IMG/VR virus record: IMGVR_UViG_3300031669_000001
Coordinates: 186,001-250,000 of that record
Reading direction: 5' to 3' (one strand)
DNA length: 64,000 nt
Position numbers and translations under genes: made by a program. This document shows positions 1 through 64,000 of this stretch, one piece after another. Under the pieces are notes generated by a model. That model made no database searches and had not been told where the DNA came from. It was given only the letters and a program-made list of their open reading frames with translations. Numbering within the stretch: position 1 is the stretch's first letter; every line of letters begins with the position of its first letter.

Positions 1-17
1 AAATATAAGCTGGTCCT

Positions 18-497
18 TTATATCGCGCTTCTCAATGTATCTCTTGCTCTGTTGATTGCCTCTCCAAGCCAATTTGTACCCTTCCACTTCGACTTATCAA
101 GAGCATCTGCGTCATCTTCGTGAAGACCAATACCCCAGATGTTGTCAACTGGAGAAGCTTCAACAAATTCTACGTCACCAAAGCTCATCAGCTTTTCTTC
201 TAGAACTGGATCACTGAATTTTGCTAAGTTGGCGCGATATACTACATCTCTACAAACTTTATTCCATTCCGTAGCATCAAAGTTCTTGATCAGCCTACCT
301 AGTCGTTTTTGATCTCTTGGCGTCTTAGCTTCCATGATCAACGCTAAAGCTTCTTCGTCGTTGAAGAGTCGAGCCTTCTCAGCCATCATGTACTGCTCAC
401 AACAGTTGTACTTAATTCCATCGATGACCATGTCGTGCATGTGCCACTGACTGAAGATTCCACTCCAAAAGAGCACCATTCCATTTGCTTGTTTCAT
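18..497 (-). CDS. NADAR/YbiA family protein (ADP-ribose/N-glycosidase)
   Basis: FSQW, EQYMMAEKA..F.D, K.LGR, EASP.D.IWGIG, G.NWLG motifs. Confidence 0.9.
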   Translation of the reverse strand: MKQANGMVLFWSGIFSQWHMHDMVIDGIKYNCCEQYMMAEKARLFNDEEALALIMEAKTPRDQKRLGRLIKNFDATEWNKVCRDVVYRANLAKFSDPVLEEKLMSFGDVEFVEASPVDNIWGIGLHEDDADALDKSKWKGTNWLGEAINRARDTLRSAI

Positions 498-799
498 ACT
501 TCTATCCTCTCTATTACCTTCATGTCTTTACCGAGATACCACAGTCCACCTTGACTCTCTGGTCTAACGATGGTATCTAACAAATTGAACTCTACCTTAC
601 ACCAAACTCTATCCTTCTTTGAAAGATGTGGCGCTTCAGGCTTGCTACAAATGTGCCAACCTGGACGGAATGCAAAACCTTTGGTACGATGTTCTTCCAT
701 CTTGTACCAATGACCTTGAGTTATCCTTAACTTACGATTGATAAACAACGGCCCGAATGTACCATCCTTACGAAGTCTGAAAAGTTTGTAGCCAATCAT
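494..799 (-). CDS. hypothetical phage protein
   Basis: 101 aa ORF overlapping neighbours (coupled). Confidence 0.7.
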   Translation of the reverse strand: MIGYKLFRLRKDGTFGPLFINRKLRITQGHWYKMEEHRTKGFAFRPGWHICSKPEAPHLSKKDRVWCKVEFNLLDTIVRPESQGGLWYLGKDMKVIERIEV

Positions 800-1857
800 C
801 AGAATTGTAGTAGGTTACTAGTTTGCTTTGGCTCTTCAACGATAACTTTCTGCTCTTCCTTCGGCTTCTCGCCTTTTAGGAATCGTTGATTGTTCGCAAA
901 CATCTCAACGAAGCGCATCGCTTCTTCACTAACCTTCTGAAGCTTGTATTCACCGAGGAATCGAAGGAAGTGGAAATGCGAGTATGTACCTGTTATCTCA
1001 ACCTGCTGCTTAACGGTTTCTTCAAGAGTTTTCCTCAGATCTGGCGGTTGCTTGGTGAGGTCCATCAAGATGATGTTCTTTTCAAAGAGATCACCAACTC
1101 GATGAGTGATGGTCTCCGTAACATTCTGACCACTTGCATCTTCTCTTAGAACATCCTGCTTCCATACCTCATTCATGAAGTTGAGGCGTTCGTATTGATC
1201 TTCGTACGCCTTCTTGATGCGAGTCTCTCTAACTCGTGGATACGCGGATGGAACGCTGTCACCAGCATCTCCACGAACACACTTCTTGAACATCCAATAC
1301 TCCAGGTCAGGCTCATACTGCTTGTCATTTGGAGTGTTGCGTGGAACTCCATTGTCAGGGTTGATCAGTTGAACGTTCGGAAGACTTAACAATTGCGTAA
1401 AGTCCCTGTCACCAGAGATGATGATGATCTCATGTTCAGGCGAGGCGTAAAGTTGACAGTAAGCTGCGATACAATCATCCGCTTCCATCTTCTCTACGCA
1501 GAGGCAACAGATGGAAGTGTGTGAGGTGATCGTGTGTCTGAAAGCTTCAATGAGTTGATAGAAGTGCTTCATCTCAGGATCGATGATTCGACCGCTCTTG
1601 TAATTGACGACGGCATTTTCTTCTCTCGTGAATGTCTTACGCCAATTGTTAGCACCTTCAAACGCAAAGACTACGAAGTCAGGCTTGAACTTGTTGTACC
1701 ACTTGAAGATAGAGTAGAGCGAAATGTGCATGCACAGTCCGACAAGTTCATCAGTAGAAGAATCTCTAGCGTATGGACTACCCTTCTGCATAGCTGACAC
1801 TCGAAATAGAATGTTCGATACATCGACTACCAGCGATTTATTCGGGATTTTTTTCAT
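799..1857 (-). CDS. rnh: T4 Rnh-like RNase H / 5'-3' exonuclease
   Basis: VVD.SN, EADD.IA, SGDRDF.QL, GD.GD.VP motifs of the FEN/PIN 5' nuclease family. Confidence 0.88.
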   Translation of the reverse strand: MKKIPNKSLVVDVSNILFRVSAMQKGSPYARDSSTDELVGLCMHISLYSIFKWYNKFKPDFVVFAFEGANNWRKTFTREENAVVNYKSGRIIDPEMKHFYQLIEAFRHTITSHTSICCLCVEKMEADDCIAAYCQLYASPEHEIIIISGDRDFTQLLSLPNVQLINPDNGVPRNTPNDKQYEPDLEYWMFKKCVRGDAGDSVPSAYPRVRETRIKKAYEDQYERLNFMNEVWKQDVLREDASGQNVTETITHRVGDLFEKNIILMDLTKQPPDLRKTLEETVKQQVEITGTYSHFHFLRFLGEYKLQKVSEEAMRFVEMFANNQRFLKGEKPKEEQKVIVEEPKQTSNLLQF

Positions 1858-2120
1858 TTTGCTGCATAACCTCTAATCACGATAAAATTACAATCCTCTG
1901 GTTCATGAACTTGATAAAATGCAAATTCTTTCCAATCAGTTTTTTCTAATATGATTTTTAGGTCTTCGACGTTCATCTTAGATTTTTCTAACTTGAAAGA
2001 TGACGCTATAATAGGGTGCCCTCTATGTCTGCCTACAGGCATGGTCATATCAGGCAAAATTTTCAACCCGCTTTCTTCGAAGAGCTTTTTAATTTTTGAG
2101 ATCATATTCCAACAACGCAT
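1854..2120 (-). CDS. hypothetical protein
   Basis: ORF in operon; start uncertain. Confidence 0.55.
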   Translation of the reverse strand: MRCWNMISKIKKLFEESGLKILPDMTMPVGRHRGHPIIASSFKLEKSKMNVEDLKIILEKTDWKEFAFYQVHEPEDCNFIVIRGYAAK

Positions 2121-2271
2121 TCAGTGATTATCTTCAGTTTGATGGCTATGATTTCTGTAATTGGAATTCCACTATTCAAGATTGCGCTGTTGATGTCAAA
2201 CGCTTGAACTTCAAATTGTTGAATTTTAGGGATGCTGTAAGGCGTAAGCTTGTAAATTATCCAAGTTTCCA

Positions 2272-2454
2272 TTATTTGATCACTAGCTCTGCGCGCTTCT
2301 CTTTAACCCATTTGACTTTTGCTTCATCCCAACCTTTAGCCCAATCCAAATAAGATATAGAAAATTGGGTGAAGGGGTTTGATGATCTCGGTTTTCCGAG
2401 TATGAATGCATTACGACCCATAACTAGTGAAGAAACGTTTAGCATTTTAGTCAA
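2272..2454 (-). CDS. hypothetical protein
   Basis: 60 aa ORF with coupled overlaps. Confidence 0.55.
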   Translation of the reverse strand: MTKMLNVSSLVMGRNAFILGKPRSSNPFTQFSISYLDWAKGWDEAKVKWVKEKRAELVIK

Positions 2455-2607
2455 TCAGGATTTGTGGTGTTTGTTGAGATTCAACGATGCGTTTCTTGAA
2501 AGCTTCAACGATCTCTTTGATTTGATCTGGCGTCAAGTTGTCATCGACTTCTATATTGAACACTTTCCTACCATCCTTGGTGTCCATCTTGATTTCTTTC
2601 TTCATAG

Positions 2608-3174
2608 TTAATCCCTTTGTGTACTTTTAGTTGTGCGACGACGAGGAACCTTACGACTCTTCTTGATCGCAGTTGCACGCTCTTCAACCTGTCTTGCAGC
2701 TTCTGCAAGTTCAGCTGCAGCTTCATCGTCAAGATCATGGAATGCAGCGTCAACATCTTCCTTTGAAAGCATCGCTGGAGTGATGTCATCTGCAGCTTGA
2801 TGCGTGAGCAGTGATAGATACATCTGAACTGCTTCCTCTTCTGACTCTGCTTCGATTCCATTCTCAGCTAAGTGCCGAATGAAAGCCGTGTTCCAATCTA
2901 ACTCCATCTTGATGCGACCATCGTTGTCTATTCCAGAGTGAACCACGTCTAGACGTGGTTCTTCAAGCTCAACGTTTTCACGACCGCTGAAGAGGTCAAC
3001 GACAGCTTGATCATTCAGACCGTCTGTCAGGTCACCCATCTTCAACTTTATATTTTCAACGAAAGCTTTATTGTAGGATTTAACTTGAATCTTACCTGAA
3101 ATGATGTTGACATCTGCCCAAGGTTCTTTCTTACCACCTAGATATTTGTGCCAAAGTGAAGTAAAGAAGCTCAT
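2608..3174 (-). CDS. hypothetical protein
   Basis: 188 aa ORF with SD, acidic helical C-terminus. Confidence 0.75.
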   Translation of the reverse strand: MSFFTSLWHKYLGGKKEPWADVNIISGKIQVKSYNKAFVENIKLKMGDLTDGLNDQAVVDLFSGRENVELEEPRLDVVHSGIDNDGRIKMELDWNTAFIRHLAENGIEAESEEEAVQMYLSLLTHQAADDITPAMLSKEDVDAAFHDLDDEAAAELAEAARQVEERATAIKKSRKVPRRRTTKSTQRD

Positions 3175-3316
3175 TCAGCTTTCTCCTTTTGAAGAACTTG
3201 TGCTACAATTTCCATCGCCCAATAGACAACATCAACAACTTTCTCTGCTGTCTCGTCATCCACTTTGAGAGCTTTGATCTTGAGCATCAGATTAAGATTG
3301 AAGTCGACTGGCATGT

Positions 3317-4048
3317 TCATTGTGTCGGGAGGATGAAAAAGTCAAGGCCATTGACCTTGAAGGAGAAGATTCCACCTTCACCTAATTGCATTGGAAGAGG
3401 ATCGCAAGTCTTGAGAGCTTCTTTGAGAAGTGACACCAACGTTTTAGCTGGATACTTGTGACAGAAGGAACCATTGACAGAAGGTGCTTCTTCACCAATC
3501 CAAAGCGCATCATCTGGAAGTTCTGTAGAGAATACGTCTCTGTTTGCATCAACGAGTTCAATAGAAACGGTTGTACCATTCTTTGAAGCTATCGTTACTG
3601 CTTCTGCACCCATGGCGCTTACAGCTTGGTTGATGATGGGCAAACTTGCAGCACCGACCTTGATTTCCCAAACTAATGTGTCTGCGACATTCTTCGGAAC
3701 ACCTTTGACTGCTTCAACAGAAGCGCACCTGAATTGTGCCTTGACCTTGCCAGAAGACAGATCTAGAAGAGAGATGTCAGTGTTATTTGCAGCTTCAGTT
3801 GCAACGATGTCCAAAGTACCTTGATTCTTTACAAGGTTAAGACGCTGTCCGAGCTGATCGATTCGATTGATACCGATTTGTTTGCCGCCGAAGTCAGGAA
3901 CGTTTGCAGTTGTGATTATGACGACTTGTTGCTTCTCATCTATACCGCGGATCTTGCCGCCTTCGATGACAAGCTTCTTGATTCCTGCAACCATCGCGGT
4001 CTGCACTAGAGAATCGAGGGTCTTGATTGAGTCTGTTGAAAGTTTCAT
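3317..4048 (-). CDS. putative DNA polymerase sliding clamp (gp45-like)
   Basis: 243 aa, MKLS start as in gp45, alpha/beta pattern, next to the DNA polymerase. Confidence 0.6.
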   Translation of the reverse strand: MKLSTDSIKTLDSLVQTAMVAGIKKLVIEGGKIRGIDEKQQVVIITTANVPDFGGKQIGINRIDQLGQRLNLVKNQGTLDIVATEAANNTDISLLDLSSGKVKAQFRCASVEAVKGVPKNVADTLVWEIKVGAASLPIINQAVSAMGAEAVTIASKNGTTVSIELVDANRDVFSTELPDDALWIGEEAPSVNGSFCHKYPAKTLVSLLKEALKTCDPLPMQLGEGGIFSFKVNGLDFFILPTQ

Positions 4049-4109
4049 TTGGTCTCCGAGAGATTGATTTGGTCTATTTTATATTAGGTGTGGGAGTTTG
4101 TATATTTTG

Positions 4110-4358
4110 TCATTTCTTTATACACTCAATGATGTTCAGCTTTCTATTATATGCACGGTCTTCTGTCAACGCGATAACATACTGAACGCCATTTATTGTT
4201 TCAGAATATCCATTGCCAAGATCTTTAACCCTAGCTTCATATTTGTTAACTTTTGCGCATGCGGCATAAAAAGTTTGTTGTTTCTTTTCATAGTCACTTT
4301 TTAACTTCAACATACCTTCTATGGTCGCCGGCTTTGCTCTGCTCTTTCTTGTTGCCAT
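4110..4358 (-). CDS. hypothetical protein
   Basis: 82 aa ORF with SD. Confidence 0.6.
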   Translation of the reverse strand: MATRKSRAKPATIEGMLKLKSDYEKKQQTFYAACAKVNKYEARVKDLGNGYSETINGVQYVIALTEDRAYNRKLNIIECIKK

Positions 4359-4361
4359 GAT

Positions 4362-7163
4362 TTACTCCTCGTCAAAATTCAGTAGCTTGTTAACAACTAC
4401 CGTGTGTTCAGTTGGGACTTCCCAACCAATCGGTTCAAAGATGTTGCTGATCTTCTTGTCGATCAACTTTAACTCTGTGAGTCGAACATCAATCTCAAAA
4501 TTGTCAGTGAACCACTTTGGCAGTTCTTCTGTGTCAGAGTCGAACGCCATGCTTTTGAAGTCGTGTTCATTCTTCTTGAGCCACACGATCTTAATCTTTG
4601 ATCCAGAGATTATCTGACGAGTGTTCTGATCACCAAACATCTCAATGCATAAGTTATGGTTGATTGCTGGACGGACGTTGCCTGGAAGCTTTGCGTTTCC
4701 AAATCCAGGCTTCTCGATGCGCAACCACTTCTCATAGTAGTCTTCAAGGTTCTTGACAGAGGTTGTTGTCGCATAATCCAACGGCTTGACGTCATCCTTG
4801 TTGAAGTTTCTGCGGAATTCTATGATCTCATCATTGATCTTCTTCTTCGGTTTTTCTGTCAAGACATCCAACAGAACCTTCTTCAGCATTGTACGAATAG
4901 CTTCTGGAGTTGAGGAGATCTTGATGTCACTACCTTGAGACTTGAGCGCCTTCTTGTCATCGACGTCAATCTTAACTCCTTCAATGTCCTTCGCCAACAG
5001 GATGTACTTCTTCTTGGCGCTGAAGATACCTGCCGAAGCTACAATTTCACGGTTTGCCTTGATGAGAGTATCAAAACCTGGCTGACAGAAGAAGGCTTCA
5101 CGAACGAATGGTGCAAAGGATTCATTGACAGCCGCAGCGATCGCGTCAGCGCATTGAATTGCATCCTCGACGTTATCTTTGACTAGCTGTTCCATCACGA
5201 AGTAACAGCTATCAGTATCAGAGTAGATAGGACCGATGCCATGTGGAACATCCAACGTGTAAGCATTTTCAAATTCTCGCTTGCTGTTTTTAGTTTGCTT
5301 TGCCTTCGTTACTGTCTTGACAAGCTTAGGAGCACCTTCACCCATCAGATTGACCGCTACGGTATTGATCATGTGCGTGGTGATTTGACGACCAGAACCT
5401 GTTGTCGATGCACCAAGTCTTGGATCGTGGAACCTACAGAATTCATTCAAGGTTGCACCGTAAGTAGAGTTCAACAGAACTTTACGAACACCTTGCAACA
5501 TGTCGTAATACTCTGAAAGATCGCTGAGCCTTATGTACTCAGGATCTGTCTTGTCACCACAGACTTCCAGCCTTTCTGCAGCCATCTTGGCGTGCTTCTT
5601 CTTGAGGCCTTGCAGTTCCTTACGACCGTTGAACCAGTAGGTCAAGACCGCTGGGATAAGTCCTTCACCATTACCTTGATCAAGGATGGTGCCGTAAGCT
5701 GTAAGAGCGTACTTGTTATCCTTCAGGAAGTTGATCATATTTCCAGCGGTGATCTGAAGACCTGCATCTACAGGTTCTCCATCCTCGTCTAGAGGGTTGG
5801 TTCCTTCTGGAATGATCGTCACAGTTGCGTTCTGGGCTTCTTCATCCTCAGGGTGGAGGTTTGCGTAGTAGACTCTCTTCCAACCTTCCTCATACTCTTC
5901 AAGCTGTCCAACGATCTTTTCAGGTGACAGGTTTAACGTCCGGTACGTACTGGGGTACAGGGATGCCAAGTCAATAGATCCTATCATCTTGTGCAAGCCG
6001 ATCTTCGGTGTCATCACCAGAGCACCCTCTACGTACGATGAAGGCTTATGTGTCTTATCAAAGACAATTTCATTGCGGATTGAATGACTAAAGTTTATGA
6101 TAGCTGTATCGATCAGCTGCACCGAACCAAAGATGGCGGAGAAGTTTACCGTCGCCTCATGGACCATGGTGTTGGCAAGCTGAATGTACTTGAACTTCTT
6201 GTCGAGATCCAAGATACAGGTAACGTCGTGTCTATTGTACTTTAGGAAGTGGATGAAGTCATTGCGGTAGAGCTCGTAGAGGGTGCCTTCATAGTGCAGC
6301 TTAGGGACGTCTAACTCTTCTTCAGTGATAGCTGCTAGAGAGAATGATTGACGACCACCGAGGGTGAATTTCTTGAAGAGACCCATGTAATCGAGGTGGA
6401 CTCTGCTGAGAAGATCGATGACGATTTCCTTTTCCTTCGAACCCTTGAAGCGAAACTTTTCACCCCATCTAGGAGTAGGACCACCTTCAAAAGCTAGGTG
6501 GCGAAGTGCATGCTTACCAAATAAAAGTTCGATCCTCTTCGCGATGTACGGCATATCAAAGAATTCAGAGTTCCAACCTGACAGAATATCAATGTCTTGA
6601 ATGAGATCAATGAACGTTTGTAGAAGCTCTCGCTCACTGTTAAACAACCAATAGTTGTCATCGTGCATATCTTGAGGAAGAAGCGCACTTATTGGAATTC
6701 CAGCTTCCTTAGCGTTATTGATCCAGGTTTCTGGAGGAAGAGCTAAAGTGAAGTATGCTTTGACGGCGGTGTTGTAGACCGTGATCGCATTGATAGGCGC
6801 ATAGGGATTTGAGGCTCTAGGCCAACCAATTGCTGGATCGTAATCAACTTCTATATCCAAGAATCCGACTGAAACTACTGGGATCTTCTTCCCAAAGTAG
6901 CTCATCATAACCTTCTCTTGAGGGTGAAGATCGCTCTCGAATCGCTTTGGATGAGAACGACAGCCTGCGTCAAACTCACTTCTAGAGCTGAACTCCAGAA
7001 GCTTTAGCTTTTCACCTGTGATCGCCTTGAATGTTCCTTCTTCATCAGGAACGTAGAAATTGTATGGACTGTCGTATTCGCGCAGGTTGCGCTTGCCTGA
7101 TTCGGTCTTTTCCCAAACGAGAACCTTATCACGCCCACGTTCGTGGTATGAGGATATAAACAA
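4362..7163 (-). CDS. family B DNA polymerase (gp43-like), TTG start
   Basis: Exo motifs DIEVD, GWN..FD, YN..D; polymerase motifs DLASLYPS, K..LNS.YG, YSDTDS, KKKY. Confidence 0.97.
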   Translation of the reverse strand: MFISSYHERGRDKVLVWEKTESGKRNLREYDSPYNFYVPDEEGTFKAITGEKLKLLEFSSRSEFDAGCRSHPKRFESDLHPQEKVMMSYFGKKIPVVSVGFLDIEVDYDPAIGWPRASNPYAPINAITVYNTAVKAYFTLALPPETWINNAKEAGIPISALLPQDMHDDNYWLFNSERELLQTFIDLIQDIDILSGWNSEFFDMPYIAKRIELLFGKHALRHLAFEGGPTPRWGEKFRFKGSKEKEIVIDLLSRVHLDYMGLFKKFTLGGRQSFSLAAITEEELDVPKLHYEGTLYELYRNDFIHFLKYNRHDVTCILDLDKKFKYIQLANTMVHEATVNFSAIFGSVQLIDTAIINFSHSIRNEIVFDKTHKPSSYVEGALVMTPKIGLHKMIGSIDLASLYPSTYRTLNLSPEKIVGQLEEYEEGWKRVYYANLHPEDEEAQNATVTIIPEGTNPLDEDGEPVDAGLQITAGNMINFLKDNKYALTAYGTILDQGNGEGLIPAVLTYWFNGRKELQGLKKKHAKMAAERLEVCGDKTDPEYIRLSDLSEYYDMLQGVRKVLLNSTYGATLNEFCRFHDPRLGASTTGSGRQITTHMINTVAVNLMGEGAPKLVKTVTKAKQTKNSKREFENAYTLDVPHGIGPIYSDTDSCYFVMEQLVKDNVEDAIQCADAIAAAVNESFAPFVREAFFCQPGFDTLIKANREIVASAGIFSAKKKYILLAKDIEGVKIDVDDKKALKSQGSDIKISSTPEAIRTMLKKVLLDVLTEKPKKKINDEIIEFRRNFNKDDVKPLDYATTTSVKNLEDYYEKWLRIEKPGFGNAKLPGNVRPAINHNLCIEMFGDQNTRQIISGSKIKIVWLKKNEHDFKSMAFDSDTEELPKWFTDNFEIDVRLTELKLIDKKISNIFEPIGWEVPTEHTVVVNKLLNFDEE

Positions 7164-7181
7164 AATGACTCCTAAGAGTTA

Positions 7182-7216
7182 CGGCTTTTTATCTGTCAGA
7201 GCACGCCAGGCTCTGA
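7182..7216 (-). promoter_or_regulatory. hairpin/pseudoknot just upstream of the DNA polymerase SD (possible translational operator)
   Basis: TCAGAGC-CTGGCGT-GCTCTGA; loop TGGC can pair with GCCG after an A-rich linker. Confidence 0.45.
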
Positions 7217-7255
7217 TCAGGTTTTCAACTTACAGAGGATTTATAAAGTCTACGC

Positions 7256-7480
7256 TTAGAACTGATAGAGTAACGCACGTACCCTGTAATAAGCCTTTTC
7301 TGACTTATCAAACTCTACGAGACCCTTGGTAGCTAGGCGACCAAGAACAGATACTGGAGTGCGATTGAGGTGAGTAGCGATGAGATCGATAGCTGCGCCT
7401 GCTGCGTAGTTGACCAGAACATACTCATCGTCTGCTTCTGTCCAACGCTTTTGGTGATTTGCTGGTTTTTTGTCTGCCAT
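7256..7480 (-). CDS. small HTH-like protein
   Basis: KRWT..DD, IA.HLNRT..SV.GRL pattern. Confidence 0.6.
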   Translation of the reverse strand: MADKKPANHQKRWTEADDEYVLVNYAAGAAIDLIATHLNRTPVSVLGRLATKGLVEFDKSEKAYYRVRALLYQF

Positions 7481-7485
7481 GATTA

Positions 7486-7773
7486 CTACTCCTTAATGCC
7501 GAGACCAACTGCAAGATCGCTGATCTCTTCTATGTCGTGCTGTTGTTGATCGATAGTTCCTGGATTTATCTTTTCGGCAATCAATCCATTGAGAACTCTT
7601 GGTGGTATTCCAATGCTATTCTTTGCATCGACTAAGATGTCTTTGATTCCAAGCTGGTGTGTTTTCATTTTACTGCGATGAAGAACGATTTCTTCAATGA
7701 AGCCTTCGAGCTGCTTCTTTGTGACTGGGTTGTTGACGATAGTGTCGAGGTTGAAGGTTGCTGACTTTGCCAT
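7486..7773 (-). CDS. putative DsbA-like dsDNA-binding protein
   Basis: IKDI...AK...GI pattern, size and position near the polymerase. Confidence 0.55.
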   Translation of the reverse strand: MAKSATFNLDTIVNNPVTKKQLEGFIEEIVLHRSKMKTHQLGIKDILVDAKNSIGIPPRVLNGLIAEKINPGTIDQQQHDIEEISDLAVGLGIKE

Positions 7774-7820
7774 TTGGTATGTCTCCGAGTTGATAAGCTA
7801 TAATAGACATTGTAACATAC

Positions 7821-8138
7821 TCAGGTAGAAAGAACATTATCCCCCTGTTCATACTCTTTGAAGAGTTGCTGTACTAACTCTTCAAACTCACCAGACTCCA
7901 TCACCTTGATAATTTTTACGGGTTTATCTTCTACTTCATCTTCAATGAAGAATCTAGTGACTTCGACGCTGATATTATTCTTCACGTCAAACGTGGCGAA
8001 GACTATGTGACTGTCTGTCATGTCGTAATCACTGAAAAATGGTATCGACGGGTTCATCAACGTACCATTCCCCGTTAGAGGGAACATGTGAAGTTCGTCG
8101 TGTATCCTGACGATGACGATATTTGGTTTGGCAGTCAT
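7821..8138 (-). CDS. hypothetical protein
   Basis: ORF in operon. Confidence 0.65.
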   Translation of the reverse strand: MTAKPNIVIVRIHDELHMFPLTGNGTLMNPSIPFFSDYDMTDSHIVFATFDVKNNISVEVTRFFIEDEVEDKPVKIIKVMESGEFEELVQQLFKEYEQGDNVLST

Positions 8139-8632
8139 CAGTGATAAGACGATGTGAACGAATTGTGTGGAACGTTGATTGGAGAAAACACAAAGTCACC
8201 GTTGCCTGATAACTCGATGGCATCTTCTGTGAACATCACTTCATACTTGAACATCCATGAATTAGGGCTAAGCTCTGTTTCGTCATCGCCATCTGGATTG
8301 TCTGCAAAGAATATCACGCTGCAGCAATTTTCATCCCAGTCGCTCAAGAAATTTCCACCGTACTTGTTCGCCAACTCCTGCATAAGGTCATTGCTTTGAC
8401 CTAGTATCGCTGGATTTGCTACTGAGAACTGACTTACCTGATGTTCTTCTTTATCAGGGAAAATGGCTTCAAGCTTCTTGTCAAAGTCATCTATCGCGCC
8501 ATTCTTAGCTTCAGAATACGAGAGATACAGCTTCGAGCGAAGCTTAAAGTCTATCATCAAGCCTGTCATGGCTGTAACCTTCTGACGATCTAACATAGAC
8601 TTTACACGTGGATTTGTCAGGTTAAATGACAC
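8138..8632 (-). CDS. hypothetical protein
   Basis: 164 aa ORF. Confidence 0.65.
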   Translation of the reverse strand: MSFNLTNPRVKSMLDRQKVTAMTGLMIDFKLRSKLYLSYSEAKNGAIDDFDKKLEAIFPDKEEHQVSQFSVANPAILGQSNDLMQELANKYGGNFLSDWDENCCSVIFFADNPDGDDETELSPNSWMFKYEVMFTEDAIELSGNGDFVFSPINVPHNSFTSSYH

Positions 8633-8664
8633 TACGTAGTAAAAGTTTCTAATTTTAATTCTCC

Positions 8665-10095
8665 TTAAGTTGGACCGATGATGTAAGAATGCTTAAGACC
8701 TGCAGGTGCAGTGGTGGCACCTGCGGTCGATTGAGTCGCTAAAAGAGTTGCAGGTATTTTTTCGCTTGGAATTAAAGGTTGTAAAAGTTGCGTTAGCGTT
8801 GATTGTAAAGTTGTGAATTTATAAATTCCCGTTAATTGATCTTGACTAAACGTAAATGAGAAGCTGGTCGATGTAAATTCAGATCCACTCAAGAAAGCAT
8901 TTAGCTCTTTGTCCTTAAAGTCATAAGGATCTTTCGCTAACAATAAATTGGCTTCACTCAACTTGACGGGGAGTGGGGCTGTAGTGGTTACTTGGCCATT
9001 ACCTGATACGCCAGGACTGGTATTGATTGCTACAAAAACTGTTCCTATCGTAAATCCTATTGGAGCTCCATATAATTCCCAAGGAGTAGTTCCTAACGTT
9101 GAGATGGTGTATGTAGTGCCATCTACCATGCTTGTAGCCGCAATTGGTGAACCTGTTATGACTGTGATAGAATCTATTCCGTAACTTATGTCCTTTAGGA
9201 GGGTTGATAAATTCGTACAGTGCATCAAATAACGGATGCCGACCCCTGGAATGTTAGCCGCGTAATAATCACCCCAAGCACATTCATTTAAGAATGCTAC
9301 GTCAGATATAAATGGGAATGATACTCCATTAACAGATGGATTCAGCGTGTCAAATTCAAGAGCTATGATGCTACTTTGAGATACGTTTGCAGCCAAATCA
9401 TTGTATACGATAATTTCTATGACATTATTTTGCTCATAGATCGTTGGAGTAAATGTGATGCTTTGGTCCGGTATCGAAACGATGTAAGCTGACGGACTTA
9501 ATTCTATTCCATTTGAATAAACGCTGATGTTGTTTGTTGCATCGAATCTCAATGTGTTGGCATCAGGGCTGTTATCTGCACCGCTTATAACGTTGACTTC
9601 ACCAGTTTTGAGGTAAGTGTATAACGTAGATTGCAAAACGCTCGGTGAGATTGGGAAGATGTTCAACAAGATCTTTACGTTCTGTGGAAGAGCAACAGCA
9701 TCTACCTGAGTGTCCACTATTATTTGTGAACCTGTGGGATCTAATATAGAAAATTGATGACTTCCAATAGATGGAGTATCTGCAGTTCTCTTCAAGATCG
9801 CCATCGACAGCATACCAGCTCCGCCGCTAGTGTTGAGAGATACGCTTGGATCAGTTGGAAGAACAAGCGCAGGGTTGATCACCGTTCCACGTTGAATGTA
9901 ATCTTGAAGACCAGAAACCGGTGGAGTGAATAAGAATTTTTTTCCTGAGCTCTCACCAATTCTTGATAACTTACCTCTACACTTGTAAGTTATGATGCAG
10001 CGAATAGGATCTACCCGCTGACCACTGATCTGTAGCTCAGTCTGACGCTTGCAGGTATCGCATTGAAAGATGATGTATTTGTTGAGTGTGCTCAT
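8665..10095 (-). CDS. putative virion structural protein
   Basis: 476 aa, T/S/I/P rich, beta-rich, N-terminal CxxC, late-promoter-like GTAAATA upstream. Confidence 0.55.
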   Translation of the reverse strand: MSTLNKYIIFQCDTCKRQTELQISGQRVDPIRCIITYKCRGKLSRIGESSGKKFLFTPPVSGLQDYIQRGTVINPALVLPTDPSVSLNTSGGAGMLSMAILKRTADTPSIGSHQFSILDPTGSQIIVDTQVDAVALPQNVKILLNIFPISPSVLQSTLYTYLKTGEVNVISGADNSPDANTLRFDATNNISVYSNGIELSPSAYIVSIPDQSITFTPTIYEQNNVIEIIVYNDLAANVSQSSIIALEFDTLNPSVNGVSFPFISDVAFLNECAWGDYYAANIPGVGIRYLMHCTNLSTLLKDISYGIDSITVITGSPIAATSMVDGTTYTISTLGTTPWELYGAPIGFTIGTVFVAINTSPGVSGNGQVTTTAPLPVKLSEANLLLAKDPYDFKDKELNAFLSGSEFTSTSFSFTFSQDQLTGIYKFTTLQSTLTQLLQPLIPSEKIPATLLATQSTAGATTAPAGLKHSYIIGPT

Positions 10096-10260
10096 GTCTT
10101 ATTTACATCGATTTCACTTTAATTCGATCACTCCACGGCCACCAACTATTGCAAGCCAAACATTCACCGCTCTTTTGATTGATGAAAAAGTGCTTGAATC
10201 TGTGAATGTTGGGGCTATTACATTTAGGACAGAGATATTCTCTCTTGCCACCAGGACTTT

Positions 10261-10500
10261 TCATTGAACGTTGACTACAACATATTTTCGCAACGTCACA
10301 TCTTTATCTTGGCAGGTGTAACCGTCACCGTTTTTGAAGTTGATAACTTTGACGCACGTTCCGTCCTGACCTACGTAGACGTCAGGAAGGTCTAGATAAT
10401 TGAACAGGATGTGAATCAACAACATGCATGACACAACTAGAATGATGATAGAAGAAACGCTTACAGCCAATTGCTTGTTAGAGATCATTTGATACGACAT
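10261..10500 (-). CDS. small membrane-anchored protein
   Basis: N-terminal TM helix, two Cys. Confidence 0.6.
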   Translation of the reverse strand: MSYQMISNKQLAVSVSSIIILVVSCMLLIHILFNYLDLPDVYVGQDGTCVKVINFKNGDGYTCQDKDVTLRKYVVVNVQ

Positions 10501-10557
10501 GATTCTACTCCTATGATAAAAATTTATTCTATCATAAAGCGTAATGGAAGTAAACTT

Positions 10558-11157
10558 TTAAAGAGAGGCAGCAACACCAGTGATAAAATACTCTTTCATC
10601 TTCTTGACGGCTGCAAGAGTGTGTTGAATGTCCTCTAGCGAGTTGTGAATGCCGCGAGCAGGCAAACCGAGAGTTTTAAAGATGTCTTCTGAGAAGGTAA
10701 GCTCAAGAAGAACCGTTGCCATGGAGCAACTGTCTAAGATGGTAGGATGATAGTTGAATTCCATTCCAGCTGCATCCATCAATTGAATTGTAAAAGCTTT
10801 GTCAAAGAGAACTCTATGTCCTAACAACATGACGCTGTCAGTTCCAAGATACTTATTGACGAGGGCTGCAAGGTGCAGAGCACCTTCTTCCTGTGAAATT
10901 CCATGAGCTTCGAGATGCTCTCTGGTAATTCCGTGAACTGCTTGAGCTCCAGCTTCCCACTTGTAGATAGAGTTGAACTTTATCTCGTGATAGATACTTT
11001 CGACGGGTTCAAGAGTTTTGACGTCAAAGATGATAGCACCGTAGGAGATGCCTTGGTGCTTTGACGCATAATTTGGTAGTGAGTAGCCTGTAGTTTCCCA
11101 GTCTATCGCCAGTCCCCAAATAGGTAAATCATTTAACGCCATAATAAATACTCCCAA
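10558..11157 (-). CDS. DEDDh 3'-5' exonuclease (DnaQ/RNase T-like)
   Basis: IDWETTG, HGI, GH...FD, HNSLED motifs. Confidence 0.88.
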   Translation of the reverse strand: MGVFIMALNDLPIWGLAIDWETTGYSLPNYASKHQGISYGAIIFDVKTLEPVESIYHEIKFNSIYKWEAGAQAVHGITREHLEAHGISQEEGALHLAALVNKYLGTDSVMLLGHRVLFDKAFTIQLMDAAGMEFNYHPTILDSCSMATVLLELTFSEDIFKTLGLPARGIHNSLEDIQHTLAAVKKMKEYFITGVAASL

Positions 11158-11251
11158 TCAATAGGTGAAAACATGAATTTTATTCCAACTTGTCAAAAAC
11201 TCAATTGACTAAAAAATTCTACTGTGGCTATCAAGTTTTGGACAAGAAATA

Positions 11252-11476
11252 TTACTTCCTGTTTCTACGACGAGAAGCGGCTGCAATCTTTGCTTTACGT
11301 TTGGCTTTCGCCCATTGAGATAGCTTTCCACCAGACGTTAAGCTGACGTAAGCTTCCTTCTTTCCAGCGAGCTTAACTTTCGCTGCGTGATTAAGGCTTT
11401 CTGGTAGCTGAACGTAATCACTCGGTAAAGCTACATTTGGATTAAATTCCATCAAATGACCGGTGTTTGGATTCAT
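11252..11476 (-). CDS. hypothetical basic protein
   Basis: 74 aa, K/R-rich C-terminus. Confidence 0.65.
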   Translation of the reverse strand: MNPNTGHLMEFNPNVALPSDYVQLPESLNHAAKVKLAGKKEAYVSLTSGGKLSQWAKAKRKAKIAAASRRRNRK

Positions 11477-11775
11477 TTTGATTCTCCAGCGTCTCGCTCT
11501 TCCGTTTGGTTCTTCAGGGCTGCGATCAAACGACTAACGATGCTCGTTGCCTTGTCAAACATTTTACCTTGCATGTATGCTGGGCACTGATCGATGTCAT
11601 TGAGCGCGTATGCAAAGGCGACTTCAAAGTTGTAACGCTCTGATCCCTTGCGATTGTTTGTGCCGAAGTTCTTGATGAGCCTGCTAAAGCGCTCATTGAG
11701 TTCTTTCATGTGAAGTTCAGCGTTGAAGTAGGGTATTGGTGCCGAATGTTTTGTTGCCATTTTGTATATTCCCAT
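11473..11775 (-). CDS. hypothetical protein
   Basis: ORF coupled to the next gene. Confidence 0.6.
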   Translation of the reverse strand: MGIYKMATKHSAPIPYFNAELHMKELNERFSRLIKNFGTNNRKGSERYNFEVAFAYALNDIDQCPAYMQGKMFDKATSIVSRLIAALKNQTEERDAGESK

Positions 11776-11849
11776 TACGTTTATCGGAGAAGCCTCTGTA
11801 GTTTTCTAGACTACAGAAGCATTATATCTCTCGTGTAACAGGAAGTATA

Positions 11850-12536
11850 TTATTGACCGGGACCGTCTAAGTGACGAAGAATCTTCTCGATGAGTGGGTT
11901 ACGAACTATATCGCGCGCTGAGAATTCTGTTACACCGATGTCACCGGTGATACCTTTCAATCTATTTGTAGACCAAACCATTCCATTCTCCTGAACACCT
12001 TGAAGGTCAGATTGAGCAGTGTCACCTGTAATTACGATCTTGGAGTTGTAACCAATTCGAGTCAAGAACATCTTCATCTGTTCTTTAGTTGTATTCTGAG
12101 CTTCATCTAGAATCATGAATGACCTGTTCAGGCTTCGACCCCTCATGTAAGCAAGCGGAAGAATCTCGATTCGATTGTCTGCAAAGAGCTGTTTGGATCT
12201 GACGATGCCTATGTGATATTCGATAGCGTCAAACAGCGGCATGAGGTAAGGCGCGATCTTTTCATCCATGGTGCCTGGAAGGTAACCGATATCCTCAGTA
12301 GCAACAAGCGGTCTAGTGAGAATGATCTTATCAACTTCGTTTGAAAGCAATGCTTCGAGTGCTACGTATGTTGCAAGGTAAGTTTTACCAGTACCTGCGG
12401 GTCCTAGACAAAATGTAATCGTTGATTCTTTCATCATGCTCACGTAGAATTCTTGAGCAGAATTTAAGAGGGTTAGGGGTTTGATGAAGGTGTCTGATTG
12501 GACGAGGGACTTTTGGTAGCGCAGCTTCTTTGCCAT
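11850..12536 (-). CDS. phoH: PhoH family ATPase
   Basis: GPAGTGKT, LAYMRGRS, DEAQN, GD..QSD, RNPL. Confidence 0.95.
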   Translation of the reverse strand: MAKKLRYQKSLVQSDTFIKPLTLLNSAQEFYVSMMKESTITFCLGPAGTGKTYLATYVALEALLSNEVDKIILTRPLVATEDIGYLPGTMDEKIAPYLMPLFDAIEYHIGIVRSKQLFADNRIEILPLAYMRGRSLNRSFMILDEAQNTTKEQMKMFLTRIGYNSKIVITGDTAQSDLQGVQENGMVWSTNRLKGITGDIGVTEFSARDIVRNPLIEKILRHLDGPGQ

Positions 12537-12565
12537 TTAATGCTCCTGGTTGGTTATTTGGATGC

Positions 12566-12596
12566 AAAAAAGGCACCTAACGTAAAGTTAGGTGCC
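12566..12596 (-). terminator. intrinsic terminator
   Basis: 10-bp stem GGCACCTAAC/GTTAGGTGCC followed by a U run. Confidence 0.75.
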
Positions 12597-12618
12597 CTTT
12601 GTTTTGGGAAAACAGTTG

Positions 12619-12972
12619 TTACTCAAGATCTGGTACGTCGTCGCTTGCGTCAATTGCTGATTCAGGTATGGCAGAGTCTCTGATTTTGGTGACCTTTTTG
12701 TTCTTGTCTATCTTGAACCAATTTGTTGCGCCCGTACCGTCTGACCATTCTATCGTGAAGCTTCCAAAAAAGCTACCAGTCTTAGGATCATAGAGCCACT
12801 CGTCTACTTGAGCGTCATCTCCATCGTCTATGCTAAACTGGAATTTTTTATCGGTCTTTGAAAGATTTTCGATATGATCGTTGAATGGTTTGTACGCAGC
12901 TTTTCCTAGCTTTAATCTATTTGAAGTCACAGCTTCAGACAGAACTAAGAGTTTTTGCAGAATTTTAGTCAT
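12619..12972 (-). CDS. hypothetical protein (possible internal head protein)
   Basis: N-terminus ends L-S-E; late operon. Confidence 0.6.
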   Translation of the reverse strand: MTKILQKLLVLSEAVTSNRLKLGKAAYKPFNDHIENLSKTDKKFQFSIDDGDDAQVDEWLYDPKTGSFFGSFTIEWSDGTGATNWFKIDKNKKVTKIRDSAIPESAIDASDDVPDLE

Positions 12973-13354
12973 TAGCTTCGCGTGATGTAAACAGTTTCAG
13001 CCATTCAAGGTACTCTTGAGTAGGATTAGCATAAGCGTACAGAGCATCACGATCTTTGATCTGGAGCAACTCCCAGAGCTTTGATGCAATAGCCATCATC
13101 TCTGCTGGTGGGAGTGCTCTGAGGTGATCCAGTACTTCCTTAGAGGTTGAGATGTTACCATCGAACAGTGGGTTAGAGTTCTTGTAGAATTCGCCAAGCT
13201 TGAGCAGCTGCAGGAGGCGAGCCACAACCATGAATTCAAAGTGATTGTCCGCGTGTCCGCGACGAATGATGTTAGCAACAGACATCATAAGGTTCGGTTC
13301 AACGAAGCCGCCTTCATTGAACATTGTTGGTTTAGAAATTTCGTAGAGTTTCAT
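12965..13354 (-). CDS. hypothetical protein (MKLYEI N-terminus)
   Basis: Late promoter GATAAATA near 13381. Confidence 0.65.
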   Translation of the reverse strand: MKLYEISKPTMFNEGGFVEPNLMMSVANIIRRGHADNHFEFMVVARLLQLLKLGEFYKNSNPLFDGNISTSKEVLDHLRALPPAEMMAIASKLWELLQIKDRDALYAYANPTQEYLEWLKLFTSREAND

Positions 13355-13379
13355 GTTATCCCCAGTAGGACGATTTCAA

Positions 13380-13760
13380 TTATTTATCACTTACCTGCTT
13401 GTAAAGCAGATTATCATCGATTTTGATGTGATTAACTTCTGGATTCTTGGAGATGTAATAATATCCTCTTGGAGCTTTTACCGCCAATGATACGTATTCA
13501 AACAATCTTCCATCCTTCAGTCTGATCTGACTAGGAATTTCCTTACTATCGTAGAGGCCGAGACAACCAATGCGTTCAACGATAGTCAAATTGTCCTGCT
13601 CTTCCCTGTGTCTCTTGACCTCTTCATAGATGCTTGCGATAAATTGCTGCTCACGAAGATACTCTTCAAGTTCATATTGCTTGTATGCGGCGTACGCTAT
13701 AAAAATATTATAGCAAAGGTACGCGATCAGGGCGATGATGACGATTATCCAAAAATCCAT
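13380..13760 (-). CDS. membrane-anchored hypothetical protein
   Basis: N-terminal TM helix. Confidence 0.65.
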   Translation of the reverse strand: MDFWIIVIIALIAYLCYNIFIAYAAYKQYELEEYLREQQFIASIYEEVKRHREEQDNLTIVERIGCLGLYDSKEIPSQIRLKDGRLFEYVSLAVKAPRGYYYISKNPEVNHIKIDDNLLYKQVSDK

Positions 13761-13761
13761 T

Positions 13762-14352
13762 TTAGCTCCAAGGATCTTTTACAACGTCACATATCCCAAA
13801 TTTTAGCGCTTCTTTCGCGGAGATCCAACGATCGGCTGAGCTCAAAAGAATGTCATTGATCTGCTTTTCGTTCATCTTAGTATGACGTAGGAAGTGCTGT
13901 ACGAATCTTGACTGAAGATCATCTTCATGTTCTCTCTGCGCCACAAATTCGTGGTATCTGCCTTGTTGTTCTTGGCTAAATTGATGAGTCATGATGAAAG
14001 AATTCTTTGACATCAACCTCTTACCTTTTGTTCCACAGGTAAATAACAAGGCTGCCATTGAAGCTATCATTCCTATTCCGACAGTGTGAATTTCTAACTT
14101 ACTACTCTCCATGAGGTCAATGACGCCGAACGCATCATAGACACCACCACCTGGAGAATTGATGAGCAACGTAAGTGGCTGCTCTGGCGGAAAAATGTAA
14201 TTTGCCTTAATGATAAATTCGCAGAGATCTTCTGCAGATTCTTCATCTATATGCTTGAACAGCATGTAAGCACCAATCGATTGAAGAGAGAAGTTATCCA
14301 TCGTAACATCTTCTTTTGCATTTACAACTACGGTTTGTTGTTTTGCTGTCAT
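13762..14352 (-). CDS. clpP: ClpP-family protease
   Basis: INSPGG, G..ASMA, MTHQ, D.W.SA.EA...G..D. Confidence 0.9.
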   Translation of the reverse strand: MTAKQQTVVVNAKEDVTMDNFSLQSIGAYMLFKHIDEESAEDLCEFIIKANYIFPPEQPLTLLINSPGGGVYDAFGVIDLMESSKLEIHTVGIGMIASMAALLFTCGTKGKRLMSKNSFIMTHQFSQEQQGRYHEFVAQREHEDDLQSRFVQHFLRHTKMNEKQINDILLSSADRWISAKEALKFGICDVVKDPWS

Positions 14353-14395
14353 GAGTCTGCCTTGATTTTTGATGCCGTGAATCCGTTAACGGATG

Positions 14396-14998
14396 TTAAA
14401 TCAAACTTATGAGATAGATTCTATCAAAATCTTTCGTCTTGCTGCCTTTCTTACCATACTCGGTTCTTATGGAATATAGAGTCTTGTACATCTCTTCATT
14501 GTCATTACTTAACGCCAATTGAAATCGAATTTCATCTTTATCTCGAACGATCTTGAACCAAGGGGTTGCACGACCTTTCTTTTCAACTCTGAAGATTTCA
14601 TTCCATTGATGTGTGACATCTTTAATCGAGTTTTCACCTTCATCCAATATGGACTTTACTATCAGATCACGCTCTTCTGGCTTGTAAAGCATTGGAATTT
14701 TTACAGATGGAGATACTTCTGTTGGTTCACGATTTCTAGATGAGGTAACTTTCTCATCTTTCGATTCTACAGATAGCTCTGTTGAAGCTTTTGGATTTTG
14801 AAACAGTGCAAGTTGAACATCTTCTTCATCTAACTTGTATCTTTTAGACAGGGAGTTTGTTATTCTTGTCCAATCTTTTTCAAGCTGTTTTTTTAAGTCG
14901 AGAAGAATCTGCGTGTTGTAACGCTCTTGATAAAGAAGAAATCTTTCAGCTAGTTCGCCGCGAAGATCTTCTTGAATGATGAAGATTTGTAATGACAT
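14396..14998 (-). CDS. hypothetical protein
   Basis: 200 aa ORF. Confidence 0.65.
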   Translation of the reverse strand: MSLQIFIIQEDLRGELAERFLLYQERYNTQILLDLKKQLEKDWTRITNSLSKRYKLDEEDVQLALFQNPKASTELSVESKDEKVTSSRNREPTEVSPSVKIPMLYKPEERDLIVKSILDEGENSIKDVTHQWNEIFRVEKKGRATPWFKIVRDKDEIRFQLALSNDNEEMYKTLYSIRTEYGKKGSKTKDFDRIYLISLI

Positions 14999-15501
14999 CA
15001 GTTTTTTCTTTTCATGCCTGTGGGCAAGTAGTCGCTATAATACTTTTTGAATCGATCTTCATTATAAGGTTCATTCCATCCTTGATGAATGACATCTTTT
15101 AGATCAGCGATAGAAAACTCACCTTCTTTTGTGATGACTAACATTCCTCTACCAGCACCGTACTTTTTTGAATTGAGACGCAATCCTGTTACAATCAACT
15201 CTTCAAGCTCATCGCTATAAGAAACGTCTATGAGCTTAACCTTGATCGTATCTTTTGGTTGTGGTAGATTATATTTACGACGCAGTGGTCCTAGAGAGTT
15301 AAAGACTTTGCTATTGACATCATATTCAACGCTTACATTATTGATTTCGATTATATCAGAAAAGTAGACATATTGATCAGTACCAGACGGCTTAACATAG
15401 ACAGCAGGTTCATCTTTTAATGATGAGAATGAACTAACCTTCTGGACGTCACCGCTGTCCTTTGTTTTTATTCTATCTCCAGTTACTGGAACTACAAACA
15501 T
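14998..15501 (-). CDS. hypothetical protein
   Basis: 167 aa ORF. Confidence 0.65.
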   Translation of the reverse strand: MFVVPVTGDRIKTKDSGDVQKVSSFSSLKDEPAVYVKPSGTDQYVYFSDIIEINNVSVEYDVNSKVFNSLGPLRRKYNLPQPKDTIKVKLIDVSYSDELEELIVTGLRLNSKKYGAGRGMLVITKEGEFSIADLKDVIHQGWNEPYNEDRFKKYYSDYLPTGMKRKN

Positions 15502-15510
15502 TTGATGTCC

Positions 15511-15747
15511 TTAGGTTGCATCTGCATTTGCAGCAGCTTCTGCTTCAGCGGCTTCAGCAGCTTCAGCAGCTTCTGCTTCTTGACGTGCAGTGATTTCTTC
15601 TTCAGTTTCTACGTGTGGTGGATTAACACGATCGCGCATCTTTGCGCCTAATGCATCGTGAAAATTTGCTTTGGCAGCGTCCGGTTCATCCTTGATGAAG
15701 TTAGTGATCAAGTCCTTCAAGGTAGCTTTCATTTCGTCCTTATCCAT
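15511..15747 (-). CDS. putative prohead core/scaffold-like small protein
   Basis: Acidic EA-rich tail; TATAAATA late promoter near 15793-15800. Confidence 0.45.
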   Translation of the reverse strand: MDKDEMKATLKDLITNFIKDEPDAAKANFHDALGAKMRDRVNPPHVETEEEITARQEAEAAEAAEAAEAEAAANADAT

Positions 15748-15884
15748 TTTGATTTCCTTTGATTTAGTTGTTATCGCAATACAGCGATCTTGATATTTAT
15801 AGCGAGGGGCCGTATTCAGTTTTCAGAAACTAAAATGGCTCTTCTAAGAGAGCCATTCTATCATACTGTGAAGGTTGTTGATAT

Positions 15885-16901
15885 TTACGGGAACACGTAA
15901 AGCTTCTTCGTAAAGTGATCGCCGATCGTTTCGAGAATGATTGTCTCGATGATCTTCCAGTTGCCACCTGCAAGACCAGCGCCAATCATTGGGAAGATGA
16001 TGTCTAGCTTGCGACCATTGCTCTCTTCGACTATTTCAGCAAGCTTTTTCACCTTCTCAAAGCATTTGGCGATAGCTTCATAATCCACGTAGCGTTTATC
16101 ACCGCCACAGCTGTATTGAGTATTGGCATTTACGATGAATTTGAATGGAGAAACTTCGGCAAAAGATATTTCGCCGAGTCTAAGGCCGTCAAAGTCGCCG
16201 TGACCTGATCCACCAGCAGTAGAACTTTGATACTGGTCAATGTAGGCATCGTACGCAGTTGGGAATCTGCGTGCAACTTGTAGAGCGATGCCAGCACCCA
16301 TCACGCCTTGACAATTGCAGCCGTGAACGATGATACCCGTTTGTGGTGATAGGGCATCACCACTGAACTGCAAATAGTTTCTTCCTTGACCTTCTGGTGT
16401 AAATGCGCCTATCATTGCTTTGCTCCAATCAAAATTTACGTTATGATCAACATCTCTCACCAGTTGATCAGGGAGGTTTATCTTCGGCTGCCAATCATAC
16501 TGACGGCCGATTGTGATGTGCATTCTGTAATCTAGACGCAGTCCAAGTTCACGTCGAATCTCAATCAGACGATTAGATTCCACGGTGATAGACCAGAACT
16601 GCCAGTGGCGCTCGATACGAGTCGGATCATACTCGATTTCTACGGTATGACCTTGATACTTCTTCCACAGATCAATCTTGTCTTTGCCAATGCGCTCATC
16701 GCCCTTGACTACGGTGCAGTGAAGACCAAACATAGGACGCTGCAGAGTTAGCCACTGTCCAAACTTCTGGCGAAGGAACCACTGATAGTAGAGATCAAGT
16801 TGATCGCGCGGGAGCTCCACTATGAGAGTACGCTGTTTGTGCAGCTTCTTGAAGTCAGGACGAACAGGGTCATAGACCAACTTACCCTTTACTTTTATCA
16901 T
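15885..16901 (-). CDS. 2H phosphoesterase-like domain fused to a macrodomain
   Basis: Two HxT motifs (HCT, HIT) in the N-half; macro motifs HGCNC.G.MGAGIA, NA.TQ, P.IGAGLAGG.W. Confidence 0.8.
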   Translation of the reverse strand: MIKVKGKLVYDPVRPDFKKLHKQRTLIVELPRDQLDLYYQWFLRQKFGQWLTLQRPMFGLHCTVVKGDERIGKDKIDLWKKYQGHTVEIEYDPTRIERHWQFWSITVESNRLIEIRRELGLRLDYRMHITIGRQYDWQPKINLPDQLVRDVDHNVNFDWSKAMIGAFTPEGQGRNYLQFSGDALSPQTGIIVHGCNCQGVMGAGIALQVARRFPTAYDAYIDQYQSSTAGGSGHGDFDGLRLGEISFAEVSPFKFIVNANTQYSCGGDKRYVDYEAIAKCFEKVKKLAEIVEESNGRKLDIIFPMIGAGLAGGNWKIIETIILETIGDHFTKKLYVFP

Positions 16902-16916
16902 TGATCAACTCCTAAT

Positions 16917-16992
16917 TGGTCGCCCTGGAGGGATTCGAACCCTCGATCGCGATTTTAGAGATCGCAGCTTTACCGCTAAGCATTACAAGGCG
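16917..16992 (-). tRNA. amber suppressor tRNA (anticodon CTA)
   Basis: Acceptor CGCCTTG/CAGGGCG-A-CCA, anticodon arm GCGAT-CTCTAAA-ATCGC, T arm GAGGG-TTCGAAT-CCCTC. Confidence 0.88.
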
Positions 16993-17130
16993 TTTGGTTT
17001 AATTACAAGCTTCTAAATCTTTCCATTGACGACGAACTACTTGTCCTAAAAGAGCTTTACGAACGCGGCGCCGAGCTTTACGACCTGAGGCACCATGACC
17101 TAAATACATACGCTTAGAAACTGCTGACAT

Positions 17131-17334
17131 TTAAGCTCCTATCTCCATGCAATGTGCGTGATATTCTGCATCGCTGTTTTCAGCATCGTAAAGCCATGCG
17201 TGCTCTGCAGCTTGCTCAGCAGCTTGCAGACCCGGATCGCCTTCATCGAACCAATAATTTGCTTCATCTTCAGGAACACCTTTAGCTACCTCAGCCGCAA
17301 CGTAAGCTGCACGACCATCTTCATAATTAGCCAT
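17131..17334 (-). CDS. hypothetical acidic protein
   Basis: 67 aa ORF with SD. Confidence 0.6.
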   Translation of the reverse strand: MANYEDGRAAYVAAEVAKGVPEDEANYWFDEGDPGLQAAEQAAEHAWLYDAENSDAEYHAHCMEIGA

Positions 17335-17474
17335 TTTTCCTCCGAAGTTTTTCAGTGTATCGTTTCTCTTCTGCTTGAACTTTGCGAAGCCTTTTCAATC
17401 CAGGATCTATCGCTCTCATCTTTTTCATGATCTCAGCCTCGGCTTTTTTAGCCTTAACTGGATCATAGACGTGA

Positions 17475-17591
17475 TTAGTCAAAGTTCACGCTCTTGTTGC
17501 GCTTGAAGGATCCTTTTCCCTTCTTGGAGCGTACAATTTGAAGCTTGTACTTTGGTGTGCGGCAATCTTTGTGAACGATGGATGCTTTCAT
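17475..17591 (-). CDS. arfA: ArfA-like ribosome rescue peptide (38 aa; not in ORF track)
   Basis: MKASIVHKDCRTPKYKLQIVRSKKGKGSFKRNKSVNFD carries the KKGKGS(Y/F).R signature; SD and early promoter upstream. Confidence 0.75.
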   Translation of the reverse strand: MKASIVHKDCRTPKYKLQIVRSKKGKGSFKRNKSVNFD

Positions 17592-17616
17592 GATGTTTCC
17601 TTGATTTGATGGAGTA

Positions 17617-17646
17617 ATTATATCAAAGATTTATATGAAAGTAAAC
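17617..17646 (-). promoter_or_regulatory. T4-like early promoter (representative copy)
   Basis: GTTTACTTT...TGATATAAT; similar copies near 22380, 29490, 33380, 34517, 35483, 38780, 42392, 46893, 48410, 51518, 58134, 60831 (minus) and 49218 (plus). Confidence 0.8.
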
Positions 17647-17659
17647 TATTTTTGCACGT

Positions 17660-17938
17660 TTATCGCAAATAAACAGCGAAACTCGTTGCATCCTTCTTCA
17701 AACAGGTCGCTTTTCCGAGAAGCCCAGGTCTGCGAGTACCTCGATACTTGATGCTGATAGGAAGAATCTTGTTGATCTTTTTCATGACGTGCAGCATCTC
17801 AGGAGTAGCTGGAATCCCCTTCGCTATGGAAGATTCTGTGTTGGGGGATTTGTACAGGCACAGAGTAGCTAGCCCATTTGGTTCCAAGATGAACAAGGAA
17901 TTCGCTATCATCTTCTTGGATATCAGATCTACGTGCAT
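17660..17938 (-). CDS. hypothetical protein
   Basis: 92 aa ORF with SD. Confidence 0.6.
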   Translation of the reverse strand: MHVDLISKKMIANSLFILEPNGLATLCLYKSPNTESSIAKGIPATPEMLHVMKKINKILPISIKYRGTRRPGLLGKATCLKKDATSFAVYLR

Positions 17939-17939
17939 T

Positions 17940-18728
17940 TTATTCTCCTATAGTTGCAGTTTTTTTGAACATGAAAGTAGGGCTTATCGAGATCATGTCA
18001 GGCATGTCGATGAGCTTTACAGGTTTACGAGTTACCTTCTCTGAAGTCCTGTGCTTCTCTGGAATCTTTTCCAGCTCGTCAGTAGTCAGAGGACGAGTTT
18101 CTTCTACTCGCATGAAGTACGATCCTTTGCGGTAACAAGCATCGTATTCTTCCCAAGGATCACCAATATCACGAAGCATAGACTTCTTGATGTCACCATT
18201 GACGTTCTGCAGATCCTTGTGAGAGAAGTGAGACAGAGCTACCATCGTGATAGAATTTTTGATGGCATCCTTTTCTCTCCAGAGCAGGCAGAGATAAGCT
18301 TCGCGAATAGACGGAACTTGCCACACTCTTGCATCGAATATGGGAAGCCATTCCTTCTTAGACGGGAGATATTTTTCAAGATTTCTATTGAAGAACGCCG
18401 TAGCTGTTGCAGCTAGAACTGAACAGAGTTTTTGGTAACGTCCGTCAAACAGGTATTGAGAAGCGCTTGACTCAGGAAGATACCAGATCAGAGTTATCTC
18501 ATCTGATTGAGTGTAGCCTACGAGAGCGTTGGTTTCTTCTGTCAAGAAGCGAGTAGTTTCCTGCATCAGCTTTGTAAGATTCTCGTCGAAAGGTCGCTTC
18601 AGACCGCTTGTGAATGTGTGAAAAGCTCTTCCATCTAGCCGAGCTATCATCGGCATGCCTTTGGAGGCGCGCCGATCTGTTTCAACACCTTCAAGATTCT
18701 TCATGAGATCGCCTAAAGTATCAGCCAT
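17940..18728 (-). CDS. tRNA(His) guanylyltransferase Thg1-like
   Basis: RLDGRAFHTFT, YTQSDEI, FDGR.QK, FDARV, WRE.DA..NS; start set to MADTLG. Confidence 0.93.
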   Translation of the reverse strand: MADTLGDLMKNLEGVETDRRASKGMPMIARLDGRAFHTFTSGLKRPFDENLTKLMQETTRFLTEETNALVGYTQSDEITLIWYLPESSASQYLFDGRYQKLCSVLAATATAFFNRNLEKYLPSKKEWLPIFDARVWQVPSIREAYLCLLWREKDAIKNSITMVALSHFSHKDLQNVNGDIKKSMLRDIGDPWEEYDACYRKGSYFMRVEETRPLTTDELEKIPEKHRTSEKVTRKPVKLIDMPDMISISPTFMFKKTATIGE

Positions 18729-18818
18729 TTTGTAACACCTCGTTAACATTAGATGTTGAATTATAACATACTTTAGCCGACAAATAAATAGAAAGATTAA
18801 CTTTTTAAGGAATTTCTC

Positions 18819-19931
18819 ATGAAGAAAAACGTTAGGGCTCTTTTCATCCTCAAGAGGAGACAAGACTATAGCACTGATCTAGTGAACTTCACCAACTTTA
18901 CGGTGTCCACTGGAATGTATAACTCTGCGTCCTTCGTGAGCGATATGCTTAGCGAACACGGCGTCGAGTCAAAAGTAGTTGTGGTGATAGACAACAATGA
19001 CATCGATCGTGAAGTTAGAGATTTCAATCCAACTCACGTGTTTATAGAAGGCTACTGGGTAGTTCCAGAAAAATTTGACGTTCTCAAACCTCTTCATCCT
19101 TCTGTTACTTGGGTAATTCGTTGCCACAGTGAGCTTCCATTCTTAGCACAAGAAGGTATTGCAATTCAATGGACGTTTGATTATCTAGCAAGAGGTGTTA
19201 CTGTTTCTGGCAACAGTCCTCGTATCAACCGAGAGCTAAGAGTCATGGCGGCAGCTGTAGGTATAAGTCACGAAGTTATTGAAAGACAGATTCCTCTGCT
19301 CACAAACTTCTACCCTGTATCTGAGAATGTAGCTGTTCAACCTAGAATTGTTGGAGATACGATCAATGTTGGATGTTTTGGTTCACATCGTCCACTGAAG
19401 AATCATTTGATCCAAGCTCTAGCAGCTATCGAGTACGCAAATCAACGCGGCCTCAAGTTACGCTTTCACGTTAACTCTGGCCGCGTTGAGATGAATGGTA
19501 GCAATGGTTTGAAGAACTTGAAAGCTTTGTTCGCGAACATAAAAACCCACGAGCTGGTTGAACATCCATGGGCTTCTCATGAAGACTTCTTGGAAACAGT
19601 TCGCTCTATGGATCTTTGTCTTCAAGTTTCTTTCACAGAGACATTCAATATCGTCACTGCCGATGCAGTCAACTCTGGAGTTCCAGTCGTAGTGTCCGAC
19701 GAGATTCTCTGGGTTGAGGGACCATTTGCTGATCCTACCTCAACCACAGATATTGTCGAAACTATGAGTGAAGTGATGGCTAAACGTCATTACTTAATCG
19801 AGACTAATCGTCGCAACTTGAAAGCTTATTCCAAGCTAACTAAAAAGCATTGGATTGATTATCTCGAAGAAGTAAGTCCTCGTCACGGATTGAATCTTAT
19901 CATCCTAAACTTCAAGAACCTGTTCTTTTAG
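18819..19931 (+). CDS. glycosyltransferase (GT-B/GT4-like)
   Basis: R..KN, S..ETFNIV.ADA...GVPVV; late promoter ATAAATA upstream. Confidence 0.8.
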   Translation: MKKNVRALFILKRRQDYSTDLVNFTNFTVSTGMYNSASFVSDMLSEHGVESKVVVVIDNNDIDREVRDFNPTHVFIEGYWVVPEKFDVLKPLHPSVTWVIRCHSELPFLAQEGIAIQWTFDYLARGVTVSGNSPRINRELRVMAAAVGISHEVIERQIPLLTNFYPVSENVAVQPRIVGDTINVGCFGSHRPLKNHLIQALAAIEYANQRGLKLRFHVNSGRVEMNGSNGLKNLKALFANIKTHELVEHPWASHEDFLETVRSMDLCLQVSFTETFNIVTADAVNSGVPVVVSDEILWVEGPFADPTSTTDIVETMSEVMAKRHYLIETNRRNLKAYSKLTKKHWIDYLEEVSPRHGLNLIILNFKNLFF

Positions 19932-20443
19932 AACTTGTAACCCACGCCAGCGGTGAACACATCAGCATCGCCCCTGGCGTAGACCCTCAAGTCATTCCCA
20001 GAGTATAGAGCGTGCCACCAGCTAGCTTCGACATTCCAGTGATTCGTCACAGAATACTTGATAGAAGCTTTAGCCAGTAGGTCAGTTCGATACGTATCTT
20101 TGTAAGAGACTCCGTCAGTAGCAGTCACCGTAGTCGCTGTGAAGTAAGGTCCAATGGCAAAGGAAGTCCTTAACAGTGAGTTGAGAGCAAATTGGGCATC
20201 GATCATCGCGTAGATGCCATCACGCTTGTCAACACCTTGATGTCCTTCATTTAAGTAACCGAAGTCCCAACGGCCAAACTTTGTAGGTGTTTCTTGATAC
20301 ACACCCCAAGCGTTTGACTTTACGTCAGTTATAGAATTGGAAACTGCTCGGCCTCCAAAGACCCATAGAGTGGCAGTGTCAGCGCTTGCCACGGTTGTGA
20401 ACAACAATGATGCAACGAGCATCAACGATTGTAAAAATTTCAT
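19928..20443 (-). CDS. outer-membrane beta-barrel protein
   Basis: Signal peptide (ASA), alternating beta strands, C-terminal GVGYKF beta-signal. Confidence 0.75.
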   Translation of the reverse strand: MKFLQSLMLVASLLFTTVASADTATLWVFGGRAVSNSITDVKSNAWGVYQETPTKFGRWDFGYLNEGHQGVDKRDGIYAMIDAQFALNSLLRTSFAIGPYFTATTVTATDGVSYKDTYRTDLLAKASIKYSVTNHWNVEASWWHALYSGNDLRVYARGDADVFTAGVGYKF

Positions 20444-20485
20444 GTTACTAACTCCCCCGAATCAATTTTGAGGAAAACCCTCGTA

Positions 20486-21043
20486 CTACGCTTTTATCCA
20501 ACCCTTGTCTTCAAGGATTTGAATTATTTTGCCGGCACAATCACGACCAAATTTCATTCTTTGATAGCCTGTAGATCTTTCATCAAGCAGCTTCAAAATT
20601 TTATTGTCAAGCTCGATAGCTTCTTCTTTCGTTTGGCTTCTTCCAGTTGGATCATAAGACCTACCACGATCAATAAAGATGTCCAAGTTATCGTATTGAG
20701 CGTAAGCTTCATATACCACGCCCTTCAACGATTGCATCGGCCACTGTGGAGTGATGTACGCCAAGCTCATCAAGATTGGACTGTCTGTGATGACAAGTTC
20801 AACCTCATCTACAACGTTAGCTAGCCTAAAGTGCTGCTTGCCGAAGATGTATTCTTGCGCGCGAAACAGCTTGTTGCCACGCTTTTCCCAAGTAGCATCC
20901 TTTGCATACTCGAGAATTTCTTCTACTGATTTCTCCTGAAACTTCAGCTCAGCAAACGTTGCTGCTCTGATTGTGCTTTTACCAGCGCCAGGCCCACCGT
21001 ACAGATTGATCACTCTTGGTTTTTGAACGTATAGTCCTGTCAT
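20486..21043 (-). CDS. P-loop nucleotide kinase (NadR/AAA_28-like)
   Basis: GGPGAGKST, EYAKD, ITDSP, GR.Q. Confidence 0.8.
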   Translation of the reverse strand: MTGLYVQKPRVINLYGGPGAGKSTIRAATFAELKFQEKSVEEILEYAKDATWEKRGNKLFRAQEYIFGKQHFRLANVVDEVELVITDSPILMSLAYITPQWPMQSLKGVVYEAYAQYDNLDIFIDRGRSYDPTGRSQTKEEAIELDNKILKLLDERSTGYQRMKFGRDCAGKIIQILEDKGWIKA

Positions 21044-22374
21044 TCTTCTCTCTCATTCCATTTAGTTATTGCATCACCCATAACAAGACCAGTGTTGGAT
21101 CCAATCATGTAAGGTACTGATGGTCCTTGCGCTCCGCATTCACAAGTAACGTACACACGAACGGCAGGTTGACCATCGTAACCTATTCCAGTCGGTTGTT
21201 CACCACAGAACGGGCACAGTTCCAGTTGAGGATCACTCAACGCTTTCTTGACGGTAGCCTTCTTCGTATCATTTACAAAATCTTTGATTTCAGAAGGCTT
21301 CATGCCTTTGACAGCTTCTGTAAAGTCCAACTGTAACAAACGTGACACAGCGTGCTCCAATTGGATCAAAAATTTCTTCGAGCGCTTCATGTGAGTTTGA
21401 GTCATCGAGTTGATGAACTTTGAAACTTCTCTCAGCTTAACGCTCTTAACTTCTTCTCTGAACGAATTGACAACGTTGACGATCGGTTGTAGCAGAGGAT
21501 CTTCTTTGATCTTCAAGTCAGACTCGAACAATTCATTGATGAAGACACAGTTGTAGATCGCCTCGATGAACTTGCATTCACGAACGACATTAGTTGGAAC
21601 CCTAAAGGTTTCCAATTCTTTGTGAGTGAGATTTGTTACGTTCAAGCTCAAGAACATCTTCTGAACTGGAGTTAACGTAGATTCGATGTCATGCTCAAAT
21701 TCACTGAAATCGTGTTGACGATCCTTGACCAGACCACGTAGACGATTTACTTTATGTATCGCACCGATCTTCGACAAGAAATTCAAGCCTATGCTTGAAT
21801 GCTTCTCGGAAAATAATTTTTCCAATTCACCCCAGATGCGATCAGCAGACAGCGCGTCCAGTTCACCAGCGTTCACCAAATTTCTGCACAGCTCAATGGT
21901 GTCAGAGTGAATCAAGAAGCCGTAGCGAGCTGCGAAGCGAGCAACTCTCATGACGCGCAGAGGGTCTTCAGCGAACGCATCGCTGACGTGGCGGATGATA
22001 CCATTCTTCAGGTCTTCCATGCCGTTGAAAGGATCGATGTACTGATTGCCGTGACTCATTGCGATTGAATTTATCGTCAGATCACGACGAGACAGATCCT
22101 CTTCCAATGTAACGTCAGGGCTGAATTCAACTTCAAAGCCATGGTAGCCAGCAGCGACTTTCTTTTCGCGGCGAGCTAAAGCGTATTCTGAACCGTTTTC
22201 AGGGTGAAGGAAGACTGGAAAAGCGGCACCGACCTGCTTGTAACCTCGTTCAAGCATCCACTCAGGACTAGCACCGACTACAACGTAGTCGAAGTCCTTC
22301 GGAATGTTGCCGAGGATCAGGTCTCGAACGGCACCACCAACGAGATAAATTTGAGGATTCATTTCAGTTTTCAT
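21040..22374 (-). CDS. cca: tRNA nucleotidyltransferase (CCA-adding) with C-terminal CPFCG zinc-ribbon
   Basis: VGGAVRD, D.D, EEDL.RRDLTIN, EDPLR..R.ARF. Confidence 0.92.
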   Translation of the reverse strand: MKTEMNPQIYLVGGAVRDLILGNIPKDFDYVVVGASPEWMLERGYKQVGAAFPVFLHPENGSEYALARREKKVAAGYHGFEVEFSPDVTLEEDLSRRDLTINSIAMSHGNQYIDPFNGMEDLKNGIIRHVSDAFAEDPLRVMRVARFAARYGFLIHSDTIELCRNLVNAGELDALSADRIWGELEKLFSEKHSSIGLNFLSKIGAIHKVNRLRGLVKDRQHDFSEFEHDIESTLTPVQKMFLSLNVTNLTHKELETFRVPTNVVRECKFIEAIYNCVFINELFESDLKIKEDPLLQPIVNVVNSFREEVKSVKLREVSKFINSMTQTHMKRSKKFLIQLEHAVSRLLQLDFTEAVKGMKPSEIKDFVNDTKKATVKKALSDPQLELCPFCGEQPTGIGYDGQPAVRVYVTCECGAQGPSVPYMIGSNTGLVMGDAITKWNEREE

Positions 22375-22559
22375 GAGATGAATTATAACACAGTTCTCAC
22401 GAAAAGTATACGCTTATTGACACTTGATGCTCGTATTTGTCTTCGCAGCTTCATAACATGCAATCTTAATTTGGCCTTTTTCATAATCACTAAGTGCCAT
22501 TCCACCAAAAACGGCGATGAAAAAAGCACACATGATAACGACAACAGCAGTATTTGAAT

Positions 22560-23489
22560 TCATCTTGGAGTTCCTGGTAAGTGGTGCCAATTTAACTTCT
22601 CGGCGAGGGTGTTGTAGTAGCTATAAGTTAACTCTTTCATCTTTGGATGGATGAACTCTACCTTGCGATCAGCTCTCGTCACTTCAACGTTTTCACCGGG
22701 TTTAATTTCTAAGAAGAGATTACCATCGACGTAGATTTCAGCATCTCCGCTTACAAGTTCAAACTCAACGTTTGAAGTGTCAGTGATGATGAGTGGACGA
22801 GTAGACAGAGACTGAGCCATGATTGGCAGAATTTCAATCACTCTCGCGGTGGGGTGAATGATAGGGCCACCACCGGACAACGCGTAAGCGGTAGAGCCAG
22901 TTGGAGTTGTTACCATCAGACCATCTCCACGCGCGGTGTAGGCATATTCTCCGTCAACGCTTACCTTAAACTCAATGATTTTACCTGTTGAACGAGAGAT
23001 CACAACATCGTTCAACGCTGCCTTCCAGCCAATGATCCCTGGACGAAGAGGTCCACGTAGCGCTAACATCGTACGCTTCTCTATAGTGTACTCAACCTTT
23101 TCCAGCATCGTGATGATTCTATCTGAATCAAAATCGAAAGGAACATCAGTGATGAAGCCGACTCTTCCTAAGTTAATACCGAGGATTGGAATTCCAGCAT
23201 TACCGTCTGCAAGTGATTTTGCAGCATTCAACATCGTACCATCTCCACCCATCACGATGCAAACATCTGCTTTTTGAACAATTTCTCTCGAAGTTTTGAT
23301 ATGAATGGTCTCTTCGTGGGCCTTGAAAAAGTCTGTCCCGATGATCAGATTTAGCATTGTCTCTTCGTCAAAGATAGGTTCATGATCTCGTTTATAGATA
23401 GTCTCGGCGAAGTTTATCAGCATTCCGCTCAAATTTTTATGTGCAGAATCTGATTGCCCATTCTTTCGGCCTATCAGCGCGATCTTCAT
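22560..23489 (-). CDS. nadK: NAD(+) kinase
   Basis: GGDGT, GINLGRVGF, LND, DGL..TPTGSTAY.LS.GGP. Confidence 0.93.
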   Translation of the reverse strand: MKIALIGRKNGQSDSAHKNLSGMLINFAETIYKRDHEPIFDEETMLNLIIGTDFFKAHEETIHIKTSREIVQKADVCIVMGGDGTMLNAAKSLADGNAGIPILGINLGRVGFITDVPFDFDSDRIITMLEKVEYTIEKRTMLALRGPLRPGIIGWKAALNDVVISRSTGKIIEFKVSVDGEYAYTARGDGLMVTTPTGSTAYALSGGGPIIHPTARVIEILPIMAQSLSTRPLIITDTSNVEFELVSGDAEIYVDGNLFLEIKPGENVEVTRADRKVEFIHPKMKELTYSYYNTLAEKLNWHHLPGTPR

Positions 23490-23637
23490 TGGTTTCCTGC
23501 CTCAATGACAAAATCTAACACCGAATCGCCGGCATCTTCTTCGCCGGCGATTTGACAGCATATACAGATGATCGCAGCAAAAGGCAACGCGATCAATCTA
23601 AATGGCATCAACACGATTCTAACTGGTAAAGGTAATT

Positions 23638-24138
23638 TCATAACTTTTTCACTCCATCAAGGTCAACGCCGTTACGAATCAACTTTCGAAGCTTCATGAG
23701 ACGACTACAAAATTCATTTTGAGTAAGAACAGTTTCCATCTCACTTGAACGACCAATGTGATGCGTCAAGATCAAATCCTTGGTGTCCAGCAAAGCTTGT
23801 CTGTACTTTTCATTTGCTTTAGCAAGTTCGATGTAAGCTCTGTCCAATAGTCGTTGATACTCGACAGATTTTCTTGGGAAGAATTCACCTTTCCACCAAA
23901 GACCGAGCTTCAACTTCCAGTTATTATTGCGCTCTTTACCGCGCTGTTTAGCTTTGATTCCAGTGAGCTTACAAACTTCAACTTGAATGTGTTCCTTGTC
24001 AAATTTCAGCGCTTGCAGAAAGCCTTCCATTGAAGCGCATTCTACATCATCAAGGATAAACTTGAAAGATGTAAAGTTGCTCAAGTCCCCCGCTGGGTAG
24101 CTGCTCTTTGATCCTACGTCAAGCATGTTAACTGCCAT
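23638..24138 (-). CDS. T4 gp30.3-like (NADAR superfamily) protein
   Basis: LSNF, SMEGFLQ.LK, LL.T....LTH, TVLT..EF. Confidence 0.75.
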   Translation of the reverse strand: MAVNMLDVGSKSSYPAGDLSNFTSFKFILDDVECASMEGFLQALKFDKEHIQVEVCKLTGIKAKQRGKERNNNWKLKLGLWWKGEFFPRKSVEYQRLLDRAYIELAKANEKYRQALLDTKDLILTHHIGRSSEMETVLTQNEFCSRLMKLRKLIRNGVDLDGVKKL

Positions 24139-24616
24139 TTTTTACCTTTTCAAAGAGTTCTACCAACTCTATCCAATTCTCAACGTAATTATCATTGATC
24201 TTCTCTCCGCCAAACTTAATGACTGTTCCTGCAAAGTTATGCGCGTTCGCCCATTCAGGGTGATCATCAAGCAAAAAGTCTCGCTCCGTTCCAACGCAAC
24301 CCTTATCAGGGCTGATGATGATGTAATCTTTCATTCTTGGAAGATGTTCGTATAGCCAGAAGATCTTCTCAGATGCAGAGTATGGATTCTCAGAAGGAAT
24401 CTTTGTGAGCATCATGACGAAGATTCCCATGTCCAGCAACTTGTTTATTCCATCAATCGCGCCTGGAATAGGTTTCATGTTGCGGTATGCGCCGGGAATT
24501 ACTTTCAACTCCTTAGCCGTCAACATGAATTCACTCATTGAGCGTTCAAAGTCAACTGCGACCCCATCCATGTCAACGTAAATTCTTGGAACATCTGGGT
24601 AATCTCTAACGCTCAT
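24128..24616 (-). CDS. 5'(3')-deoxyribonucleotidase (HAD)
   Basis: YVDMDGV..DF, K..W, LLDD. Confidence 0.85.
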   Translation of the reverse strand: MSVRDYPDVPRIYVDMDGVAVDFERSMSEFMLTAKELKVIPGAYRNMKPIPGAIDGINKLLDMGIFVMMLTKIPSENPYSASEKIFWLYEHLPRMKDYIIISPDKGCVGTERDFLLDDHPEWANAHNFAGTVIKFGGEKINDNYVENWIELVELFEKVKNGS

Positions 24617-25065
24617 AGCACTTCCTTTGTATATTTGTCAAGAGCTCGTTTGAGTTCTGCCTTCTTTTCTGGAGACCAAGGTACGTGCATTCCAGGGAAT
24701 GGCGCGCATATTTTTAAGTGATGCTTGATAGGCTCTGGCTCCAGAGTGGTCGCATTGATTATAGCTTCAATCTTTGGATCGAGCTTCTGCGTTCCGTCCT
24801 TGAAGAGTCTCTCAATATCTTCATCGCTATTGATCTCGTAAGTTTTTATAGCTCCAGATTCTACTCCCTCAAACAACTTAACAAACTCGTCAGCCGTTAT
24901 GTCGAGAGCAGCTTCTTTTTCTGGTCCAGCTGGAATAGCGTCTATCTTTGACAGATGATCTTCGTTCCAGGTGATGTGGACATCCTTGATGCCACGCAGG
25001 GCTAACCTGTGGTACAGATCAACCCTGAGTTCTACAAATCCAAATAGTGGTGGAAAATTTAACAT
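24613..25065 (-). CDS. hypothetical protein
   Basis: 150 aa ORF. Confidence 0.6.
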   Translation of the reverse strand: MLNFPPLFGFVELRVDLYHRLALRGIKDVHITWNEDHLSKIDAIPAGPEKEAALDITADEFVKLFEGVESGAIKTYEINSDEDIERLFKDGTQKLDPKIEAIINATTLEPEPIKHHLKICAPFPGMHVPWSPEKKAELKRALDKYTKEVL

Positions 25066-25105
25066 GGAGACATTTTAACACAGTCAGGTCAAAATGTAAA
25101 CAGAA

Positions 25106-25756
25106 TTATGCGATCTTGCAAACTTCATTGTAGAATTTGAGGTCAAGCTCATTAAGAGCGTTGAGTTTTTCGAAAATTGCTGGAGAAACAACCCCTATCT
25201 GAGTATCATTTACCACAGGAATAGAAGATTGAATTGGAATGTTTACGAGCTTAGCTATCTTTTCCAAGAATTCTGGAAACTCTGCGTATATTCCGATGAT
25301 GGTGTATTGCTTGATGAAGGTGAGAGCGTCTTCCAAGATCTTGTCTTCTTCAGTTGCGTCACTCGTGCAAAAGTGTTTAACTTGTGCGTTAGTTATTGAA
25401 TCTAAAAAGTCTTGGTTGCTTTCTTCACCATCGCTGTTGAAGAATAAATTTGCACCTTCTTTGAGAGCTTTCACGTTTGGAAACATGGGTGGAATGCCAC
25501 CCATAGTGTAAAACATCCAAGATATTGCTCGGTCTACAGGTTCTCTGATACACGTAATGTACTGATAATCAGGATTTAACTTTTCACCTAGAGAAAAATC
25601 GATGTGAGCACAGATAATCTCATCAGAATGCTGTAGCAATTCAGAATGAGATTTTAGTAGATGATTGTCAGACACTTTGTCCTTCAATTCACCTGCCAAC
25701 CAATTATTGAGAGCTTGTCCAGCTGTCTTGGGAATATGATCAATGATTATTTTCAT
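25106..25756 (-). CDS. sulfotransferase family protein
   Basis: HIPKTAG (5'-PSB loop) and REP.DR..S (3'-PB). Confidence 0.85.
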   Translation of the reverse strand: MKIIIDHIPKTAGQALNNWLAGELKDKVSDNHLLKSHSELLQHSDEIICAHIDFSLGEKLNPDYQYITCIREPVDRAISWMFYTMGGIPPMFPNVKALKEGANLFFNSDGEESNQDFLDSITNAQVKHFCTSDATEEDKILEDALTFIKQYTIIGIYAEFPEFLEKIAKLVNIPIQSSIPVVNDTQIGVVSPAIFEKLNALNELDLKFYNEVCKIA

Positions 25757-25982
25757 TCTGAAGCTTCAGCCCTCTTGGTAGATGAGCGCTTTTTGTAGTT
25801 CAGGAAAGACTGATAAGCTTCAAACATGGAGATTCTGCACGCCCTCGTTTGATTCATTGTTGCAATCTTGAGCCACTTAGGGCATTTGAAGTGTTTATCT
25901 AACTTTGACATACTATTCCTTTATGTGATGGTTGATACTGAGTGAGCTTCAGGTTAACTGTTTGTCATTGCAAATATGTATC

Positions 25983-26234
25983 TTAGTCTGCTGCTGTGAT
26001 GAATGCACCAGCGATTGCAGTACATACCCAAAATGTTACAGCGCCTGTGAATCCTGCGAACATCATCTTGAGAACTCCAAAGCCTACGTCAGATACGACT
26101 GTGACTGGAGCCTTGATAGCGTTGATGATTTCTATTAGACCTCCAACGAACATCAACCAAAATCCTACGTAAATTCCAAGGCCAATGCCTGCTAGGAAAA
26201 GTAAAATTCCAATGACGAATAGTATAAGTTTCAT
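25983..26234 (-). CDS. membrane protein
   Basis: Two hydrophobic helices; start MKLIL with SD. Confidence 0.6.
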   Translation of the reverse strand: MKLILFVIGILLFLAGIGLGIYVGFWLMFVGGLIEIINAIKAPVTVVSDVGFGVLKMMFAGFTGAVTFWVCTAIAGAFITAAD

Positions 26235-26377
26235 TTTTAACTCCTTATGGGTGCTGAAAATTGCTTCTCTAGCGTACAACGTTCCTTACAGACCGGACAT
26301 ATTTTGGGTGGTACTTTGGTTCTCTTTTCAATAATTGCTTTACAGCACAGACATTTGAAAGAATAAACCACCATAGG

Positions 26378-26818
26378 TCAGGCCATATCGATAGCTGCGA
26401 TTATAGTGCGTTCAAGATCATGGAAGACAGGTACAGAGTATCTGTCAGCGAGCGCGTGTAGATACTTCATCTTTGGGGCATCTTTTGGATACCCTAATAC
26501 AACTCTTCCATCCTTTACGTAATGTCCAAACTCAATGTTTGTTGTCATCGCTGGCATCTTGTTGAGTTCACGAGGAACCCAAAAGACGATAGCAGTTGAC
26601 ACCTCAAGAGCCAACCACTCCCAGTTTACTTGAGCGTCGTATTCATAGCCGTCAGTGTAAACTCTATTTTCAGGAACGTAAACTGTGCCTTCAAAGTCAT
26701 GAAGCTCTAAAATTTTAAGAGCCTCGGGTCTCCATGATTCTGTTTTTGGGTCACGTGGTGTAGGACCTGCTAAGAAGATAGCAGGTGTGATTGACTCGCG
26801 AGCGTAAATGACATTCAT
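26378..26818 (-). CDS. nucleoside 2-deoxyribosyltransferase-like protein
   Basis: IFLAGP, W...A, Q..WE, FW.PR, T..EFG. Confidence 0.8.
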   Translation of the reverse strand: MNVIYARESITPAIFLAGPTPRDPKTESWRPEALKILELHDFEGTVYVPENRVYTDGYEYDAQVNWEWLALEVSTAIVFWVPRELNKMPAMTTNIEFGHYVKDGRVVLGYPKDAPKMKYLHALADRYSVPVFHDLERTIIAAIDMA

Positions 26819-26952
26819 GGTACACCTAGGCAGTTTTGAGCTACCGTCTTCCAATTGGGCTTACAAAATTATGCCAATTGAACGCTTTGACATTAAGCTA
26901 TAGGTGATTAGGTTTCCATTATATTACATCACTTTTAGAAAGTACAATTATT

Positions 26953-27630
26953 TTACATCCACATCTGTTCAAGCTTACCCTGACGAACATCTCTCAGACG
27001 CATCTTGACTTCACTGCGGTGATCTGTAACTTGATCGTCACGTTCTCTGTAAGTTCTAACCTTATCTCCACGCATTCCAGAGCCTCGATCTTCCTTACGC
27101 TTCTTGTCGAGAGCTTCATACTTTTGAGCGTCGTAGAATCTCTTCACTCGAGTTTCAAGCATCTCGCGCGCTGTCTTCTTGTTGTTGTACTGGCTTTTTG
27201 TAGAAGCTTTAGCCTCTATCCCAGTTGGAAGGTGACGCATGATCACGCAACTTTCAGTCTTGTTGCGGTGTTGACCACCTGGACCAGTATCTTTCGTTGT
27301 GAACATCAAGATGTCTTTCTCGTTGAGACTCCATTCACTTTCTTCAGGCACAACCATGGCCACTACTGTTACCGTTGAAGTGTGAACTCTACCTTTTCGT
27401 TCTGTTGGAGGGATTCTTTGCCACCGATGACCACCGCTTTCTTGCAGTAGCCTATTGACGAGATTGTCCGGCCCGTCGACCGTTAGATTGATTCAACCGT
27501 GCTCGGTTTCAACCTCAACGCCAGCACGAACGCGCTCGGCGAACTTACAATAGATCGCAGCTTGATCGCTGACGAGCAACTTTGCATCTTCTCCACCTTC
27601 ACCAGGTCGGATTTCCAATAACACTTTCAC
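26953..27630 (-). CDS. RF1-type peptide chain release factor lacking domain 1, with in-frame TGA at codon 46 (27493-27495)
   Basis: SD AAGGAG + GTG start; LEIRPGEGGEDA...EHG*...ESGGHRWQRIPPTERKGRVHTST...GPGGQHRNKTES...RGDKVRTY all in one frame. Confidence 0.88.
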
Positions 27631-27733
27631 TTTACTCTCCTTTTATTTCGATTAACCTTCACTGTAATGGCAATGCAAATTATCGTGCCAATTACGCACA
27701 AAACAGATAACACGTTGAATATGTCTGCAATCA

Positions 27734-27976
27734 TCAATAATTCTTCCTACCTCTGTTTTGATCTTGCCATGAACCTACCTGTGCATAGGTACATGAGCCT
27801 TTCGTTCCATCAGGATTCTCAAATTCAAGCTTCTGATTCTTCCTGTCATGATACGAAACTTTTCTGGCTGCAGTTTCACCAGGTTTAAGGGTTAAACCTT
27901 CAGGCCAAATCCAATCTCCAGCCTGAATGTTGCGGGCTTGGTTGGGATCCATCTCAAATAGTTGCTTTAGTTTCAT
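27734..27976 (-). CDS. hypothetical protein (MKLKQLFE N-terminus)
   Basis: Late promoter CATAAATA immediately upstream. Confidence 0.65.
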   Translation of the reverse strand: MKLKQLFEMDPNQARNIQAGDWIWPEGLTLKPGETAARKVSYHDRKNQKLEFENPDGTKGSCTYAQVGSWQDQNRGRKNY

Positions 27977-27984
27977 GCAACTAT

Positions 27985-28200
27985 TTATGTGACTGGATCC
28001 TTATCTGCTCTGAAGAGCGCGCACAAACAGCAGTGAAAGTCTTCGCAATATTCATGAGGGTCTGATTCTTCTTGGTTCAAGTTACAGTAACCGTCACCTG
28101 TATATCGTCCTTGATCGTCTCCATTGAAGGAGTAGTGCTTGCAAAAATCACAGCATGCACCACTAGCACCGTCTTCCACACAACCATTACAAAATATCAT
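27985..28200 (-). CDS. Cys-rich small protein
   Basis: Multiple CxxC motifs. Confidence 0.6.
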   Translation of the reverse strand: MIFCNGCVEDGASGACCDFCKHYSFNGDDQGRYTGDGYCNLNQEESDPHEYCEDFHCCLCALFRADKDPVT

Positions 28201-28317
28201 TTACGTTCCTTTAGTCGAACAACTTGAGATGACGAACGATTAGGTAGGTGCCCAATCCAGCGCAGAGCAAGACGACGGGATTTGTCGCCGCTATAGCACA
28301 AGCGTGCCAAAAGCTTA

Positions 28318-29073
28318 TCATACGATGAATAACTCCTTCGTTTTAAATGTACCAGCGTCTTTAACGTGAGGCCAATGGTTGATAACGTCCTGTATCAAAT
28401 TGAGAGCTCCGAGAAAATCGGCGTTCAAAGATTGCAGACCAGAGTTGTAGCAATTCGGGTCACCTTCTTCGGCGATGAAGGTGACATCTTCTTCTTTATT
28501 TGCAAACGTAAACATAATCCTGCCGCACATCGTGTAGGTGCGAAGAGTTGTAGGACCAAATTCTCCACTCATTCCACGTTGGTCAACGGCCGTGATCATG
28601 TCAAACATTCCTTGACGATACACTTGCCGTAAAAATTTATCAAAAGTTTGCTGTAGCACGATGCCTTGTGCGTTGCAATACGATTCAACCTGGTTGGAGA
28701 TGTATTTGTCATCTTCGAGAACGTCGGCGAGTAAAAATCCAATAGTCGTCTGCACAGCAGACTGGCGCTGGAACATGTTGCTCTCGCCAATATCAAGAAC
28801 ATTTGGAACAGAATGTTCAGTTTCCTTCTCGTACATCTTACGAAATTCTAACGTCTTATCACAAGTACCAGTTCGCAGCTCTTCGAAAGCGTCTACGCAA
28901 ATGTCATGAAGGAATGGTTCTATACGCCAGAAGTCATACTCGTCATCTTCAGGAATGCTTAAGTTTTCTAGATAATGCGCCAAGAACGCGGTAAATGTTC
29001 GCTGACCCTTCCAACGAAAGTCAAAGTTAGCGTGATGTACCTTGAGCTTTGAGATTAGTTCATTCTTGTGCAT
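28318..29073 (-). CDS. hypothetical protein
   Basis: 251 aa ORF. Confidence 0.7.
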   Translation of the reverse strand: MHKNELISKLKVHHANFDFRWKGQRTFTAFLAHYLENLSIPEDDEYDFWRIEPFLHDICVDAFEELRTGTCDKTLEFRKMYEKETEHSVPNVLDIGESNMFQRQSAVQTTIGFLLADVLEDDKYISNQVESYCNAQGIVLQQTFDKFLRQVYRQGMFDMITAVDQRGMSGEFGPTTLRTYTMCGRIMFTFANKEEDVTFIAEEGDPNCYNSGLQSLNADFLGALNLIQDVINHWPHVKDAGTFKTKELFIV

Positions 29074-29076
29074 TGT

Positions 29077-29460
29077 TTACACCGTTGCAGGTGCTTTTGC
29101 GAACCATTCTTTCGCATCTTCTGTTTCGCAGCGGAATTGTTTGCCAGGACGTTTTGGGTCTGTGAAGACGAAATTTGCACGGTGGCAACGTGGGAGATAA
29201 CCAACCAACTTGCGGCCGCGAGTACCTTCAGTTTGCAGGTTGTACAAGTTCATGTAGAACTTGAGTTGCTTGTCTTCACGAGATTCTGCACCTTCGATCT
29301 TCGCGGTAAGCTTTGTGTGAAACTCACCAGAGGAAAAGCTGATGTTACCAATTTCGAAGTTGATACCAACTTTGTCTCCGTACGCTTTCATTGCAGCATT
29401 GAGACCGGCGCGAATTGCTTTAAAATCAGTGTCTTTGGTGAAAGTTGTGATTTTAGCCAT
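29077..29460 (-). CDS. early hypothetical protein
   Basis: Directly after an early promoter, with SD. Confidence 0.7.
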   Translation of the reverse strand: MAKITTFTKDTDFKAIRAGLNAAMKAYGDKVGINFEIGNISFSSGEFHTKLTAKIEGAESREDKQLKFYMNLYNLQTEGTRGRKLVGYLPRCHRANFVFTDPKRPGKQFRCETEDAKEWFAKAPATV

Positions 29461-29678
29461 GATTACCTCTTAGTTGATTGATGATAGAGTAATTATATCA
29501 CAGCCAACTAAAAAGTACACAGTTATTTTAGGGGATTGATGAGAAAACTGCAAATTGTTCAGCTTGACCCTTACATTGCTTCAACTTTAAAACGGCCGGG
29601 GAATCTGGGTTCTGACGAATGTATTCTGTCATCGCTAGAACGAGTTCATACTGATTGAGTCTTTCGGTAGGTTCTTTC

Positions 29679-29911
29679 TTAGTTTGCTGATTCATTTTGT
29701 TCCTTTGATTTATTGATCACTTCGAGATGCTTGCGGATGTAACGCATGAACATCATGGCTTTGTCCTCTGGTAGGAAAGTAGCAGTTCCTGTATCAGCGA
29801 TGGGGACTGGGAATCAAAGCCACATTCTGTAGCGTACCACAGTTCACTCTGTCTGAAGTAAATGAAGCGAACTACCTTACCACCAGATACCATATCTTTG
29901 ATGCTGTTCAT
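29679..29911 (-). pseudogene. small phage gene with a 1-nt frameshift near 29813
   Basis: MNSIKDMV...ELWYATECGF continues in a shifted frame as FPVPIADTGTATFLPEDKAMMFMRYIRKHL. Confidence 0.6.
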
Positions 29912-30141
29912 TGCTTGACGCCATTCGGGCAATACATTTCATTTGCTACAACGACTACAGGAGGCGCTATCAACTCAAAGAACAATATCCCAACAACGAG
30001 GTTGAGCGCGCTGATCTTGTAAGTCAATTTAGGGTTTTGAGTTTCACCAACGCCGACGCAAGGGCCAAACTGTGTGCTATTTTCACAGCCTGATAGGAGC
30101 AGCGTTAATGCACAGACGGTGATTATGAACATTCTTTTCAT
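29908..30141 (-). CDS. lipoprotein
   Basis: Lipobox LLSGC. Confidence 0.7.
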   Translation of the reverse strand: MKRMFIITVCALTLLLSGCENSTQFGPCVGVGETQNPKLTYKISALNLVVGILFFELIAPPVVVVANEMYCPNGVKQ

Positions 30142-30508
30142 GATGCTTCCTCCAAAAGAAACATTGTATCTCTTTTGGTTGAGGATGTAAATTTATTCGT
30201 CGTTGAAGATCTTGACGATGAAGCCTGTGCCGTTGCATGATCCACAAGGTGGACTACCATCATCATCGTAGTAACCAGTACCATTGCATGCGATGCAAAT
30301 TTCTTCCTTGCTGTCTTCTTCAAGCTTCTTACCAAGCTCGATAGCGTTCTTGAGTGTCTTGTTCATTTCAGGAAAGACAAGATAAAGACCAATATAGTTA
30401 GGAACGTCCAAAGGTTTCCGCGGAAACGGCCAAGTGGATTGCTAGATGCATACCATATTTGTGCCATTATAAAGAACATACACATCACGATTAGATAGTG
30501 AATTTCCA

Positions 30509-30853
30509 TTATTTGTCCAGTAGATTGAGATCGAAGATAGACCATGGGGTTTTGAACTGTGAAGCCAAACCCTTCTCCATGATCACTCCAGGAGATGTAG
30601 CCCAACCGATAGAAGGAATGATGATCATCCCACTACATTTCATGAGAAGAGCTTCACAGTAGTTCTTCCAGTACTCGAGAGTGTTTGGAATTCCTAGTCC
30701 AGCAGATGCAAGGAAATGCTTGTACATTGGAGATACAGTGAGGATTCCGCGATGCGTTAGGTAAGCATCAACCTCAAGGAAGATCCTCATACGTTCCTCG
30801 ATCACTCTAGGATCATCGCTGCTGTATGGAGATGCAAGGTATATAAGACTCAT
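30509..30853 (-). CDS. DUF1937-like (deoxyribosyltransferase fold) protein
   Basis: IYLASPYS, SP..H, W..S.GV..E. Confidence 0.7.
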   Translation of the reverse strand: MSLIYLASPYSSDDPRVIEERMRIFLEVDAYLTHRGILTVSPMYKHFLASAGLGIPNTLEYWKNYCEALLMKCSGMIIIPSIGWATSPGVIMEKGLASQFKTPWSIFDLNLLDK

Positions 30854-31080
30854 ATATCCTCCAAGTAAGCGCTATCTTTAAGCACCATGATAGCAATCTT
30901 TTGAAGAGCTGTAGGTTCTCCTCCTTCAAGCATGAGCTCCAATGGAAGTCTTTCAAGCTCATTGATGGCGTCATCTATGAGATCAGTTTTGACGTAAGTT
31001 GCAGGCTTTAAGTGCAATCTCACTAGAGGCTTAGTCCCAAGAGGCACCAGGCGCTCTCGTAAAGTTTTGATGATGTCCAT
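30850..31080 (-). CDS. hypothetical protein
   Basis: Coupled ORF. Confidence 0.55.
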   Translation of the reverse strand: MDIIKTLRERLVPLGTKPLVRLHLKPATYVKTDLIDDAINELERLPLELMLEGGEPTALQKIAIMVLKDSAYLEDI

Positions 31081-31081
31081 G

Positions 31082-31300
31082 TTATCCTAACTTCCAGGTC
31101 CAAACGTCAAGACCTAAATCTTTGCAAAAGAGATCAATCTCCGCCATCTCCAAGCTGCCGCTGACAGTCCACCCACGTCGATGAATCATCTTTGCAGCTT
31201 GACGAAGCTTCTTGTTTTCCTCTGTTAATCGCAGAATCTCTGCAACGTCAGGAGCTCGTTCTCGCTGTAATTCTTCTTGCCTCAATTCTGTATAGTTCAT
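31082..31300 (-). CDS. hypothetical protein
   Basis: Coupled ORF. Confidence 0.55.
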   Translation of the reverse strand: MNYTELRQEELQRERAPDVAEILRLTEENKKLRQAAKMIHRRGWTVSGSLEMAEIDLFCKDLGLDVWTWKLG

Positions 31301-31686
31301 CCTAACCGGCTCCTGTTTAATCTACGTGCAAAACGGAGATTATCACCTGACCACTGTCCGAAGTTTGATTCTTTTCTTAACTTTTGAAACTTGACAGTAG
31401 CAGCTCCTTTTACTCGTGGATCGTTTATGTTGACACCAAGTTCTAGCGCAACTTCATTGCGTAGCTTCCTAAACGCTAGACGGAATGCATTGCGGCCATT
31501 GCCGAACTGTTTGCTGGCTTTGGCTAGCTTCACTCGATTCGATTTCTTTTTGCGAACTTCAACCTCAGACTCGCCTGACAATTGCATAAGCCTGCGGAGT
31601 TCCTTCGCTTCTTCCTTGTTAGGAATGTGGGCGCCTGTAACAGTGGCCGCGTGGTATTTTCTTCCTGATAAGTATCCGCAAGTCAT
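31297..31686 (-). CDS. hypothetical basic protein
   Basis: Coupled ORF. Confidence 0.6.
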   Translation of the reverse strand: MTCGYLSGRKYHAATVTGAHIPNKEEAKELRRLMQLSGESEVEVRKKKSNRVKLAKASKQFGNGRNAFRLAFRKLRNEVALELGVNINDPRVKGAATVKFQKLRKESNFGQWSGDNLRFARRLNRSRLG

Positions 31687-31867
31687 ATTTTCTCCAATTT
31701 ACAACGTCCAGCTAAAGGCAACCAGCGATATCCTTGAACTCTCATCCAGAGATATTCTGTACTGCGCGTTTGAATGCACCCGCAGTTAGAACATTTTCGC
31801 ATTGGCTCTGAGATGAAGCGTTCAGCTATTGACTGTTCAGGTGGATGATATTCTGACCATTCATGTT

Positions 31868-33346
31868 TCATTTGTCTGCAGGAACCAAGATCAGTTGAGT
31901 CTTGGCGCGCGTAGCTGCTACGTAGCAGAGGTTGGTTTCTTGATCCAGCTCCCAGTCTTTACGAGCCCATTTAGAAGGACCAGTTTGCAACCAGTAAACA
32001 TTTGTCCATTCACGTCCTTTGGACTTGTGAATCGAAGACAGAAGAACACTTTCGTCACCAACGTTGTCAGTGAAGATCTTGTCGATCTCGGTGCAGAGGG
32101 CTTCAACTGGATCAGTGTACTTCACTTTGGAAGCTTGTACACGAGTGATCAGCAGCTTCAAGCAGTTTACGCGGTCTTCAACAGCAACAGATTTGCTTTC
32201 TTGTTCCTTGGCGCGGTACTTTGCAGACTCACGTTCAAGGTGAGTGTCCAGGTGATTCAACAGAGCGTCGAAGCTCTTTGATTTCCAGCGGCGTGCGAGA
32301 GTCTTCAGACCTGTACCGATTTCGCGACCTTCAACCTTGGCAGGTATTCCAGCAGCGATGAATTGGTAGGCCATCTTCACGATTGGAGCGTTGAAGCGGC
32401 AGAGAATTGCATCACCAGGTTTTGCAACCGTTGTGATTTCAACTTCAGGTGCCAGATTCACTACTGCACCTTCAGGAGCAGACTCATGAGCTGTGATGTG
32501 AGATACGTATTTGCGTGCATACTCAACGACAGCTTTCGGGCAACGGTAAGTCACCGTCAGAGGAAGACGTTTCGCACTTACTGCAGCTGCGATCAGATCG
32601 AGAGCATCTGCGTCAGCACCTGTGAAGCCGTAGATCGCTTGATGACGATCACCTACAGCAACCAGACGGCCACCGCGTTTCAGCATCATCAGAGACAGAG
32701 CTCTACGAGCTGCGTTTGTGTCCTGTGCTTCATCAATCAGAACCCAGTCATATTCGTAAGCTTTGACTTTGTGAACCAATGGAGCGTAGATCATGTCGTC
32801 GAAGTCGATGACCTTCATGTCTTGCTCGATGGAACGTTGAAGAGTTTTCTTCGCGAGAGAGATGACAAGAGCGTCATTTTCGACTGTGTCGATGTCGAAG
32901 TGCTCGATCAGATCAAGCCAAGCTTGATTGTCGTCAGCGGAAGAGATCGCACCGATTGCAGCTTGCTTGGCGTAGGACACCAACTGCAGGACTTGCGTTT
33001 CGAAAGGAGCGTATTGAGGATTGCGACCAGCTGCATCGCGGAAGATCGTACGGCATTTTGCATTGTCGACCTTCACTGAACCTGCTACACGACGCCACAT
33101 GCCGAAACCGGCTGCATGCATCGTGGAGATAAACAGTTTTGCTTTTTGAGGAGCGCGAGTTTTGATTTCCTCGGCGATCTTCTTATTGTAAGCACCAAAG
33201 AAGATAGAACCTGTCATCAACTCCAGAGCTTTAATCAGAGTGGTAGTTTTTCCCGCACCAGCTACAGCTTCCAAAACACAGGAACCTTCACCATCTGTAA
33301 TCCAGCCGAAGAATGTTGCTTGTTGAGGGGATGCGATAAACGGCAT
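31868..33346 (-). CDS. UvrD/Rep-like SF1 helicase
   Basis: AVAGAGKTT, DEAQD, GD..QAIYGF, YRCP, SIHKSKGREW, YVAATRA. Confidence 0.95.
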   Translation of the reverse strand: MPFIASPQQATFFGWITDGEGSCVLEAVAGAGKTTTLIKALELMTGSIFFGAYNKKIAEEIKTRAPQKAKLFISTMHAAGFGMWRRVAGSVKVDNAKCRTIFRDAAGRNPQYAPFETQVLQLVSYAKQAAIGAISSADDNQAWLDLIEHFDIDTVENDALVISLAKKTLQRSIEQDMKVIDFDDMIYAPLVHKVKAYEYDWVLIDEAQDTNAARRALSLMMLKRGGRLVAVGDRHQAIYGFTGADADALDLIAAAVSAKRLPLTVTYRCPKAVVEYARKYVSHITAHESAPEGAVVNLAPEVEITTVAKPGDAILCRFNAPIVKMAYQFIAAGIPAKVEGREIGTGLKTLARRWKSKSFDALLNHLDTHLERESAKYRAKEQESKSVAVEDRVNCLKLLITRVQASKVKYTDPVEALCTEIDKIFTDNVGDESVLLSSIHKSKGREWTNVYWLQTGPSKWARKDWELDQETNLCYVAATRAKTQLILVPADK

Positions 33347-33425
33347 TTTTGCGTTCCTTACAATTATACAGTAAGATAATTATATCACAGCCATCAAAAA
33401 AGTACACACTTTCGTGCAAAAACTA

Positions 33426-34190
33426 TCATAGAACCTTCACGTCAACGCCACGTTCAGTGAGATAAGAGATCACGTCGGCGTGACGTGGATTTTCACCAGC
33501 GTTAAATTCAAACTCTACATGCTTGATGCCAGCTGCGACTATCGCCTCGCTATAATCAAACATCTGAGGAACATCTATTCCTGTCGTGTAGACGTAGACC
33601 ACCTTTCCACCGTTCTCGATGAACTTCCTGAAGATCTTCGTCAGAGCTTCGACGTTATAATTTCGAAGGTTTAGCACGTACGAGAAGTTTTTGTCTTTCT
33701 GGGACAGATAATCAATCGTGTGTTTCTCGAGCTTTGGATCGTTCTCCAAGTTGATGTACTTAGTGTACGATCTGACGACTGATGTATCTTCTCGCGAGTA
33801 AACGTATTCACGTTCGCTCAGAATCGTGTGGTAAGATGGCATGAAGTAGCAATAACCACCATTCTCATTTACAAGAACGGTTTCTCCGTTCTCGATAAAG
33901 TCAAAAAACCTTTTGATCTTTCCACTGACCAGCGCCGGGATTTCAAATAGAGGGTTTGACTCGTTCACGTAGGCGGTAGCCATCGCACCGTGGAATACTC
34001 CACCTCCATCTCCCGTCATGCGAAGGTGATCCCACTTATCAACTGGAATGTCACTGGTGACCAGCTTGTGGACTACATTCGATACTTCTTCATCGAGCAT
34101 CGCGCCGTAATCCATGACATCTCGTATGGTTTTCAGGGCTATATAATCGTGCTCTTGACCGAATTTGTCTTTGATGTGAACTGTTTTCAT
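33426..34190 (-). CDS. hypothetical protein
   Basis: 254 aa ORF. Confidence 0.7.
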   Translation of the reverse strand: MKTVHIKDKFGQEHDYIALKTIRDVMDYGAMLDEEVSNVVHKLVTSDIPVDKWDHLRMTGDGGGVFHGAMATAYVNESNPLFEIPALVSGKIKRFFDFIENGETVLVNENGGYCYFMPSYHTILSEREYVYSREDTSVVRSYTKYINLENDPKLEKHTIDYLSQKDKNFSYVLNLRNYNVEALTKIFRKFIENGGKVVYVYTTGIDVPQMFDYSEAIVAAGIKHVEFEFNAGENPRHADVISYLTERGVDVKVL

Positions 34191-34212
34191 GTTATCCTTT
34201 GTACTGTCATGC

Positions 34213-34464
34213 TTAAGATTTGATGGAGTAGGTCATAACTGGGAACGACCAGCCTCGTGAAGGACTTTCATTCCAACCTACAGCTTTGCCATTTGTTAAA
34301 AGCACCCAAGCGTAAACATTCTTATGCTTTCCTGGCCACTGTTGACCATATTTTGTCGAATCAAATTCTTGAACCACTTCAACATCTTTCAATTTGTACG
34401 CGGGAGTGTCATTGTACTCGCCTGTTGTGATGCCGTGGAATACGTCTTTCAAAGTAGTACTCAT
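34213..34464 (-). CDS. hypothetical protein
   Basis: SD GGAGG. Confidence 0.65.
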   Translation of the reverse strand: MSTTLKDVFHGITTGEYNDTPAYKLKDVEVVQEFDSTKYGQQWPGKHKNVYAWVLLTNGKAVGWNESPSRGWSFPVMTYSIKS

Positions 34465-34678
34465 GCTGCCTCCAAGAAGTAAATTTTAGGAATGTTAGTC
34501 CTTGATTTGATGGAGTAATTATATCACAGGTGTGAAGAAAGTAAACAATTTTGTGAGATTTTAATCAAGTTTTGTGCGATTCGAGCGAATCCTTGACGAT
34601 TTTGAAGCGATGGTGTAACGAGGTTGGAACTAAACTGTTCTCGCAGAGTACCATTTAATGGTATCCAGCGAGAACAGT

Positions 34679-35077
34679 TTACTTGAAGTTTGCAGCGTAT
34701 GTAAGAATTACTATCACTTGAGATAGCAGAGCATCAGCATCTATCTTCTTACCAGGTTTGATCAGCGATGATGCTATAGGACCTGCAAAGAATCCTTCAT
34801 CTGTAACCTTGAGAGCTCCGCTATGTGAACTCATGAAGTCCTTCAGATCTCTGGTGAGGCTGTCAAACTCGCTACGATCTTCCTTGCAGTCTGCTAGAAA
34901 GTGGTTGATCTTAACGGTGACGGTAACTTCAGATTTTCCTGTTGAACTAACTGACAATTCGTAGGTTTTATTCTTAAACGCTGTTGTGAATTCTTTCTTG
35001 AACTTATTGGCTGCATTAGTTGCATCCTTTAAGATAGAGTCTTCAGCTTCTAGGAATAAATTGAGATTTGTTTTCAT
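34679..35077 (-). CDS. hypothetical protein (MKTNLNLFLE N-terminus)
   Basis: Start reset because the longer ORF overlaps a tRNA; CATAAATA upstream. Confidence 0.65.
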   Translation of the reverse strand: MKTNLNLFLEAEDSILKDATNAANKFKKEFTTAFKNKTYELSVSSTGKSEVTVTVKINHFLADCKEDRSEFDSLTRDLKDFMSSHSGALKVTDEGFFAGPIASSLIKPGKKIDADALLSQVIVILTYAANFK

Positions 35078-35091
35078 GTCTTTATTTATGC

Positions 35092-35164
35092 GGGAACCCT
35101 CGAGCAGAGTCGAACTGCAACTACCAAGCTTAGGAGGCCTAGCGCTGATTCCGTCAGCGAGGGT
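35092..35164 (-). tRNA. tRNA-Arg(CCT), non-canonical short D arm, no encoded CCA
   Basis: ACCCTCG/CGAGGGT, loop CTCCTAA. Confidence 0.7.
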
Positions 35165-35256
35165 TAAGATGTGGTCTATGCTGATCCTAGACAAGAGAAG
35201 TTGCTCGCGGGACACCTCATCGGTTGATCGTCTCATCTCTTACAGTCATTCACACC

Positions 35257-35329
35257 GGGAACCCTCGAGAGGAGTTGAACCTCACCTACCAAGCTTCGGA
35301 GGCCTGACGCTAGTTCCGCTAGCGAGGGT
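35257..35329 (-). tRNA. tRNA-Arg(CCG), paralogue of the previous tRNA
   Basis: ACCCTCG/CGAGGGT, loop CTCCGAA. Confidence 0.7.
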
Positions 35330-35513
35330 GTAAAACGGCAAAGGACCCGCGGGTCCTTTGCTTTGGCAGTGTAATAGGAGTTAAGTCCTGCCTCTGATTG
35401 CTCCAGCCGGGGATGACTAGAGGTCTCCAGGGTTTTTGGAAAACCCAATCACTTTATTTTAGACTTCTTAACTTGAATGATCATTATAACACAGGTTTCC
35501 AGATAGTACACAT

Positions 35514-36128
35514 TTATTCGCCGTCTTCCGGGAGACCTTGGCTAAACAGTCTATCGTAGTACTCTTTCGTCTTGATCTTAACCATAAAGTCATCACCTTT
35601 AGCGATGACACCTTCGAAGACTGGGTACTTGCCTTCGCGAACGTCATTGATGAATGACTTATTGAGGTTGCCCTCGTATATCACTTCAGCAGTTTCCGGC
35701 ATTGAGCCGTAGATGTCAACGAATTGTTTAGGAGGAACGAATCCCTTCTTAAACAGAAAAACGTCAAACAGCTTCAACTCCTTCGCTTCACCCTCGACGT
35801 GCTTTCCGGCAAAGCTTGACGGACCAAAAAGCTCGGTAAACGCTGTGATGCGCTCGGGCTTCTTGACTATCTGAGTCGTGCGGTAAACTATTTCATCTGC
35901 TAACTTTTCCATGAATATCGGAATTGCTTCGCAGAAGATTGGAGCGGAAGCGTCAAACATTTGGCGCCTGGTGCCGAATTTGTTCCAACCTTTCTTAGGA
36001 GACCACTCCCAGCGAAGGTTAGAACCGTCATACTTGTAGAAAGCGATGCATGATTTACCTAATGGAGCTTTTGAAGCACCTAAAATAGTTGGATATTGTA
36101 ACATTTTGATGCCTTTCATGTGGGTCAT
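35514..36128 (-). CDS. ATP-dependent RNA ligase-like nucleotidyltransferase
   Basis: KYDGSN (motif I), ELFG, LFDV, EGVIAK, KIK. Confidence 0.8.
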   Translation of the reverse strand: MTHMKGIKMLQYPTILGASKAPLGKSCIAFYKYDGSNLRWEWSPKKGWNKFGTRRQMFDASAPIFCEAIPIFMEKLADEIVYRTTQIVKKPERITAFTELFGPSSFAGKHVEGEAKELKLFDVFLFKKGFVPPKQFVDIYGSMPETAEVIYEGNLNKSFINDVREGKYPVFEGVIAKGDDFMVKIKTKEYYDRLFSQGLPEDGE

Positions 36129-36135
36129 GAAAGCA

Positions 36136-36369
36136 TTACAATGGATTCTTTATGACGAAATCGAGGAAATCGCCTCTTTCAAGAGATGCCATGAAATCGA
36201 GATAAGCCTGAGACTACTTAACATCGTTCAAACTGTCTTCAGTCTCGAACAAGTGCAGCGCTGAAATCTCTAGGACTCTTTTCTTCACGTCAGCCATCGC
36301 TTTTGCTTCCAGAGAGTGATTAACTTCTGTGCTTGCGACTTGCTTTAATTGCGAGTTAATGACTTCCAT
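36136..36369 (-). CDS. small protein of 51 aa; in-frame TAG (36214-36216) then a 25-aa open extension
   Basis: SD AGGAG; MEVINSQ...NDVK*SQAYLDFMASLERGDFLDFVIKNPL. Confidence 0.55.
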
Positions 36370-36393
36370 GATGGTGATCTCCTATGTTATGTT

Positions 36394-36468
36394 TGGTGCA
36401 ATATGTTGGAATCGAACCAACCTTCCTGCAGTGTAGGTGCAGACGACAGCCACTCTCTTCAATATTGC
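36394..36468 (-). tRNA. tRNA-Val(TAC), C33
   Basis: CTGCA-CCTACAC-TGCAG, CCA. Confidence 0.75.
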
Positions 36469-36471
36469 GTG

Positions 36472-37196
36472 TGGTGCCCTCGGACGAGAATCGAACTGTC
36501 GACCTAATTGCCTTATCATTCGGCTAACGGTGCAATATATTCTTTATTGATTTGATTCAATGAGACTATTTTCAAATCAACACTGTTCTGTAATATAACT
36601 AATTCTATTTTCCTCGCATCAATCTTGGCAAGATAATCATTTTTCGTATCAAAATATTTGTCTCCAACTTTAAAATCAGGATAATATTTATGATCTATTC
36701 CATTATCGTCTATCCAAGGTAGCGGTGCAGGTCGTTCCCATATAATATTCAATTCTTCTAGAATCTGAGCAAATTTAATTTCATAAGAACTCTGAAGATA
36801 CACCTCAGTCCCGTCATTTTTCCTAAAATATAATTTCAGTTTAGATGTATGTCCACCTAAACCATTAGCTTTAGCTTTCTTAGATAAGTTGGCTTTAGAT
36901 TCATTTGTATGTATAGTACGCGTATGACCTTTTAACTTCTTACTACTTGCAAGACCATATTTAGTAACACGAGGGTCAGATTTATCTAATCCTTTATTCC
37001 ATGCTGACTTACCAGTCATACCATTTGTATACTTACGATCTGGGTTATCTTTGCATAGTCTTTCATGATTCCGTTGTGAATTAGTATTTTTACTCTCTTT
37101 ATTACAAAATTTACAAAATAGCATAAGTTTTCTCCTTAATACTATTTATAAATTATTTCTCAAAGTGAATTGCTCTACCGACTGAGCTACAAGGGC
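36472..37196 (-). pseudogene. tRNA (probably Thr) split by an endonuclease gene
   Basis: 5' half GCCCTTG-TA-GCTC..GAGC at about 37165-37196; 3' half T arm-CGAGGGC-A-CCA at 36472-36510. Confidence 0.75.
36516..37124 (-). CDS. putative homing endonuclease (zinc finger + PD-(D/E)xK domain)
   Basis: CxxC..H...C, AWNKG repeat, S.YE, YYPDF, DTK; TATAAATA upstream. Confidence 0.75.
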   Translation of the reverse strand: MLFCKFCNKESKNTNSQRNHERLCKDNPDRKYTNGMTGKSAWNKGLDKSDPRVTKYGLASSKKLKGHTRTIHTNESKANLSKKAKANGLGGHTSKLKLYFRKNDGTEVYLQSSYEIKFAQILEELNIIWERPAPLPWIDDNGIDHKYYPDFKVGDKYFDTKNDYLAKIDARKIELVILQNSVDLKIVSLNQINKEYIAPLAE

Positions 37197-37201
37197 GTTG
37201 A

Positions 37202-37276
37202 TGGTGCTCTGTGCTGGATTCGAACCAACTTCCACTTACTTACAAGGCAAGGCTTCACCGTCAAAGTTTACAGAGC
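37202..37276 (-). tRNA. tRNA-Thr(TGT)
   Basis: Cloverleaf, loop CTTGTAA, CCA. Confidence 0.85.
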
Positions 37277-37280
37277 ATCC

Positions 37281-37356
37281 AGGGGTGTCCAGACGGTTTC
37301 GAACCGTCACTACTCACTTCACAGGCGAGGGTGCAGACCACTACACTATGGACACC
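37281..37356 (-). tRNA. tRNA-His(GTG) with encoded G-1
   Basis: Loop CTGTGAA, C73. Confidence 0.85.
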
Positions 37357-37364
37357 ATTGATCT

Positions 37365-37472
37365 TACCCAAAGTAGGATTTGAACCTACATCTCCCCTTT
37401 TCTGTCTTCACGTGGTTTCCCATGCTCGCAAAGCTCTTACATAGAGTGCTCTACCATTGAAGCTATTCAGGT
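37365..37472 (-). ncRNA. tRNA-like RNA with an about 40-nt expanded anticodon region
   Basis: Acceptor ACCTGAA/TTTGGGT, canonical D arm and T arm, no CCA. Confidence 0.6.
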
Positions 37473-37545
37473 GGTGCTCCCACGAGGAATCGAACCTCGG
37501 ACTCTTGATTACGAAACAAGCATAAGACCACTTTACTATAGGAGC
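37472..37545 (-). tRNA. tRNA-Thr(CGT)
   Basis: Loop TTCGTAA, CCA. Confidence 0.85.
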
Positions 37546-37668
37546 AAATAACGAGACTTCCCAGCCCCGGCCTTGAAGGAGTCTGTTGATCAGAACTTAC
37601 TAAGCTCTAGTCTGGATGGACATTACGGAGCTGTTGGGTTTCAACGGGGAATTCTAGGCGTATCCCAT

Positions 37669-37742
37669 AGGAGCAGGTAACGGGAATCGAACCCGTGACT
37701 AAACATTGGCAATGTTTGATGATACCACTTCACTACACCCGG
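37669..37742 (-). tRNA. tRNA-Gly(GCC)
   Basis: Loop TTGCCAA, U73; 5' end overlaps the neighbouring tRNA. Confidence 0.75.
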
Positions 37743-37814
37743 TGCCCAAGGGGAGAATCGAACTCCCGTTCCATACTTACCAAGTATGAGTAATGACCAT
37801 TATACTACAAGGGC
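37740..37814 (-). tRNA. tRNA-Thr(GGT)
   Basis: Loop TTGGTAA. Confidence 0.85.
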
Positions 37815-37821
37815 TTGCATT

Positions 37822-37901
37822 TGGTGGGTCCCGCCAGATTCGAACTGAGCTCTCTCCCGATTATGAGTCGGACGCTTATACCAGATTTAAGCTTGAGACC
37901 C
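37822..37901 (-). tRNA. tRNA(CAT), Ile2 or Met
   Basis: Loop CTCATAA, CCA. Confidence 0.8.
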
Positions 37902-37974
37902 GGTAACTCCTAACAGAATCGAACTGTTGTGTCTGTCGAGTCAGGACAGTGCTCTACCATTGAGCTAAGGAGTT
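37901..37974 (-). tRNA. tRNA-Val(GAC)
   Basis: Loop CTGACTC. Confidence 0.8.
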
Positions 37975-38178
37975 GAAAAGAGCTACGTTGCAATACAGCG
38001 GTCGGGGAGACCTTGCAATGAAGTAGCTTAAAATTCAATCTTTGATGCGCGGAATGACTTGTGATTCTTTACGAACAGCTTGAACTTACGAGCCTTTCCA
38101 GCGTAAGCTCTCAGTACAACACAACCATGATAAGTGCGAACGGAACCGTATGCTTTCATTTTGGCCTCTTAAAATTAT

Positions 38179-38254
38179 TGGAGTCGCGTGTGGGAATCGA
38201 ACCCGACGTCTACGGTTTTGCAGACCGTTGCATGAACCACTCTACGAACGCGAC
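38179..38254 (-). tRNA. tRNA-Cys(GCA)
   Basis: Loop CTGCAAA, U73, CCA. Confidence 0.85.
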
Positions 38255-38277
38255 TTGGTTGGTGCCCAGTTAGAGCA

Positions 38278-38772
38278 CTATTTCTTTCTTGATACCTTCT
38301 TAACTCCACCGTCTGTGAAGATCAACTTGTGACCTTTTGCAAGGTTACAAGGTTGACACATAGTCTGCATATTGTCAACAGAGTTTGCTCCACCGTGATA
38401 CTTAGGCAGACGATGATCTGCATTCATCAAGATTTCCTTGCCATCTTCGTTGATGGCGTAGAGATTCATGATGACAGGTTTTCCAGGCTCAGCATCGTTA
38501 ATTTCAACAGCGAAGAATGAGCCTTCAATTCCACAACAACGACACTTTGTACCGTGAATCAAGAAAGTTCTCAGCTTGACGTTGTGAACGTTGATCAAGG
38601 TGTTGAACGCTTCCATCTCAACAGAAGGTGAGCTGCTATGAGGGAGTGAATCAATTTCTTTCATCGCGTCCAAGACACCGTCAACAGACAGGATTCCTAA
38701 CCGACGAAAGTTACGATGCTTCGCGACTAAAAAGTCGTCCATGAAAGAAGAGATTTTTGATATGTTCAACAT
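38278..38772 (-). CDS. HNH endonuclease family protein
   Basis: CxCC, DH..P...GG.N...N.Q..C..CN..K; start uncertain. Confidence 0.8.
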   Translation of the reverse strand: MLNISKISSFMDDFLVAKHRNFRRLGILSVDGVLDAMKEIDSLPHSSSPSVEMEAFNTLINVHNVKLRTFLIHGTKCRCCGIEGSFFAVEINDAEPGKPVIMNLYAINEDGKEILMNADHRLPKYHGGANSVDNMQTMCQPCNLAKGHKLIFTDGGVKKVSRKK

Positions 38773-38881
38773 TTGAGTAATTATATCACTGTTCATGTTG
38801 AAAGTAAACACAATTTGGTAGTACTCCACGGTTACGATCCGTGCCGTTGCAGCCCATCTGACCACTCTCCAGAGGATATGT

Positions 38882-38981
38882 TGGTAGTCCCGCTCGGACT
38901 CGAACCGAGAATGTGCGCTAATCTGGCGCCACAGAGTGCCACTTTATAAGGGTGGTGTTTTACCAATTAAACTACAGGACC
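38882..38981 (-). tRNA. tRNA-Ile(TAT) with long variable arm
   Basis: GGTCCTG/CGGGACT, loop CTTATAA, CCA. Confidence 0.8.
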
Positions 38982-39634
38982 AGTAATTCTATAAATTCTT
39001 CATTGATTAAGTCATTTGAAAGAACAACCACTTTGATGTTGTTCATTTTCATTGCAGATTTAATCTTTCGTTCATCTTTCTTGATCAGATAATCATTTTT
39101 TGGATCAAGAAAGATGTTTTGTTTTGGTAAATAAAAGTCTGGTATATATCTTCGTTTCTTACCGTTATCGTTCCAAATATATCCTTGTCGAACTTTAATC
39201 CACTCAATATTAAGTGAGTCTAAAATTTCAGCAACTCTAACCTCGTATGAAGACTCCAAAATTACTCCAGGCTTATACTCGACGTTCTTAGAATACTTTG
39301 AATGTTTTGTTAACCGTTTGCAAGCAATGATTGAAAGTTTTTCCTTCGTTTCTTCACAATGTGGATGGGAAAATATATAACCCTCTTTTTCCATTTGCCT
39401 TTTTCTTTCATTTCCCCTTGCGCCTGCTATTCTTTGCTGTTCTGGATTATGAGATCTACTTTTATGACCAGCGCATCCTTGAGATGACGAAAATTCCTTA
39501 GAGCAAATTTCACATACCCATTTTGTTTTCTTCTCTACTTGTCCCTTACATACAGCAACATGCTTGTTAAAATTAGGAACACTAATTTGCCGAGAACATT
39601 TAGGGCAATCTTTTTTCTGTTTAGAACCGTGCAT
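38972..39634 (-). CDS. putative homing endonuclease (C2H2 zinc fingers + PD-(D/E)xK)
   Basis: CPKC..H...C, CEIC...H....H, SSYE, YIPDF, DPKNDY. Confidence 0.75.
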   Translation of the reverse strand: MHGSKQKKDCPKCSRQISVPNFNKHVAVCKGQVEKKTKWVCEICSKEFSSSQGCAGHKSRSHNPEQQRIAGARGNERKRQMEKEGYIFSHPHCEETKEKLSIIACKRLTKHSKYSKNVEYKPGVILESSYEVRVAEILDSLNIEWIKVRQGYIWNDNGKKRRYIPDFYLPKQNIFLDPKNDYLIKKDERKIKSAMKMNNIKVVVLSNDLINEEFIELLVL

Positions 39635-39902
39635 AATACAAAGATCCCGCCGCTCACCAAAGCTGAGTACTAACGTTATTTCTTCTGCGCATTTTCTCGA
39701 GATTGTCGTAAAGCATTAAATCTCGGAAAAGTATTAATGCTGGAACTGGAAGATTTCAGCGTTTCATTCAATAACGCGTTCTCTTCCTCTCGTGTGAAAG
39801 GTTTACCTTTCATATATGCTTCTTCTTTAGTTGTGAATTTCATTGGGTAATCTCCTTAAAGATGAATAATATCATCCTTTTTGAGATAAGTACATTATTC
39901 TC

Positions 39903-39978
39903 TGGTCCCTCCCCGCGGGATCGAACCGCATCCTCTGGATTTTCAGTCCAGCGTACACACCAGTTATACGAAAGAGGG
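39903..39978 (-). tRNA. tRNA-Phe(GAA)
   Basis: Loop CTGAAAA, CCA. Confidence 0.85.
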
Positions 39979-39982
39979 ATGT

Positions 39983-40058
39983 TGGCAGGAGGTGTGAGAA
40001 TCGAACTCGACTAACCTTGCTTCAAAGGCAAGTATGCATACCATTGCATATACCTCCA
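39983..40058 (-). tRNA. tRNA-Gln(TTG)
   Basis: Loop CTTTGAA, G73, CCA. Confidence 0.75.
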
Positions 40059-40247
40059 ACATTCATTTGTGTTCTGGTCGTAACTCCAGCAGCTGATATT
40101 AGCCTCAATCTCCTGTTCCACGCTTCCAGCTTGCAAACCTTTCACGCTTCGACCTCAGAGGCACATGCCATGTTCTATAACGCTTCATTCGCGACTTCCA
40201 CGTTACGTCAGCCAGACATTCGATAACTTGCACTTGCTACACAAATT

Positions 40248-40321
40248 TGGCAGCCCCCGCTGGAATCGAACCAGCGTCTTCGGAGTCAGAGTCCGACACC
40301 CTACCATTAGACCAGGGGGCA
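40248..40321 (-). tRNA. tRNA-Gln(CTG)
   Basis: Loop CTCTGAC, CCA. Confidence 0.85.
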
Positions 40322-40330
40322 ATTGTTGTG

Positions 40331-40399
40331 CGGCCCAGGAAGGAGTCGAACCCTCTGCAGTCTGACTCAAAATCAAACGCGTATCCGATACACCAGGCA
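40331..40399 (-). tRNA. tRNA-Gln(TTG), miniature D arm
   Basis: Loop TTTTGAG, T arm intact, no CCA. Confidence 0.6.
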
Positions 40400-40430
40400 A
40401 TCTGGAGTTTTTGAAACTCCAGTTTAAAAC

Positions 40431-41195
40431 TTAACTTCTTAAATCCGCCATTAACTCTTCAAGTTCTTGAAGAGTCAAGTTCAACGGGGTTTTACCCGTC
40501 GTTTCAATCCATGACTTATCCACTATAGCGTACACTTCATCTGTGTACCTTGAGAAGAATTCCCAAGTCATCTTGTACTTTTTACCCCAAGATACGCAAG
40601 TAGGTCCTTGATCGTCATAAGCAATCAAGATGATAGCGTGACCACCTTCTGTAGCAGCAAGGTTAGGATCTTGACTCACCGTCCAAACTTGAGGAGGTTC
40701 ACCTGCCGCAAACATACTATTTGGGACGTTGAAGCCGATGTAAGCTAGACCGAATTCTGCGATAGTAAGCTTCACATCGTTGATGTTATTGTGATCGACT
40801 TCCATGAAGCCTAAGATCTTGTCACGAGTTCCATCACCTAACGGAATTCCTTCATTCAACAGGTACTGTAAAACGTACTGCTCAACTCCGCCTTGATCAG
40901 TTGCAGGATTCTGTGGGTTGTAACCTGTAGCAGCCTCGTAAAGATTCAAGACGCATCTGTCAGGTTCTGTTTGCTCTGTCAGCGTGTTAGCTGTCCAGAT
41001 CTGTCTTGCATGATAGACCGCAGCGCAGGTGCAATCTCCCAATCTATCATTGAGCATAACACCAAAGTCTGTGATGTTGTGCGACCAGTCAATAGCGGCT
41101 GGTGGGGTCGGTAGCGGTTTACCGTAAACTGCCCGCATATTTTTTATTTTAGGATTGAACGCTCTTGCCTGACGGCCGAGTTTCATCTTCATCAT
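40431..41195 (-). CDS. papain-fold cysteine peptidase-like protein
   Basis: GDCTCAA, GGHA.....YD, SWG; late promoter upstream. Confidence 0.75.
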   Translation of the reverse strand: MMKMKLGRQARAFNPKIKNMRAVYGKPLPTPPAAIDWSHNITDFGVMLNDRLGDCTCAAVYHARQIWTANTLTEQTEPDRCVLNLYEAATGYNPQNPATDQGGVEQYVLQYLLNEGIPLGDGTRDKILGFMEVDHNNINDVKLTIAEFGLAYIGFNVPNSMFAAGEPPQVWTVSQDPNLAATEGGHAIILIAYDDQGPTCVSWGKKYKMTWEFFSRYTDEVYAIVDKSWIETTGKTPLNLTLQELEELMADLRS

Positions 41196-41245
41196 AATAC
41201 CTCCTTGAAAGATTACTGGAGATATTTATGGACAAACTTGTATGG

Positions 41246-41316
41246 TAGCAGAGAATAAAACGTCGATGGGTATGGTTTCATTGTGAGCGAAGTAACCCGT
41301 GACTGCGCAGCTGCTA
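41246..41316 (-). ncRNA. Y-RNA-like handle family, copy 1 (minimal)
   Basis: TAGCA-GCTGCG...GTTACTTCG...TTATTCTC-TGCTA. Confidence 0.7.
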
Positions 41317-41390
41317 TGGTCCTTTCTGCAAGAATCGGACTTGCATCTATCGATTATCGGTCGATTGCTCTACCACTGAGCTAAGAAAGG
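41317..41390 (-). tRNA. tRNA-Ile(GAT), C33
   Basis: Loop CCGATAA, CCA. Confidence 0.8.
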
Positions 41391-41535
41391 ATTTGATCCT
41401 TGGCATCTTCTAAACCTTTGAAGAAGGCTTCGTTTGTGCCAGTGAATTCTATTCGTATAACTTTCATCTTCAAAACTTCCTGAAGGTACTTATCTTATAT
41501 CGAACCGCTTCTTTCGTGTTATGCTAAATGTACAG

Positions 41536-41612
41536 TGGGGTGAGCGACGGGAATTGAACCCGCTCTAAAAGCTTCACAGGCTTCGTTGCTGAACCATTAC
41601 AATACGCCCACC
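41536..41612 (-). tRNA. tRNA-His(GTG)
   Basis: Loop CTGTGAA, G-1, CCCA. Confidence 0.85.
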
Positions 41613-41630
41613 CCGATGTACACTTTAATT

Positions 41631-41704
41631 TGGTAGTCCCGGTCGGAATCGAACCGACGTGTTTCGCTAATCGGGCGAACACCTTACCATTAGATGACAG
41701 GACT
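41631..41704 (-). tRNA. tRNA-Ile(GAT), C33/U37
   Basis: Loop CCGATTA, CCA. Confidence 0.75.
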
Positions 41705-41716
41705 ACAACGATTGAA

Positions 41717-41787
41717 CGACATACGGGGAATCGAACCCGCGATCTCCGGCGTGAAGGCCAGGGTTTTGTCCGTTAAACTACACATCT
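41717..41787 (-). tRNA. Glu-like tRNA with a 6-nt anticodon loop (CTTCAC), no CCA
   Basis: D and T arms intact; stem CTGGC/GCCGG. Confidence 0.5.
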
Positions 41788-41870
41788 CAGATCTTTTTTC
41801 AAAACTTGCTGGAATCGATTAAAATCTGTCAATCGTGATCATATCCACGGCAGCAACCGCTTCAATAATT

Positions 41871-41945
41871 TGGCCGATTCGGTTGGATTTTCACCAACAC
41901 CTTCCCACCTTGTAGTGGGCCCTCTAAGAATTGAACTACGAATCG
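41871..41945 (-). tRNA. atypical tRNA of undetermined anticodon
   Basis: CGATTCG/CGAATCG-G-CCA; CCCAC-TACAAG-GTGGG; T loop TGAAAAT. Confidence 0.5.
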
Positions 41946-41949
41946 ATTA

Positions 41950-42025
41950 TGGTGGGTACCGTGGGATTCGAACCCACATCTTACGGATTAAGAGTCCGCC
42001 GTAATAGCCATTATACTAGATACCC
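41950..42025 (-). tRNA. tRNA-Lys(CTT)
   Basis: Loop CTCTTAA, CCA. Confidence 0.88.
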
Positions 42026-42122
42026 AAATAAGATCGTGTGGATTCGAACCACCACCGCGCTTAGAGCAGCACTCATCACGCTCTTATGGATTTTACCGGG
42101 AGCCATACCGGAAGTACGATCT

Positions 42123-42199
42123 TGGTCGGAATGGAGGGATTCGAACTCTCGACATCTTGCTCCCAAAGCAAGCGCACTACCAGGCTGTGCTACATTCCG
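42123..42199 (-). tRNA. tRNA-Pro(TGG)
   Basis: Loop TTTGGGA, CCA. Confidence 0.9.
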
Positions 42200-42267
42200 A
42201 TGTGCAACTCTCATCTAAGGTTGAATCATCCTGTCACCAGACCTGACCAATCCGAAAAGTTGTTGCA

Positions 42268-42342
42268 TGGTACACCCAACCGGATTCGAACCGGTATTTC
42301 CTGATTGAGGGTCAAGCGACCTAGCCGTTAGTCGATGAGTGT
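42268..42342 (-). tRNA. tRNA-Glu(CTC), C33
   Basis: Loop CCCTCAA, CCA. Confidence 0.8.
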
Positions 42343-42361
42343 AAAGTGTTTCTCATTATAG

Positions 42362-42420
42362 TCAATTCCTTTTGTTTGAATCGATAAAAGCATTATAACA
42401 CGATCTACAGAAAAGTACAC
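42362..42420 (-). repeat. about 60-bp early promoter/SD cassette, near-identical at 48379-48438 and partial at 46881-46919
   Basis: Shared GTTTGAATCGATAAAAGCATTATAACA.GATCTACAGAAAAGTACAC. Confidence 0.85.
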
Positions 42421-42540
42421 AACTATTTAAGTGAAAACGAAATTATTTTTGATAAACTCTGCAGTCGAATCTTCATTCGTGTACAACTTGAACTCGTTAG
42501 CGCCCATGTTGAAGTTCAATGTATCACCTAGTGTACATTT

Positions 42541-42618
42541 TGGTCAGGATGGTCGGATTCGAACCGACGGTCTCTCACTTCCGAGGCGAGTGGATTAGCC
42601 AGACTTTCCCACACCCTG
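42541..42618 (-). tRNA. tRNA-Pro(CGG)
   Basis: Loop CTCGGAA, CCA. Confidence 0.85.
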
Positions 42619-42620
42619 AT

Positions 42621-42742
42621 TGGTGGACATCACGAGAATCGAACTCGCTATCTTCAGGCGAAGCATATACCAAAGTTTACACTCATCCAGAGACCCCCAT
42701 TTGGTGGAGATTACGGGAATCGAACCCGCATACCTGATGCCC
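42621..42742 (-). ncRNA. two tandem tRNA-Ala-like pieces with swapped acceptor strands
   Basis: Two T arms and two ACCA ends; GGGCATC pairs 7/7 with the distal GATGTCC. Confidence 0.6.
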
Positions 42743-42744
42743 AT

Positions 42745-42819
42745 TGGTGGAGGCCGAGGGAGTTGAACCCTTCTAGACAAGATACTTGCAAGGCATCTCC
42801 GCAGCCCGCTGCTGCCCCC
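42745..42819 (-). tRNA. tRNA-Ala(TGC), atypical D arm
   Basis: G3:U70, loop CTTGCAA, CCA. Confidence 0.75.
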
Positions 42820-42829
42820 ATGAAACAAG

Positions 42830-42902
42830 TCCGATGTCCTAAGCCACTATGACGACCTCCAGCATTACCCGCTAGGCCGGGATTCGAACCCGGGTTTTCG
42901 GA
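42830..42902 (-). ncRNA. circularly permuted tRNA mimic
   Basis: TCCGA-T arm-closed acceptor-D arm-TCGGA. Confidence 0.7.
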
Positions 42903-42978
42903 AGGTGGAGGATGGGAGGTTCGAACTCCCGACCTATAGCTTGCAAAGCTACCGCTCTCCCAGCTGAGCTAATCCCCC
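42903..42978 (-). tRNA. tRNA-Ala(TGC)
   Basis: G3:U70, loop TTTGCAA. Confidence 0.9.
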
Positions 42979-42983
42979 ATCGT

Positions 42984-43051
42984 GACGGTGCTTTCCCACT
43001 AAGCTACTACCGATTTCTCAGTAGACAGGATTTGAACCATGTGTCTCCGCC
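42984..43051 (-). ncRNA. circularly permuted tRNA mimic
   Basis: GGCGG-T arm-CTACTGA GAAA TCGGTAG-TA-D arm-CCGTC. Confidence 0.75.
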
Positions 43052-43125
43052 GGTGCCCCCACACGGAATCGAACCGCGGTATCCTGATTACAAAACAGGT
43101 GTAATGACCATTATACGACAGGGGC
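43051..43125 (-). tRNA. tRNA-Thr(TGT)
   Basis: Loop TTTGTAA. Confidence 0.85.
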
Positions 43126-43131
43126 TTTATT

Positions 43132-43207
43132 TGGTACAGACGATTGGGATCGAACCAATATCCTCGGGGTTTCAAGCCGATACATGAACCATCATTGTTA
43201 CGTCTGC
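43132..43207 (-). tRNA. tRNA-Phe(GAA)
   Basis: Loop TTGAAAC, CCA. Confidence 0.75.
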
Positions 43208-43210
43208 ATT

Positions 43211-43319
43211 AAGTAGAGTAAAAGTTGTTTAGAGCTATTGCCACCTTGGCACCCCTGCTCTTGAAGAGCAGGGGATTAGAATCGAACTAACGAAGTATCT
43301 CTTAACATTGCAACTACTT
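43211..43319 (-). ncRNA. Y-RNA-like handle family, copy 2 (T-acceptor-D module)
   Basis: AAGTA-GTTGCA...GATACTTCG, T loop TTCGATT, 10-bp closed stem, TTTTACTC-TACTT. Confidence 0.75.
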
Positions 43320-43392
43320 GGTGGTGAGTGAAGGTATCGATCCTTCGTCTAAGCCTTATGAGAGCCTTGTTCTACCTTTGAACTAAATCACC
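43319..43392 (-). tRNA. tRNA-Met(CAT)
   Basis: Loop CTCATAA, CCA. Confidence 0.8.
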
Positions 43393-43416
43393 ACGATAGC
43401 TTTACCTATCGGAATA

Positions 43417-43492
43417 CGGTGGGTGCACTCGGTGTCGAACCGAAACTCTTAGGGTAAAAGCCTAATGTGCAGAGCCGCTACACTATACACCC
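43417..43492 (-). tRNA. tRNA-Lys(TTT)
   Basis: Loop CTTTTAC. Confidence 0.82.
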
Positions 43493-43499
43493 AAACTTC

Positions 43500-43591
43500 G
43501 GGTGGGACTGGTGGGATTCGAACCCACGATGTGAGCTTTCGCATGTACCGGATTAAAAGTCCGGTGTCTTCAACCTCTTGACTACAGACCC
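43500..43591 (-). tRNA. tRNA-Lys(TTT) with long variable arm
   Basis: Loop CTTTTAA, about 20-nt variable region. Confidence 0.78.
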
Positions 43592-43681
43592 ATTAAACAG
43601 CTTTGGAATCAGAGGTTGATTTACCAAAGCCATGGGTAGAAAATCGTTCCATGGCACATACTCCTTTTGTTGAAATTAAAT

Positions 43682-43756
43682 TGGTCCGCCCACGTGGAAT
43701 CGAACCACGGACCGGAGTTTAGAAGACTCCTGTTATATCCACTTAACTATGGGCAG
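43682..43756 (-). tRNA. tRNA-Arg(TCT)
   Basis: Loop CTTCTAA, CCA; 5' end overlaps the endonuclease stop codon. Confidence 0.88.
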
Positions 43757-44379
43757 AAACATTTTCTTCCTTTTGACCACCCTTGATCTAGGTAAGTCTG
43801 AAGAATATCTTTCTTGATCTTGATGGTTTTCTGTTGCTTTTCTGAGAAGATCCAGCAAGATCCAAATTGAGAGTTTCTATCACCGGATTGAGCAGATCTC
43901 ATTTTAGCTTTCGTATCTTCAGAGTGAGTCTTTCCGAACATCGGATTAGAGTCTGCTGAATTCAAATCGCTTAATTTTGCTCTTGATTCATATGAATGAG
44001 ATTTCCCTTGGAATTTTCCCTTGCCCATATTTGATTTTCTTGCAGCATTACTTGCATTGGACTCTATGCAGAACCCATTTCTTCTAATCTTTGTGATGTA
44101 TTCAAATCCACCGGTGCCGCCTCTTCTGAGGTTGTAGACATCATCACGAGAAAGAAACTCATCACTAACAATTTCTTTCTCCCTCGCATACATAGCTTCC
44201 GAATTCTCGAAAGTCTCAAGTATGACTTTTTCAAAGTTTTCGATCCCGTATCTTTTGATAGCACGACCGATAACTTTTCCAGAGCCCATGTACCCATCAT
44301 CAAAATTCTTGGTCTTATGAACTCCAACGTAGATTTTTCCATTCACCATGTTGGTGATTTGATAGATGCAATATTTCAT
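43747..44379 (-). CDS. GIY-YIG homing endonuclease (Seg-like) with NUMOD3 repeats
   Basis: CIY.ITN..NGKIYVG, YMGSG, YNL..GG.GG, GK.HS repeats. Confidence 0.9.
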   Translation of the reverse strand: MKYCIYQITNMVNGKIYVGVHKTKNFDDGYMGSGKVIGRAIKRYGIENFEKVILETFENSEAMYAREKEIVSDEFLSRDDVYNLRRGGTGGFEYITKIRRNGFCIESNASNAARKSNMGKGKFQGKSHSYESRAKLSDLNSADSNPMFGKTHSEDTKAKMRSAQSGDRNSQFGSCWIFSEKQQKTIKIKKDILQTYLDQGWSKGRKCFCP

Positions 44380-44408
44380 GCTTCTATTTATGGAGAATCC
44401 ACAACGTG

Positions 44409-44477
44409 TTGCGAACCCGGAATCGAACCGGCCTGATGGGTTATGAGCCCAACATGCGCCACTACATCTTTATCGCG
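44409..44477 (-). tRNA. initiator-like tRNA(CAT), atypical, no CCA
   Basis: C1xA72 mismatch, GGG/CCC anticodon stem. Confidence 0.6.
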
Positions 44478-44550
44478 GTCTCTCCGGCTGGACTCGAACC
44501 AGCATCGTCTGCGTTCCAAACACAGTGAACAACCTTTATCCCACAGAGAG
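44476..44550 (-). tRNA. tRNA-Pro(TGG)
   Basis: Loop TTTGGAA. Confidence 0.8.
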
Positions 44551-44565
44551 AAGGGTACTACTAAT

Positions 44566-44643
44566 TGGCCCTGTTGAATGGGTTCACACCATTATCACGC
44601 CGCCTAGGTGGCAGCTAGCATTGTAGTTTATGCTTACAACAGG
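44566..44643 (-). tRNA. atypical tRNA, nominally Arg(CCT), A33
   Basis: CCTGTTG/CAACAGG-G-CCA, loop CACCTAG, T loop TGTGAAC. Confidence 0.55.
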
Positions 44644-44647
44644 ATTG

Positions 44648-44723
44648 TGGCGTTCGCGGAGGGGATTGAACCCTCTTCTGGAGATTGAAAGTCTCCTGTC
44701 CTAACCATGTAGACGACGCGAAC
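44648..44723 (-). tRNA. tRNA-Glu(TTC)
   Basis: Loop CTTTCAA, CCA. Confidence 0.87.
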
Positions 44724-44918
44724 ATGAATGTAGCCTAAGCACCGACAGATAGGTTGCGATCCTACCCTGTTGCTCGAGTATGACACTGTCGTGGCATTCT
44801 CTTCTTCACAAGAGACCTCAGTTGTGACTTACGATCTCTTGATCATCTACATTGAGACTTCGTTACACTCGTACACCGAGCAATGACCGACGAGATAAAC
44901 TCGACGATCACCGAAGTC

Positions 44919-44992
44919 TGGCGGGCCAGAGGGGTGTCGAACCCCCGCGTGAAAATAGACAGTTTTCCATACTACCGTTATATGACTGACCC
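44919..44992 (-). tRNA. tRNA-Asp(GTC)
   Basis: Loop CTGTCTA, G73, CCA. Confidence 0.83.
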
Positions 44993-45046
44993 GTGGGATG
45001 CTTCAATTTTTATAGACGCGGAAGCAAAGGTCGCGCCATTGTTTGG

Positions 45047-45131
45047 AGTCAGAGAAGATGTCGGCAAGAGTGACTGGGCGATGCCCAAGTTTTCCATAAA
45101 CGAAGTAACTCTCATTCCTATGCAACTGACT
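45047..45131 (-). ncRNA. Y-RNA-like handle family, copy 3 (single hairpin payload)
   Basis: AGTCA-GTTGCATAG...GTTACTTCG...TCTTCTC-TGACT. Confidence 0.72.
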
Positions 45132-45206
45132 TGGTACACCTGCAGGGAATCGAACCCTGTATTCCAGCTTGAAGGGCTGGCCACTCAACCAATTGTATTC
45201 AGGTGT
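45132..45206 (-). tRNA. tRNA-Glu(TTC), C33
   Basis: Loop CCTTCAA, CCA. Confidence 0.8.
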
Positions 45207-45209
45207 GCA

Positions 45210-45284
45210 AGGCTCCCCAGGCTGGATTCGAACCAACGACCAAGTGATTAACAGTCACCTACTCTACCACTGAGCTACTAGGGA
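45210..45284 (-). tRNA. tRNA-Asn(GTT)
   Basis: Loop CTGTTAA; overlaps the endonuclease stop codon. Confidence 0.88.
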
Positions 45285-45880
45285 ATTGTTACAAAATCTT
45301 TTGCTATTTGAATCCACTGTTTTGGATCTTTGTACATCTTTTGCCATTCTATTCTAAGTACTTTCCATCCAAAATCTTTCAAAAATTTATCTTTTCGTTC
45401 ATCACGTTCTCGATATTCTTGAAATCGTTTGTGTTGTTCACCGTCGATCTCAATGCAGAGACTTTTATGAACCCAGGCAAAGTCAAGAGAGAAGTTGCCT
45501 AAGGAATATTCGCGAACATAATTTTTATCTTCAAACTCGTTTTCGATAACTTTCATGAAAAACTTTTCTGGATAACTTGGCATGTTGTTCCACCGAGATT
45601 TACCAATATTCCAAGCTCGTCCTTCAGAATGAGCTTTCTTCATTGATTCGCTTGTTAGCTGTTTAGTTTTGGAAGAAGGAATATGACCAGGTTTTCCCTT
45701 AAGTGCGATAGAAATTTTATTGGACATCTTCCAGATTCTTGGATCAGATTTATTCAAACCTTTAGTCCAAGAATCTTTACCAGCAAAGGGTTTATGATCT
45801 TTACCAGAACCGTGTGTTCTCCAAATATGAGTTCCAATACCCATTTTAGAAAATTCTTTATCGCAAAATGTACATTTCAT
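45278..45880 (-). CDS. putative homing endonuclease (zinc finger + DUF559/Vsr-like domain)
   Basis: CxxC..H....H, S.PE, DFAW, IEIDG.QH, RD..KD, GW.VLR; start set to MKCTFC. Confidence 0.8.
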   Translation of the reverse strand: MKCTFCDKEFSKMGIGTHIWRTHGSGKDHKPFAGKDSWTKGLNKSDPRIWKMSNKISIALKGKPGHIPSSKTKQLTSESMKKAHSEGRAWNIGKSRWNNMPSYPEKFFMKVIENEFEDKNYVREYSLGNFSLDFAWVHKSLCIEIDGEQHKRFQEYRERDERKDKFLKDFGWKVLRIEWQKMYKDPKQWIQIAKDFVTIP

Positions 45881-45917
45881 GTTGAATTGTAACACAGTTG
45901 AGAAAATAAGAACATTA

Positions 45918-46011
45918 TGGCTCCCCCAGCAGGATTCGAACCTGCATACCGTTCGCGACGGACTACGAGTGGTTAACAGCCACTTCACTTGCCAGTTATG
46001 TGTACGGGGGA
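45918..46011 (-). tRNA. tRNA-Asn(GTT) with long variable arm
   Basis: Loop CTGTTAA, variable hairpin CCGT/ACGG, CCA. Confidence 0.8.
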
Positions 46012-46016
46012 ATGTT

Positions 46017-46091
46017 TGGCGGTGTTCAGAGGAGTTGAACCTCAATCAAAAGGCCTCGGTGGCCTCCGTGCTAACGTTACACTAAAACACC
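46017..46091 (-). tRNA. tRNA-Arg(CCG), A33
   Basis: Loop CACCGAG, CCA. Confidence 0.65.
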
Positions 46092-46093
46092 AT

Positions 46094-46168
46094 GGGACCC
46101 CCGCACTGGAATCGAACCAGTATCTAAACGTTCGTAGCGTTTCGTCGTGTCCATTGGACTAACGGGAG
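46094..46168 (-). tRNA. tRNA-Arg(ACG)
   Basis: Loop CTACGAA. Confidence 0.85.
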
Positions 46169-46170
46169 TT

Positions 46171-46246
46171 TGGTGCACGGTGAAGGACTCGAACCTTCAT
46201 AATCAATCTTGTAAGGATTGCGGCTGACCTCTCACACCAACCGTGC
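46171..46246 (-). tRNA. tRNA-Val(TAC)
   Basis: Loop CTTACAA, CCA. Confidence 0.82.
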
Positions 46247-46451
46247 ATTGAGCAGTGGACAACTTCATCCACTGCACGTGGCTAGATGAACTACTCTGCC
46301 ATGTAAGCGGTCGTTTTTTCACTCCACAAGAGGAGCTTCATCCCGATTAATGTAACGGCAACCGTTACAAGCCACGCCCTCATTCGTCTAATTTTAAAGT
46401 GCCGACAGCGATCGCGTTCCGCATTGCACTTTTTACTGCTTTGAAAACAAC

Positions 46452-46474
46452 CGAGGAACCTTGAAGGTTCCTCG
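46452..46474 (-). terminator. terminator-like hairpin in front of the tRNA array
   Basis: CGAGGAACCTT/AAGGTTCCTCG followed by GTTGTTTT. Confidence 0.6.
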
Positions 46475-46500
46475 CTTTTGGATTACTAATTTAGGTTCTC

Positions 46501-46632
46501 TTAGTTCTGAGTTCCTGCTCCAATTACGAGGTTCTTTACTCTTTCATTCACGGCTGGCTGATTTACCTCACGGTTAATCCTGCAATCGCGTGCATGTTGT
46601 GTAAAGGGTTTCATTGTTATGGTAGTTTTCAT
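46501..46632 (-). CDS. 43-aa leader-like peptide
   Basis: Starts just after TATAAATA (46638-46645) and ends just before the hairpin. Confidence 0.4.
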   Translation of the reverse strand: MKTTITMKPFTQHARDCRINREVNQPAVNERVKNLVIGAGTQN

Positions 46633-46942
46633 GATTTTATTTATATGACAGCAAAAAATTCCAAATAAGTTAAGGTTCAAAGAACCATTAAGAGTGCTGC
46701 TTAGTTTTCAGCTTTGTAGTGAAAGTACATCACTGATCTTCAGACTAGCACTTTTAATGTTTCCTTCAAAGAAGCATTAAGGATGATTTTAAGTATCTTA
46801 GCTCTGAATCAGTAATCCACTTTAGCGTGGAACTTTATTCATCGTCAGGGTTACATACGATCATCTTTAATGTTTCCTCATCGATAAAAGCATTATAACA
46901 CGCTCTTCCAAAAAGTACATTACTTTGTGCAACTATTTTCAA

Positions 46943-47092
46943 AAGTACTCTGCAGGATAATCTCTCCGCTCTACCATTTGAGCTACCCAGCAGCGTTTGG
47001 CTACCGAGGCTGGATTCGAACCAACATCTGACTATGATCAATGATCCCATGCACGGAGGTCATTGACTGCAAAATTATCCTGCAAAGTACTT
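46943..47092 (-). ncRNA. permuted tRNA mimic closed by a 19-bp terminal stem
   Basis: T arm GTTGG-TTCGAAT-CCAGC, stem CTCGGTAGC/GCTGCTGGG, TA, D arm GCTC-AAATGGTA-GAGC. Confidence 0.7.
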
Positions 47093-47096
47093 GAGG

Positions 47097-47308
47097 TGGC
47101 GCTCTCGCAAGGATTCGAACCTCGACCTTGATGCCATTCACACGTGTTCGATAGGAAGTGGTAGACACATACGTGTCACTAACTACTAACGTGCTATCTT
47201 CATCAACATTACCCCGTGCCTTACCAATGCCTTTGATATTACGTTTGCACAACTCGTTTGACCCACAACAGTTCGCACGAGAATCTCAGGTTAGTCGGAT
47301 ACGAGAGC
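47097..47308 (-). ncRNA. 212-nt RNA with tRNA-like acceptor stem, T arm and CCA
   Basis: GCTCTCG/CGAGAGC-G-CCA; CGAGG-TTCGAAT-CCTTG. Confidence 0.7.
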
Positions 47309-47969
47309 GTAACCTCAAGTACTTTGCAGAAGAAACTCGTCTGAGGATTCGAACCTCTTAAGAGTGTGCGCACACCATACACCGAAATGTACCCCGTATA
47401 TCCACCACGGGCAAAGCTCTTTGATAAAACGGCTGCAGACCGGTAAATCTAGAGTAAGTTTCTTCAGCAAAGCACTTCAAATTTTATCTAACGGAGGTAG
47501 TTCGTCCGTTAGGGTAACTCATTTGAGTTACCTTTTAGCTCCAGAGGTAATTCGTCTGGACGGCAAGGGTGGTTAATCCCTTCTGTTCAAATTCTCTTTC
47601 GTCGACGGTCTGAGGATTCGAATCTCAGATTTGCCGCTCCGATGGCGCCATCTCGGCGAAAAAGAACTTTGTGAGGCTGCTTCAGCGAACGTTGTAGTGC
47701 ATGCGCTCAACATCCGACTTCCAGGATCCGTGCATCGCATGCGAGCCGATGCCTGGTATGCTTTTACATTACAAAAGCAGCTTTACAAAAGACGCCGTCA
47801 CGAACATTATACCGAAGAAAACCCATCCAACAAACGCGTCTTCCTTGTCGGTTTCCATAATCAACTGTCCAAGCAAAAAACCTGCTTACTAACCTAAATA
47901 GCACCAAGAGTTTCTCTGCCAAGCCATTGTAAAAATTGAATTATTTCTCTCATGCTTTACTCGTTGCAT

Positions 47970-48311
47970 CTACTGACAAACAGAAACAGTTGAGCACTTT
48001 TTGATAATTTCTTCAGTATTAATTGCGTCTACGTTACCTTTTGCTTGCGCGACCTGATCTTCATGATCTCCCCCCAGCTTACTTGCTGGAATGAGGAACA
48101 AGAAAACGGTAGCTGCATCAACATTTGCAGAATGATCCTGTGCAGCAGACGATACAGCAAGTTGCGTCTTTGCATTACACATAGCAGTTGATAACTCAGA
48201 GCACGAAAGGTTCGTGTATTTCTGCGGCGATACATAATCTGCATGAATACTCTCGGGACGAGTGGCACAACCAGCTAATAAAATTGCTGCTATAACTAAA
48301 ATCTTTTTCAT
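47970..48311 (-). CDS. lipoprotein
   Basis: Lipobox LLAGC. Confidence 0.8.
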   Translation of the reverse strand: MKKILVIAAILLAGCATRPESIHADYVSPQKYTNLSCSELSTAMCNAKTQLAVSSAAQDHSANVDAATVFLFLIPASKLGGDHEDQVAQAKGNVDAINTEEIIKKCSTVSVCQ

Positions 48312-48440
48312 TAAATTTTCCTTTAAAATTGAATTATTTCGCGCACTTCTTAGCGACTGCGAATCTAACCTTTCAAATCAATTCCTTTGTTGTTTGAATC
48401 GATAAAAGCATTATAACATGATCTACAGAAAAGTACACTA

Positions 48441-48650
48441 CTATTTACGAACTATTTGCACTATTTCACGGGAAGTAATGATCCTGCACTTTGATTCGAT
48501 CTCAGCGATTCGTTTCTTTGGGATGTCGTAATGATCTTTGTGGAACCAACAGGGCTTTATGTCGAGCTGTCGAGCCATCTCGTGAAGATTCTCGATAGAG
48601 TATGGAAGGCAGATAAGATGACGTGAACCGTCTGTAAGATATTCTAGCAT
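48441..48650 (-). CDS. DUF4031-like small protein
   Basis: HL......LH..A..L.I...WF...HYD. Confidence 0.65.
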   Translation of the reverse strand: MLEYLTDGSRHLICLPYSIENLHEMARQLDIKPCWFHKDHYDIPKKRIAEIESKCRIITSREIVQIVRK

Positions 48651-48682
48651 GTGACATTATATCACAAGTTTAGAGAGAAGTG

Positions 48683-48967
48683 TTAACCGAATTTCTTGCT
48701 TGTAACCTTACCAGTCTTATCATCGACCATGTAAGCTGTCATAGAAGGTTCTCCATCTTTGATGAATTGTTTGACGATCTTGATGTTCTTCTCTTCTTGA
48801 CCTCTATGGATGTAACCTGGAGAGTCAGTCCAAAATCCGTTCTTACGCTTTTCTACTCTACGCTGAGCTTCAGGTTCTTTCTTGTCACCAAACTTTGTGA
48901 CGTCGAACGCTCCTCCACTGATCTTCTTTACAACGTAGGTCGGTTCAAAGATTTCAAAAAGCTTCAA
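48683..48967 (-). CDS. hypothetical protein (MKLFEIFE N-terminus)
   Basis: TTG start with SD. Confidence 0.6.
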   Translation of the reverse strand: MKLFEIFEPTYVVKKISGGAFDVTKFGDKKEPEAQRRVEKRKNGFWTDSPGYIHRGQEEKNIKIVKQFIKDGEPSMTAYMVDDKTGKVTSKKFG

Positions 48968-49051
48968 GATAGATTTCCTTCGGCGTATCCTTTACCCCAA
49001 TCGATATAGAAGCGAGTAGGTTCTTCAATAATGGTGCTGATGGGTTCATTT

Positions 49052-49141
49052 TGACTCTTGTCGTCTGTCTAGGGCTTCTAATGACTCTTGTCGTCTGTCT
49101 AGGGCTTCTAATGACCCTTGTCGTCTGTCTAGGGCTTCTAA
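49052..49141. repeat. 3 x 30-bp tandem repeat inside a small minus-strand ORF (49046-49153; LEALDRRQES repeats)
   Basis: TGACTCTTGTCGTCTGTCTAGGGCTTCTAA x3 with one mismatch. Confidence 0.92.
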
Positions 49142-49289
49142 GTTGTCTACCATGTTTCGTTATCCGTGAAAAGATTGTTAAAACTATTTATGAAGATTAA
49201 CTTGTTATACTTCTCGTGTGTACTTTTCAGGCTGGTGTGATATAATAGCTCAAATAAATAAAAACGAAACATTAACTTAGGAGAATATT

Positions 49290-49520
49290 ATGAGTAAACC
49301 TCAATATGTATGCAAGGATTGTGGAACTGTAGGACCACGAGTAACTGTGGTTAAAGGTCACTTTGTCGTAGAGTTGCTTTTGTGGTGCTGCTTCGGCGTC
49401 CCTGGTTTGATCTATACTACTTGGCGAGTATTAACAAAGACGAATGGATGTGGATCGTGTGGATCGAAGAACATGATCAGCGTAAGTTCACCGATGGCTA
49501 AGAATTTTATGGAATCATGA
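49290..49520 (+). CDS. small zinc-ribbon membrane protein
   Basis: CxxC - hydrophobic hairpin - CxxC; own early promoter and SD. Confidence 0.7.
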   Translation: MSKPQYVCKDCGTVGPRVTVVKGHFVVELLLWCCFGVPGLIYTTWRVLTKTNGCGSCGSKNMISVSSPMAKNFMES

Positions 49521-49611
49521 ACATCTTCAAAGACGCTAAGCTCTTTAAGCTTCATAGATATTTGTCATCTCTTTGATTGACAACCAATGTTGATAAACTC
49601 CTGCACCAGTT

Positions 49612-49935
49612 TCATTTTGTAGAGTCCATGGATTTATTGATGCGATCTTGAATTTCTTGATACTGACGAGTGTAGCGTTCTAGCATAGCCTCGTCAATTG
49701 CGCTTAGCTTTCCGCCTTGCTGATTCTTCTTCAATTGAAGAGCAAAGATCTTATCGTCAAGGTCAGACGCTCTGTCTTGACTAATCTGGATTGAAAAGTT
49801 CTTCTGCACAGTTTGAAGATCTGCGGCTGTTGCGTAGTGAGAATCAAAAGCCCAAAATGCTCCAAGAATTGCTATGACTGCAGATACAGTTGCACTCGCT
49901 GTTGCAAGTGGTTTTTCTTTTATAAATTCCATCAT
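49612..49935 (-). CDS. membrane-anchored coiled-coil protein
   Basis: N-terminal TM helix. Confidence 0.6.
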   Translation of the reverse strand: MMEFIKEKPLATASATVSAVIAILGAFWAFDSHYATAADLQTVQKNFSIQISQDRASDLDDKIFALQLKKNQQGGKLSAIDEAMLERYTRQYQEIQDRINKSMDSTK

Positions 49936-49938
49936 GAT

Positions 49939-50367
49939 TTAGTCCTTCATATCCGTGATCGTAATGTTGAAGAAGACTTCGTCATTACGATTCTTTGCTT
50001 GTTTTATTGCATTCTTTACGCCTAACAGATTGCTATTTTTCTCAACGAGAGGGTTAACTGTTAGATCCATGATCTTGACGCTAGTACCAGAACGAACGGC
50101 TGCAAAGATAGCGTTCATTCCATCCTCTTCAACTATCGTAAGCATAGAGATGCGGCCTTCTGTAAAACGCTTGAAGGCTTTGCTTGGATCGTTAGATTGA
50201 TTTGATTGCTGGTGTTGGAGAAGCGTAAGTCTCTCAGAACTGAGATCAACTCCGATTGCGTTGCCGATCGATTCGAAGACGGTATCAAGTTGATCTAGCG
50301 GAACTCCCTGTGATCCGTCCGTAAAGAACTGATCGATCAAACTTGTTTTGATTTCTGATAACTTCAT
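49939..50367 (-). CDS. hypothetical protein (MKLSEI N-terminus)
   Basis: GATAAATA upstream. Confidence 0.65.
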   Translation of the reverse strand: MKLSEIKTSLIDQFFTDGSQGVPLDQLDTVFESIGNAIGVDLSSERLTLLQHQQSNQSNDPSKAFKRFTEGRISMLTIVEEDGMNAIFAAVRSGTSVKIMDLTVNPLVEKNSNLLGVKNAIKQAKNRNDEVFFNITITDMKD

Positions 50368-50434
50368 TGGATAAACCTTTCGAAAATAGCATTGCTCGAA
50401 AGTATTTATCGTTATTGATTCGAATTAGTTTCTA

Positions 50435-51496
50435 TTATCGTCGAATGACAGTTGTACCTTCGCTAAACGTGTCAGGCCTAAAGTTTGCAAGGTCGAGAGT
50501 TGAGATCCCGAGGGCAACTGTTACATCATACAGAATGGCTGTGACCTCTGCGGCGCTAAGTTTTCCTACCTTCATGTATTCTAGCAAGGCATCTGAGGTT
50601 TTGCAGTAAGCTATCAGGTTTTGGTTTGGCACCTGCTTTATTTTGGATTCTAGATGTGCTATCTGCTTTAAAGCTTCTTCAACATTCTCTGTATTTTGAA
50701 TCGTGAGAAATTCGATCTTAGAGTTCAACGATTCATTAGCTTTTTCGAGAGCTGTTATCTGATCGAGGGCTTCAGTTAAACCGTCATTGGCAGCTCGCAT
50801 AGTGCTGACAAATTGTTTTGTCATCTTGATCTGATGCTTCATTCGAAGCATGATCGTTTGATACGCGTGTTGGTACTCAGGGAACAACTTCATCGCGGTC
50901 TTCAACATAGACAAGAATATCGTCTCTGCTTCTGACCCGTACTGATCCATCTTGTCGACGGTGAACACATCGATCATGTGTTCAAGGTTATCGCATCGAT
51001 CAAGACCCTTAACGATAGATGCCGCTATCAGTTTCGCGATGTCTCTGATGTAAGTTTCTTTGTTCTTGTGTTCACCAGCGAATTTTTTGGTCAGCGCCCA
51101 GGTGTTTACGCTTACCTTTTCACCAAAGATTTGTGTGATCTGCTCGGTGGGTACGTCGTGATCTTCTTGAGAATCGTGAAGGAGCGCGATGACGATGCAA
51201 AGTTCTTCAATGTCGTCTGGAAGACCTTTGAGTTGAGTGACAGATAGGGCGATGCGGACTTGATGATGAAGGCTCGGAGTTACCTTGTCCTTGCGGAATC
51301 GCTGTTCAGCTGGAAGTCTGAACTCCAACTGCTCTATGAATCCAAGCGCTCGAATGCCTTGGACGTAGCCTTTGCCGAGCATGTAATACTTGAGCGCAGT
51401 CTTCTCTCGTTGAAACTGAAGTGCGTGTCGTTGTAAAACAGCTTTCATTGAATCAACGTCAGCGCCAGATTGATCGAGTATGTTAAAGTCAGTCAT
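50435..51496 (-). CDS. RelA/SpoT-type HD hydrolase with coiled-coil C-terminus
   Basis: RKD..TP...H, ALLHD..ED, LTK, K..DR.DN. Confidence 0.8.
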   Translation of the reverse strand: MTDFNILDQSGADVDSMKAVLQRHALQFQREKTALKYYMLGKGYVQGIRALGFIEQLEFRLPAEQRFRKDKVTPSLHHQVRIALSVTQLKGLPDDIEELCIVIALLHDSQEDHDVPTEQITQIFGEKVSVNTWALTKKFAGEHKNKETYIRDIAKLIAASIVKGLDRCDNLEHMIDVFTVDKMDQYGSEAETIFLSMLKTAMKLFPEYQHAYQTIMLRMKHQIKMTKQFVSTMRAANDGLTEALDQITALEKANESLNSKIEFLTIQNTENVEEALKQIAHLESKIKQVPNQNLIAYCKTSDALLEYMKVGKLSAAEVTAILYDVTVALGISTLDLANFRPDTFSEGTTVIRR

Positions 51497-51549
51497 AGAT
51501 TCTCCAATAGATGAATCATTATAACACACTTTATACAGAAAGGAAACAG

Positions 51550-51574
51550 AAAAAGGGGAGATTTCTCTCCCCTT
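51550..51574 (-). terminator. intrinsic terminator
   Basis: AAGGGGAGA/TCTCCCCTT plus U run. Confidence 0.7.
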
Positions 51575-51593
51575 ATGAAACTCCGGTGAACCC

Positions 51594-52319
51594 TTATTTC
51601 TTGTCAGATGGTGTGTTTGCGGTCACTGACTTATTTTTGATGTCATCATAAAGCTTAGACATGTCTACTCCAGCCGCTGCAGAGCACGCTCCGTCTGCGT
51701 AGTTGAATGAAGCTCCGCGCATCGATGAAGTTGCAAAGTTCACAGCTGTCATCGCGTCTAAAGTTCCAGTCTTGGTGTAGTCAAACGTCACTGAGTTGCT
51801 AGCCTTGATCCCCATTGAGGTTCCAACTGAACGAGCATCCATGTTGGTTCCTAGAAACAGAACTTCCCAGCCGTGTTCACCTTCAACGCCGCTGATCAAT
51901 TCCTTAACCTTAGCGTAGGTGTATTCTTTGCTGGCGTTCTCTTGTCCATCGGTCAAGATAGCTACGATCGTCTTCGTGTTCTTTGGATTTTCATCCTTGA
52001 ACGTGGAGATAGTTCTACCAACAGCGTCATAGAGAGCTGTGTAACCACGCGGTTGGAATGTGCTTGCATTTAGATCAGGCACGTTTTCGAGAGGAACGTT
52101 GTCGTGAACGACAAGATACTCATGGTCGAATTGAACCAACGATACTGTTACCTTACCTGGAACTTCCTTCTGACCTGCCAAGAAGGCATTGAACCCGCCG
52201 ATCGTTTCTTCCTTGATAGAGCTCATTGAACCCGAGCGATCGAGAATGAAGAAGATGCGAGCGTTAGCAGGCTTTTTGGATTTGGATTTTTTCTTTGGGG
52301 TTATCATTTTGTCTGTCAT
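51594..52319 (-). CDS. vWA domain protein
   Basis: DRSGSM, T.LYDA, LTDG.ENAS. Confidence 0.88.
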   Translation of the reverse strand: MTDKMITPKKKSKSKKPANARIFFILDRSGSMSSIKEETIGGFNAFLAGQKEVPGKVTVSLVQFDHEYLVVHDNVPLENVPDLNASTFQPRGYTALYDAVGRTISTFKDENPKNTKTIVAILTDGQENASKEYTYAKVKELISGVEGEHGWEVLFLGTNMDARSVGTSMGIKASNSVTFDYTKTGTLDAMTAVNFATSSMRGASFNYADGACSAAAGVDMSKLYDDIKNKSVTANTPSDKK

Positions 52320-52329
52320 TTTGTTCTCC

Positions 52330-53115
52330 TTAATAGATGATTTGTAGTGACGCGCCGCAGTTGGAACAGAATTTAGCGGAGGTTGATTTGCTGAGATATC
52401 CACACGAGTCGCATTCTGTCTTGCTGCGGGTGGTGACTGCGTTAGAAACGGATTTTCCTAGATGTTCTCCAAGCAGACGTAAGATCATCACGTGCTTGTG
52501 AGGTTCAAGTGCAAAGTTAGCAACCGAATTGAACTCCTGATCTGATACAGATCCAGGGGCTGTAATTCCAACACAGTTAGTGTATGCTCCAGGTATAGCA
52601 GCTGTGGAATTACTTGCTCCTATCGCACTGCTGTTTGCGCAAAAACCTCTAGCCATCAACGGGGATGGATCTCCAGTTGAACCGGCTGAATTCCAGAACG
52701 GAGGATAATTCGGTGGGGGATAAGGTTGATGCCAATTTGGAGTTACAGTCGTGATCGTTTGGATCACCTTTTCAAATTGAAACTCAACTCGAACTAAGCC
52801 ATCATCGACTCTGATACCTCGATGCTTTTCTATCGCTGAATTGCGCGCGATAAATTTGAATCGATTTCCTCGATCTAGATTGCCGTTCTTGATGAACCGT
52901 TCTAACTCTATTTCATCGTTAGGATCAACGACTAAAGATACTCCCTGCGTCGCATCGACTCCATCAATCTCGATCTTAACAGAAGCCCTGACAGAGTTCT
53001 TGTTCTTGATAAAGATGCTGTATTCGGTTTGAAATGGGAGGTAAACCTGATCTTCGAATTCTCGAAGTGCTTTGCCGTTAGCCTTGATGGCCACAGCGAG
53101 TTTATTGCTGTACAT
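52330..53115 (-). CDS. hypothetical protein with C-terminal double zinc ribbon
   Basis: CxxCG...KFCxxCG. Confidence 0.75.
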   Translation of the reverse strand: MYSNKLAVAIKANGKALREFEDQVYLPFQTEYSIFIKNKNSVRASVKIEIDGVDATQGVSLVVDPNDEIELERFIKNGNLDRGNRFKFIARNSAIEKHRGIRVDDGLVRVEFQFEKVIQTITTVTPNWHQPYPPPNYPPFWNSAGSTGDPSPLMARGFCANSSAIGASNSTAAIPGAYTNCVGITAPGSVSDQEFNSVANFALEPHKHVMILRLLGEHLGKSVSNAVTTRSKTECDSCGYLSKSTSAKFCSNCGASLQIIY

Positions 53116-53216
53116 AATGCTTCTCCTGCTGGGCGACTGACTGGCGTCCAATTACATAAGTCAGTTAAGCTCTTGATAAATTACACACCGAGCCAAGTTG
53201 TGTTCTGTACTTCTAT

Positions 53217-53510
53217 TTATACTCTCATCGCGCTTCCAGAAATCATTCCTGATAGCACGCTATCTAACCACCAACGTGGAAACTTTTCATCTTGATATAA
53301 TTCAAACTTGAACAAATTTCCTAACTCGATGTCTTCTTTCCACATCTCGACGTTCAAGTTCAACATCTTCTTACCGTGCATGAAGCCGTTGTTTTGACGG
53401 CATTTCGATCCACCATAAGATTCAAAGTTGTAAAGCTCGATCAAACATTCATCAGAAAAATCTAAGACATGTTCCCATTCTAAGGCGAACATTCTGTAAA
53501 TCTCAGTCAT
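53217..53510 (-). CDS. hypothetical protein
   Basis: 97 aa ORF. Confidence 0.6.
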   Translation of the reverse strand: MTEIYRMFALEWEHVLDFSDECLIELYNFESYGGSKCRQNNGFMHGKKMLNLNVEMWKEDIELGNLFKFELYQDEKFPRWWLDSVLSGMISGSAMRV

Positions 53511-53721
53511 TCGCAGAAACTTCGGCGAACAGCCTTTTACTGAGTGTCGTGGAATCCCATTTTGGTTGCCGCGTTTAGCATGTACATTTGACCTCTTACT
53601 TAAACAAGCGGCTCATTACCGCTGTCATTTTATCAATCCAACCTAACAGCAGACACACCAGAAACAGGATTACTCCAATGAGCATTCCAATTCCGAGGGC
53701 GGCTGCTGTCGAATTCATCGC

Positions 53722-53910
53722 TTAGATGAGGGTGGAAGCCTTGTAGCCCATGCTGTTCCACAGGATACGAGTCTTGCCGGCCGAGGTTGTTTGTTGTGCA
53801 CGAACTGTTACTTTCGAAGTGCGCTTTTGGATTGCTGTTTTGCCTTCGCGATAAACGCGAGTTCCTGCAGCGATCGAGATTTTCTTACCTACGAGATTTG
53901 TCTTTGACAT
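53722..53910 (-). CDS. small basic protein
   Basis: SD, 62 aa. Confidence 0.6.
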   Translation of the reverse strand: MSKTNLVGKKISIAAGTRVYREGKTAIQKRTSKVTVRAQQTTSAGKTRILWNSMGYKASTLI

Positions 53911-53970
53911 AATGAATTTCCTTATGAGTATGTTATGAAAAGAGGAATCAAATGATTCCTCGTTTGCTAC

Positions 53971-54174
53971 TTAAACAGCTTGGATATTGGAAGCTTGTGC
54001 TCCCTTTTGTCCTTGAGTCACGTCAAAGGAAACCTTCTGGCCTTCTTTGAGAGATTTGAAACCGCTCATGTTGATCGCAGAGAAGTGTGCGAACAAATCG
54101 TCACTACCTACATCTGGGGTAATGAAGCCAAAACCTTTAGCGTCATTGAACCACTTTACTGTACCTGTTGCCAT
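53971..54174 (-). CDS. cspA: cold-shock protein
   Basis: [21 protein letters not shown]. Confidence 0.96.
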
Positions 54175-54227
54175 TCTTATTTCTTTCTAAATTGAACAAT
54201 CACCGAAATTGATGATTGGGTAAAACA

Positions 54228-54568
54228 ATAAACTAGAGATGAGGGCAGATTATGCTCTTACCAAGCCTTTCGGCCGTCTTCCCTTTCGGGGTCGACATGG
54301 TAGCTTGAATTAACCATCCTCAAGCTTAGGACCACCTAACCGCACATGATCGGACATGCGCAACCAGCATGTTAAGCACCTAGTTTAGTCCAGGCTACGA
54401 CCCAGTTTATCGTCTGGGAACTATTCTGTGATCACCACAGACAGTGGGTAAACTATTTTCACACTCTTGCTTGGTTAGGTCGAGTGCTATCTTAAAGTTG
54501 CCCTTAAGAAGTAGTTCCATCAGCTTCACAAGTTGTCGAAGTATCACAATCTAATGCAGCTAGTTTAT
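54228..54568 (-). ncRNA. Y-RNA-like handle family, copy 4 (about 280-nt structured payload)
   Basis: ATAAACTA-GCTGCATTAGATTGT-GATACTTCG...ATAATCT-GCCCTCATCTC-TAGTTTAT. Confidence 0.7.
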
Positions 54569-54640
54569 CGGTAGCAGCAGGTGGAGTCGAACCACCGGAG
54601 ATAGGCTTATGAGACCTATTTGAATCCCATTCTCACTGCA
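54569..54640 (-). tRNA. tRNA(CAT), miniature D arm
   Basis: Loop CTCATAA, T arm intact. Confidence 0.6.
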
Positions 54641-54641
54641 A

Positions 54642-54766
54642 CATTGATGAGAAAAAGTTGATAGAGGCTTTTTGTGGCGGCTGTCCTACCACTGGACGAC
54701 TAGTCAGGAATCGAACCTGAGTTCGCTGCTTTGGGCGAAGTAACTCTTATCTACGCAACATCAATG
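54642..54766 (-). ncRNA. Y-RNA-like handle family, copy 5 (T arm then D arm)
   Basis: CATTGAT-GTTGCGTAG...GTTACTTCG, TCAGG-TTCGATT-CCTGA, GTCC-AGTGGTA-GGAC, TTTTTCTC-ATCAATG. Confidence 0.78.
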
Positions 54767-54916
54767 GTGCCATACAATCAGAGTCAACCAACTGCATGAC
54801 ATTTCAGCATTTTACCGGAGCTACCCGGCTTTCCTTCGAGGATCTTTAATACCGCCCTTTCGGGTGATGGTACAAGAATTGCTGAACCCCTAGTGGAAGT
54901 GCCCTTCCACACCGTT

Positions 54917-54990
54917 TGGAGCGGGTAGAGGGAATCGAACCCTCCACTGAACCTTGGCAAGGTTCCGAGTTACCACTACACCACACCCGC
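54917..54990 (-). tRNA. tRNA-Gly(GCC)
   Basis: Loop TTGCCAA, CCA. Confidence 0.88.
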
Positions 54991-55105
54991 TAGATGAACA
55001 TTCAAAGAATGTCATCCGTCTCCACCATCTAATGATCAGCTCCACTAGAAGAGTTACCACCTAAGGTACCATCCAATGATCGGCTCCATTGGAAGAGTTA
55101 TAAGT

Positions 55106-55236
55106 TGAATCGAGAAAGAGGCGAAAAGAGAGATTTTAGGGTTTTGCCATTAAACTATACCCACTAGGGGCAGCCGGAATCGAACCGACGTCACTCGTTT
55201 AAGAGACGAAGTAACTCTTTTCTGTGCAACGATTCA
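55106..55236 (-). ncRNA. Y-RNA-like handle family, copy 6 (T-acceptor-D module)
   Basis: GTCGG-TTCGATT-CCGGC, TGCCC/GGGTA, TA, GTTT-AATGGCA-AAAC inside the handle. Confidence 0.8.
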
Positions 55237-55311
55237 GGTGCGGGATGAGAGAATCGAACTCTACTATTCCTGGGTGGAAGCCAGGCGTGTAACCAATGAC
55301 ACCTATCACGC
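55236..55311 (-). tRNA. tRNA-Gly(TCC)
   Basis: Loop CTTCCAC. Confidence 0.75.
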
Positions 55312-55316
55312 AAAGG

Positions 55317-55402
55317 GATGGAGAAAAAGTCGGTAAGGGAGACTGGCCGAAGCCAAGGTTAACAAAAAGTAAACGAAGTAGCCCTAATCCTATGCAACCA
55401 TC
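55317..55402 (-). ncRNA. Y-RNA-like handle family, copy 7
   Basis: GATG-GTTGCATAG...GCTACTTCG...TTTTTCTC-CATC. Confidence 0.72.
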
Positions 55403-55403
55403 T

Positions 55404-55477
55404 TGGAGCGGGTGAAGAGAATCGAACTCTCGTCATAAGTTTGGAAAACTTCAGCTCTACCATTGAGCTACACCCGC
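55404..55477 (-). tRNA. tRNA-Gly(TCC)
   Basis: Loop TTTCCAA, CCA. Confidence 0.88.
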
Positions 55478-55579
55478 GTTGCTTTACTGCAATTTCAGCC
55501 ATAATAACATAACTTTCTGAGAAAGTACAATATTATTTGCAGCGGTAATTATTTATGACTGGGCAATTTTTATGAAAAG

Positions 55580-56167
55580 TTAAGTTTTTCTACTTGTATT
55601 CGCATTCATAATCCATTGATAGTTGAAGTCAAAGTCATCTTGATCTCCGACTGTAGCCATCTCTCCACTAGGAAGAAACTTCCCGATAACGAGAACATCA
55701 CCAGCATCTACCTTGTTCAAGAGACGGTACAGTCTCTTGTTTGCGCCAGACGCATTAGCGTAATCACCTTCAACCTGACCATAAAGGTCGGCATTATACT
55801 TTTCAGAGATGAATTTTGCAACAGCTGCAGAACGACTTACCCCTGCATGACAATGAACTATAACCCGCTCACACGTTATCCTATTCAAAAAATCTATGAT
55901 TGCTTTTGCATGATTTGCATCAGGCAGGCGTAGGTTGTGCCACAGAACTGGACCATCAGGGTCAGCGTCAGGGACGGCACCCAAAGGTTCATGAATAGTT
56001 TCTTCTTCCAGATCATCAAAGCTCAGCCTTAGGATCGAGAAAAAGCCATCATTTATCAAGGCTTTAGGATCTCCAGGGGAAGTAATTGAGATTATAGCGG
56101 TGTCAGAGCGTACAACTTCTCGATGTTCCATCCAACGCTGACTAACGAATTTAACGGTTTTGATCAT
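55580..56167 (-). CDS. protein tyrosine/dual-specificity phosphatase family
   Basis: VHCHAGVSRS (CX5R), F.D. Confidence 0.88.
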   Translation of the reverse strand: MIKTVKFVSQRWMEHREVVRSDTAIISITSPGDPKALINDGFFSILRLSFDDLEEETIHEPLGAVPDADPDGPVLWHNLRLPDANHAKAIIDFLNRITCERVIVHCHAGVSRSAAVAKFISEKYNADLYGQVEGDYANASGANKRLYRLLNKVDAGDVLVIGKFLPSGEMATVGDQDDFDFNYQWIMNANTSRKT

Positions 56168-56290
56168 AAGGCATTGTAACACAAACAATCAAGAAAGTAA
56201 AATAAACTTAGGAGAGGTGTTATCCTCTCCTAATATGGTACTATGTCTAAGAGGCTTCAGGCTACCCGTGAGCATCCTGAAGCACGTAGA

Positions 56291-56650
56291 TCACTCGTAG
56301 TTGATCTTGCTGATTCTATCCTTCACGTCTGCAACGTCGAGTCCAGAGAGTTCGATGAGTTTCTTCTCCATCGAGCTGTCCTTTCTATTGTACCAGAACA
56401 GTAAAGAACTGGCAGCTGCTTCAAGACCTTGCCATTTCCTGCCGCCGTTTGCGAGCTTGTTCTTATTTGTGATTGGAGAGAACGCTCCTTTCTTGGGATC
56501 ACGACCGAGAATGAGATCGTGAAGTAAGAAAAATCGAGAGTCGAGCTTTGCATTATCCTTGGTGATGCTCTTCCAGTAAGCGAAGTACTCAGACATATCG
56601 CGACGAGCTTCGATTTCGGTGGCTGGTTTTTCCATAGTCATTGTTTCCAT
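56291..56650 (-). CDS. hypothetical protein
   Basis: SD; FSPITN.NKL.NG motif. Confidence 0.7.
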   Translation of the reverse strand: METMTMEKPATEIEARRDMSEYFAYWKSITKDNAKLDSRFFLLHDLILGRDPKKGAFSPITNKNKLANGGRKWQGLEAAASSLLFWYNRKDSSMEKKLIELSGLDVADVKDRISKINYE

Positions 56651-56662
56651 TTTGATTCTCCT

Positions 56663-57115
56663 TTAAAATTTAAGTTGTGAGAGTGCAGAAGATACTTTTT
56701 CTTGCACGTGTTTTGATATTGCCTGGTTACTGTAAGTGCTTACTTCACGCTTGATGCTACTTTCAAGGTAATGCTTTTGAAGTTCAACTGCTTCTGTAGC
56801 AGCTTTCCTAACCAATTGAGAAAATTCTCGAGCAATAAGATCTTTCACTGACTGTTTGATCTCATCACTTATTGCATTGTTAAGCGTGAATTTTGAGTTC
56901 CACCCACCAGAATGTGAGCCATACTTTTTCGCAAGATTTAATTTCTCGGCATTTGCGGCAGTTTGAACTGCAAGTTGGATTTCAGAATCGACGCCTTTGA
57001 CGTACCGTTGTGCTATGTTTGCTATCACAGCGCCTTGAACCTGAATCAAAAATTCAGGATCTTTCTCGATGATAGAGGCGAGGGCGTTTGTATCTAAGCT
57101 GATTTTGACTGTCAT
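56663..57115 (-). CDS. hypothetical protein
   Basis: SD, helical. Confidence 0.7.
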   Translation of the reverse strand: MTVKISLDTNALASIIEKDPEFLIQVQGAVIANIAQRYVKGVDSEIQLAVQTAANAEKLNLAKKYGSHSGGWNSKFTLNNAISDEIKQSVKDLIAREFSQLVRKAATEAVELQKHYLESSIKREVSTYSNQAISKHVQEKVSSALSQLKF

Positions 57116-57116
57116 G

Positions 57117-57596
57117 TTATTCTCCTTTGGTTTGAAAATCGTCTGTTAAGTTGCAAGATTGCGGGTGAAGACAATGACCTACATCGCTACAGCATTCACA
57201 GACTGTTAGCTCATCGATTTGGTCTTGTAAAAATTTCTTGCGATTGTCTATGTCTGCAAGTTCAGCTTTAAAATTTGCAAGCTTCTCTTTTCGTTCTTCA
57301 CGTTCCTCTTCAGCTTTTTTCAGCTGTTTTTCAAGAGCGTAACGTTCGTTGATAAGTCTGATGATCTCTGTTTCGCGAGGATGACTGCGAATGATCGTGC
57401 AACCATCAGAATGCTCGATCAAGTTGATGTCTTTGATCTCAAATCCATCTCCAAATTCTTCAGCACTTCGCATATCATCGAGACAATCAGTGATGAGAGC
57501 TTCCTCAGTGTCATAACGTCTCTTGATTTCCCACGATTGACCGCAGCAAGAACAACGATAGCCGTTGTCACCACGAGCTATTAGCTGTATGCTCAT
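57117..57596 (-). CDS. hypothetical protein
   Basis: SD, Cys motifs, coiled coil. Confidence 0.7.
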   Translation of the reverse strand: MSIQLIARGDNGYRCSCCGQSWEIKRRYDTEEALITDCLDDMRSAEEFGDGFEIKDINLIEHSDGCTIIRSHPRETEIIRLINERYALEKQLKKAEEEREERKEKLANFKAELADIDNRKKFLQDQIDELTVCECCSDVGHCLHPQSCNLTDDFQTKGE

Positions 57597-57970
57597 TTTG
57601 ATTCTCCTTTAGTTGATTTGAAAAGACGATACTTTTTGAAGTGATGACGATGCTCTTGTGTAATCGGGAGAGTCGCAAGGGCTGTGTGGCTTGGGGAATA
57701 GCCAAGGTTATCGTCAGGCTCGTAGAAGAGCGCGCAGTCGATACCTAAGGTAGTTACGTGTTGGTAAGCTTTGAGAAGGTGTTCTTCGCTGTTAGCTTCG
57801 AGAAGAACGAGTGAAGTTGTCTCGTCAAACGTTGTGCCGGCGTGGCCAGCCTTGAGACCTGCTTCGAATGTTGCGTGAGCCGCCTGAACGATCTGCTGTT
57901 CGAGGGGTAGATCCTTGCGGATGAAGGTGTAGCAGTACGACTTTGGTTGAACCTACAGAGCTGCTTTCAT
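57593..57970 (-). CDS. Pth2-like peptidyl-tRNA hydrolase with in-frame TAG at codon 6 (57953-57955); not in ORF track
   Basis: MKAAL*VQPKSYCYTFIRKDLPLEQQIVQAAHA...LVLLEA.SEE.L...FYEPD...TALAT.P...FKKYRLF; alternative in-frame start at 58102. Confidence 0.75.
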
Positions 57971-58354
57971 GATGCTTCCTTTCAGTTTGTTGCGGGATTG
58001 ATAAACTGCTTTGCGATAATCTTTCAGCTTTTTCTCAATGAGAGCTTGATCGTAGATACCACGAACGATTCCTTCTTCTCTTTTGTTTTCAGCTTTGATC
58101 ATTTCGCCTTATTTATAAAATTTCAGAGGATTCATTATAACATAAACACCCAGAAAGTAAACTGTTTTAATCAAAAAGTTGAGCAACAGTCAGCTACAAC
58201 TTTACACAATTTTGTTCAACTGGAAGAGTCATGTCACCATTTTCCAGTTGATAGGCAAGAACTTCAAGGACGCTGGCCTCGTAAGTCAAACCCACAAGAG
58301 TCAATTCAACGGCGAATTCAGTTGCCTTCTTCGCGATTTCTACAGCGCCTTTTG

Positions 58355-58612
58355 TCATGATGCACGCTCGAGATTTGGTTTGATTTCGACGTCAAATTTC
58401 ATCTGCGCGATTTCTCGAAGCGTTGGGGCTTTGCTAGGATCAAAATCAACCTTTGTAGCTCCAACATCGGCGCTGAGATCGATGTCCAACTGTAGTTGTC
58501 GACCAGTGTGGAATCCTTTAGCGTAACCAAGTTGAAGCTGAGGTGTCGCTTGATCCCACTTAACTTCAAAATCTTTTTCGAATGATGCTCGCATTGCCTG
58601 ATTATTCCTCAT
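58355..58612 (-). CDS. hypothetical protein
   Basis: SD before MRNN. Confidence 0.55.
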   Translation of the reverse strand: MRNNQAMRASFEKDFEVKWDQATPQLQLGYAKGFHTGRQLQLDIDLSADVGATKVDFDPSKAPTLREIAQMKFDVEIKPNLERAS

Positions 58613-59345
58613 CTTGTTCTCCTGAGAGTTTAGCGGAAGCTTTTTGAACGATTTCAAATATTTGGTGATAATTGTAAGGAGATTTAACGTAAGTATCTTT
58701 CGGTGGTTCCTGCAGAGGCCTCCAATACGTTATGTGATCTGCACTTACCGTACCAATTGGACTTCCATTTGGTGAGAACAGCTGACACGCCAAGATCCAG
58801 TGATCACCTAGCTCTTCTGAAAAACCGACTTCCATTACCCAGCCATGAATTACCTTTTGATCGGGATGCTTCTCACCAATCTTCATCGCTGCTAGGCTAT
58901 TGCGAATATCTTCATCCTGTGTTCCACGAACATCCTTGACAAACAGGATTTCTTCACCCTCATCAGGGAGATGTTTACCATCACGAACCAAGAACCAGCC
59001 ATCATCTGTTGGGAAGTGTGTCTTTGGAAGATCTTTTGCTTCGGGGAAGATGTACTTACCTTCATGACTGACAGGAATTCCATCCTCGTAGTACGCGATT
59101 TCGCATGAACCTACAAATTCACCATCTGCCCGGTGCACATCGCCGGTTCCATCACAATCGCCACAGGTTTCATATCGATGTTTGAATGCACATGGAGTTG
59201 GACCTGATACATGTCCAGGGCAAGGCGCTGGCATGTCATACTCAAACTGGCACCCGGCGCATTCTTCGTGCGTTCTGCTTGTCTTTTGCCAAGCTAACAG
59301 CTCTTTGTCAGTATAACCATAGATGTTGAATTTATTTGACATATT
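58602..59345 (-). CDS. hypothetical protein
   Basis: Cys-rich N-half, ITYW.PL..PP (DUF551-like) C-terminus. Confidence 0.6.
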   Translation of the reverse strand, partial: NMSNKFNIYGYTDKELLAWQKTSRTHEECAGCQFEYDMPAPCPGHVSGPTPCAFKHRYETCGDCDGTGDVHRADGEFVGSCEIAYYEDGIPVSHEGKYIFPEAKDLPKTHFPTDDGWFLVRDGKHLPDEGEEILFVKDVRGTQDEDIRNSLAAMKIGEKHPDQKVIHGWVMEVGFSEELGDHWILACQLFSPNGSPIGTVSADHITYWRPLQEPPKDTYVKSPYNYHQIFEIVQKASAKLSGEQDEE

Positions 59346-59658
59346 TTCCATCCGGTAAGAGATATTCTTTTTCATAACTGTCGAAGCCAGATTTGACTTG
59401 ACCCACGCGGCCTTGAACTGAACACCAATCAGGAAGTTTCTTCAAGTGTTCTTCTAGAGAATCTCTGAAGTGAACCTTTTGACATGCATCACAGTACCAT
59501 CCCATATCACTAGAAGCTTGTCTGCACAGGTGATTGTAACCGCGAGCCCAACGGCTGCTGATAGAATCATCCTTGATCATAGCACCACAATTTGGGCAAT
59601 CGTGAACTTTCATCTTCGTGTAGAAGAAGCTCTTTATTTTTTTCACGATTTGTTTCAT
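59332..59658 (-). CDS. Cys-rich hypothetical protein
   Basis: CPNCG, CDAC. Confidence 0.55.
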   Translation of the reverse strand: MKQIVKKIKSFFYTKMKVHDCPNCGAMIKDDSISSRWARGYNHLCRQASSDMGWYCDACQKVHFRDSLEEHLKKLPDWCSVQGRVGQVKSGFDSYEKEYLLPDGKYVK

Positions 59659-59836
59659 TTGGAGAGCCTCACCAACGGCACACATTCTGCCTTGTCTTCA
59701 TCAATTCGAGAACCGTTTCCATGCTTTCTCTTTTCTATCAAACATGCATCCCAGCTAGGAAACTCGACTGCATACTGTGGAGTCCAATCACACATTCTTC
59801 CAGAACATATGTAGACGATCAAAACAACGCTCATGT

Positions 59837-60151
59837 TCATTCTGAGTCCTTTATATTTGCAATGTATTCACCAGTTTCAGCAAATGTTATTAAGAATGGT
59901 AAAAGTTGTTTCACCATCGACTGAGTCAAGTGCATTCTCGACTTAACATTTTCATTCCCCATCTGAGGACCTGTATTGTCAACCCCGAACCAAATTGCTG
60001 CTTCAGTTGCCAAACTACTATCCTGCAAGGAGCAAGTTTGTCCATATCTGTCATCAAATTTAATGTGGCCTAAACCTCGGCCTCCAATGCTGCGTTCGAG
60101 GATAGTTTCAGTCTGCTCATAATCATTGACAATTGACGTTTTAGTTGGCAT
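59837..60151 (-). CDS. conserved phage hypothetical protein
   Basis: CSLQ.SSLATE..IW.G, RMHLT. Confidence 0.65.
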   Translation of the reverse strand: MPTKTSIVNDYEQTETILERSIGGRGLGHIKFDDRYGQTCSLQDSSLATEAAIWFGVDNTGPQMGNENVKSRMHLTQSMVKQLLPFLITFAETGEYIANIKDSE

Positions 60152-60355
60152 TCTTGACTCCTTTTGCTGTCTTTTCAATCCTCAGTTCTTCCAATAACTG
60201 TGAAATTCTTTCACCCTTCATAAACTGATCAGACGGGTCACATGCAGCCATAGCAAAGGGATCTGTACCATCATCCCATGCAGCGGAGGAAGCTTCGATT
60301 TCTCGTTCGAGCTCCTCTATCTCTGCAAGAATCTGAAGAATCTTTGAGTTACACA

Positions 60356-60802
60356 TTATCGCAATCCCAAAGCTTTTGCTTCTTCATCTGTGAGCTTTGC
60401 ACGAGCTGTAACTCGAATAGCTTCGATACGTTTTTCTTCTGCAACTCGCTCGTAGTACGCTTTGACTTCAGCTTCTGCCTCTTCTAGATTGTAAAGATCA
60501 TCCATGATCTTAGGAACAACCGTTATAGTAAGACGCTTGTCATAATCTCCGTTGCGCGCGTAATGGTTGAGCAAAAGCTTTCCAGGGAACAGACTTTCAT
60601 TCCTATCAATGCTAAAGTCCTCAATAGTTGCATACTCGATGATGACAGTCAATAGACGATCTTTATAGTTTACTGTGGCAGCTGCGAATTGTTCGGCTTG
60701 CTCTCTTAGATACTTTTCGCGAGCTGCAACTTGTGCGGCCTCACGAGCTGCTTTTTTCGCTGCTGCAATTTCACGTTTTTGTTCTTTGCTGAGTTCGGCC
60801 AT
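60356..60802 (-). CDS. early hypothetical protein
   Basis: Follows an early promoter; ends KLT.EE..ALG. Confidence 0.65.
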   Translation of the reverse strand: MAELSKEQKREIAAAKKAAREAAQVAAREKYLREQAEQFAAATVNYKDRLLTVIIEYATIEDFSIDRNESLFPGKLLLNHYARNGDYDKRLTITVVPKIMDDLYNLEEAEAEVKAYYERVAEEKRIEAIRVTARAKLTDEEAKALGLR

Positions 60803-60875
60803 GTTTGTCTCTTGTTTGATCGATGAAGTAATTATAACACATCCATCAAAAAAGTACACACTTTTGTGACGAAAC

Positions 60876-60906
60876 AAAGGGGAATCTATAAAATAGATTC
60901 CCCTTT
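60876..60906. terminator. terminator hairpin
   Basis: AAAGGGGAATCTAT/ATAGATTCCCCTTT. Confidence 0.7.
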
Positions 60907-60921
60907 TGAGTACTTAGGCTA

Positions 60922-61629
60922 TTAGAACTTGCCGAAGGTTGCTTTGGACAGCTTATCAAAAGTTCCACCAAAGAGTGAAACAAATCGTTCTATCAGTTGC
61001 TTGATAACGCGTGACAGTAGCAGCAAGATCAAGGTGATAGGCCAAGAGCATCCTGCGCCGACGATGAAGTATTTGCAAGCTGCAAATCGTGGAGGCAAGA
61101 TTTCGTTGACTTGTGCATCCAGCTGTTCCTTGTTGACATTTGCCTGCTTGCTTTCGCTACGAAGAAGATCCGTGTCTTTTAGATGGATTCCTAGTGAACC
61201 GTTGGGGTCATCGAATATGTCATTGATAGCATAATGATCATCTAGAGTGTTGTACTTACGAATAGACAGTTGAACATCTTCAGGAAGGTCGGCTGCCCAA
61301 TCAGGAACAGTTTCTTTGTTGAGTCGACGATCAAATCTTTCCTTAGCTTTCCAGTTATAGAAGATCCAATACACAAATGACGTTACTAGACCCGCGATGA
61401 TGTAAGCTGCGATGAGGTAGAGAATTGTAGTTGTGGCACCGTGATTCACGATCAGCGGGTTTATGTCACCCCTAAAGTAGATGTAGGCTAGAACAGCAGA
61501 TACAGTCATCCAAAATGTAGAGCCGCTAAAGCTCTTTTCGTTGTTAAAAGCGAACGCTGGTACGATGCTGACAAGTGCTCCAATTGGAACAAGCCAAATA
61601 AGAGCAAAGTCTAAAATTGCTTCAAGCAT
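60922..61629 (-). CDS. multi-pass membrane protein
   Basis: Four hydrophobic segments. Confidence 0.7.
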   Translation of the reverse strand: MLEAILDFALIWLVPIGALVSIVPAFAFNNEKSFSGSTFWMTVSAVLAYIYFRGDINPLIVNHGATTTILYLIAAYIIAGLVTSFVYWIFYNWKAKERFDRRLNKETVPDWAADLPEDVQLSIRKYNTLDDHYAINDIFDDPNGSLGIHLKDTDLLRSESKQANVNKEQLDAQVNEILPPRFAACKYFIVGAGCSWPITLILLLLSRVIKQLIERFVSLFGGTFDKLSKATFGKF

Positions 61630-61674
61630 GATTTTTCCTTTGAAAGAGGGAGAGGAATTCCTCTCCCAGTTGAA

Positions 61675-62472
61675 TTATGCCAGTACTGCGTCTTGGGCGA
61701 CAGGAGCCTTCATCCAATCCAGAAGCTCTTGAGAGATCAAACGCTCGTTCAATTGATCGTCAGGCAGATTGACGAATTCTTTGTAGTCGCCGACGTGATC
61801 GAAGTACACGTTGCTGTACTTGTCTGCGAGACTTTGAATGTAATTGAACTGACTGACATTTTTGTTCACGCCGAGGAAGATGATGTACATTTGATCGCCG
61901 CGGGCTTCAGACTCTGCAAGCAGACGAGAAGTTTCAGAACGATCGCTGTTTTCACCATCTGTCACGAACAACACCAGGCTCTTGCGCTTGTTGGCCTTGA
62001 ATGCTTCTGCTGGTTTGCGACCAAGCAGGCGGCTGAAGAAGCCTTTGCTTTCAGTTGCAGGAGCATCATCTTCAGGCAGGTAGCCGAAGAGTTGAAGTGC
62101 TTGACGAAGAGCTGGAGCATACTGAGTGCCACCATCCCATGGACCGCAACCGACGACGTTCTTGGCGATGAAGTTTGTGTAGTTCTTTTCAGTGACGGAA
62201 CCGACGTGTTCGCTGCTATTTGCAAATGCGATAGTGTCCAGTTTCTTGTCAGGATCAAACAGCATACCCCATGGAGTCAGACGCTCCAGAAGTAGCTCAG
62301 TGATCGCAGGTTCACTACGGTGAGACTGGTGTGCGTCGACAAATGATCCACTCACATCAAGGATAAAGCACAGCTCCATGACTGGTGGTGTAGTGATGCC
62401 GGCTTTGGCCAGGCAGAGAGTGAGAGACTTCTTAGTCTCGTTCAGTTTTTCGAGGTTGAGTTGTAGTGCCAT
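61675..62472 (-). CDS. vWA (TerF-associated) domain protein
   Basis: LDVSGS, GGT.Y, FVTDGEN, E...W; Ter context. Confidence 0.82.
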   Translation of the reverse strand: MALQLNLEKLNETKKSLTLCLAKAGITTPPVMELCFILDVSGSFVDAHQSHRSEPAITELLLERLTPWGMLFDPDKKLDTIAFANSSEHVGSVTEKNYTNFIAKNVVGCGPWDGGTQYAPALRQALQLFGYLPEDDAPATESKGFFSRLLGRKPAEAFKANKRKSLVLFVTDGENSDRSETSRLLAESEARGDQMYIIFLGVNKNVSQFNYIQSLADKYSNVYFDHVGDYKEFVNLPDDQLNERLISQELLDWMKAPVAQDAVLA

Positions 62473-62474
62473 GA

Positions 62475-63473
62475 TTAAATTGCTCCTTTTGATGTTGCAC
62501 GAATTTCTTCAAGCTTGTTTTTGGCGAGGATCCTGTTAGACTCATCATTTAGATAATTCAGAGTCGTTACGGAGATCCAACTGGGTATGGTAGTCAAGAC
62601 GGTATCAATCAACAATGCATTGATATTCTTCATAGACTGAACTACCGTTGAAGACATTAACTTCATCTCCAACAAATTGTTCCAGCTCTTAGTTAGGGAC
62701 ACTAACCTCATATCGATCATGTCACGTTCATCCTGAGGACGAATCCTCGAGAGAATGTTGTTTGCCAAGATCAAAATTCTAACGTTGTTCTCAGTTTCAA
62801 GAATTTTGTTAACGAGATCAGACATCTCTTTTGTGGCTGGTTCTAATTGCGTACTTACCGTTCTTAAAATTGTTACACACTTCTCCAACTGGTTTACATT
62901 ATCTTCAAACTTCGTATCGCTATGCATGAAGTTGAAGATGCCCTTTGATTCAAACCACTCATACAACCGGTCAATCAGTTCATTGACGCGGTTTAACATA
63001 GATCTTGCATCGACGAAAGCTCTTGTTTTAGAAAGCTCCATGAATTGCGAAGCTAACCGTGCGGCCTCTTTTTGCTCATCGATACCAAAATCACTCCAAT
63101 CCCTGGATGCACCTTTTGCTGGAAGATTTCTTACTAACAACTCTCTCGCAGCGTTTAGATCTTTATCATCAGAAGTTGGATCTGCAAGCTTCAACTCTGC
63201 TAATGTTGGAATATCAACTACTACACGTTCACCTTTTAAAGCATTGGCTGGAGCAAAAGAAGTTGGAGCTGCTTGCTTTCTTTCTACCGGCGCGACAGGA
63301 TCCTTTTTCGGCGCAGTTTTTGGCAACGCGTTGGGTTTGAAAGATGGTCCCGTCGAAGAACCTACAATCGTAGGACTACTAGATCCAGTATAACCTATAG
63401 AGGTAGGACCAATCTGTGGTCCTACCGGTGCAGATTTTACCGCTCCAGCCAATGATGTAGGTTTGAAATCCAC
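62475..63473 (-). CDS. TelA-like toxic anion resistance protein
   Basis: Pro-rich N-terminus, long helical region, TTIP.W; between terD-like and vWA genes. Confidence 0.55.
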   Translation of the reverse strand: MDFKPTSLAGAVKSAPVGPQIGPTSIGYTGSSSPTIVGSSTGPSFKPNALPKTAPKKDPVAPVERKQAAPTSFAPANALKGERVVVDIPTLAELKLADPTSDDKDLNAARELLVRNLPAKGASRDWSDFGIDEQKEAARLASQFMELSKTRAFVDARSMLNRVNELIDRLYEWFESKGIFNFMHSDTKFEDNVNQLEKCVTILRTVSTQLEPATKEMSDLVNKILETENNVRILILANNILSRIRPQDERDMIDMRLVSLTKSWNNLLEMKLMSSTVVQSMKNINALLIDTVLTTIPSWISVTTLNYLNDESNRILAKNKLEEIRATSKGAI

Positions 63474-63475
63474 GT

Positions 63476-64000
63476 TTAGGAGAAGTGACCAAGTACTTCG
63501 TTGAAGTCTTGGTCGAAGCCGACCGCCATTGGGTAGAACGAGATGGTGTTTGTTGGATCGATGATGATGGATCCCATTTGCACACCGACAAACTCGCCGA
63601 ATTGAGCAGACAGATTAGCGTCAAACACTGACTTGCCGTCGCCATCCTCGATGATAACGCGAGGGTTGGTAACATGCTTGAACTTGCTGGTACCACTTTG
63701 TGGGTGGATCATCGCGATCAGCGGGATTTCGATGGCGCTGTTGGCCTTTGGAGTCAGCTTTGATGGATCGATCAGGACGAATTCGTCATCTTCACCGTCA
63801 TCATCACCACCTTCGAGAGCATCCGCGCTGTGGATCAGAGCGCCGCCGTGAATTTGGAATGTGCCATCAGCTGCTTTGTCCAAGGTACCGACGATGTCGC
63901 CTTTGATCTTTCGCTTGACATTGTACGTGGAAAGGATGTCATCGAAGCTTTCAACTGTAGCGGCGGTGCCGTCATTTGTGCACAGGAATGCATGGAGATC
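63476..64000 (-). CDS. TerD/TerZ family stress protein (5' end outside the window)
   Basis: DLHAF, HS.D...G...G.DDE, F.PM.VG. Confidence 0.8.
   Translation of the reverse strand, partial: DLHAFLCTNDGTAATVESFDDILSTYNVKRKIKGDIVGTLDKAADGTFQIHGGALIHSADALEGGDDDGEDDEFVLIDPSKLTPKANSAIEIPLIAMIHPQSGTSKFKHVTNPRVIIEDGDGKSVFDANLSAQFGEFVGVQMGSIIIDPTNTISFYPMAVGFDQDFNEVLGHFS

What the first reader, a model, noticed from the sequence alone, without database searches (positions are those of the whole stretch)
41246..55402. Seven-member modular ncRNA family: constant handle with interchangeable payloads (Y-RNA-like)
Seen: seven elements (41246-41316, 43211-43319, 45047-45131, 54228-54568, 54642-54766, 55106-55236, 55317-55402) share the layout stem-G(T/C)TGC(A/G)...inner helix-GHTACTTCG-[payload]-inner helix-pyrimidine tract ending CTC-stem. 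The terminal stems differ in sequence but always pair, which is covariation. Payloads range from nothing, to a hairpin, to a permuted T-acceptor-D tRNA module (3 copies), to about 280 nt. Established: bacterial YrlA Y RNAs join a Ro60/Rsr-binding helix to such a permuted tRNA module. Inference: an RNA adaptor library docking on one protein. No Ro60/TROVE gene is visible in this window.
Basis: partly seen in the sequence, partly recalled or inferred. Interest (0 to 1): 0.82.

Follow-up and report, generated by a model that had tools for sequence, protein, structure and literature searches.

The report
Phage Y RNAs hidden among tRNAs
Seven small RNA genes scattered through a giant soil phage's tRNA cluster are Y RNAs, the partner RNAs of the Ro60 protein that this phage also encodes; the kind is known, but the number of copies, their range of cargo domains and their placement far from the Ro60 gene are unusual.

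Summary
All seven elements lie on the minus strand, like the about 42 tRNAs. Each starts 0-3 nt after a tRNA's encoded CCA end. They share: terminal stem, YUGCRYAG, inner helix, (U/A)UACUUCG, payload, inner helix, YCGNC..UUYCUC, terminal stem.

A covariance model (R2) finds six of them and nothing else in the 345-kb genome. The seventh (E4, 262-nt payload) fits by eye.

The Y-RNA reading is supported:
- The phage encodes a Ro60/TROVE protein about 92 kb away, similar to the solved Thermus-phage Ro60.
- R2 gives 145 hits in 53 of 80 phage TROVE loci and 301 hits in 80 bacterial TROVE loci, all on the TROVE strand, as tandem arrays beside the gene.
- In three 5-Mb bacterial genomes every hit lies in the rsr locus.
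- Both helices covary (about 90% paired against 37-49% when slid).
- The handle holds a diverged GNCGAA(N)G motif and the conserved YUAY of YrlA.
- E2 and E6 carry permuted T/acceptor/D modules; E5 carries T and D arms.
- A soil metatranscriptome shows strong transcription.

Rfam YrlA's threshold is not reached.

Verdict: a new variant of a known kind (multi-copy, unlinked from Ro60, embedded in tRNA arrays, one fused to the cspA leader). Ro60 binding is inferred, not shown.

The parts
41246..41316 (-). E1: handle-only Y-RNA-like element (17-nt loop as payload). It starts directly after tRNA-Ile (41317-41390).
   Evidence: R2 43.7 bits, E 8e-10; stem UAGCAG/CUGCUA, CUGCGCAG, GGG/CCC, UUACUUCG
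43211..43319 (-). E2: handle plus permuted tRNA-like module (T arm, 10-bp acceptor-like hairpin, D-like arm). It lies between tRNA-Met (43319-43392) and tRNA-Phe (43132-43207).
   Evidence: R2 46.6 bits; sequence read
45047..45131 (-). E3: handle plus an A/U-rich single strand and a short GC hairpin followed by AGU (same payload type as E7 and as L053 in a 58-kb phage). It lies 3 nt after the tRNA at 45135-45206.
   Evidence: R2 57.6 bits; alignment A3
54228..54568 (-). E4: handle closing a 262-nt structured payload. It lies 1 nt after tRNA-Met (54570-54640) and 53 nt upstream of the cspA start codon.
   Evidence: Handle parts read by eye. MFE -106.2 kcal/mol, z = -3.21. A metatranscriptome contig covers 53776-54549. 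R2 does not detect it.
54642..54766 (-). E5: handle plus V-like hairpin, T arm and D arm (no acceptor-like hairpin). It lies 1 nt upstream of tRNA-Met (54570-54640).
   Evidence: R2 51.5 bits; YrlA 17.6 bits on the T-D part
55106..55236 (-). E6: handle plus full YrlA-type module (V hairpin, T arm, acceptor-like hairpin, D arm). It starts directly after tRNA-Gly (55237-55311).
   Evidence: R2 59.1 bits; Rfam YrlA 25.5 bits over model positions 26-82
55317..55402 (-). E7: handle plus the E3-type payload (UUCG-capped hairpin followed by AGU). It lies between tRNA-Gly 55404-55477 and tRNA-Gly 55237-55311.
   Evidence: R2 53.0 bits
53971..54174 (-). cspA-like cold-shock protein gene (67 aa) directly downstream of E4. 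It is on the same metatranscriptome contig as E4.
   Evidence: ORF; Rfam cspA 55 bits, mainly the coding part and terminator; contig 12
35258..55477 (-). tRNA gene array (about 40 tRNAs, interrupted by homing-endonuclease genes) that hosts all seven elements. Each element begins 0-3 nt after a tRNA's encoded CCA.
   Evidence: ARAGORN and Rfam tRNA; Pfam GIY-YIG/NUMOD3, DUF559, HNH

Best explanation
The seven elements are paralogous Y RNAs of the bacterial/phage YrlA-YrlB kind, the noncoding partners of the phage's own Ro60 (TROVE plus vWA) protein.

Shown here:
- A conserved, covarying two-helix handle.
- Exclusive, same-strand genomic linkage of that handle to Ro60 genes in many phages and bacteria.
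- A Ro60 gene in this genome.
- tRNA-like modules in three copies.
- Abundant transcription of the E4-E7 stretch.

Inferred:
- The handle is the Ro60 docking site. It comprises the terminal stem, an asymmetric internal loop carrying UGCRYAG on the 5' side and YCGNC..UUYCUC on the 3' side, the inner helix and UACUUC.
- The payload decides what each Ro60-RNA particle does.
- The permuted tRNA modules (E2, E5, E6) engage a tRNA-elbow-binding factor.
- The single-strand-plus-hairpin payloads (E3, E7) could tether an exoribonuclease such as host PNPase, as in the Ro60-Y RNA-PNPase complex formed with phage phiLo's Ro60 and RNAs.
- The handle-only E1 could simply gate the Ro60 ring.
- E4 places a handle around a 262-nt domain in the cspA leader.
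- Because each element starts right after a tRNA's CCA, and most are followed by another tRNA, they are probably transcribed with the tRNA array and released by the tRNA-processing enzymes.
For: - Own genome: TROVE protein at G000:C1 331733-333283(-). It is similar to the solved phage Ro60, 9KOP/9L5Y, E 2e-19. The DxSxS site of the vWA domain is invariant in alignment A5.
- R2 hits in the own genome are exactly six, all in the array.
- Phage TROVE loci: 145 of 145 hits on the TROVE strand, in 53 of 80 loci, 1-8 per locus. 124 lie upstream (median 280 nt from the gene) and 21 just downstream.
- Bacterial TROVE loci: 301 hits, all on the TROVE strand.
- Three about 5-Mb bacterial genomes: all 9 hits lie inside the rsr locus.
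- Seven of ten motif-selected viral records encode TROVE, often adjacent.
- Covariation: 90.4% and 89.7% of cells paired against 37-49% when partners are slid; score 0.82-0.91 against 0.18 or less; 12 of 13 and 13 of 13 pairs with double changes.
- Family consensus GGYG-HAG equals the published GNCGAA(N)G motif in 41 of 145 members. The invariant UACUUC contains the published YUAY / 23-UA-24 (PMC4201824; bioRxiv 10.1101/312249).
- CcrColossus, a phage reported to have YrlA, has 8 R2 hits upstream of its Ro60 gene. Three of them also score 30-42 bits with Rfam YrlA.
- phiLo Ro60 binds upstream RNAs of stem-loop-stem shape, and mutation of their CGAA motif weakens binding 3-4 fold (PMC12135203).
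- Transcription: soil metatranscriptome X2 covers 53776-55393 at depth 36-101 with 0 differences. Flanking genes are at 0-3.6, and the DNA run is flat at 162-189.
Against: - No element reaches Rfam YrlA's gathering score (best 25.5 against 69 bits), and the hits cover only the tRNA-like part.
- The literal GNCGAAN0-1G motif is absent (U replaces the first G; Y replaces an A).
- The elements lie about 92 kb from the Ro60 gene, whereas published YrlAs lie within 4 kb.
- No binding data exist.
- The covariation counts come from alignments fitted by the model.
- Metatranscriptome contigs do not show clean full-length RNAs. The E4 contig starts at element position 20, and E7 at position 10. The first 41 nt of E6 are not covered. 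E4 is contiguous with cspA.
- No RtcB gene is present.
Confidence: 0.8

Rival explanations
1. E4 alone is not a free Y RNA. It is a cis-acting 5' leader of the cspA mRNA that happens to carry, or exploits, a Ro60 handle, for example to let Ro60 control cspA translation or stability.
For: - A single metatranscriptome contig runs from E4 position 20 through cspA to 53776 at depth 101.
- A second, about 92% identical variant in a salt-marsh metatranscriptome ends at the same place.
- E4 ends only 53 nt before the cspA start codon.
- cspA genes are known for long regulatory leaders (Rfam RF01766).
Against: - The leader part aligns poorly to the Rfam cspA thermoregulator; the score comes from the coding part and terminator.
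- A contig across two features does not prove a single transcript.
- The 9-bp closing stem and the complete handle argue for the same module as in the other six.
Confidence: 0.3
2. The elements are tRNA-array spacers: processing cassettes or decayed and permuted tRNA genes that guide RNase P/E/Z cleavage. They would have no relation to Ro60.
For: - All seven abut tRNAs.
- Three contain tRNA arms.
- The tRNA model gives 18.6 bits on E6.
- Published models derive Y RNAs from dimeric tRNA transcripts (bioRxiv 10.1101/312249).
Against: - The same handle occurs next to Ro60 genes in genomes where no tRNA array is present, always on the Ro60 strand, and nowhere else in three 5-Mb genomes.
- Four of the seven have no tRNA arms.
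- Most tRNA junctions in this array (about 35) have no such element.
Confidence: 0.07
3. The tRNA-like copies act on their own as decoys for host tRNA-cleaving defence nucleases, independently of Ro60.
For: - The E6 V hairpin has a 7-nt loop CUCUUAA on a 5-bp stem, like a Lys anticodon arm.
- Large phage tRNA sets are often discussed as a counter to tRNA-targeting defences (my own knowledge).
Against: - This does not explain the conserved handle, the four copies without tRNA arms, or the Ro60 linkage.
- The acceptor end is closed, so the RNAs are not tRNA substitutes.
Confidence: 0.05
4. The shared motif is a DNA-level signal (a phage promoter such as a -35-like TTGCA plus TACTTC, or the ends of a miniature mobile element) rather than an RNA.
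For: TTGCA resembles a -35 hexamer. The spacing to TACTTC is fixed at 11-13 nt. Short inverted repeats flank each copy.
Against: - The spacing is too short for a sigma-70 promoter.
- The flanking repeats differ in every copy yet always pair, and both helices show compensatory changes across 145-301 homologues.
- RNA contigs include sequence upstream of the would-be -10 element.
Confidence: 0.02

Closest known systems
YrlA (Rfam RF02553; Salmonella Typhimurium, Mycobacterium smegmatis, 22 phages; PMC4201824)
   Same: - A stem formed by the 5' and 3' ends flanks an internal loop with a Ro60-binding motif.
- A conserved YUAY follows the stem.
- E2 and E6 have a permuted tRNA-like domain (V, T, closed acceptor hairpin, D); E5 partly.
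- A Ro60 ortholog is in the same genome.
- The wider family found here lies beside Ro60 genes on the same strand.
   Different: - The 5' motif is UGCRYAG, not GNCGAA(N)G.
- Scores are 17.6-25.5 bits against a gathering score of 69.
- The genes lie about 92 kb from Ro60, inside tRNA arrays.
- There are seven copies, four of them without a tRNA-like domain.
YrlB (S. Typhimurium) and Yrn1/Yrn2 (Deinococcus radiodurans)
   Same: They are further Ro60-bound RNAs in the same cell. They share the Ro60-binding motif but carry a different or no tRNA-like module, which is the same 'one handle, several payloads' logic as E1, E3, E4 and E7.
   Different: No sequence relation was tested here. Those RNAs are encoded beside rsr. 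Their binding is shown experimentally; binding of the elements here is not.
Yrl1/Yrl2 of Thermus phage phiLo with phiRo60 (PMC12135203; PDB 9KOP, 9L5Y)
   Same: - They are phage-encoded Y-like RNAs of stem / internal loop / stem shape that bind a phage Ro60.
- This phage's TROVE protein matches that Ro60 at E 2e-19.
- The complex also binds host PNPase.
   Different: - They lie directly upstream of the Ro60 gene.
- They carry a CGAA motif.
- There are two copies.
- I could not fetch the phiLo genome to test R2 on them.
Y-RNA arrays upstream of Ro60 in Caulobacter phages CcrColossus and CcrPW
   Same: - Eight tandem copies have the same handle (UGGCGUAG ... UACUUCG ... GUUCC) and mixed payloads (hairpin or tRNA-like).
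- They are the nearest named phages by Ro60 similarity (30%).
   Different: They sit in one block next to the Ro60 gene, not dispersed among tRNAs. One copy is annotated in GenBank as tRNA-Gln.
Vertebrate Y RNAs (Rfam RF00019)
   Same: They are modular: the lower stem binds Ro60 and the rest binds other proteins. Several paralogues exist per genome, and a pyrimidine-rich tract is present.
   Different: No detectable sequence match at E<=10. They have a different Ro60-binding helix (GGUCCGA with a bulged C) and no tRNA-like domain.

Membership tests
Bacterial/phage Y RNA (YrlA type) | A Ro60/TROVE ortholog is encoded in the same genome | tested here: met
   516-aa ORF at G000:C1 331733-333283(-); Pfam TROVE 2.7e-25; PDB 9KOP/9L5Y at 2e-19
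Bacterial/phage Y RNA (YrlA type) | Encoded within about 4 kb of the Ro60 gene on the same strand (criterion of PMC4201824) | tested here: not met
   E1-E7 lie about 92-106 kb from the TROVE gene, and no R2 hit lies near it. The criterion is met by the wider family: 53 of 80 phage loci and the bacterial loci, all on the same strand. The closest relative, G010, is also unlinked.
Bacterial/phage Y RNA (YrlA type) | The 5' and 3' ends pair into a stem that flanks an internal loop, followed by a second helix | tested here: met
   Seven different perfectly paired stems. Covariation over 31 and 145 homologues: about 90% paired against 37-49% slid.
Bacterial/phage Y RNA (YrlA type) | GNCGAAN0-1G motif near the 5' end | tested here: not met
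   The elements here have UGCGUAG, UGCAUAG, UGCACAG, UGCGCAG, UGCAAUG and UGCAUUAG. The same alignment columns read GGCGAAG in 41 of 145 family members, so the motif is homologous but diverged.
Bacterial/phage Y RNA (YrlA type) | Conserved YUAY after the stem (23-UA-24 kink in the crystal structure) | tested here: met
   UUAC, AUAC or CUAC in all seven. UACUUC is near-invariant in the family (at least 136 of 145 per column).
Bacterial/phage Y RNA (YrlA type) | tRNA-like domain: T arm, closed acceptor-like hairpin, D arm | tested here: inconclusive
   Present in E2 and E6. E5 has T and D arms only. Absent in E1, E3, E4 and E7. 68 of 145 phage-locus family members carry a T-loop motif.
Bacterial/phage Y RNA (YrlA type) | Rfam RF02553 gathering score (69 bits) | tested here: not met
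   Best 25.5 bits (E6). CcrColossus copies reach only 42.3. None of 17 TROVE loci reaches the threshold.
Bacterial/phage Y RNA (YrlA type) | Physically bound by Ro60 | not testable with these tools
   Needs pull-down or gel shift
Bacterial/phage Y RNA (YrlA type) | Expressed as a discrete stable small RNA | tested here: inconclusive
   Strong RNA coverage of E4-E7 against silent flanks and flat DNA.
Ro60 (the protein partner) | TROVE/HEAT ring plus vWA domain with a DxSxS metal site | tested here: met
   Pfam TROVE; weak DUF7788 (vWA-like) hit; D341, S343 and S345 invariant in A5; near full-length match to the solved phiRo60. No structure was predicted here.

The most novel reading that the evidence does not exclude
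This jumbo phage, and its 360-kb relative, have moved their Y-RNA genes out of the Ro60 locus into the tRNA arrays. A whole library of Ro60 adaptors would then be made and trimmed by the tRNA-processing machinery.

The library would hold handle-only, hairpin, tRNA-mimic and 262-nt payloads, one of them built into the cspA leader. Each payload would aim the single phage Ro60 at a different RNA or enzyme.

Family-wide, payloads would be mimics of cellular RNAs. Besides tRNA, a 23S rRNA nt 1910-1943 mimic is found in Bacteroidota arrays.
Probability: 0.35. Interest if true: 0.75.

Novelty: new variant of a known kind. Interest (0 to 1): 0.55.

Why it matters
Ro60 and Y RNAs are conserved from bacteria to humans, but what the bacterial and phage particles do is still poorly understood. 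Few Y RNAs have been found, because searches relied on the tRNA-like domain and on closeness to the Ro60 gene.

This window suggests two things:
1. A handle-based model recovers many more Y RNAs. These include ones without a tRNA-like domain, arrays of up to eight or more per locus, and ones far from Ro60.
2. A phage can carry a graded set of payloads on one handle. That gives a natural set of variants for asking which payload recruits which partner.

The handle consensus derived here could be turned into a family model that covers what Rfam YrlA currently misses.

Tried and rejected
- Rfam at E<=10 over 35000-56500: nothing on the handles, only weak YrlA hits on tRNA-like parts.
- First regex scan for stem plus YTGCR plus CTC: too crude, it missed several true copies.
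- BLAST of the array region and of E4 against GenBank phages and E. coli genomes: only tRNA matches or nothing.
- BLAST of 53900-55500 against the three nearest viral records: only tRNA or handle fragments, so no orthologues of E4 for covariation.
- Relatives of the neighbouring 202-aa protein in IMG/VR: none.
- MAFFT alignments of all seven, or of mixed copies: the 3' ends were misaligned. I bootstrapped a model from three well-aligned copies instead.
- Pairing between GUUG of the 5' loop and CRAC of the 3' loop: it fits E2, E3, E5 and E7 but not E1, E4 or E6, and no covariation was seen, so I dropped it.
- E4 payload as an rRNA mimic or as the ~220-nt Bacteroidota payload class: only chance words against E. 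coli rrn, and nhmmer finds only the handle.
- E4 as a cspA thermoregulator: the UTR part aligns poorly.
- Covariation of the E4 payload from the salt-marsh variant: the difference list was truncated. One compensatory pair and several disruptions of the MFE model; not informative.
- Handle search with filters off in the ORF-poor 46200-48100 region: nothing.
- L083 and L048 from the pattern scan turned out to be false candidates.
- phiLo genome: not found in the phage collection listing, so R2 could not be tested on Yrl1/Yrl2.
- Two review papers could not be read.

Full report
CONTEXT. The window is bases 186001-250000 of a 345,069-bp IMG/VR phage record with direct terminal repeats, rated complete. 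A soil metagenome run holds it. All long ORFs and about 42 tRNA genes lie on the minus strand. The tRNA array is interrupted by homing-endonuclease genes (GIY-YIG/NUMOD3, DUF559, HNH).

OBSERVATION. Read on the minus strand, the seven elements share one layout:
- a terminal stem of 5-9 pairs whose sequence differs in every copy;
- YUGCR(Y)AG;
- an inner helix;
- (U/A/C)UACUUCG;
- a payload;
- the return strand of the inner helix;
- a YCGNC-type box and a pyrimidine run ending CUC;
- the return strand of the terminal stem.

TACTTCG alone is not enriched (11 against 6.5 expected). YTGCR placed 11-13 nt upstream of it with a closing stem occurs only at these seven sites in the genome. Every element starts 0-3 nt after the encoded CCA of a tRNA. 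E2, E5 and E7 are also followed within 1-5 nt by another tRNA.

MODEL AND COVARIATION. MAFFT could not align the 3' ends of all copies. I therefore built a first covariance model from E3, E7 and a homologue in a 58-kb phage. I used it to collect 31 copies from this window and from viral contigs found by a DNA pattern, and rebuilt the model as R2.
- On the 31 copies, 90.4% of cells pair, against 42-49% when partners are slid by 1-3 columns. Twelve of 13 pairs show changes on both sides.
- On 145 independent copies the figures are 89.7% against 37-46%, with 13 of 13 pairs changed on both sides.
- These alignments were fitted by the model, which favours the structure. The seven different but perfectly paired stems in the window are visible without any model.
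- R2 finds E1, E2, E3, E5, E6 and E7 (43.7-59.1 bits) and nothing else in the whole genome at E<=1.
- E4 is missed because of its 262-nt insert, but it shows every handle part by eye.

LINK TO Ro60. The genome has one, about 92 kb away. It is a 516-aa protein with Pfam TROVE at 2.7e-25 and a near full-length match (E 2e-19) to the solved Ro60 of Thermus phage phiLo. The DxSxS site of the vWA domain is conserved.

Several searches tie the handle to TROVE genes:
- Seven of ten viral records picked only by the handle motif also encode TROVE, several directly beside the RNA.
- Going the other way, I fetched 80 phage TROVE loci. R2 gave 145 hits, all on the TROVE strand, in 53 loci, with 1-8 per locus. 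Of these, 124 lie upstream at a median of 280 nt and 21 lie just downstream.
- In 80 bacterial TROVE loci, mostly Bacteroidota, R2 gave 301 hits, again all on the TROVE strand. They form tandem arrays, in places interleaved with tRNA genes.
- In three bacterial genomes of about 5 Mb, all nine hits lie inside the rsr locus.

False positives would fall on both strands and anywhere in a genome. This linkage is the main evidence.

RELATION TO PUBLISHED Y RNAs. Chen et al. (PMC4201824) define YrlA by four features: a GNCGAAN0-1G motif near the 5' end, a conserved YUAY, a tRNA-like V/T/acceptor/D domain, and a position within 4 kb of Ro60 on the same strand. They report 355 YrlAs in 254 bacteria and 22 phages.

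The family consensus from the 145 copies is as follows:
- 5' side: stem, U-G-G-Y-G-(N)-H-A-G-R, helix, U-UACUUC.
- 3' side: helix, Y-C-G-N-Y-U-(N)-G-U-U-C-C, stem.

The columns GGYG-HAG read GGCGAAG, the published motif, in 41 of 145 copies. This phage has UGCRYAG. UACUUC contains the YUAY, whose UA makes the kink in the YrlA crystal structure (bioRxiv 10.1101/312249).

Caulobacter phage CcrColossus is cited as having Y-like RNAs (PMC12135203). It has eight R2 hits in the 1.3 kb upstream of its Ro60 gene. Three of them also score 30-42 bits with Rfam YrlA.

No copy anywhere reached Rfam's gathering score of 69, so the Rfam model is narrower than this family.

For phiLo, Ro60 binding of two upstream stem-loop-stem RNAs was shown. 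Each CGAA nucleotide contributes 3-4 fold to affinity, and the particle also binds host PNPase (PMC12135203).

PAYLOADS.
- E1 is handle-only, with a 17-nt loop.
- E3 and E7 share an A/U-rich single strand, a short GC hairpin and AGU. The same type occurs next to the Ro60 gene of a 58-kb phage.
- E2 has T, acceptor-like and D arms.
- E6 has V, T, acceptor-like and D arms (YrlA 25.5 bits over model positions 26-82).
- E5 has V, T and D arms only.
- E4 encloses 262 nt that fold better than shuffles (z = -3.21). It has no detectable relatives or rRNA, tRNA or cspA-leader similarity.

EXPRESSION. A soil metatranscriptome holds 53776-55393 with no differences at word depth 36-101. Flanking protein genes are at 0-3.6, and the DNA run is flat at 162-189. 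This is transcription rather than DNA carry-over.

The contigs do not outline clean full-length elements:
- The E4 contig starts at element position 20, with an adapter read-through there. A 92%-identical salt-marsh variant ends at the same spot. The contig continues through cspA.
- E7 coverage starts at position 10.
- One contig joins 55312 to 55195, skipping tRNA-Gly and the first 41 nt of E6.

MECHANISM. The most likely reading is that the handle docks the phage Ro60 and the payload sets the partner or target. The RNAs would be co-transcribed with the tRNAs and released by tRNA-processing enzymes.

The handle's conservation, its covariation, its linkage to Ro60 genes and its transcription are shown. 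Docking, payload partners and processing are inferred from the Deinococcus, Salmonella and phiLo systems.

The phage has no RtcB but has two RNA-ligase-family genes.

NOVELTY. Y RNAs with a Ro60-binding module and a variable module, also in phages, are known. Four things differ here:
- the diverged 5' motif;
- seven copies with four payload types;
- the location inside tRNA arrays far from Ro60, shared with the 360-kb relative, which has five copies in its tRNA region and none near its Ro60 gene;
- a handle wrapped around a large domain in the cspA leader.

I rate it a new variant of a known kind, with interest 0.55.

Noticed in passing
L289:6532-6755, L262:6382-6604, L241:5470-5705, L221:4576-4793, L237:4681-4902 (Bacteroidota rsr loci): A recurrent class of handle RNAs about 220 nt long. 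Its payload begins with 34 nt identical to E. coli 23S rRNA nt 1910-1943, and a second 23S word (UCGGGUAAG, nt 1948-1956) follows about 105 nt later. This looks like a 23S rRNA mimic on a Ro60 handle. I found no description of it in the papers I could read.
   Followed up: partly
window 55195/55312 (minus strand): One metatranscriptome contig (depth 36.7) joins the 5-nt trailer after E7 directly to position 42 of E6. It skips tRNA-Gly (55237-55311) and the first 41 nt of E6. The upstream end is exactly the RNase P site of the tRNA. The junction is not seen in the DNA run. It could be template switching at real RNA ends, a ligation product, or a variant genome.
   Followed up: no
window about 46950-47079 (minus strand): A further permuted tRNA-like module (T arm, acceptor-like hairpin, D arm). 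It gives the best YrlA hit in the genome (30 bits at 46966-47031). It is closed by an 11-bp stem TGCAGGATAAT/ATTATCCTGCA, with UUUGCAG after the stem but no UACUUCG and no pyrimidine tract. R2 does not match it.
   Followed up: partly
window 46250-48000 (minus strand): About 1.7 kb without an ORF of 100 aa or more. It contains three exact GGTTCGAATCC T-loop-like motifs and a repeated (A/G)AGTACTT word flanking structured segments. These may be further unclassified RNAs.
   Followed up: partly
window 54991-55105 (minus strand): Two tandem copies of a hairpin of the form CYARTGGAGCYGATCATTRG between E6 and tRNA-Gly(GCC). The stretch is covered by the metatranscriptome contig.
   Followed up: no
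window 42031-42122 (minus strand): A 92-nt gap in the tRNA array with an 8-bp acceptor-like stem, a T arm and GUACUUCCGG near the 5' end. It scores 22 bits with the tRNA-Sec model, and ARAGORN does not call it. It may be an unusual long-arm tRNA.
   Followed up: no
L130:2089-2156 (Caulobacter phage CcrColossus NC_019406, 109217-109284): The feature annotated as tRNA-Gln upstream of the Ro60 gene overlaps one of the eight handle RNAs (GGCGUAG ... UACUUCG, then a T arm). It is probably a Y RNA rather than a tRNA.
   Followed up: partly
L253 and L215 (Bacteroidota rsr loci): Downstream of rsr, handle RNAs alternate with ordinary tRNA genes. This is the same interleaving as in this phage, and it fits the published idea that Y RNAs arose from dimeric tRNA transcripts.
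   Followed up: no
window 16917-16992 (minus strand): ARAGORN calls a tRNA with anticodon CUA (amber suppressor, labelled Pyl) far from the main array. Rfam tRNA gives 44 bits.
   Followed up: no
L135 (IMGVR_UViG_3300037424_000895): The closest TROVE homologue (67% identity) matches over 2,251 nt of DNA for a 516-aa query, so that gene may carry an insertion (intron or intein).
   Followed up: no

What the first reader, a model, noticed from the sequence alone, without database searches (positions are those of the whole stretch)
42621..42742. Strand-swapped double-headed tRNA-Ala mimic
Seen: piece A (42702-42742, 41 nt) is GGGCATC-AGGTAT-T arm-AATCTCC-ACCA. Piece B (42621-42698, 78 nt) is GGGGGTC-43 nt-T arm-GATGTCC-ACCA. 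Each self-pairs with an internal mismatch. A5' pairs with B3' 7/7 and B5' pairs with A3' 6/7, both giving G3:U70 and A73. Neither piece has a clear anticodon arm. Established: G3:U70 is the AlaRS determinant, also used by tmRNA, including two-piece permuted tmRNAs. Inference: a heterodimer with two alanylatable ends, acting as a decoy or tmRNA-like rescue RNA.
Basis: partly seen in the sequence, partly recalled or inferred. Interest (0 to 1): 0.72.

Follow-up and report, generated by a model that had tools for sequence, protein, structure and literature searches.

The report
Chimeric alanine-tRNA-like pair in phage array
Two small alanine-tRNA-like units sit side by side in a giant phage's tRNA gene array, and their end strands fit each other better than themselves; they occur in this phage lineage only, so they look more like a young recombination product than a proven new two-piece RNA.

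Summary
On the minus strand, 42742-42702 (A, 41 nt) and 42698-42621 (B, 78 nt) are two CCA-ended units, each with an intact T arm and no anticodon arm. A's 5' strand pairs 7/7 with B's 3' strand, and B's 5' strand pairs 6/7 with A's 3' strand.

They lie in a polycistronic array of over 40 tRNA genes in a 345-kb phage. The phage also encodes a permuted tmRNA, a Ro60 homologue and several Y-RNA-like tRNA mimics.

Folding models strongly prefer the A5':B3' helix: probability about 1, and 12.8 kcal/mol better than self-pairing. No other adjacent unit pair in the array behaves this way.

The case for a swap still rests on a single pair position, 4:69. B's 5' strand pairs about as well with several alanine-type 3' strands.

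Neither unit scores as a tRNA, tmRNA or YrlA. The closest relatives keep the neighbouring odd RNAs, with compensatory changes, but lack A and B at a rearranged site next to a homing endonuclease. No homologue was found anywhere, so covariation cannot be tested.

Best reading: a young, recombination-built chimera of alanine-type tRNA genes that folds as one nested 122-nt tRNA-like RNA. A processed double-headed dimer remains possible but unproven.

The parts
42702..42742 (-). Piece A: a 41-nt acceptor/T-arm minihelix-like unit. It has the layout of a tRNA-Ala lacking nt 8-43.
   Evidence: Sequence read. No tRNA call. Weak hit to the tmRNA model with its middle deleted, 14.4 bits. The 3' 23 nt are identical to the end of a genuine tRNA-Ala(UGC) in L002.
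42736..42742 (-). A 5' acceptor strand, GGGCAUC.
   Evidence: Pairs 7/7 with 42625-42631 and only 5/7 with A's own 3' strand. Pairing probability with B3' is about 1.0.
42730..42735 (-). Linker AGGUAU, resembling the AGGU(C/A) variable loop of alanine tRNAs.
   Evidence: Compared with the window's tRNA-Ala at 42904-42978 and the L110 tRNA-Ala. It can also pair with AUCU of A3' in the predicted minimum-energy fold.
42713..42729 (-). T arm of A: 5-bp stem including G49.U65, loop UUCGAUU.
42702..42712 (-). A 3' acceptor strand AAUCUCC plus ACCA.
   Evidence: This is the alanine-type strand whose natural partner in L002 is GGGGAUU.
42699..42701 (-). 3-nt spacer AAU with U at -1, like other unit boundaries in the array.
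   Evidence: The boundaries at 42743-42744 and 42619-42620 also read AU.
42621..42698 (-). Piece B: a 78-nt tRNA-sized unit without a D arm or anticodon arm.
   Evidence: Apart from weak, far sub-threshold tmRNA-model hits on its T arm and 3' end, no Rfam tRNA, tmRNA or YrlA model matches B as a whole at E<=10. Its interior has no significant similarity to any alanine tRNA or to the phage tmRNA.
42692..42698 (-). B 5' acceptor strand GGGGGUC, followed by UCUGGAU. The GG comes soon after the acceptor strand, as in tmRNA rather than tRNA.
42632..42648 (-). T arm of B: GCGAG-UUCGAUU-CUCGU.
   Evidence: It differs from A's T stem by one compensated pair (G:C to A:U).
42621..42631 (-). B 3' acceptor strand GAUGUCC plus ACCA.

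Best explanation
A and B are a lineage-specific chimera of alanine-type tRNA genes. They were built by duplication, internal deletion and exchange in a recombination-prone tRNA array that carries homing endonucleases, in a 345-kb phage.

The outer frame is A's 5' strand, B's T arm, B's 3' strand and ACCA. It forms one perfect alanine-type acceptor/T-arm domain with G3:U70, C4:G69 and A73. Nested inside it is what looks like the junction of two tandem alanine-type genes: variable loop, T arm, AAUCUCC-ACCA, AAU, GGGGGUC.

The stretch has no promoter or terminator of its own and is most likely made as part of the array's long precursor (inferred). In that precursor the 122 nt are predicted to fold through the A5':B3' helix. 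RNase P would then release one nested tRNA-like RNA with a single exposed alanine-type CCA end.

A second cut at the internal AAU|G junction could split it into 41- and 78-nt pieces that stay paired. Such a cut occurs in two-piece tmRNA and in Mycobacterium smegmatis YrlA. Nothing shows that this happens here or that it is selected for.

I regard the element as young and probably dispensable: at most an accidental alanine-acceptor mimic, not a conserved device.

Shown: the sequence, pair counts, fold energies, absence from relatives, and absence of homologues. Inferred: the origin by recombination, the processing, and the lack of a dedicated function.
For: Anatomy:
- A has exactly the layout of a tRNA-Ala without nt 8-43.
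- A's 3' 23 nt equal the end of a real tRNA-Ala in L002.
- The 3' 28 nt of A and B differ at 4 positions, two of them a compensated T-stem pair (direct reading). This suggests they are paralogues.

Only pair 4:69 distinguishes swap from cis. One conversion tract or exchange between a GGGG/CUCC-type and a GGGC/GUCC-type alanine gene would produce that pattern.

Both stem types occur in this phage clade. In distant relatives the conserved odd tRNA-Ala is followed by a GGGC...GUCC tRNA-Ala, directly in L110 and a few units downstream in L113, and one also occurs elsewhere in L114. Here it is followed directly by A. An Ala-5'/Asp-3' chimeric pseudo-tRNA in L108 shows that such exchanges do occur.

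The locus is rearranged relative to the closest relatives G001 and L016. These carry a GIY-YIG endonuclease gene here and go from element S straight to tRNA-Pro(CGG), without A and B. Homing endonuclease genes also flank the site in this phage.

The neighbouring odd RNAs are conserved with compensatory changes. A and B have no homologue anywhere searched.

Folding: the outer helix has probability about 1 and the cis folds about 0. No promoter or terminator lies next to the element.

A 629-nt contig identical to 42458-43086 occurs in a metatranscriptome library.
Against: - Both T arms, both ACCA ends, G3:U70, A73 and the U(-1) boundaries are intact. That is more order than random decay predicts, although a recent origin would explain it.
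- The 4:69 change is compensated in trans on both stems, which is what selection for cross-pairing would give.
- The compensated T-stem difference between A and B hints at selection on both arms.
- Only one other lineage is available, so absence there cannot separate gain from loss.
- B's 43-nt interior has no identifiable source. A simple origin from duplicated tRNA genes is therefore incomplete.
Confidence: 0.45

Rival explanations
1. The precursor is cut by RNase P at both G+1 sites and trimmed to CCA. The 41- and 78-nt pieces stay together through two swapped acceptor helices, each stacked on a T arm. This gives a double-headed RNA with two alanylatable ends that acts as an AlaRS, EF-Tu or SmpB decoy, or as a tmRNA-like factor.
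For: - The double-headed nested fold is only 1.1 kcal/mol above the minimum, and cis/cis is 12.8 kcal/mol worse.
- The co-fold favours the dimer by about 11 kcal/mol.
- Swapping restores two natural alanine stem types, C4:G69 and G4:C69.
- The junction matches the tmRNA_permuted model over positions 36-101.
- Precedents exist. Two-piece tmRNA is one. M. smegmatis YrlA is cut by RNase P in its acceptor-like loop and receives CCA (PMC4201824). [quoted passage not shown]
- The phage itself uses a permuted tmRNA.
Against: - The inner helix has probability only 0.1-0.46 and competes with an extended T hairpin of A.
- B5' fits several alanine-type 3' strands as well or better.
- There is no tag frame, and the tmRNA_permuted score is 21.7 against a gathering score of 47.
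- The element is absent from the nearest relatives and has no homologue.
- The ACCA-AAU-G junction is simply what any two adjacent CCA-encoding tRNA genes look like. Chen et al. warn that dimeric tRNAs give false positives.
- The phage encodes no SmpB.
Confidence: 0.2
2. Two independent units, each folding on its own: an alanine minihelix (A) and an anticodon-less tRNA-like RNA (B). Each would be processed like a tRNA and serve separately as a substrate or decoy for enzymes that recognise the acceptor/T-arm domain.
For: - Each unit has its own T arm, ACCA end and U(-1) boundary, with the spacing typical of the array.
- From my own knowledge, not tested here: minihelices carrying G3:U70 are AlaRS substrates (Francklyn and Schimmel 1989).
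Against: - The cis acceptor stems are defective. A is 5/7 with a C.C mismatch next to G3:U70, and B has a G.G mismatch at 4:69.
- A alone prefers a different hairpin: -12.0 against -8.4 kcal/mol for the minihelix.
- Cis pairs have probability about 0 in the joint transcript.
Confidence: 0.1
3. A divergent member of the phage's Y-RNA-like (YrlA-type) permuted tRNA mimics. A's T arm, the A3':B5' stem and B's GG-containing stretch would form the tRNA-like module. The terminal helix would take the place of the Ro-binding stem.
For: - The genome encodes a TROVE/Ro60 protein.
- The array holds several permuted cloverleafs and Y-RNA-like units.
- The order T arm, acceptor-like stem, D-side region is the YrlA order (PMC4201824).
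Against: - No YrlA hit on A or B even at E<=10.
- There is no D arm.
- The loop is ACCAAAU rather than the GNRA-type tetraloops of the phage's real modules.
- It lacks the shared AAGAGNUACUUCG motif.
- The terminal helix is an alanine acceptor stem next to a second T arm and CCA, not a Ro-binding helix.
Confidence: 0.08
4. A decayed partial duplicate of the phage's own permuted tmRNA gene: the acceptor piece plus the start of the coding piece.
For: - Sub-threshold hits to the tmRNA_permuted and beta_tmRNA models.
- B begins GGGGGU..CUGG, like the coding piece of the real tmRNA.
- A resembles the acceptor piece of the permuted tmRNA of Acinetobacter phage BUCT628 at 83% over 42 nt.
Against: - BLAST against the own genome finds only T-loop matches to the real tmRNA at 306555-306937.
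- B's interior scores below shuffles against the tmRNA 5' region, z = -1.3.
- The conserved GGAC before the T arm and the UUCGA after the GG are missing (direct reading).
- The BUCT628 match, E = 0.008, is carried by the T arm and the CUCCACCA end.
Confidence: 0.05

Closest known systems
Two-piece (circularly permuted) tmRNA, Rfam RF04321. The same phage has one at genome position 306555-306937.
   Same: The gene order is T arm, alanine-type 3' strand with CCA, short linker, GGGG 5' strand followed closely by CUGG. An outer helix closes the whole. The alanine identity set is present: G3:U70 and A73.
   Different: - The score is 21.7 bits against a gathering score of 47, and only model positions 36-101 are covered.
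- The linker is 3 nt.
- There is no tag reading frame and there are no pseudoknots.
- The second piece ends in its own T arm, acceptor strand and CCA.
YrlA-type bacterial and phage Y RNAs, RF02553, especially M. smegmatis YrlA (PMC4201824).
   Same: It is a permuted tRNA-like module with the acceptor-like stem between the T side and the D side. In M. smegmatis that stem is cut by RNase P and receives CCA, giving two paired pieces. The phage encodes Ro60 and several such modules.
   Different: There is no YrlA score, no D arm and no Ro-binding helix or motif. CCA is encoded rather than added. A second complete acceptor/T-arm head is present.
Alanine minihelix and microhelix substrates of AlaRS (own knowledge: Francklyn and Schimmel 1989).
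   Same: Piece A is a 7-nt strand, a short linker, a T arm, a 7-nt strand and ACCA, with G3:U70 and A73.
   Different: Those substrates are laboratory constructs with perfect stems. A's own stem has C4.C69 and C7.A66 mismatches and becomes perfect only with B's strand.
Chimeric or truncated pseudo-tRNAs in phage tRNA arrays, and tandem-duplicate intermediates of gene permutation (PMC3978253).
   Same: It is lineage-specific and sits next to homing endonuclease genes at a rearranged locus. Its strands come from two alanine stem types. An Ala/Asp chimera in L108 is a direct parallel. The duplication-then-loss model for permuted tmRNA and tRNA genes predicts such intermediates.
   Different: Both T arms, both CCA ends and a perfect cross-helix are retained. 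B's interior has no identifiable parent.

Membership tests
tRNA (Rfam RF00005 / ARAGORN) | Cloverleaf with D arm and anticodon arm, scoring at or above 29 bits. | tested here: not met
   Neither piece is called by ARAGORN or by RF00005, while 38-42 neighbours are. There is no tRNA hit at E<=10 when B is scanned alone.
tRNA (Rfam RF00005 / ARAGORN) | A 7-bp acceptor stem formed in cis. | tested here: not met
   A is 5/7 and B is 6/7 in cis. 38 of the genome's 52 tRNAs are 7/7. The probability of cis pairs is about 0.
tRNA (Rfam RF00005 / ARAGORN) | T arm with a UUCGAUU-type loop and an encoded NCCA end. | tested here: met
   Both pieces have these. Most tRNAs of this phage also encode CCA.
Permuted two-piece tmRNA (RF04321) | Covariance-model score at or above the gathering score of 47 over the whole model. 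| tested here: not met
   21.7 and 18.0 bits, covering model positions 36-101 of 213 only. The real phage tmRNA in G001 scores 104 bits.
Permuted two-piece tmRNA (RF04321) | Resume codon and a tag reading frame ending in a stop codon. | tested here: not met
   ARAGORN's tmRNA search of the whole genome calls only 306555-306937. B is 78 nt and has no such frame (direct reading).
Permuted two-piece tmRNA (RF04321) | Processing into two pieces that stay paired, and SmpB binding. | not testable with these tools
   Only contigs of one RNA library are available and they give no ends. The complex prediction was not run by the tool.
AlaRS substrates (tRNA-Ala identity) | G3:U70 in a regular acceptor helix, A73 and a CCA end. 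| tested here: met
   These are met at sequence level for the A5':B3' helix (7/7) and, with a terminal C.A mismatch, for B5':A3'. In cis the pair next to G3:U70 is mismatched in both units.
AlaRS substrates (tRNA-Ala identity) | Actual aminoacylation with alanine. | not testable with these tools
The phage encodes no AlaRS.
YrlA Y RNA (RF02553) | Covariance-model score at or above 69, a D arm, and a Ro-binding helix formed by the ends. | tested here: not met
   There is no YrlA hit on 42621-42742 at E<=10 or E<=1. Other units of the array give 24-30 bits.
Conserved structured RNA (any family) | Homologues with compensatory changes. | tested here: not met
   The element is absent at the syntenic site of G001 and L016. 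No homologue was found with exact patterns, BLAST or covariance model R1. The searches were limited, so this is absence of evidence.

The most novel reading that the evidence does not exclude
The phage makes a natural two-piece, double-headed alanine-acceptor RNA. A nested precursor is cut by RNase P at two sites, and the 41- and 78-nt pieces stay together by domain-swapped acceptor helices. Each helix is stacked on its own T arm and ends in CCA. This would be a tRNA-sized analogue of two-piece tmRNA. It would also be a living example of the tandem-duplicate intermediate proposed for RNA gene permutation. Its use would be to engage host AlaRS, EF-Tu or SmpB during infection.
Probability: 0.15. 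Interest if true: 0.8.

Novelty: new variant of a known kind. Interest (0 to 1): 0.35.

Why it matters
If the cross-paired RNA is real and processed, it would be the first natural minihelix-type alanine acceptor. It would also be a domain-swapped tRNA mimic and a direct snapshot of how permuted RNA genes such as two-piece tmRNA arise from tandem duplicates.

If it is only a young chimera, it still shows how homing-endonuclease-rich phage tRNA arrays shuffle acceptor strands. Such shuffling creates RNAs that could be charged and that lack an anticodon.

The wider context may matter more than the element itself. This phage clade carries a dense set of tRNA mimics: a conserved odd tRNA-Ala, permuted cloverleafs, Y-RNA-like units with a Ro60 gene, and a permuted tmRNA. 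This set deserves study.

Tried and rejected
- **Exact-pattern scans of viral contigs.** A's 3' half found only an ordinary tRNA-Ala in an unrelated contig. B's 5' part found nothing.
- **Protein anchors.** Neighbouring ORFs gave no relatives and are not conserved in G001. The DNA polymerase gave one relative contig, G001.
- **Anchoring on the conserved neighbour S.** The viral and metagenome collections returned only G001, a near-identical second contig (L016) and the source contig itself.
- **A generic pattern for a minihelix unit after a CCA.** It returned 85 loci. All were tmRNA 3' ends or chance matches, with none at 7/7. A general minihelix scan of the genome and related loci found only chance matches inside normal tRNAs.
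- **Covariance model R1 of the nested structure over 15 viral records.** Hits were adjacent tRNAs or the real permuted tmRNA.
- **BLAST of the element against 50,697 phage records.** This gave T-arm matches only. The best, a permuted tmRNA acceptor piece in Acinetobacter phage BUCT628, is carried by the T arm and the CCA end.
- **A parent for B's interior.** None was found among the tRNAs of this phage and G001, alanine tRNAs of other loci, or the tmRNA.
- **Protein-coding reading.** Rejected. Only short frames run through the tRNA-like sequence.
- **Complex prediction with E. coli AlaRS.** The tool did not run it, so there is no evidence either way.
- **RNA evidence.** It is limited to contigs of one metatranscriptome. 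DNA carry-over is not excluded and no ends were seen.

Full report
**Context**

The window is bases 186001-250000 of a 345,069-bp virus record with direct terminal repeats. It is the same contig as a soil metagenome record. Its family-B DNA polymerase is 43% identical to that of Ralstonia jumbo phage RsoM2USA and 34% to that of Xanthomonas phage XacN1.

The element lies on the minus strand inside an array of about 40 tRNA genes (35.2-46.2 kb, plus 54.5-55.5 kb). The array is interspersed with GIY-YIG, HNH and DUF559 endonuclease genes. Most tRNAs there encode CCA and have 7/7 acceptor stems.

Elsewhere the genome carries:
- a permuted tmRNA with tag ANDANGALALAA at 306555-306937;
- a TROVE/Ro60 reading frame.

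It encodes no SmpB and no AlaRS.

**Observation**

- Piece A (42742-42702) is a 7-nt strand GGGCAUC, the linker AGGUAU, a canonical T arm, AAUCUCC and ACCA.
- After the spacer AAU comes piece B (42698-42621): GGGGGUC, 43 nt, a canonical T arm, GAUGUCC and ACCA.
- The boundaries on both sides read AU before the first G, as at other unit boundaries.

A5':B3' pairs 7/7 and B5':A3' pairs 6/7. In cis, A pairs 5/7 and B pairs 6/7. Neither piece has an anticodon arm, and neither is called a tRNA.

**Is it more than chance?**

Among this genome's real tRNAs, 18 of 2352 ordered pairs cross-pair 7/7. Ten of 1176 unordered pairs reach 7 and at least 6.

In a partition-function control over 18 tightly packed neighbour pairs of the array, ordinary pairs keep their own stems. 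Their cis probability is 0.8-0.99 and their cross probability is 0. Only A-B has the upstream 5' strand fully paired to the downstream 3' end, at probability 1.0.

On the 122-mer:
- the free minimum is -41.7 kcal/mol, z = -2.2 against shuffles;
- the fully double-headed nested fold is -40.6;
- the cis/cis fold is -28.9;
- outer pairs have probability about 1, inner pairs 0.1-0.46 and cis pairs about 0.

As separate molecules, A+B co-fold at -43.4, against -12.0 and -20.0 for the monomers.

The limits are clear. All alanine-type strands share GGG/UCC. B5' pairs 6-7 of 7 with four other alanine-type 3' strands. A66 mismatches C7 whichever partner is used. Only pair 4:69 discriminates: C.C and G.G in cis, C-G and G-C in trans.

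**Family tests**

The only Rfam signal is a sub-threshold match of 42685-42729 to the permuted-tmRNA and beta-tmRNA models. The scores are 21.7 and 19.3 bits, against gathering scores of 47 and 84. The match covers just the T arm, CUCCACCA, the linker and GGGGGU..CUGGAU.

Any alanine-type gene followed closely by another GGGG-starting unit would look like this. Chen et al. make the same point about dimeric tRNAs as false positives for YrlA (PMC4201824).

B scanned alone matches nothing beyond its T arm and 3' end. ARAGORN finds no tag frame here.

**Comparative evidence**

The closest relative available is G001, with a polymerase 71% identical. A second contig of the same type is L016. Both have a syntenic array.

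The gene order there is tRNA-Ala(UGC), a GIY-YIG endonuclease gene, the odd tRNA-Ala, element S, tRNA-Pro(CGG). Here the order is tRNA-Ala(UGC), S, the odd tRNA-Ala, A, B, tRNA-Pro(CGG). So A and B are missing there, and the locus is rearranged next to a mobile endonuclease gene.

The neighbours are conserved:
- S is 89% identical, with compensatory changes in its closed stem.
- The odd tRNA-Ala at 42745-42819 recurs in 13 further large-phage contigs whose polymerases are only 36-41% identical to ours. Across six distinct copies, seven of its pairs show compensatory changes.

Nothing resembling A+B was found by exact patterns, BLAST or a covariance model of the nested structure run over 15 viral records. 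The only statement possible is that the element is not conserved in the one sister lineage available.

**Anatomy and origin**

- A has the layout of a tRNA-Ala with nt 8-43 removed. It keeps the acceptor strand, an AGGU-type variable loop, the T arm, the 3' strand and CCA.
- A's last 23 nt are identical to the end of a genuine tRNA-Ala(UGC) in an unrelated viral contig, whose 5' strand is GGGGAUU.
- The last 28 nt of A and B differ at four positions, two of which form a compensated T-stem pair. The 3' halves are therefore probably paralogues.
- B's interior has no detectable parent.

In distant members of the clade, the odd tRNA-Ala is followed by a normal tRNA-Ala with a GGGC...GUCC stem, directly in L110 and a few units downstream in L113, and one also occurs elsewhere in L114. 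This is the stem type that A5' and B3' form together.

L108 holds an Ala-5'/Asp-3' chimeric pseudo-tRNA. Exchanges inside tRNA genes therefore do occur in these arrays.

A single conversion tract or exchange between a GGGG/CUCC-type and a GGGC/GUCC-type alanine gene would yield exactly the observed pattern of trans-compensated 4:69 without any selection for cross-pairing. The accepted model for permuted tmRNA and tRNA genes is tandem duplication followed by loss of outer parts. It predicts intermediates of this shape (PMC3978253).

**Expression**

No promoter- or terminator-like site lies next to the element. One metatranscriptome library holds a 629-nt contig identical to 42458-43086, which spans both pieces. 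The DNA library of the source sample covers the region evenly. This fits a polycistronic precursor. DNA carry-over is not excluded, and no RNA ends are visible.

**Most likely mechanism**

I commit to a young chimera of alanine-type genes. It is transcribed with the array and folds through the A5':B3' helix into one nested tRNA-like RNA with a single exposed alanine-type CCA end. It probably has no conserved role (confidence 0.45).

It is physically reasonable and has precedents in two-piece tmRNA and in M. smegmatis YrlA, which is cut by RNase P in its acceptor-like loop and receives CCA. However, it rests on one discriminating base pair and a marginal inner helix.

Weaker rivals are:
- independent cis-folded units (0.1);
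- a YrlA-type module (0.08);
- a decayed tmRNA duplicate (0.05).

**Novelty and verdict**

This is a new variant of a known kind: tRNA-derived chimeras or mimics in phage tRNA arrays. Interest is moderate to low for the element itself, because there is no conservation and no sign of function. It would be high if the two-piece form were shown.

The surrounding repertoire of tRNA mimics is the stronger lead. It includes the conserved odd tRNA-Ala, the permuted cloverleafs, Y-RNA-like units together with a phage Ro60, and the permuted tmRNA.

Noticed in passing
window 42745-42819 (-); also L103 5585-5659, L104 8512-8586, L110 10559-10633, L113 5995-6069, L015 6182-6256: A noncanonical tRNA-Ala(UGC) whose D arm is reduced to a 4-bp stem with a tetraloop. 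It carries G3:U70. It is nearly invariant in 13 further large-phage contigs whose polymerases are only 36-41% identical to this phage's. Seven of its pairs show compensatory changes. ARAGORN misses it in most of those loci.
   Followed up: partly
window 42820-42903 (-) and 42979-43051 (-); orthologues at L012 8198-8282 and 9158-9222: Circularly permuted cloverleafs: outer stem, T arm, closed 7-bp acceptor-like hairpin, D arm. Their ends sit where the anticodon stem would be, and they are wedged between tRNA genes. They are conserved in the relative with compensatory changes. One orthologue gives a sub-threshold YrlA hit of 30 bits.
   Followed up: partly
window 43208-43318, 54641-54800, 55130-55236 (-); Rfam YrlA sub-threshold hits at 46966-47031, 55140-55194, 37419-37523; genome 332372-332893 (-): Several Y-RNA-like units in the array share the motif AAGAGNUACUUCG ahead of a T arm. 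The phage also encodes a TROVE/Ro60 homologue. This suggests a phage Ro60/Y-RNA system with multiple RNAs.
   Followed up: partly
genome 306555-306937 (-), outside the window; L012 12432-12790 (-): A phage-encoded permuted two-piece tmRNA with tag ANDANGALALAA. The relative has the same tag and its tmRNA sits just upstream of its tRNA array. The phage has no SmpB gene.
   Followed up: partly
L108 6142-6220 and 6765-6848; L113 6122-6200: tRNA-sized units with G3:U70 acceptor stems and a conserved unusual 7-nt loop (GUAACUC or GAAACUC) on a covarying stem, next to the odd tRNA-Ala in distant relatives. They may be alanine-identity tRNAs with a non-alanine anticodon, or mimics.
   Followed up: no
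L108 just after 6848; L110 13945-14037; L113 about 6085-6115: Three further oddities in distant relatives: an Ala-5'/Asp-3' chimeric pseudo-tRNA, a 93-nt unit with two T loops and a tmRNA-like 5' end, and a 31-nt GGGCC...GGUCC-ACCA hairpin.
   Followed up: no
window 43747-44379, 38278-38865, 45278-46045 (-); L012 about 8380-9045 (-): GIY-YIG/NUMOD3, HNH and DUF559 endonuclease genes are scattered through the array. The relative has a different GIY-YIG gene inserted exactly at the locus where the two phages differ.
   Followed up: partly
window 16917-16992 (-) and 41716-41789 (-): A tRNA with anticodon CUA, a possible amber suppressor that ARAGORN labels Pyl. Also a tRNA-like gene for which ARAGORN reports a two-base anticodon; it scores 28.8 bits in Rfam, just under threshold.
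   Followed up: no
window 53935-54318 (-): A sub-threshold match to the cspA thermoregulator RNA: 55 bits against a gathering score of 78.
   Followed up: no
window 42200-43400: A small soil metatranscriptome library holds contigs identical to most of this stretch at uneven depth, with a hole at 43143-43265. The DNA library of the source sample is flat. This hints at real transcription of the array.
   Followed up: partly

What the first reader, a model, noticed from the sequence alone, without database searches (positions are those of the whole stretch)
43682..45880. Unrelated endonuclease families converge on stop codons embedded in tRNA 5' ends
Seen: the GIY-YIG gene ends at TAG = positions 8-10 of tRNA-Arg(TCT). 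The DUF559-like gene ends at a TAG within the acceptor strand of tRNA-Asn(GTT) and sits between two Asn(GTT) genes. With the two PD-(D/E)xK cases, 4 of the 5 nucleases in the array do this. Inference: overlap ties each selfish gene to a useful tRNA, and RNase P maturation would leave a non-stop endonuclease mRNA, a built-in down-regulation that links to ribosome rescue.
Basis: partly seen in the sequence, partly recalled or inferred. Interest (0 to 1): 0.65.

Follow-up and report, generated by a model that had tools for sequence, protein, structure and literature searches.

The report
Homing endonuclease genes ending inside tRNAs
In the tRNA gene array of this 345-kb soil phage, selfish homing-endonuclease genes sit so tightly against the next tRNA gene that their stop codons lie inside the tRNA; this is real, recurrent and specific to such nucleases, but phages T4 and T5 show the same kind of arrangement, and the idea that tRNA processing thereby limits nuclease expression was published in 2008.

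Summary
Both focal overlaps are exact. The SegB-like GIY-YIG gene ends at TAG, positions 8-10 of tRNA-Arg(UCU). The DUF559 gene ends at TAG, positions 5-7 of tRNA-Asn(GUU), and lies between two Asn(GUU) genes. A third case is a zinc-finger PD-(D/E)xK gene ending at positions 8-10 of a 97-nt tRNA-Ile(UAU) that only Rfam detects. The claimed fourth case differs: that gene sits inside a split tRNA. The HNH gene stops 23 nt before tRNA-Cys. So the count is 3 of 5, not 4 of 5. In about 100 related loci plus T4 and T5, 27 of 44 nuclease ORFs near a tRNA end inside it, against 5 of 31 other ORFs (p = 1e-4). The stops fall at positions that tRNA conservation supplies (TAG at 8-10 in 44% of tRNAs). Each nuclease family keeps its tRNA partner across unrelated contigs: DUF559 with Asn, PD-(D/E)xK with long-arm Ile(UAU), SegB with Arg in T4. 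T5 hegC and hegD overlap tRNAs in the same way. Brok-Volchanskaya et al. 2008 already proposed that tRNA maturation cripples segB mRNA. The non-stop/tmRNA step is logical but untested, although the phage does encode a tmRNA. Verdict: a new member of a known kind, of moderate interest.

The parts
43747..44379 (-). SegB-like GIY-YIG + NUMOD3 homing endonuclease gene (210 aa). Its last 10 nt are tRNA-Arg positions 1-10.
   Evidence: Pfam GIY-YIG and NUMOD3. phrog_314 homing endonuclease, 3e-48. 40% identity over the full length to T4 SegB, E 2e-48.
43682..43756 (-). tRNA-Arg(UCU). Its U8-A9-G10 (43749-43747) is the stop codon of the GIY-YIG gene.
   Evidence: ARAGORN, Rfam 58.2 bits, sequence read.
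45278..45880 (-). Zinc-finger + DUF559 (Vsr-like PD-(D/E)xK) homing endonuclease gene (200 aa). Its last 7 nt are tRNA-Asn positions 1-7. TAG-TAG tandem stops at tRNA positions 5-10.
   Evidence: Pfam DUF559 1.9e-12 and MTES_1575. Weak PDB matches 3hrl and 3r3p. Sequence.
45211..45284 (-). tRNA-Asn(GUU), the downstream partner of the DUF559 gene.
   Evidence: ARAGORN, Rfam 66.5 bits. DUF559 homologues in L081, L083 and L085 also abut or overlap a tRNA-Asn(GUU).
45918..46011 (-). Second Asn(GUU) gene upstream of the DUF559 gene. It is 94 nt with a long variable arm.
   Evidence: ARAGORN, Rfam 40.3 bits. A similar Asn-like element lies upstream of the homologue in L083.
38972..39634 (-). Zinc-finger PD-(D/E)xK-type endonuclease gene (220 aa). 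Its stop TAG is positions 8-10 of the next tRNA, and its last two residues are encoded by the acceptor stem.
   Evidence: phrog_15137 endonuclease 1e-11. 40% identity to the paralogue at 36516-37124 over the nuclease domain. Homologues in L100 and L103 have the same TAG at 8-10 of tRNA-Ile(UAU).
38885..38981 (-). 97-nt tRNA-Ile(UAU) with a long variable arm, partner of the PD-(D/E)xK gene.
   Evidence: Rfam 54.9 bits. Fold. Aligns with long-arm Ile(UAU) tRNAs of L026, L100 and L103.
36516..37124 (-). Paralogous zinc-finger PD-(D/E)xK-type endonuclease gene (202 aa) lying inside a split tRNA gene. It has a strong Shine-Dalgarno sequence and ends TGA-TAA.
   Evidence: ORF list, PHROG matches, sequence.
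36472..37196 (-). Split tRNA gene: 5' half 37196-37159 and 3' half about 36529-36472, with complementary acceptor strands, interrupted by about 630 nt that hold the endonuclease gene. No ribozyme was detected.
   Evidence: ARAGORN intron mode. No group I or II intron hit by Rfam at E up to 10.
38278..38865 (-). HNH endonuclease gene. It is the one array nuclease with its own stop (TAG) 23 nt upstream of tRNA-Cys (38179-38254).
   Evidence: Pfam HNH 3.5e-07, coordinates.
44385..44391 (-). ATAAATA motif 6 nt before the GIY-YIG start codon, resembling a T4-type late promoter. The same motif lies at 37143-37149, 19 nt before the start of the 36516-37124 gene.
   Evidence: 17 matches in the window against 8 +/- 3 expected, 14 of them on the coding strand. 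The same motif precedes homologous nuclease genes in L095, L097, L100, L101 and L103.

Best explanation
These are free-standing homing-endonuclease genes that parasitise the tRNA array of a jumbo phage. They comprise a SegB-like GIY-YIG gene, a DUF559/Vsr-like gene and two zinc-finger PD-(D/E)xK paralogues.

Each gene is packed with no spacer against the tRNA gene that follows it, and it is inherited with that tRNA as a module. Its reading frame therefore runs a few bases into the tRNA. It ends at the first in-frame stop there, usually the near-universal U8-A9-G10 (TAG).

Shown: the geometry, the nuclease identities, the recurrence, the enrichment in nucleases, and the family-specific tRNA partners.

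Inferred: the nuclease mRNA is continuous with the tRNA precursor. RNase P cuts at tRNA position +1, which is 4-7 nt upstream of the stop. Only still-unprocessed RNA can then give a normally terminated protein, while processed mRNA lacks a stop and any 3' UTR. Three of the genes also lack a Shine-Dalgarno sequence. Together this most likely keeps output of a potentially self-toxic nuclease low.

I cannot say whether that low output is selected or merely tolerated in a selfish gene. Ordinary array genes keep their stop just outside the tRNA.
For: Geometry.

Identity.

Same strand, with no terminator possible between the ORF and the tRNA. The promoter and terminator scan is at chance level. An RNA-library contig with 100% identity spans 43271-44428, across the GIY-YIG/tRNA-Arg junction.

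Recurrence in independent contigs: stops at position 8 (Lys, Gly x2, Trp, Ile x2), 12-14 (Gly x2, Lys, Asn, Ile), 5-6 (Asn, Ala), and straddling +1 (Phe, Asp, Met).

Nuclease-specific: 27/44 nuclease ORFs against 5/31 other ORFs end inside the tRNA, p = 1.2e-4. Other ORFs mostly end 2-15 nt before it. The same split holds in T5: hegC, hegD and T5.069 overlap, while five small ORFs end at -2 to -17.

Shallow read-ins only: 17 of 19 by position 15 against 36% expected.

Conserved modules in differing contexts: DUF559 with tRNA-Asn in four contigs; PD-(D/E)xK with long-arm tRNA-Ile(UAU) and TAG at 8-10 in three.

Precedent and published hypothesis: T4 segB directly upstream of tRNA-Arg(UCU), and PMC2330249.

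The phage has its own permuted tmRNA.
Against: No RNA 5' or 3' ends could be seen. The only RNA data are contigs, and DNA carry-over cannot be excluded.

About a third of flush nuclease genes keep their stop 2-15 nt outside the tRNA, T4 segB among them. Within one family the stop wanders (DUF559-Asn: -2, +5, +5, +13). Embedding as such is therefore not conserved, except in the PD-(D/E)xK-Ile module.

The ATAAATA motifs suggest that some of these genes have their own promoter.

Non-stop ribosomes can also be released by ArfA- or ArfB-type factors. That would give a nearly full-length protein lacking only 2-3 residues, which may be active, so non-stop need not mean down-regulation.

The survey loci were found through homology to this window's nucleases, and related modules are not fully independent.
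Confidence: 0.55

Rival explanations
1. Neutral compaction. Deletion bias removes every dispensable base in phage tRNA arrays. A selfish nuclease gene with a tolerant C-terminus can lose its own stop and borrow the tRNA's conserved TAG or TAA at no cost. The overlap would then have no regulatory effect worth selecting.
For: All ORFs in these arrays, nuclease or not, are flush with the next tRNA (20 of 31 other ORFs end 2-15 nt before it). Stops fall at the positions that random read-in predicts, 8 and 13. The stop position drifts among homologues. The tail after the conserved GWxKGRK motif is 0-5 residues of any sequence.
Against: Pure compaction does not explain why ordinary array genes almost never cross into the tRNA while nuclease genes often do (p = 1e-4; also T5). 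That asymmetry implies that crossing has a cost to expression. TAG at 8-10 is conserved across 50-57% identical PD-(D/E)xK homologues.
Confidence: 0.3
2. Homing mechanics (not exclusive of the best explanation). The downstream tRNA is the nuclease's target gene, or a cleavage-resistant 'rescue' allele of it. The nuclease gene is kept as close as possible to it so that both are co-converted into cut genomes, as in intronless homing. The overlap is a by-product of selection for the tightest linkage and a small cassette.
For: Family-specific partners in different genomic contexts. T4 SegB recognises tRNA genes and drives inheritance of the tRNA region. Orphan tRNA-Ile(UAU) 5' halves cut off exactly after anticodon position 35 lie upstream of the PD-(D/E)xK gene in L103 and L101/L102, and they match an intact tRNA in L026. 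The window holds a tRNA split by the paralogue. A tRNA-Asn in L083 has an insert at position 35/36.
Against: Linkage hardly differs between a stop at -5 and one at +8, so this explains adjacency but not embedding. SegB-like genes sit before at least ten different tRNA species. No cleavage sites are known for these enzymes, and no empty-site relative of this phage was found.
Confidence: 0.3
3. The overlap is functionally silent because the nuclease is made from its own late-type promoter and translated co-transcriptionally before the tRNA folds and is cleaved. Full-length, normally terminated protein would then predominate.
For: ATAAATA motifs lie directly upstream of two of the window's nuclease genes and of several homologues. 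A metatranscriptome contig bridges the junction.
Against: The transcript must still run into the tRNA, and every later ribosome would meet processed mRNA. Three of the genes lack a Shine-Dalgarno sequence, which argues against efficient early loading. The asymmetry with ordinary genes remains unexplained.
Confidence: 0.15
4. Artefact: the ORFs or the tRNAs are not real genes, so the overlaps are meaningless.
For: One partner tRNA (38885-38981) is missed by ARAGORN. Some ARAGORN calls in this array are weak by Rfam.
Against: All three overlapped tRNAs score 55-66 bits in Rfam. All the ORFs have significant nuclease-family matches and full-length homologues in many phages.
Confidence: 0.02

Closest known systems
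Phage T4 segB, upstream of tRNA-Arg(UCU) in the T4 tRNA cluster (Brok-Volchanskaya et al. 2008, PMC2330249)
   Same: The window's GIY-YIG protein is a full-length SegB homologue (40% identity). It sits in a tRNA cluster directly before a tRNA-Arg(UCU), ending in the same GWxKGRK motif and a short tail. The T4 paper already proposes that tRNA-Arg maturation cuts segB mRNA at its stop and lowers expression.
   Different: In T4 the stop (TAA) lies 5 nt before the tRNA. Here the tRNA starts 12 nt closer to the conserved motif, and the stop is tRNA positions 8-10. No cleavage or homing data exist for this protein.
Phage T5 hegC (F-TflI), hegD (F-TflII) and T5.069 in the T5 tRNA region
   Same: As annotated in AY543070, these nuclease ORFs end inside the downstream tRNA genes. 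Their stops are at positions 12-14 of tRNA-Ser2, 21-23 of tRNA-Gln2 and 22-24 of tRNA-Asn. The small non-nuclease ORFs there end just outside.
   Different: The folds differ (HNH and T5orf172/MUG113), the overlaps are deeper, and one partner tRNA is marked as a pseudogene.
Intronless homing by free-standing endonucleases (T4 SegF, SegG; my own knowledge of the literature, and the review PMC2988022 listed)
   Same: The nuclease gene lies next to its target gene. The resident allele is resistant, and the flanks are co-converted.
   Different: Here the neighbour is a structural RNA gene that also supplies the stop codon. Truncated or split copies of the same tRNA are left beside the nuclease gene.
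tRNA punctuation of mitochondrial transcripts with incomplete stop codons (established knowledge)
   Same: mRNA 3' ends are created by excision of the adjacent tRNA. Some ORFs lose all or part of their stop at the cut. Cases here with TA|G straddling +1 (L005, L008, L081) look just like this.
   Different: Mitochondria complete the stop by polyadenylation. No such repair is known in bacteria, where the product would be a non-stop mRNA.
I-Bth0305I / Vsr-like 'EDxHD' homing endonucleases and DUF559
   Same: The DUF559 domain matches at 1.9e-12. There are weak sequence matches to PDB 3hrl and to the mobile intron protein 3r3p.
   Different: This gene is free-standing, lies beside a tRNA rather than in an intron, and has N-terminal zinc-finger and NUMOD-like modules. 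The match to 3r3p is not significant (E 0.2).

Membership tests
SegB-like free-standing GIY-YIG homing endonuclease | GIY-YIG catalytic domain plus NUMOD3 DNA-binding module | tested here: met
   Pfam PF01541 (26.4 bits, cut-off 22.6) and PF07460 (46 bits). phrog_314, 3e-48.
SegB-like free-standing GIY-YIG homing endonuclease | Full-length homology to T4 SegB | tested here: met
   BLASTP 40% identity, E 2e-48, residues 1-207 against 1-219.
SegB-like free-standing GIY-YIG homing endonuclease | Located in a phage tRNA cluster next to a tRNA gene | tested here: met
   Between tRNA-Pro and tRNA-Arg(UCU). T4 segB lies between tRNA-Ile and tRNA-Arg(UCU).
SegB-like free-standing GIY-YIG homing endonuclease | Site-specific cleavage of tRNA genes, and homing in co-infection | not testable with these tools
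   Needs enzyme assays and phage crosses. No nuclease-free relative of this phage was found for an empty-site comparison.
DUF559 / Vsr-like (EDxHD) homing endonuclease | DUF559 nuclease domain | tested here: met
   PF04480, 47.5 bits against a cut-off of 20.6, residues 100-189.
DUF559 / Vsr-like (EDxHD) homing endonuclease | Sequence relationship to the solved I-Bth0305I catalytic domain | tested here: inconclusive
   3r3p E 0.2; 3hrl E 0.0017. No structure was predicted.
PD-(D/E)xK endonuclease (ORFs 38972-39634 and 36516-37124) | Recognisable PD-(D/E)xK nuclease domain | tested here: inconclusive
   Pfam matches are all below the cut-offs. PHROG endonuclease families match at 1e-11 and 6e-07. 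A 'PDF ... D-x-K-N-D' motif is conserved between the paralogues. Paralogues in the second array match Phage_endo_I just below its cut-off.
mRNA 3' end set by tRNA processing (published hypothesis for T4 segB and the T5 endonucleases) | Nuclease ORF and tRNA lie on one transcript | tested here: inconclusive
   Same strand and no room for a terminator. An RNA-library contig covers 43271-44428 across the junction, but DNA carry-over is not excluded.
mRNA 3' end set by tRNA processing (published hypothesis for T4 segB and the T5 endonucleases) | RNase P cleavage removes the stop; the product is tmRNA-tagged or reduced | not testable with these tools
   Only contigs of old runs were available, which show no molecule ends.
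Intron-encoded homing endonuclease in a tRNA gene (considered for the split tRNA 36472-37196) | Self-splicing group I or II ribozyme around the ORF | tested here: not met
   No intron family hit at E up to 10. The ORF fills 609 of about 630 inserted bases.

The most novel reading that the evidence does not exclude
The PD-(D/E)xK and DUF559 genes may be natural 'cleave-and-rescue' cassettes. On this reading the nuclease cuts resident tRNA genes in the anticodon, around position 35/36. That would leave the orphan 5' halves, the split tRNA and the insert-bearing tRNA-Asn seen here.

The mobile unit would carry, fused to the 3' end of its ORF, its own atypical tRNA of the same specificity that resists cleavage: long-variable-arm Ile(UAU), or Asn(GUU). 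Sharing the stop codon with the rescue tRNA would make the nuclease and its rescue inseparable. It would also restrict nuclease synthesis to unprocessed precursor RNA.
Probability: 0.15. Interest if true: 0.65.

Novelty: new member of a known kind. Interest (0 to 1): 0.38.

Why it matters
Homing endonucleases with relaxed specificity can cut their own genome, so how phages keep them in check is a real question. If removal of the stop codon by tRNA processing throttles them, that would be a simple post-transcriptional control built from genome layout alone. It would be a bacterial counterpart of mitochondrial tRNA punctuation, and it would give phage-encoded tmRNA a concrete substrate.

Three results from this work sharpen a 2008 hypothesis into experiments that can be done in T5 or Stenotrophomonas phage Bhz51:
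- nuclease genes cross into tRNAs while ordinary array genes stop just short;
- nuclease families keep fixed tRNA partners;
- truncated tRNA halves lie beside some of these genes.

There is also a practical point. Annotation pipelines tend to drop such ORFs: the Bhz51 gene is unannotated, and ARAGORN misses several partner tRNAs.

Tried and rejected
No close relatives or empty site were found.
- Megablast and blastn of the region against 50,697 phage records gave no match.
- Exact tRNA patterns gave nothing in IMG/VR, and only the source contig in the JGI metagenomes.
- The neighbouring 254-aa gene has no relative in IMG/VR.
An insertion-site comparison for this phage was therefore impossible.

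Alternative genetic code was rejected. The stop usage is TAA 131, TGA 90, TAG 25, and reading TAG as sense gives the smallest gain in coding cover, despite a tRNA(CUA).

Sigma-70 promoter and terminator scan: the counts are at chance level and uninformative.

Reads: only Logan contigs were available. A stretch of 4,401 bases was laid, within the operators' 6,000-letter limit. These contigs cannot show RNA ends or strand.

The 254-aa ORF 40431-41195 is not a nuclease. It matches phrog_19005, has its own TAA stop and a hairpin.

I suspected a tRNA 5'-half remnant upstream of 38972-39634. The alignment is unconvincing, so I make no claim for the window copy.

A group I intron reading of the split tRNA was rejected.

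The large protein searches, structure prediction and complex prediction were not used, because the family scans settled the identities.
Full report
**Context.** The window is bases 186001-250000 of a single 345,069-bp contig. The contig comes from a soil metagenome. It carries 52 ARAGORN tRNAs and a permuted tmRNA with the tag ANDANGALALAA (Rfam tmRNA_permuted 84.5 bits). Almost all genes are on the minus strand, and the code is standard: stops are TAA 131, TGA 90, TAG 25 among long ORFs. No close relative exists in the phage, IMG/VR or JGI collections searched.

**The observation.** All coordinates are on the minus strand.
- The GIY-YIG ORF 43747-44379 ends '...TGC CCA TAG'. tRNA-Arg(UCU) begins at 43756, so the TAG is tRNA positions 8-10 (Rfam 58 bits).
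- The DUF559 ORF 45278-45880 ends '...ATT CCC TAG', followed at once by a second TAG. tRNA-Asn(GUU) begins at 45284, so the stop is positions 5-7 of the acceptor stem. A 94-nt Asn(GUU) gene lies directly upstream at 45918-46011.
- A third case needs Rfam. ORF 38972-39634 ends at TAG, positions 8-10 of a 97-nt tRNA (38885-38981, 54.9 bits) that ARAGORN misses.
ORF 36516-37124 lies inside a tRNA gene. The 5' half, with a canonical D-arm, starts at 37196. The 3' half, with a T-arm and CCA, ends at 36472. The acceptor strands pair 7 of 7, and about 630 nt lie between them. There is no intron ribozyme.
- The HNH ORF 38278-38865 has its own TAG 23 nt before tRNA-Cys.
- The 254-aa ORF 40431-41195 is not a nuclease.

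The count is therefore 3 of 5, with a fourth gene embedded in a tRNA in another way.

**What the genes are.**
- The GIY-YIG protein has GIY-YIG and NUMOD3 domains. It is a full-length homologue of T4 SegB (40% identity, E 2e-48).
- The second protein has a DUF559 (Vsr-like) nuclease domain behind a zinc finger.
- ORFs 38972-39634 and 36516-37124 are paralogues. Their nuclease domains are 40% identical, with a PD...DxK-type motif and PHROG endonuclease matches. Pfam matches stay below the cut-offs.
- Two more zinc-finger genes resembling endonuclease I sit in the genome's second tRNA array. One ends 142 nt before a tRNA. The other ends 6 nt before a weak tRNA-like hit.

**Is it chance?** I asked three things.
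- Where would a frame that runs into a tRNA stop? I used 318 distinct phage tRNAs and all three frames. TAG occupies positions 8-10 in 44% of them and TAA in 6%. The first in-frame stop falls most often at position 8, then at 13. Only 36% of read-ins end by position 15 (37% for this genome alone). The positions of the embedded stops are therefore what tRNA conservation supplies. They are not a special convergent device.
- How deep are the real read-ins? They are far shallower than random: 17 of 19 end by position 15 (p = 2e-6). Only junctions that give an early stop persist.
- Do other genes in the same arrays do this? I fetched about 100 loci holding homologues of the window's nucleases. I added T4 and T5, called tRNAs and ORFs, classified the ORFs by homology and Pfam, and removed duplicates. 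Among ORFs ending within 60 nt of, or inside, a same-strand tRNA:
  - 44 nuclease ORFs split as 6 distant, 11 flush (-15 to -2), 22 overlapping (-1 to +15) and 5 deeper;
  - 31 other ORFs split as 6, 20, 3 and 2. Two of the three overlaps are by a single base.
  - Fisher's test gives p = 1.2e-4.

Every kind of gene in these arrays is flush with the next tRNA, but essentially only nuclease genes cross into it. There are caveats. The loci were found through nuclease homology, though not through overlap, and related modules are counted separately.

**Recurrence and partners.** SegB-like genes with the C-terminal GWxKGRK motif end at position 8 of tRNA-Lys, tRNA-Gly (two kinds) and tRNA-Trp. Others end at 13-14 of tRNA-Gly and tRNA-Lys, straddle +1 of tRNA-Phe, tRNA-Asp and tRNA-Met, or end 2-14 nt before other tRNAs. 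The gap on their upstream side has a median of 65 nt.

DUF559 homologues (45-69% identity) abut or overlap a tRNA-Asn(GUU) in L081 (stop flush), L083 (positions 5-7) and L085 (13-15), as in the window. Acceptor sequences and neighbours differ in each case.

Homologues of 38972-39634 in L100 and L103 (50-57% identity) end at TAG, positions 8-10 of a long-arm tRNA-Ile(UAU), exactly as here and again in different surroundings. Homologues of 36516-37124 end at position 13 (L094), at position 12 (L095, between two Ile(GAU) genes) and at position 36 (L096) of a tRNA.

A 735-kb phage (LR756501) has a DUF559-like ORF ending at TAG 8-10 of tRNA-Lys(CUU). Stenotrophomonas phage Bhz51 has an unannotated homologue that reads 31 nt into tRNA-His.

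**Precedent.** T4 segB lies directly before tRNA-Arg(UCU), with its TAA 5 nt upstream of the tRNA. Brok-Volchanskaya et al. (PMC2330249) made several points:
- SegB recognises tRNA genes.
- segB is part of the tRNA precursor transcript.
- The same is proposed for the T5 endonucleases in the tRNA cluster.

In the T5 record, hegC ends at positions 12-14 of tRNA-Ser2, hegD at 21-23 of tRNA-Gln2, and T5.069 (T5orf172/MUG113) at 22-24 of tRNA-Asn. Five small ORFs of unknown function end 2-17 nt before their tRNAs. The arrangement and the regulatory idea are therefore known. The ribosome-rescue link is new, and I found no paper on it.

**Mechanism.**
- Shown: the layout, its specificity for nuclease genes, and the conserved nuclease-tRNA modules.
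- Inferred from established tRNA biology: RNase P cuts between -1 and +1. The nuclease mRNAs would then end 7, 4 and 7 nt before their stops, inside codons 208, 198 and 218. They would have no stop and no 3' UTR.
- Inferred: such RNAs stall ribosomes and are substrates for tmRNA, either the phage's own or the host's. The protein would be tagged, or released a few residues short.

A ribosome terminating at position 8-10 must unfold the acceptor stem and D-arm. Translation and processing of one molecule therefore exclude each other. Three of the genes have no Shine-Dalgarno sequence, whereas the neighbouring ordinary genes and ORF 36516-37124 have AAGGAG. Ordinary array genes keep their stop just outside the tRNA, which suggests that crossing the boundary costs expression. 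That is the best indirect support for the hypothesis.

Several facts weigh against a selected role for the embedding itself. The stop position drifts among homologues. T4 keeps its stop outside the tRNA. Alternative rescue factors could release active protein. The only RNA evidence is a metatranscriptome contig identical to 43271-44428. It bridges the GIY-YIG/tRNA-Arg junction, which is compatible with a co-transcript or with DNA carry-over, and it says nothing about ends.

An ATAAATA motif, like a T4 late promoter, is enriched on the coding strand (17 against 8 expected). It lies just before two of the nuclease genes and before several homologues. These genes may therefore also have their own promoter. 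Their transcripts must still run into the tRNA.

**A lead beyond the finding.** In L103 and L101/L102 the PD-(D/E)xK gene is preceded by an orphan tRNA 5' half. This half matches the intact long-arm tRNA-Ile(UAU) of L026 base for base up to anticodon position 35, and then diverges. L096 has a similar orphan half. The window's paralogue splits a tRNA. The tRNA-Asn after the DUF559 gene in L083 has a 78-nt insert between positions 35 and 36. Together these suggest nucleases that cut tRNA genes in the anticodon and travel with an intact tRNA of the same specificity. I rate this cleave-and-rescue reading as possible but unproven.

**Verdict.** Linkage to a tRNA and recurrence across nuclease folds hold up. 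The stop itself is supplied passively by tRNA conservation. The down-regulation step is logical, already published as a hypothesis, and untested. This is a new member of a known kind, of moderate interest.

Noticed in passing
window 36472-37196 (-): A tRNA gene is split in the anticodon region by about 630 nt that consist almost wholly of a zinc-finger PD-(D/E)xK endonuclease ORF (36516-37124). The acceptor halves pair 7 of 7, and no group I or II intron was detected. It is either a dead tRNA or needs an unknown joining route. An RNA-ligase-like ORF lies about 400 nt downstream.
   Followed up: partly
window 43500-43592, 45918-46011, 38885-38981 (-); also L026, L061, L094, L100, L103: tRNAs with Lys(UUU), Asn(GUU) and Ile(UAU) anticodons carry long variable arms like class II tRNAs, and the Lys and Asn copies each lie within about 650 nt of a normal-length tRNA with the same anticodon. 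Long-arm Ile(UAU) recurs in six unrelated phage contigs, with a conserved 'AGAT(T/G)(A/G)' loop in the extra arm. Long-arm Thr, Trp, Met, Asp and Cys tRNAs also occur in the fetched loci.
   Followed up: partly
window 16917-16992 (-): A well-formed tRNA with anticodon CUA (amber suppressor type; Rfam 44 bits) stands alone between protein genes. TAG is nevertheless an ordinary, rare stop in this genome (25 of 246 long ORFs). All three embedded stops are TAG. Read-through would add 41, 1 (a second TAG follows at once) and 4 codons.
   Followed up: partly
genome 306555-306937 (outside the window; L089 557-958): The phage encodes a permuted (two-piece) tmRNA with the tag ANDANGALALAA, which suggests an alpha- or betaproteobacterial type host. 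Contig L083 also has a permuted tmRNA inside its tRNA array.
   Followed up: partly
window 35514-36128 (-): A 204-aa ORF with a KxDG nucleotidyl-transferase motif (KYDGSN) and a PHROG RNA ligase match (7.5e-06) lies inside the tRNA array. It is a candidate tRNA repair enzyme.
   Followed up: no
L103 2427-2461, L101/L102 about 2406-2440, L096 about 2433-2470: Orphan tRNA 5' halves lie directly upstream of PD-(D/E)xK endonuclease genes. Those of L103 and L101 are cut off right after anticodon position 35 of a tRNA-Ile(UAU).
   Followed up: partly
L083 3528-3677: The tRNA-Asn(GUU) after a DUF559 endonuclease gene has a 78-nt insert between anticodon positions 35 and 36. That is too short for a known self-splicing intron. 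Rfam also reports tRNAs of 120-150 nt in L002 (2598-2717) and L081 (2830-2950).
   Followed up: no
L081 4457-4949: A GOLLD RNA (185 bits) lies inside a phage tRNA array and encloses a tRNA-Leu.
   Followed up: no
L091 4004-4657 (Stenotrophomonas phage vB_SmaM_Bhz51, OR797040 about 80059-80712): A 217-aa zinc-finger endonuclease ORF between tRNA-Ile and tRNA-His is not annotated in the GenBank record. It reads 31 nt into tRNA-His.
   Followed up: partly
window 44388-44476 (-): Between tRNA-Pro and the GIY-YIG start lies a degenerate tRNA-like stretch with a CTCATAA loop and a GGTTCGATTCC T-arm, the motif that T4 SegB recognises. Neither ARAGORN nor Rfam calls it.
   Followed up: no
window 53935-54318 (-): There is a match to the cspA thermoregulator family at 55 bits, below the gathering score of 78. 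tRNA-like calls with odd anticodon loops occur at 41716-41789.
   Followed up: no
window, 17 sites including 44385-44391, 37143-37149 and 41223-41229 (-): The motif ATAAATA is twice as frequent as expected and lies mostly on the coding strand, shortly before start codons. It resembles the T4 late-promoter core TATAAATA.
   Followed up: partly
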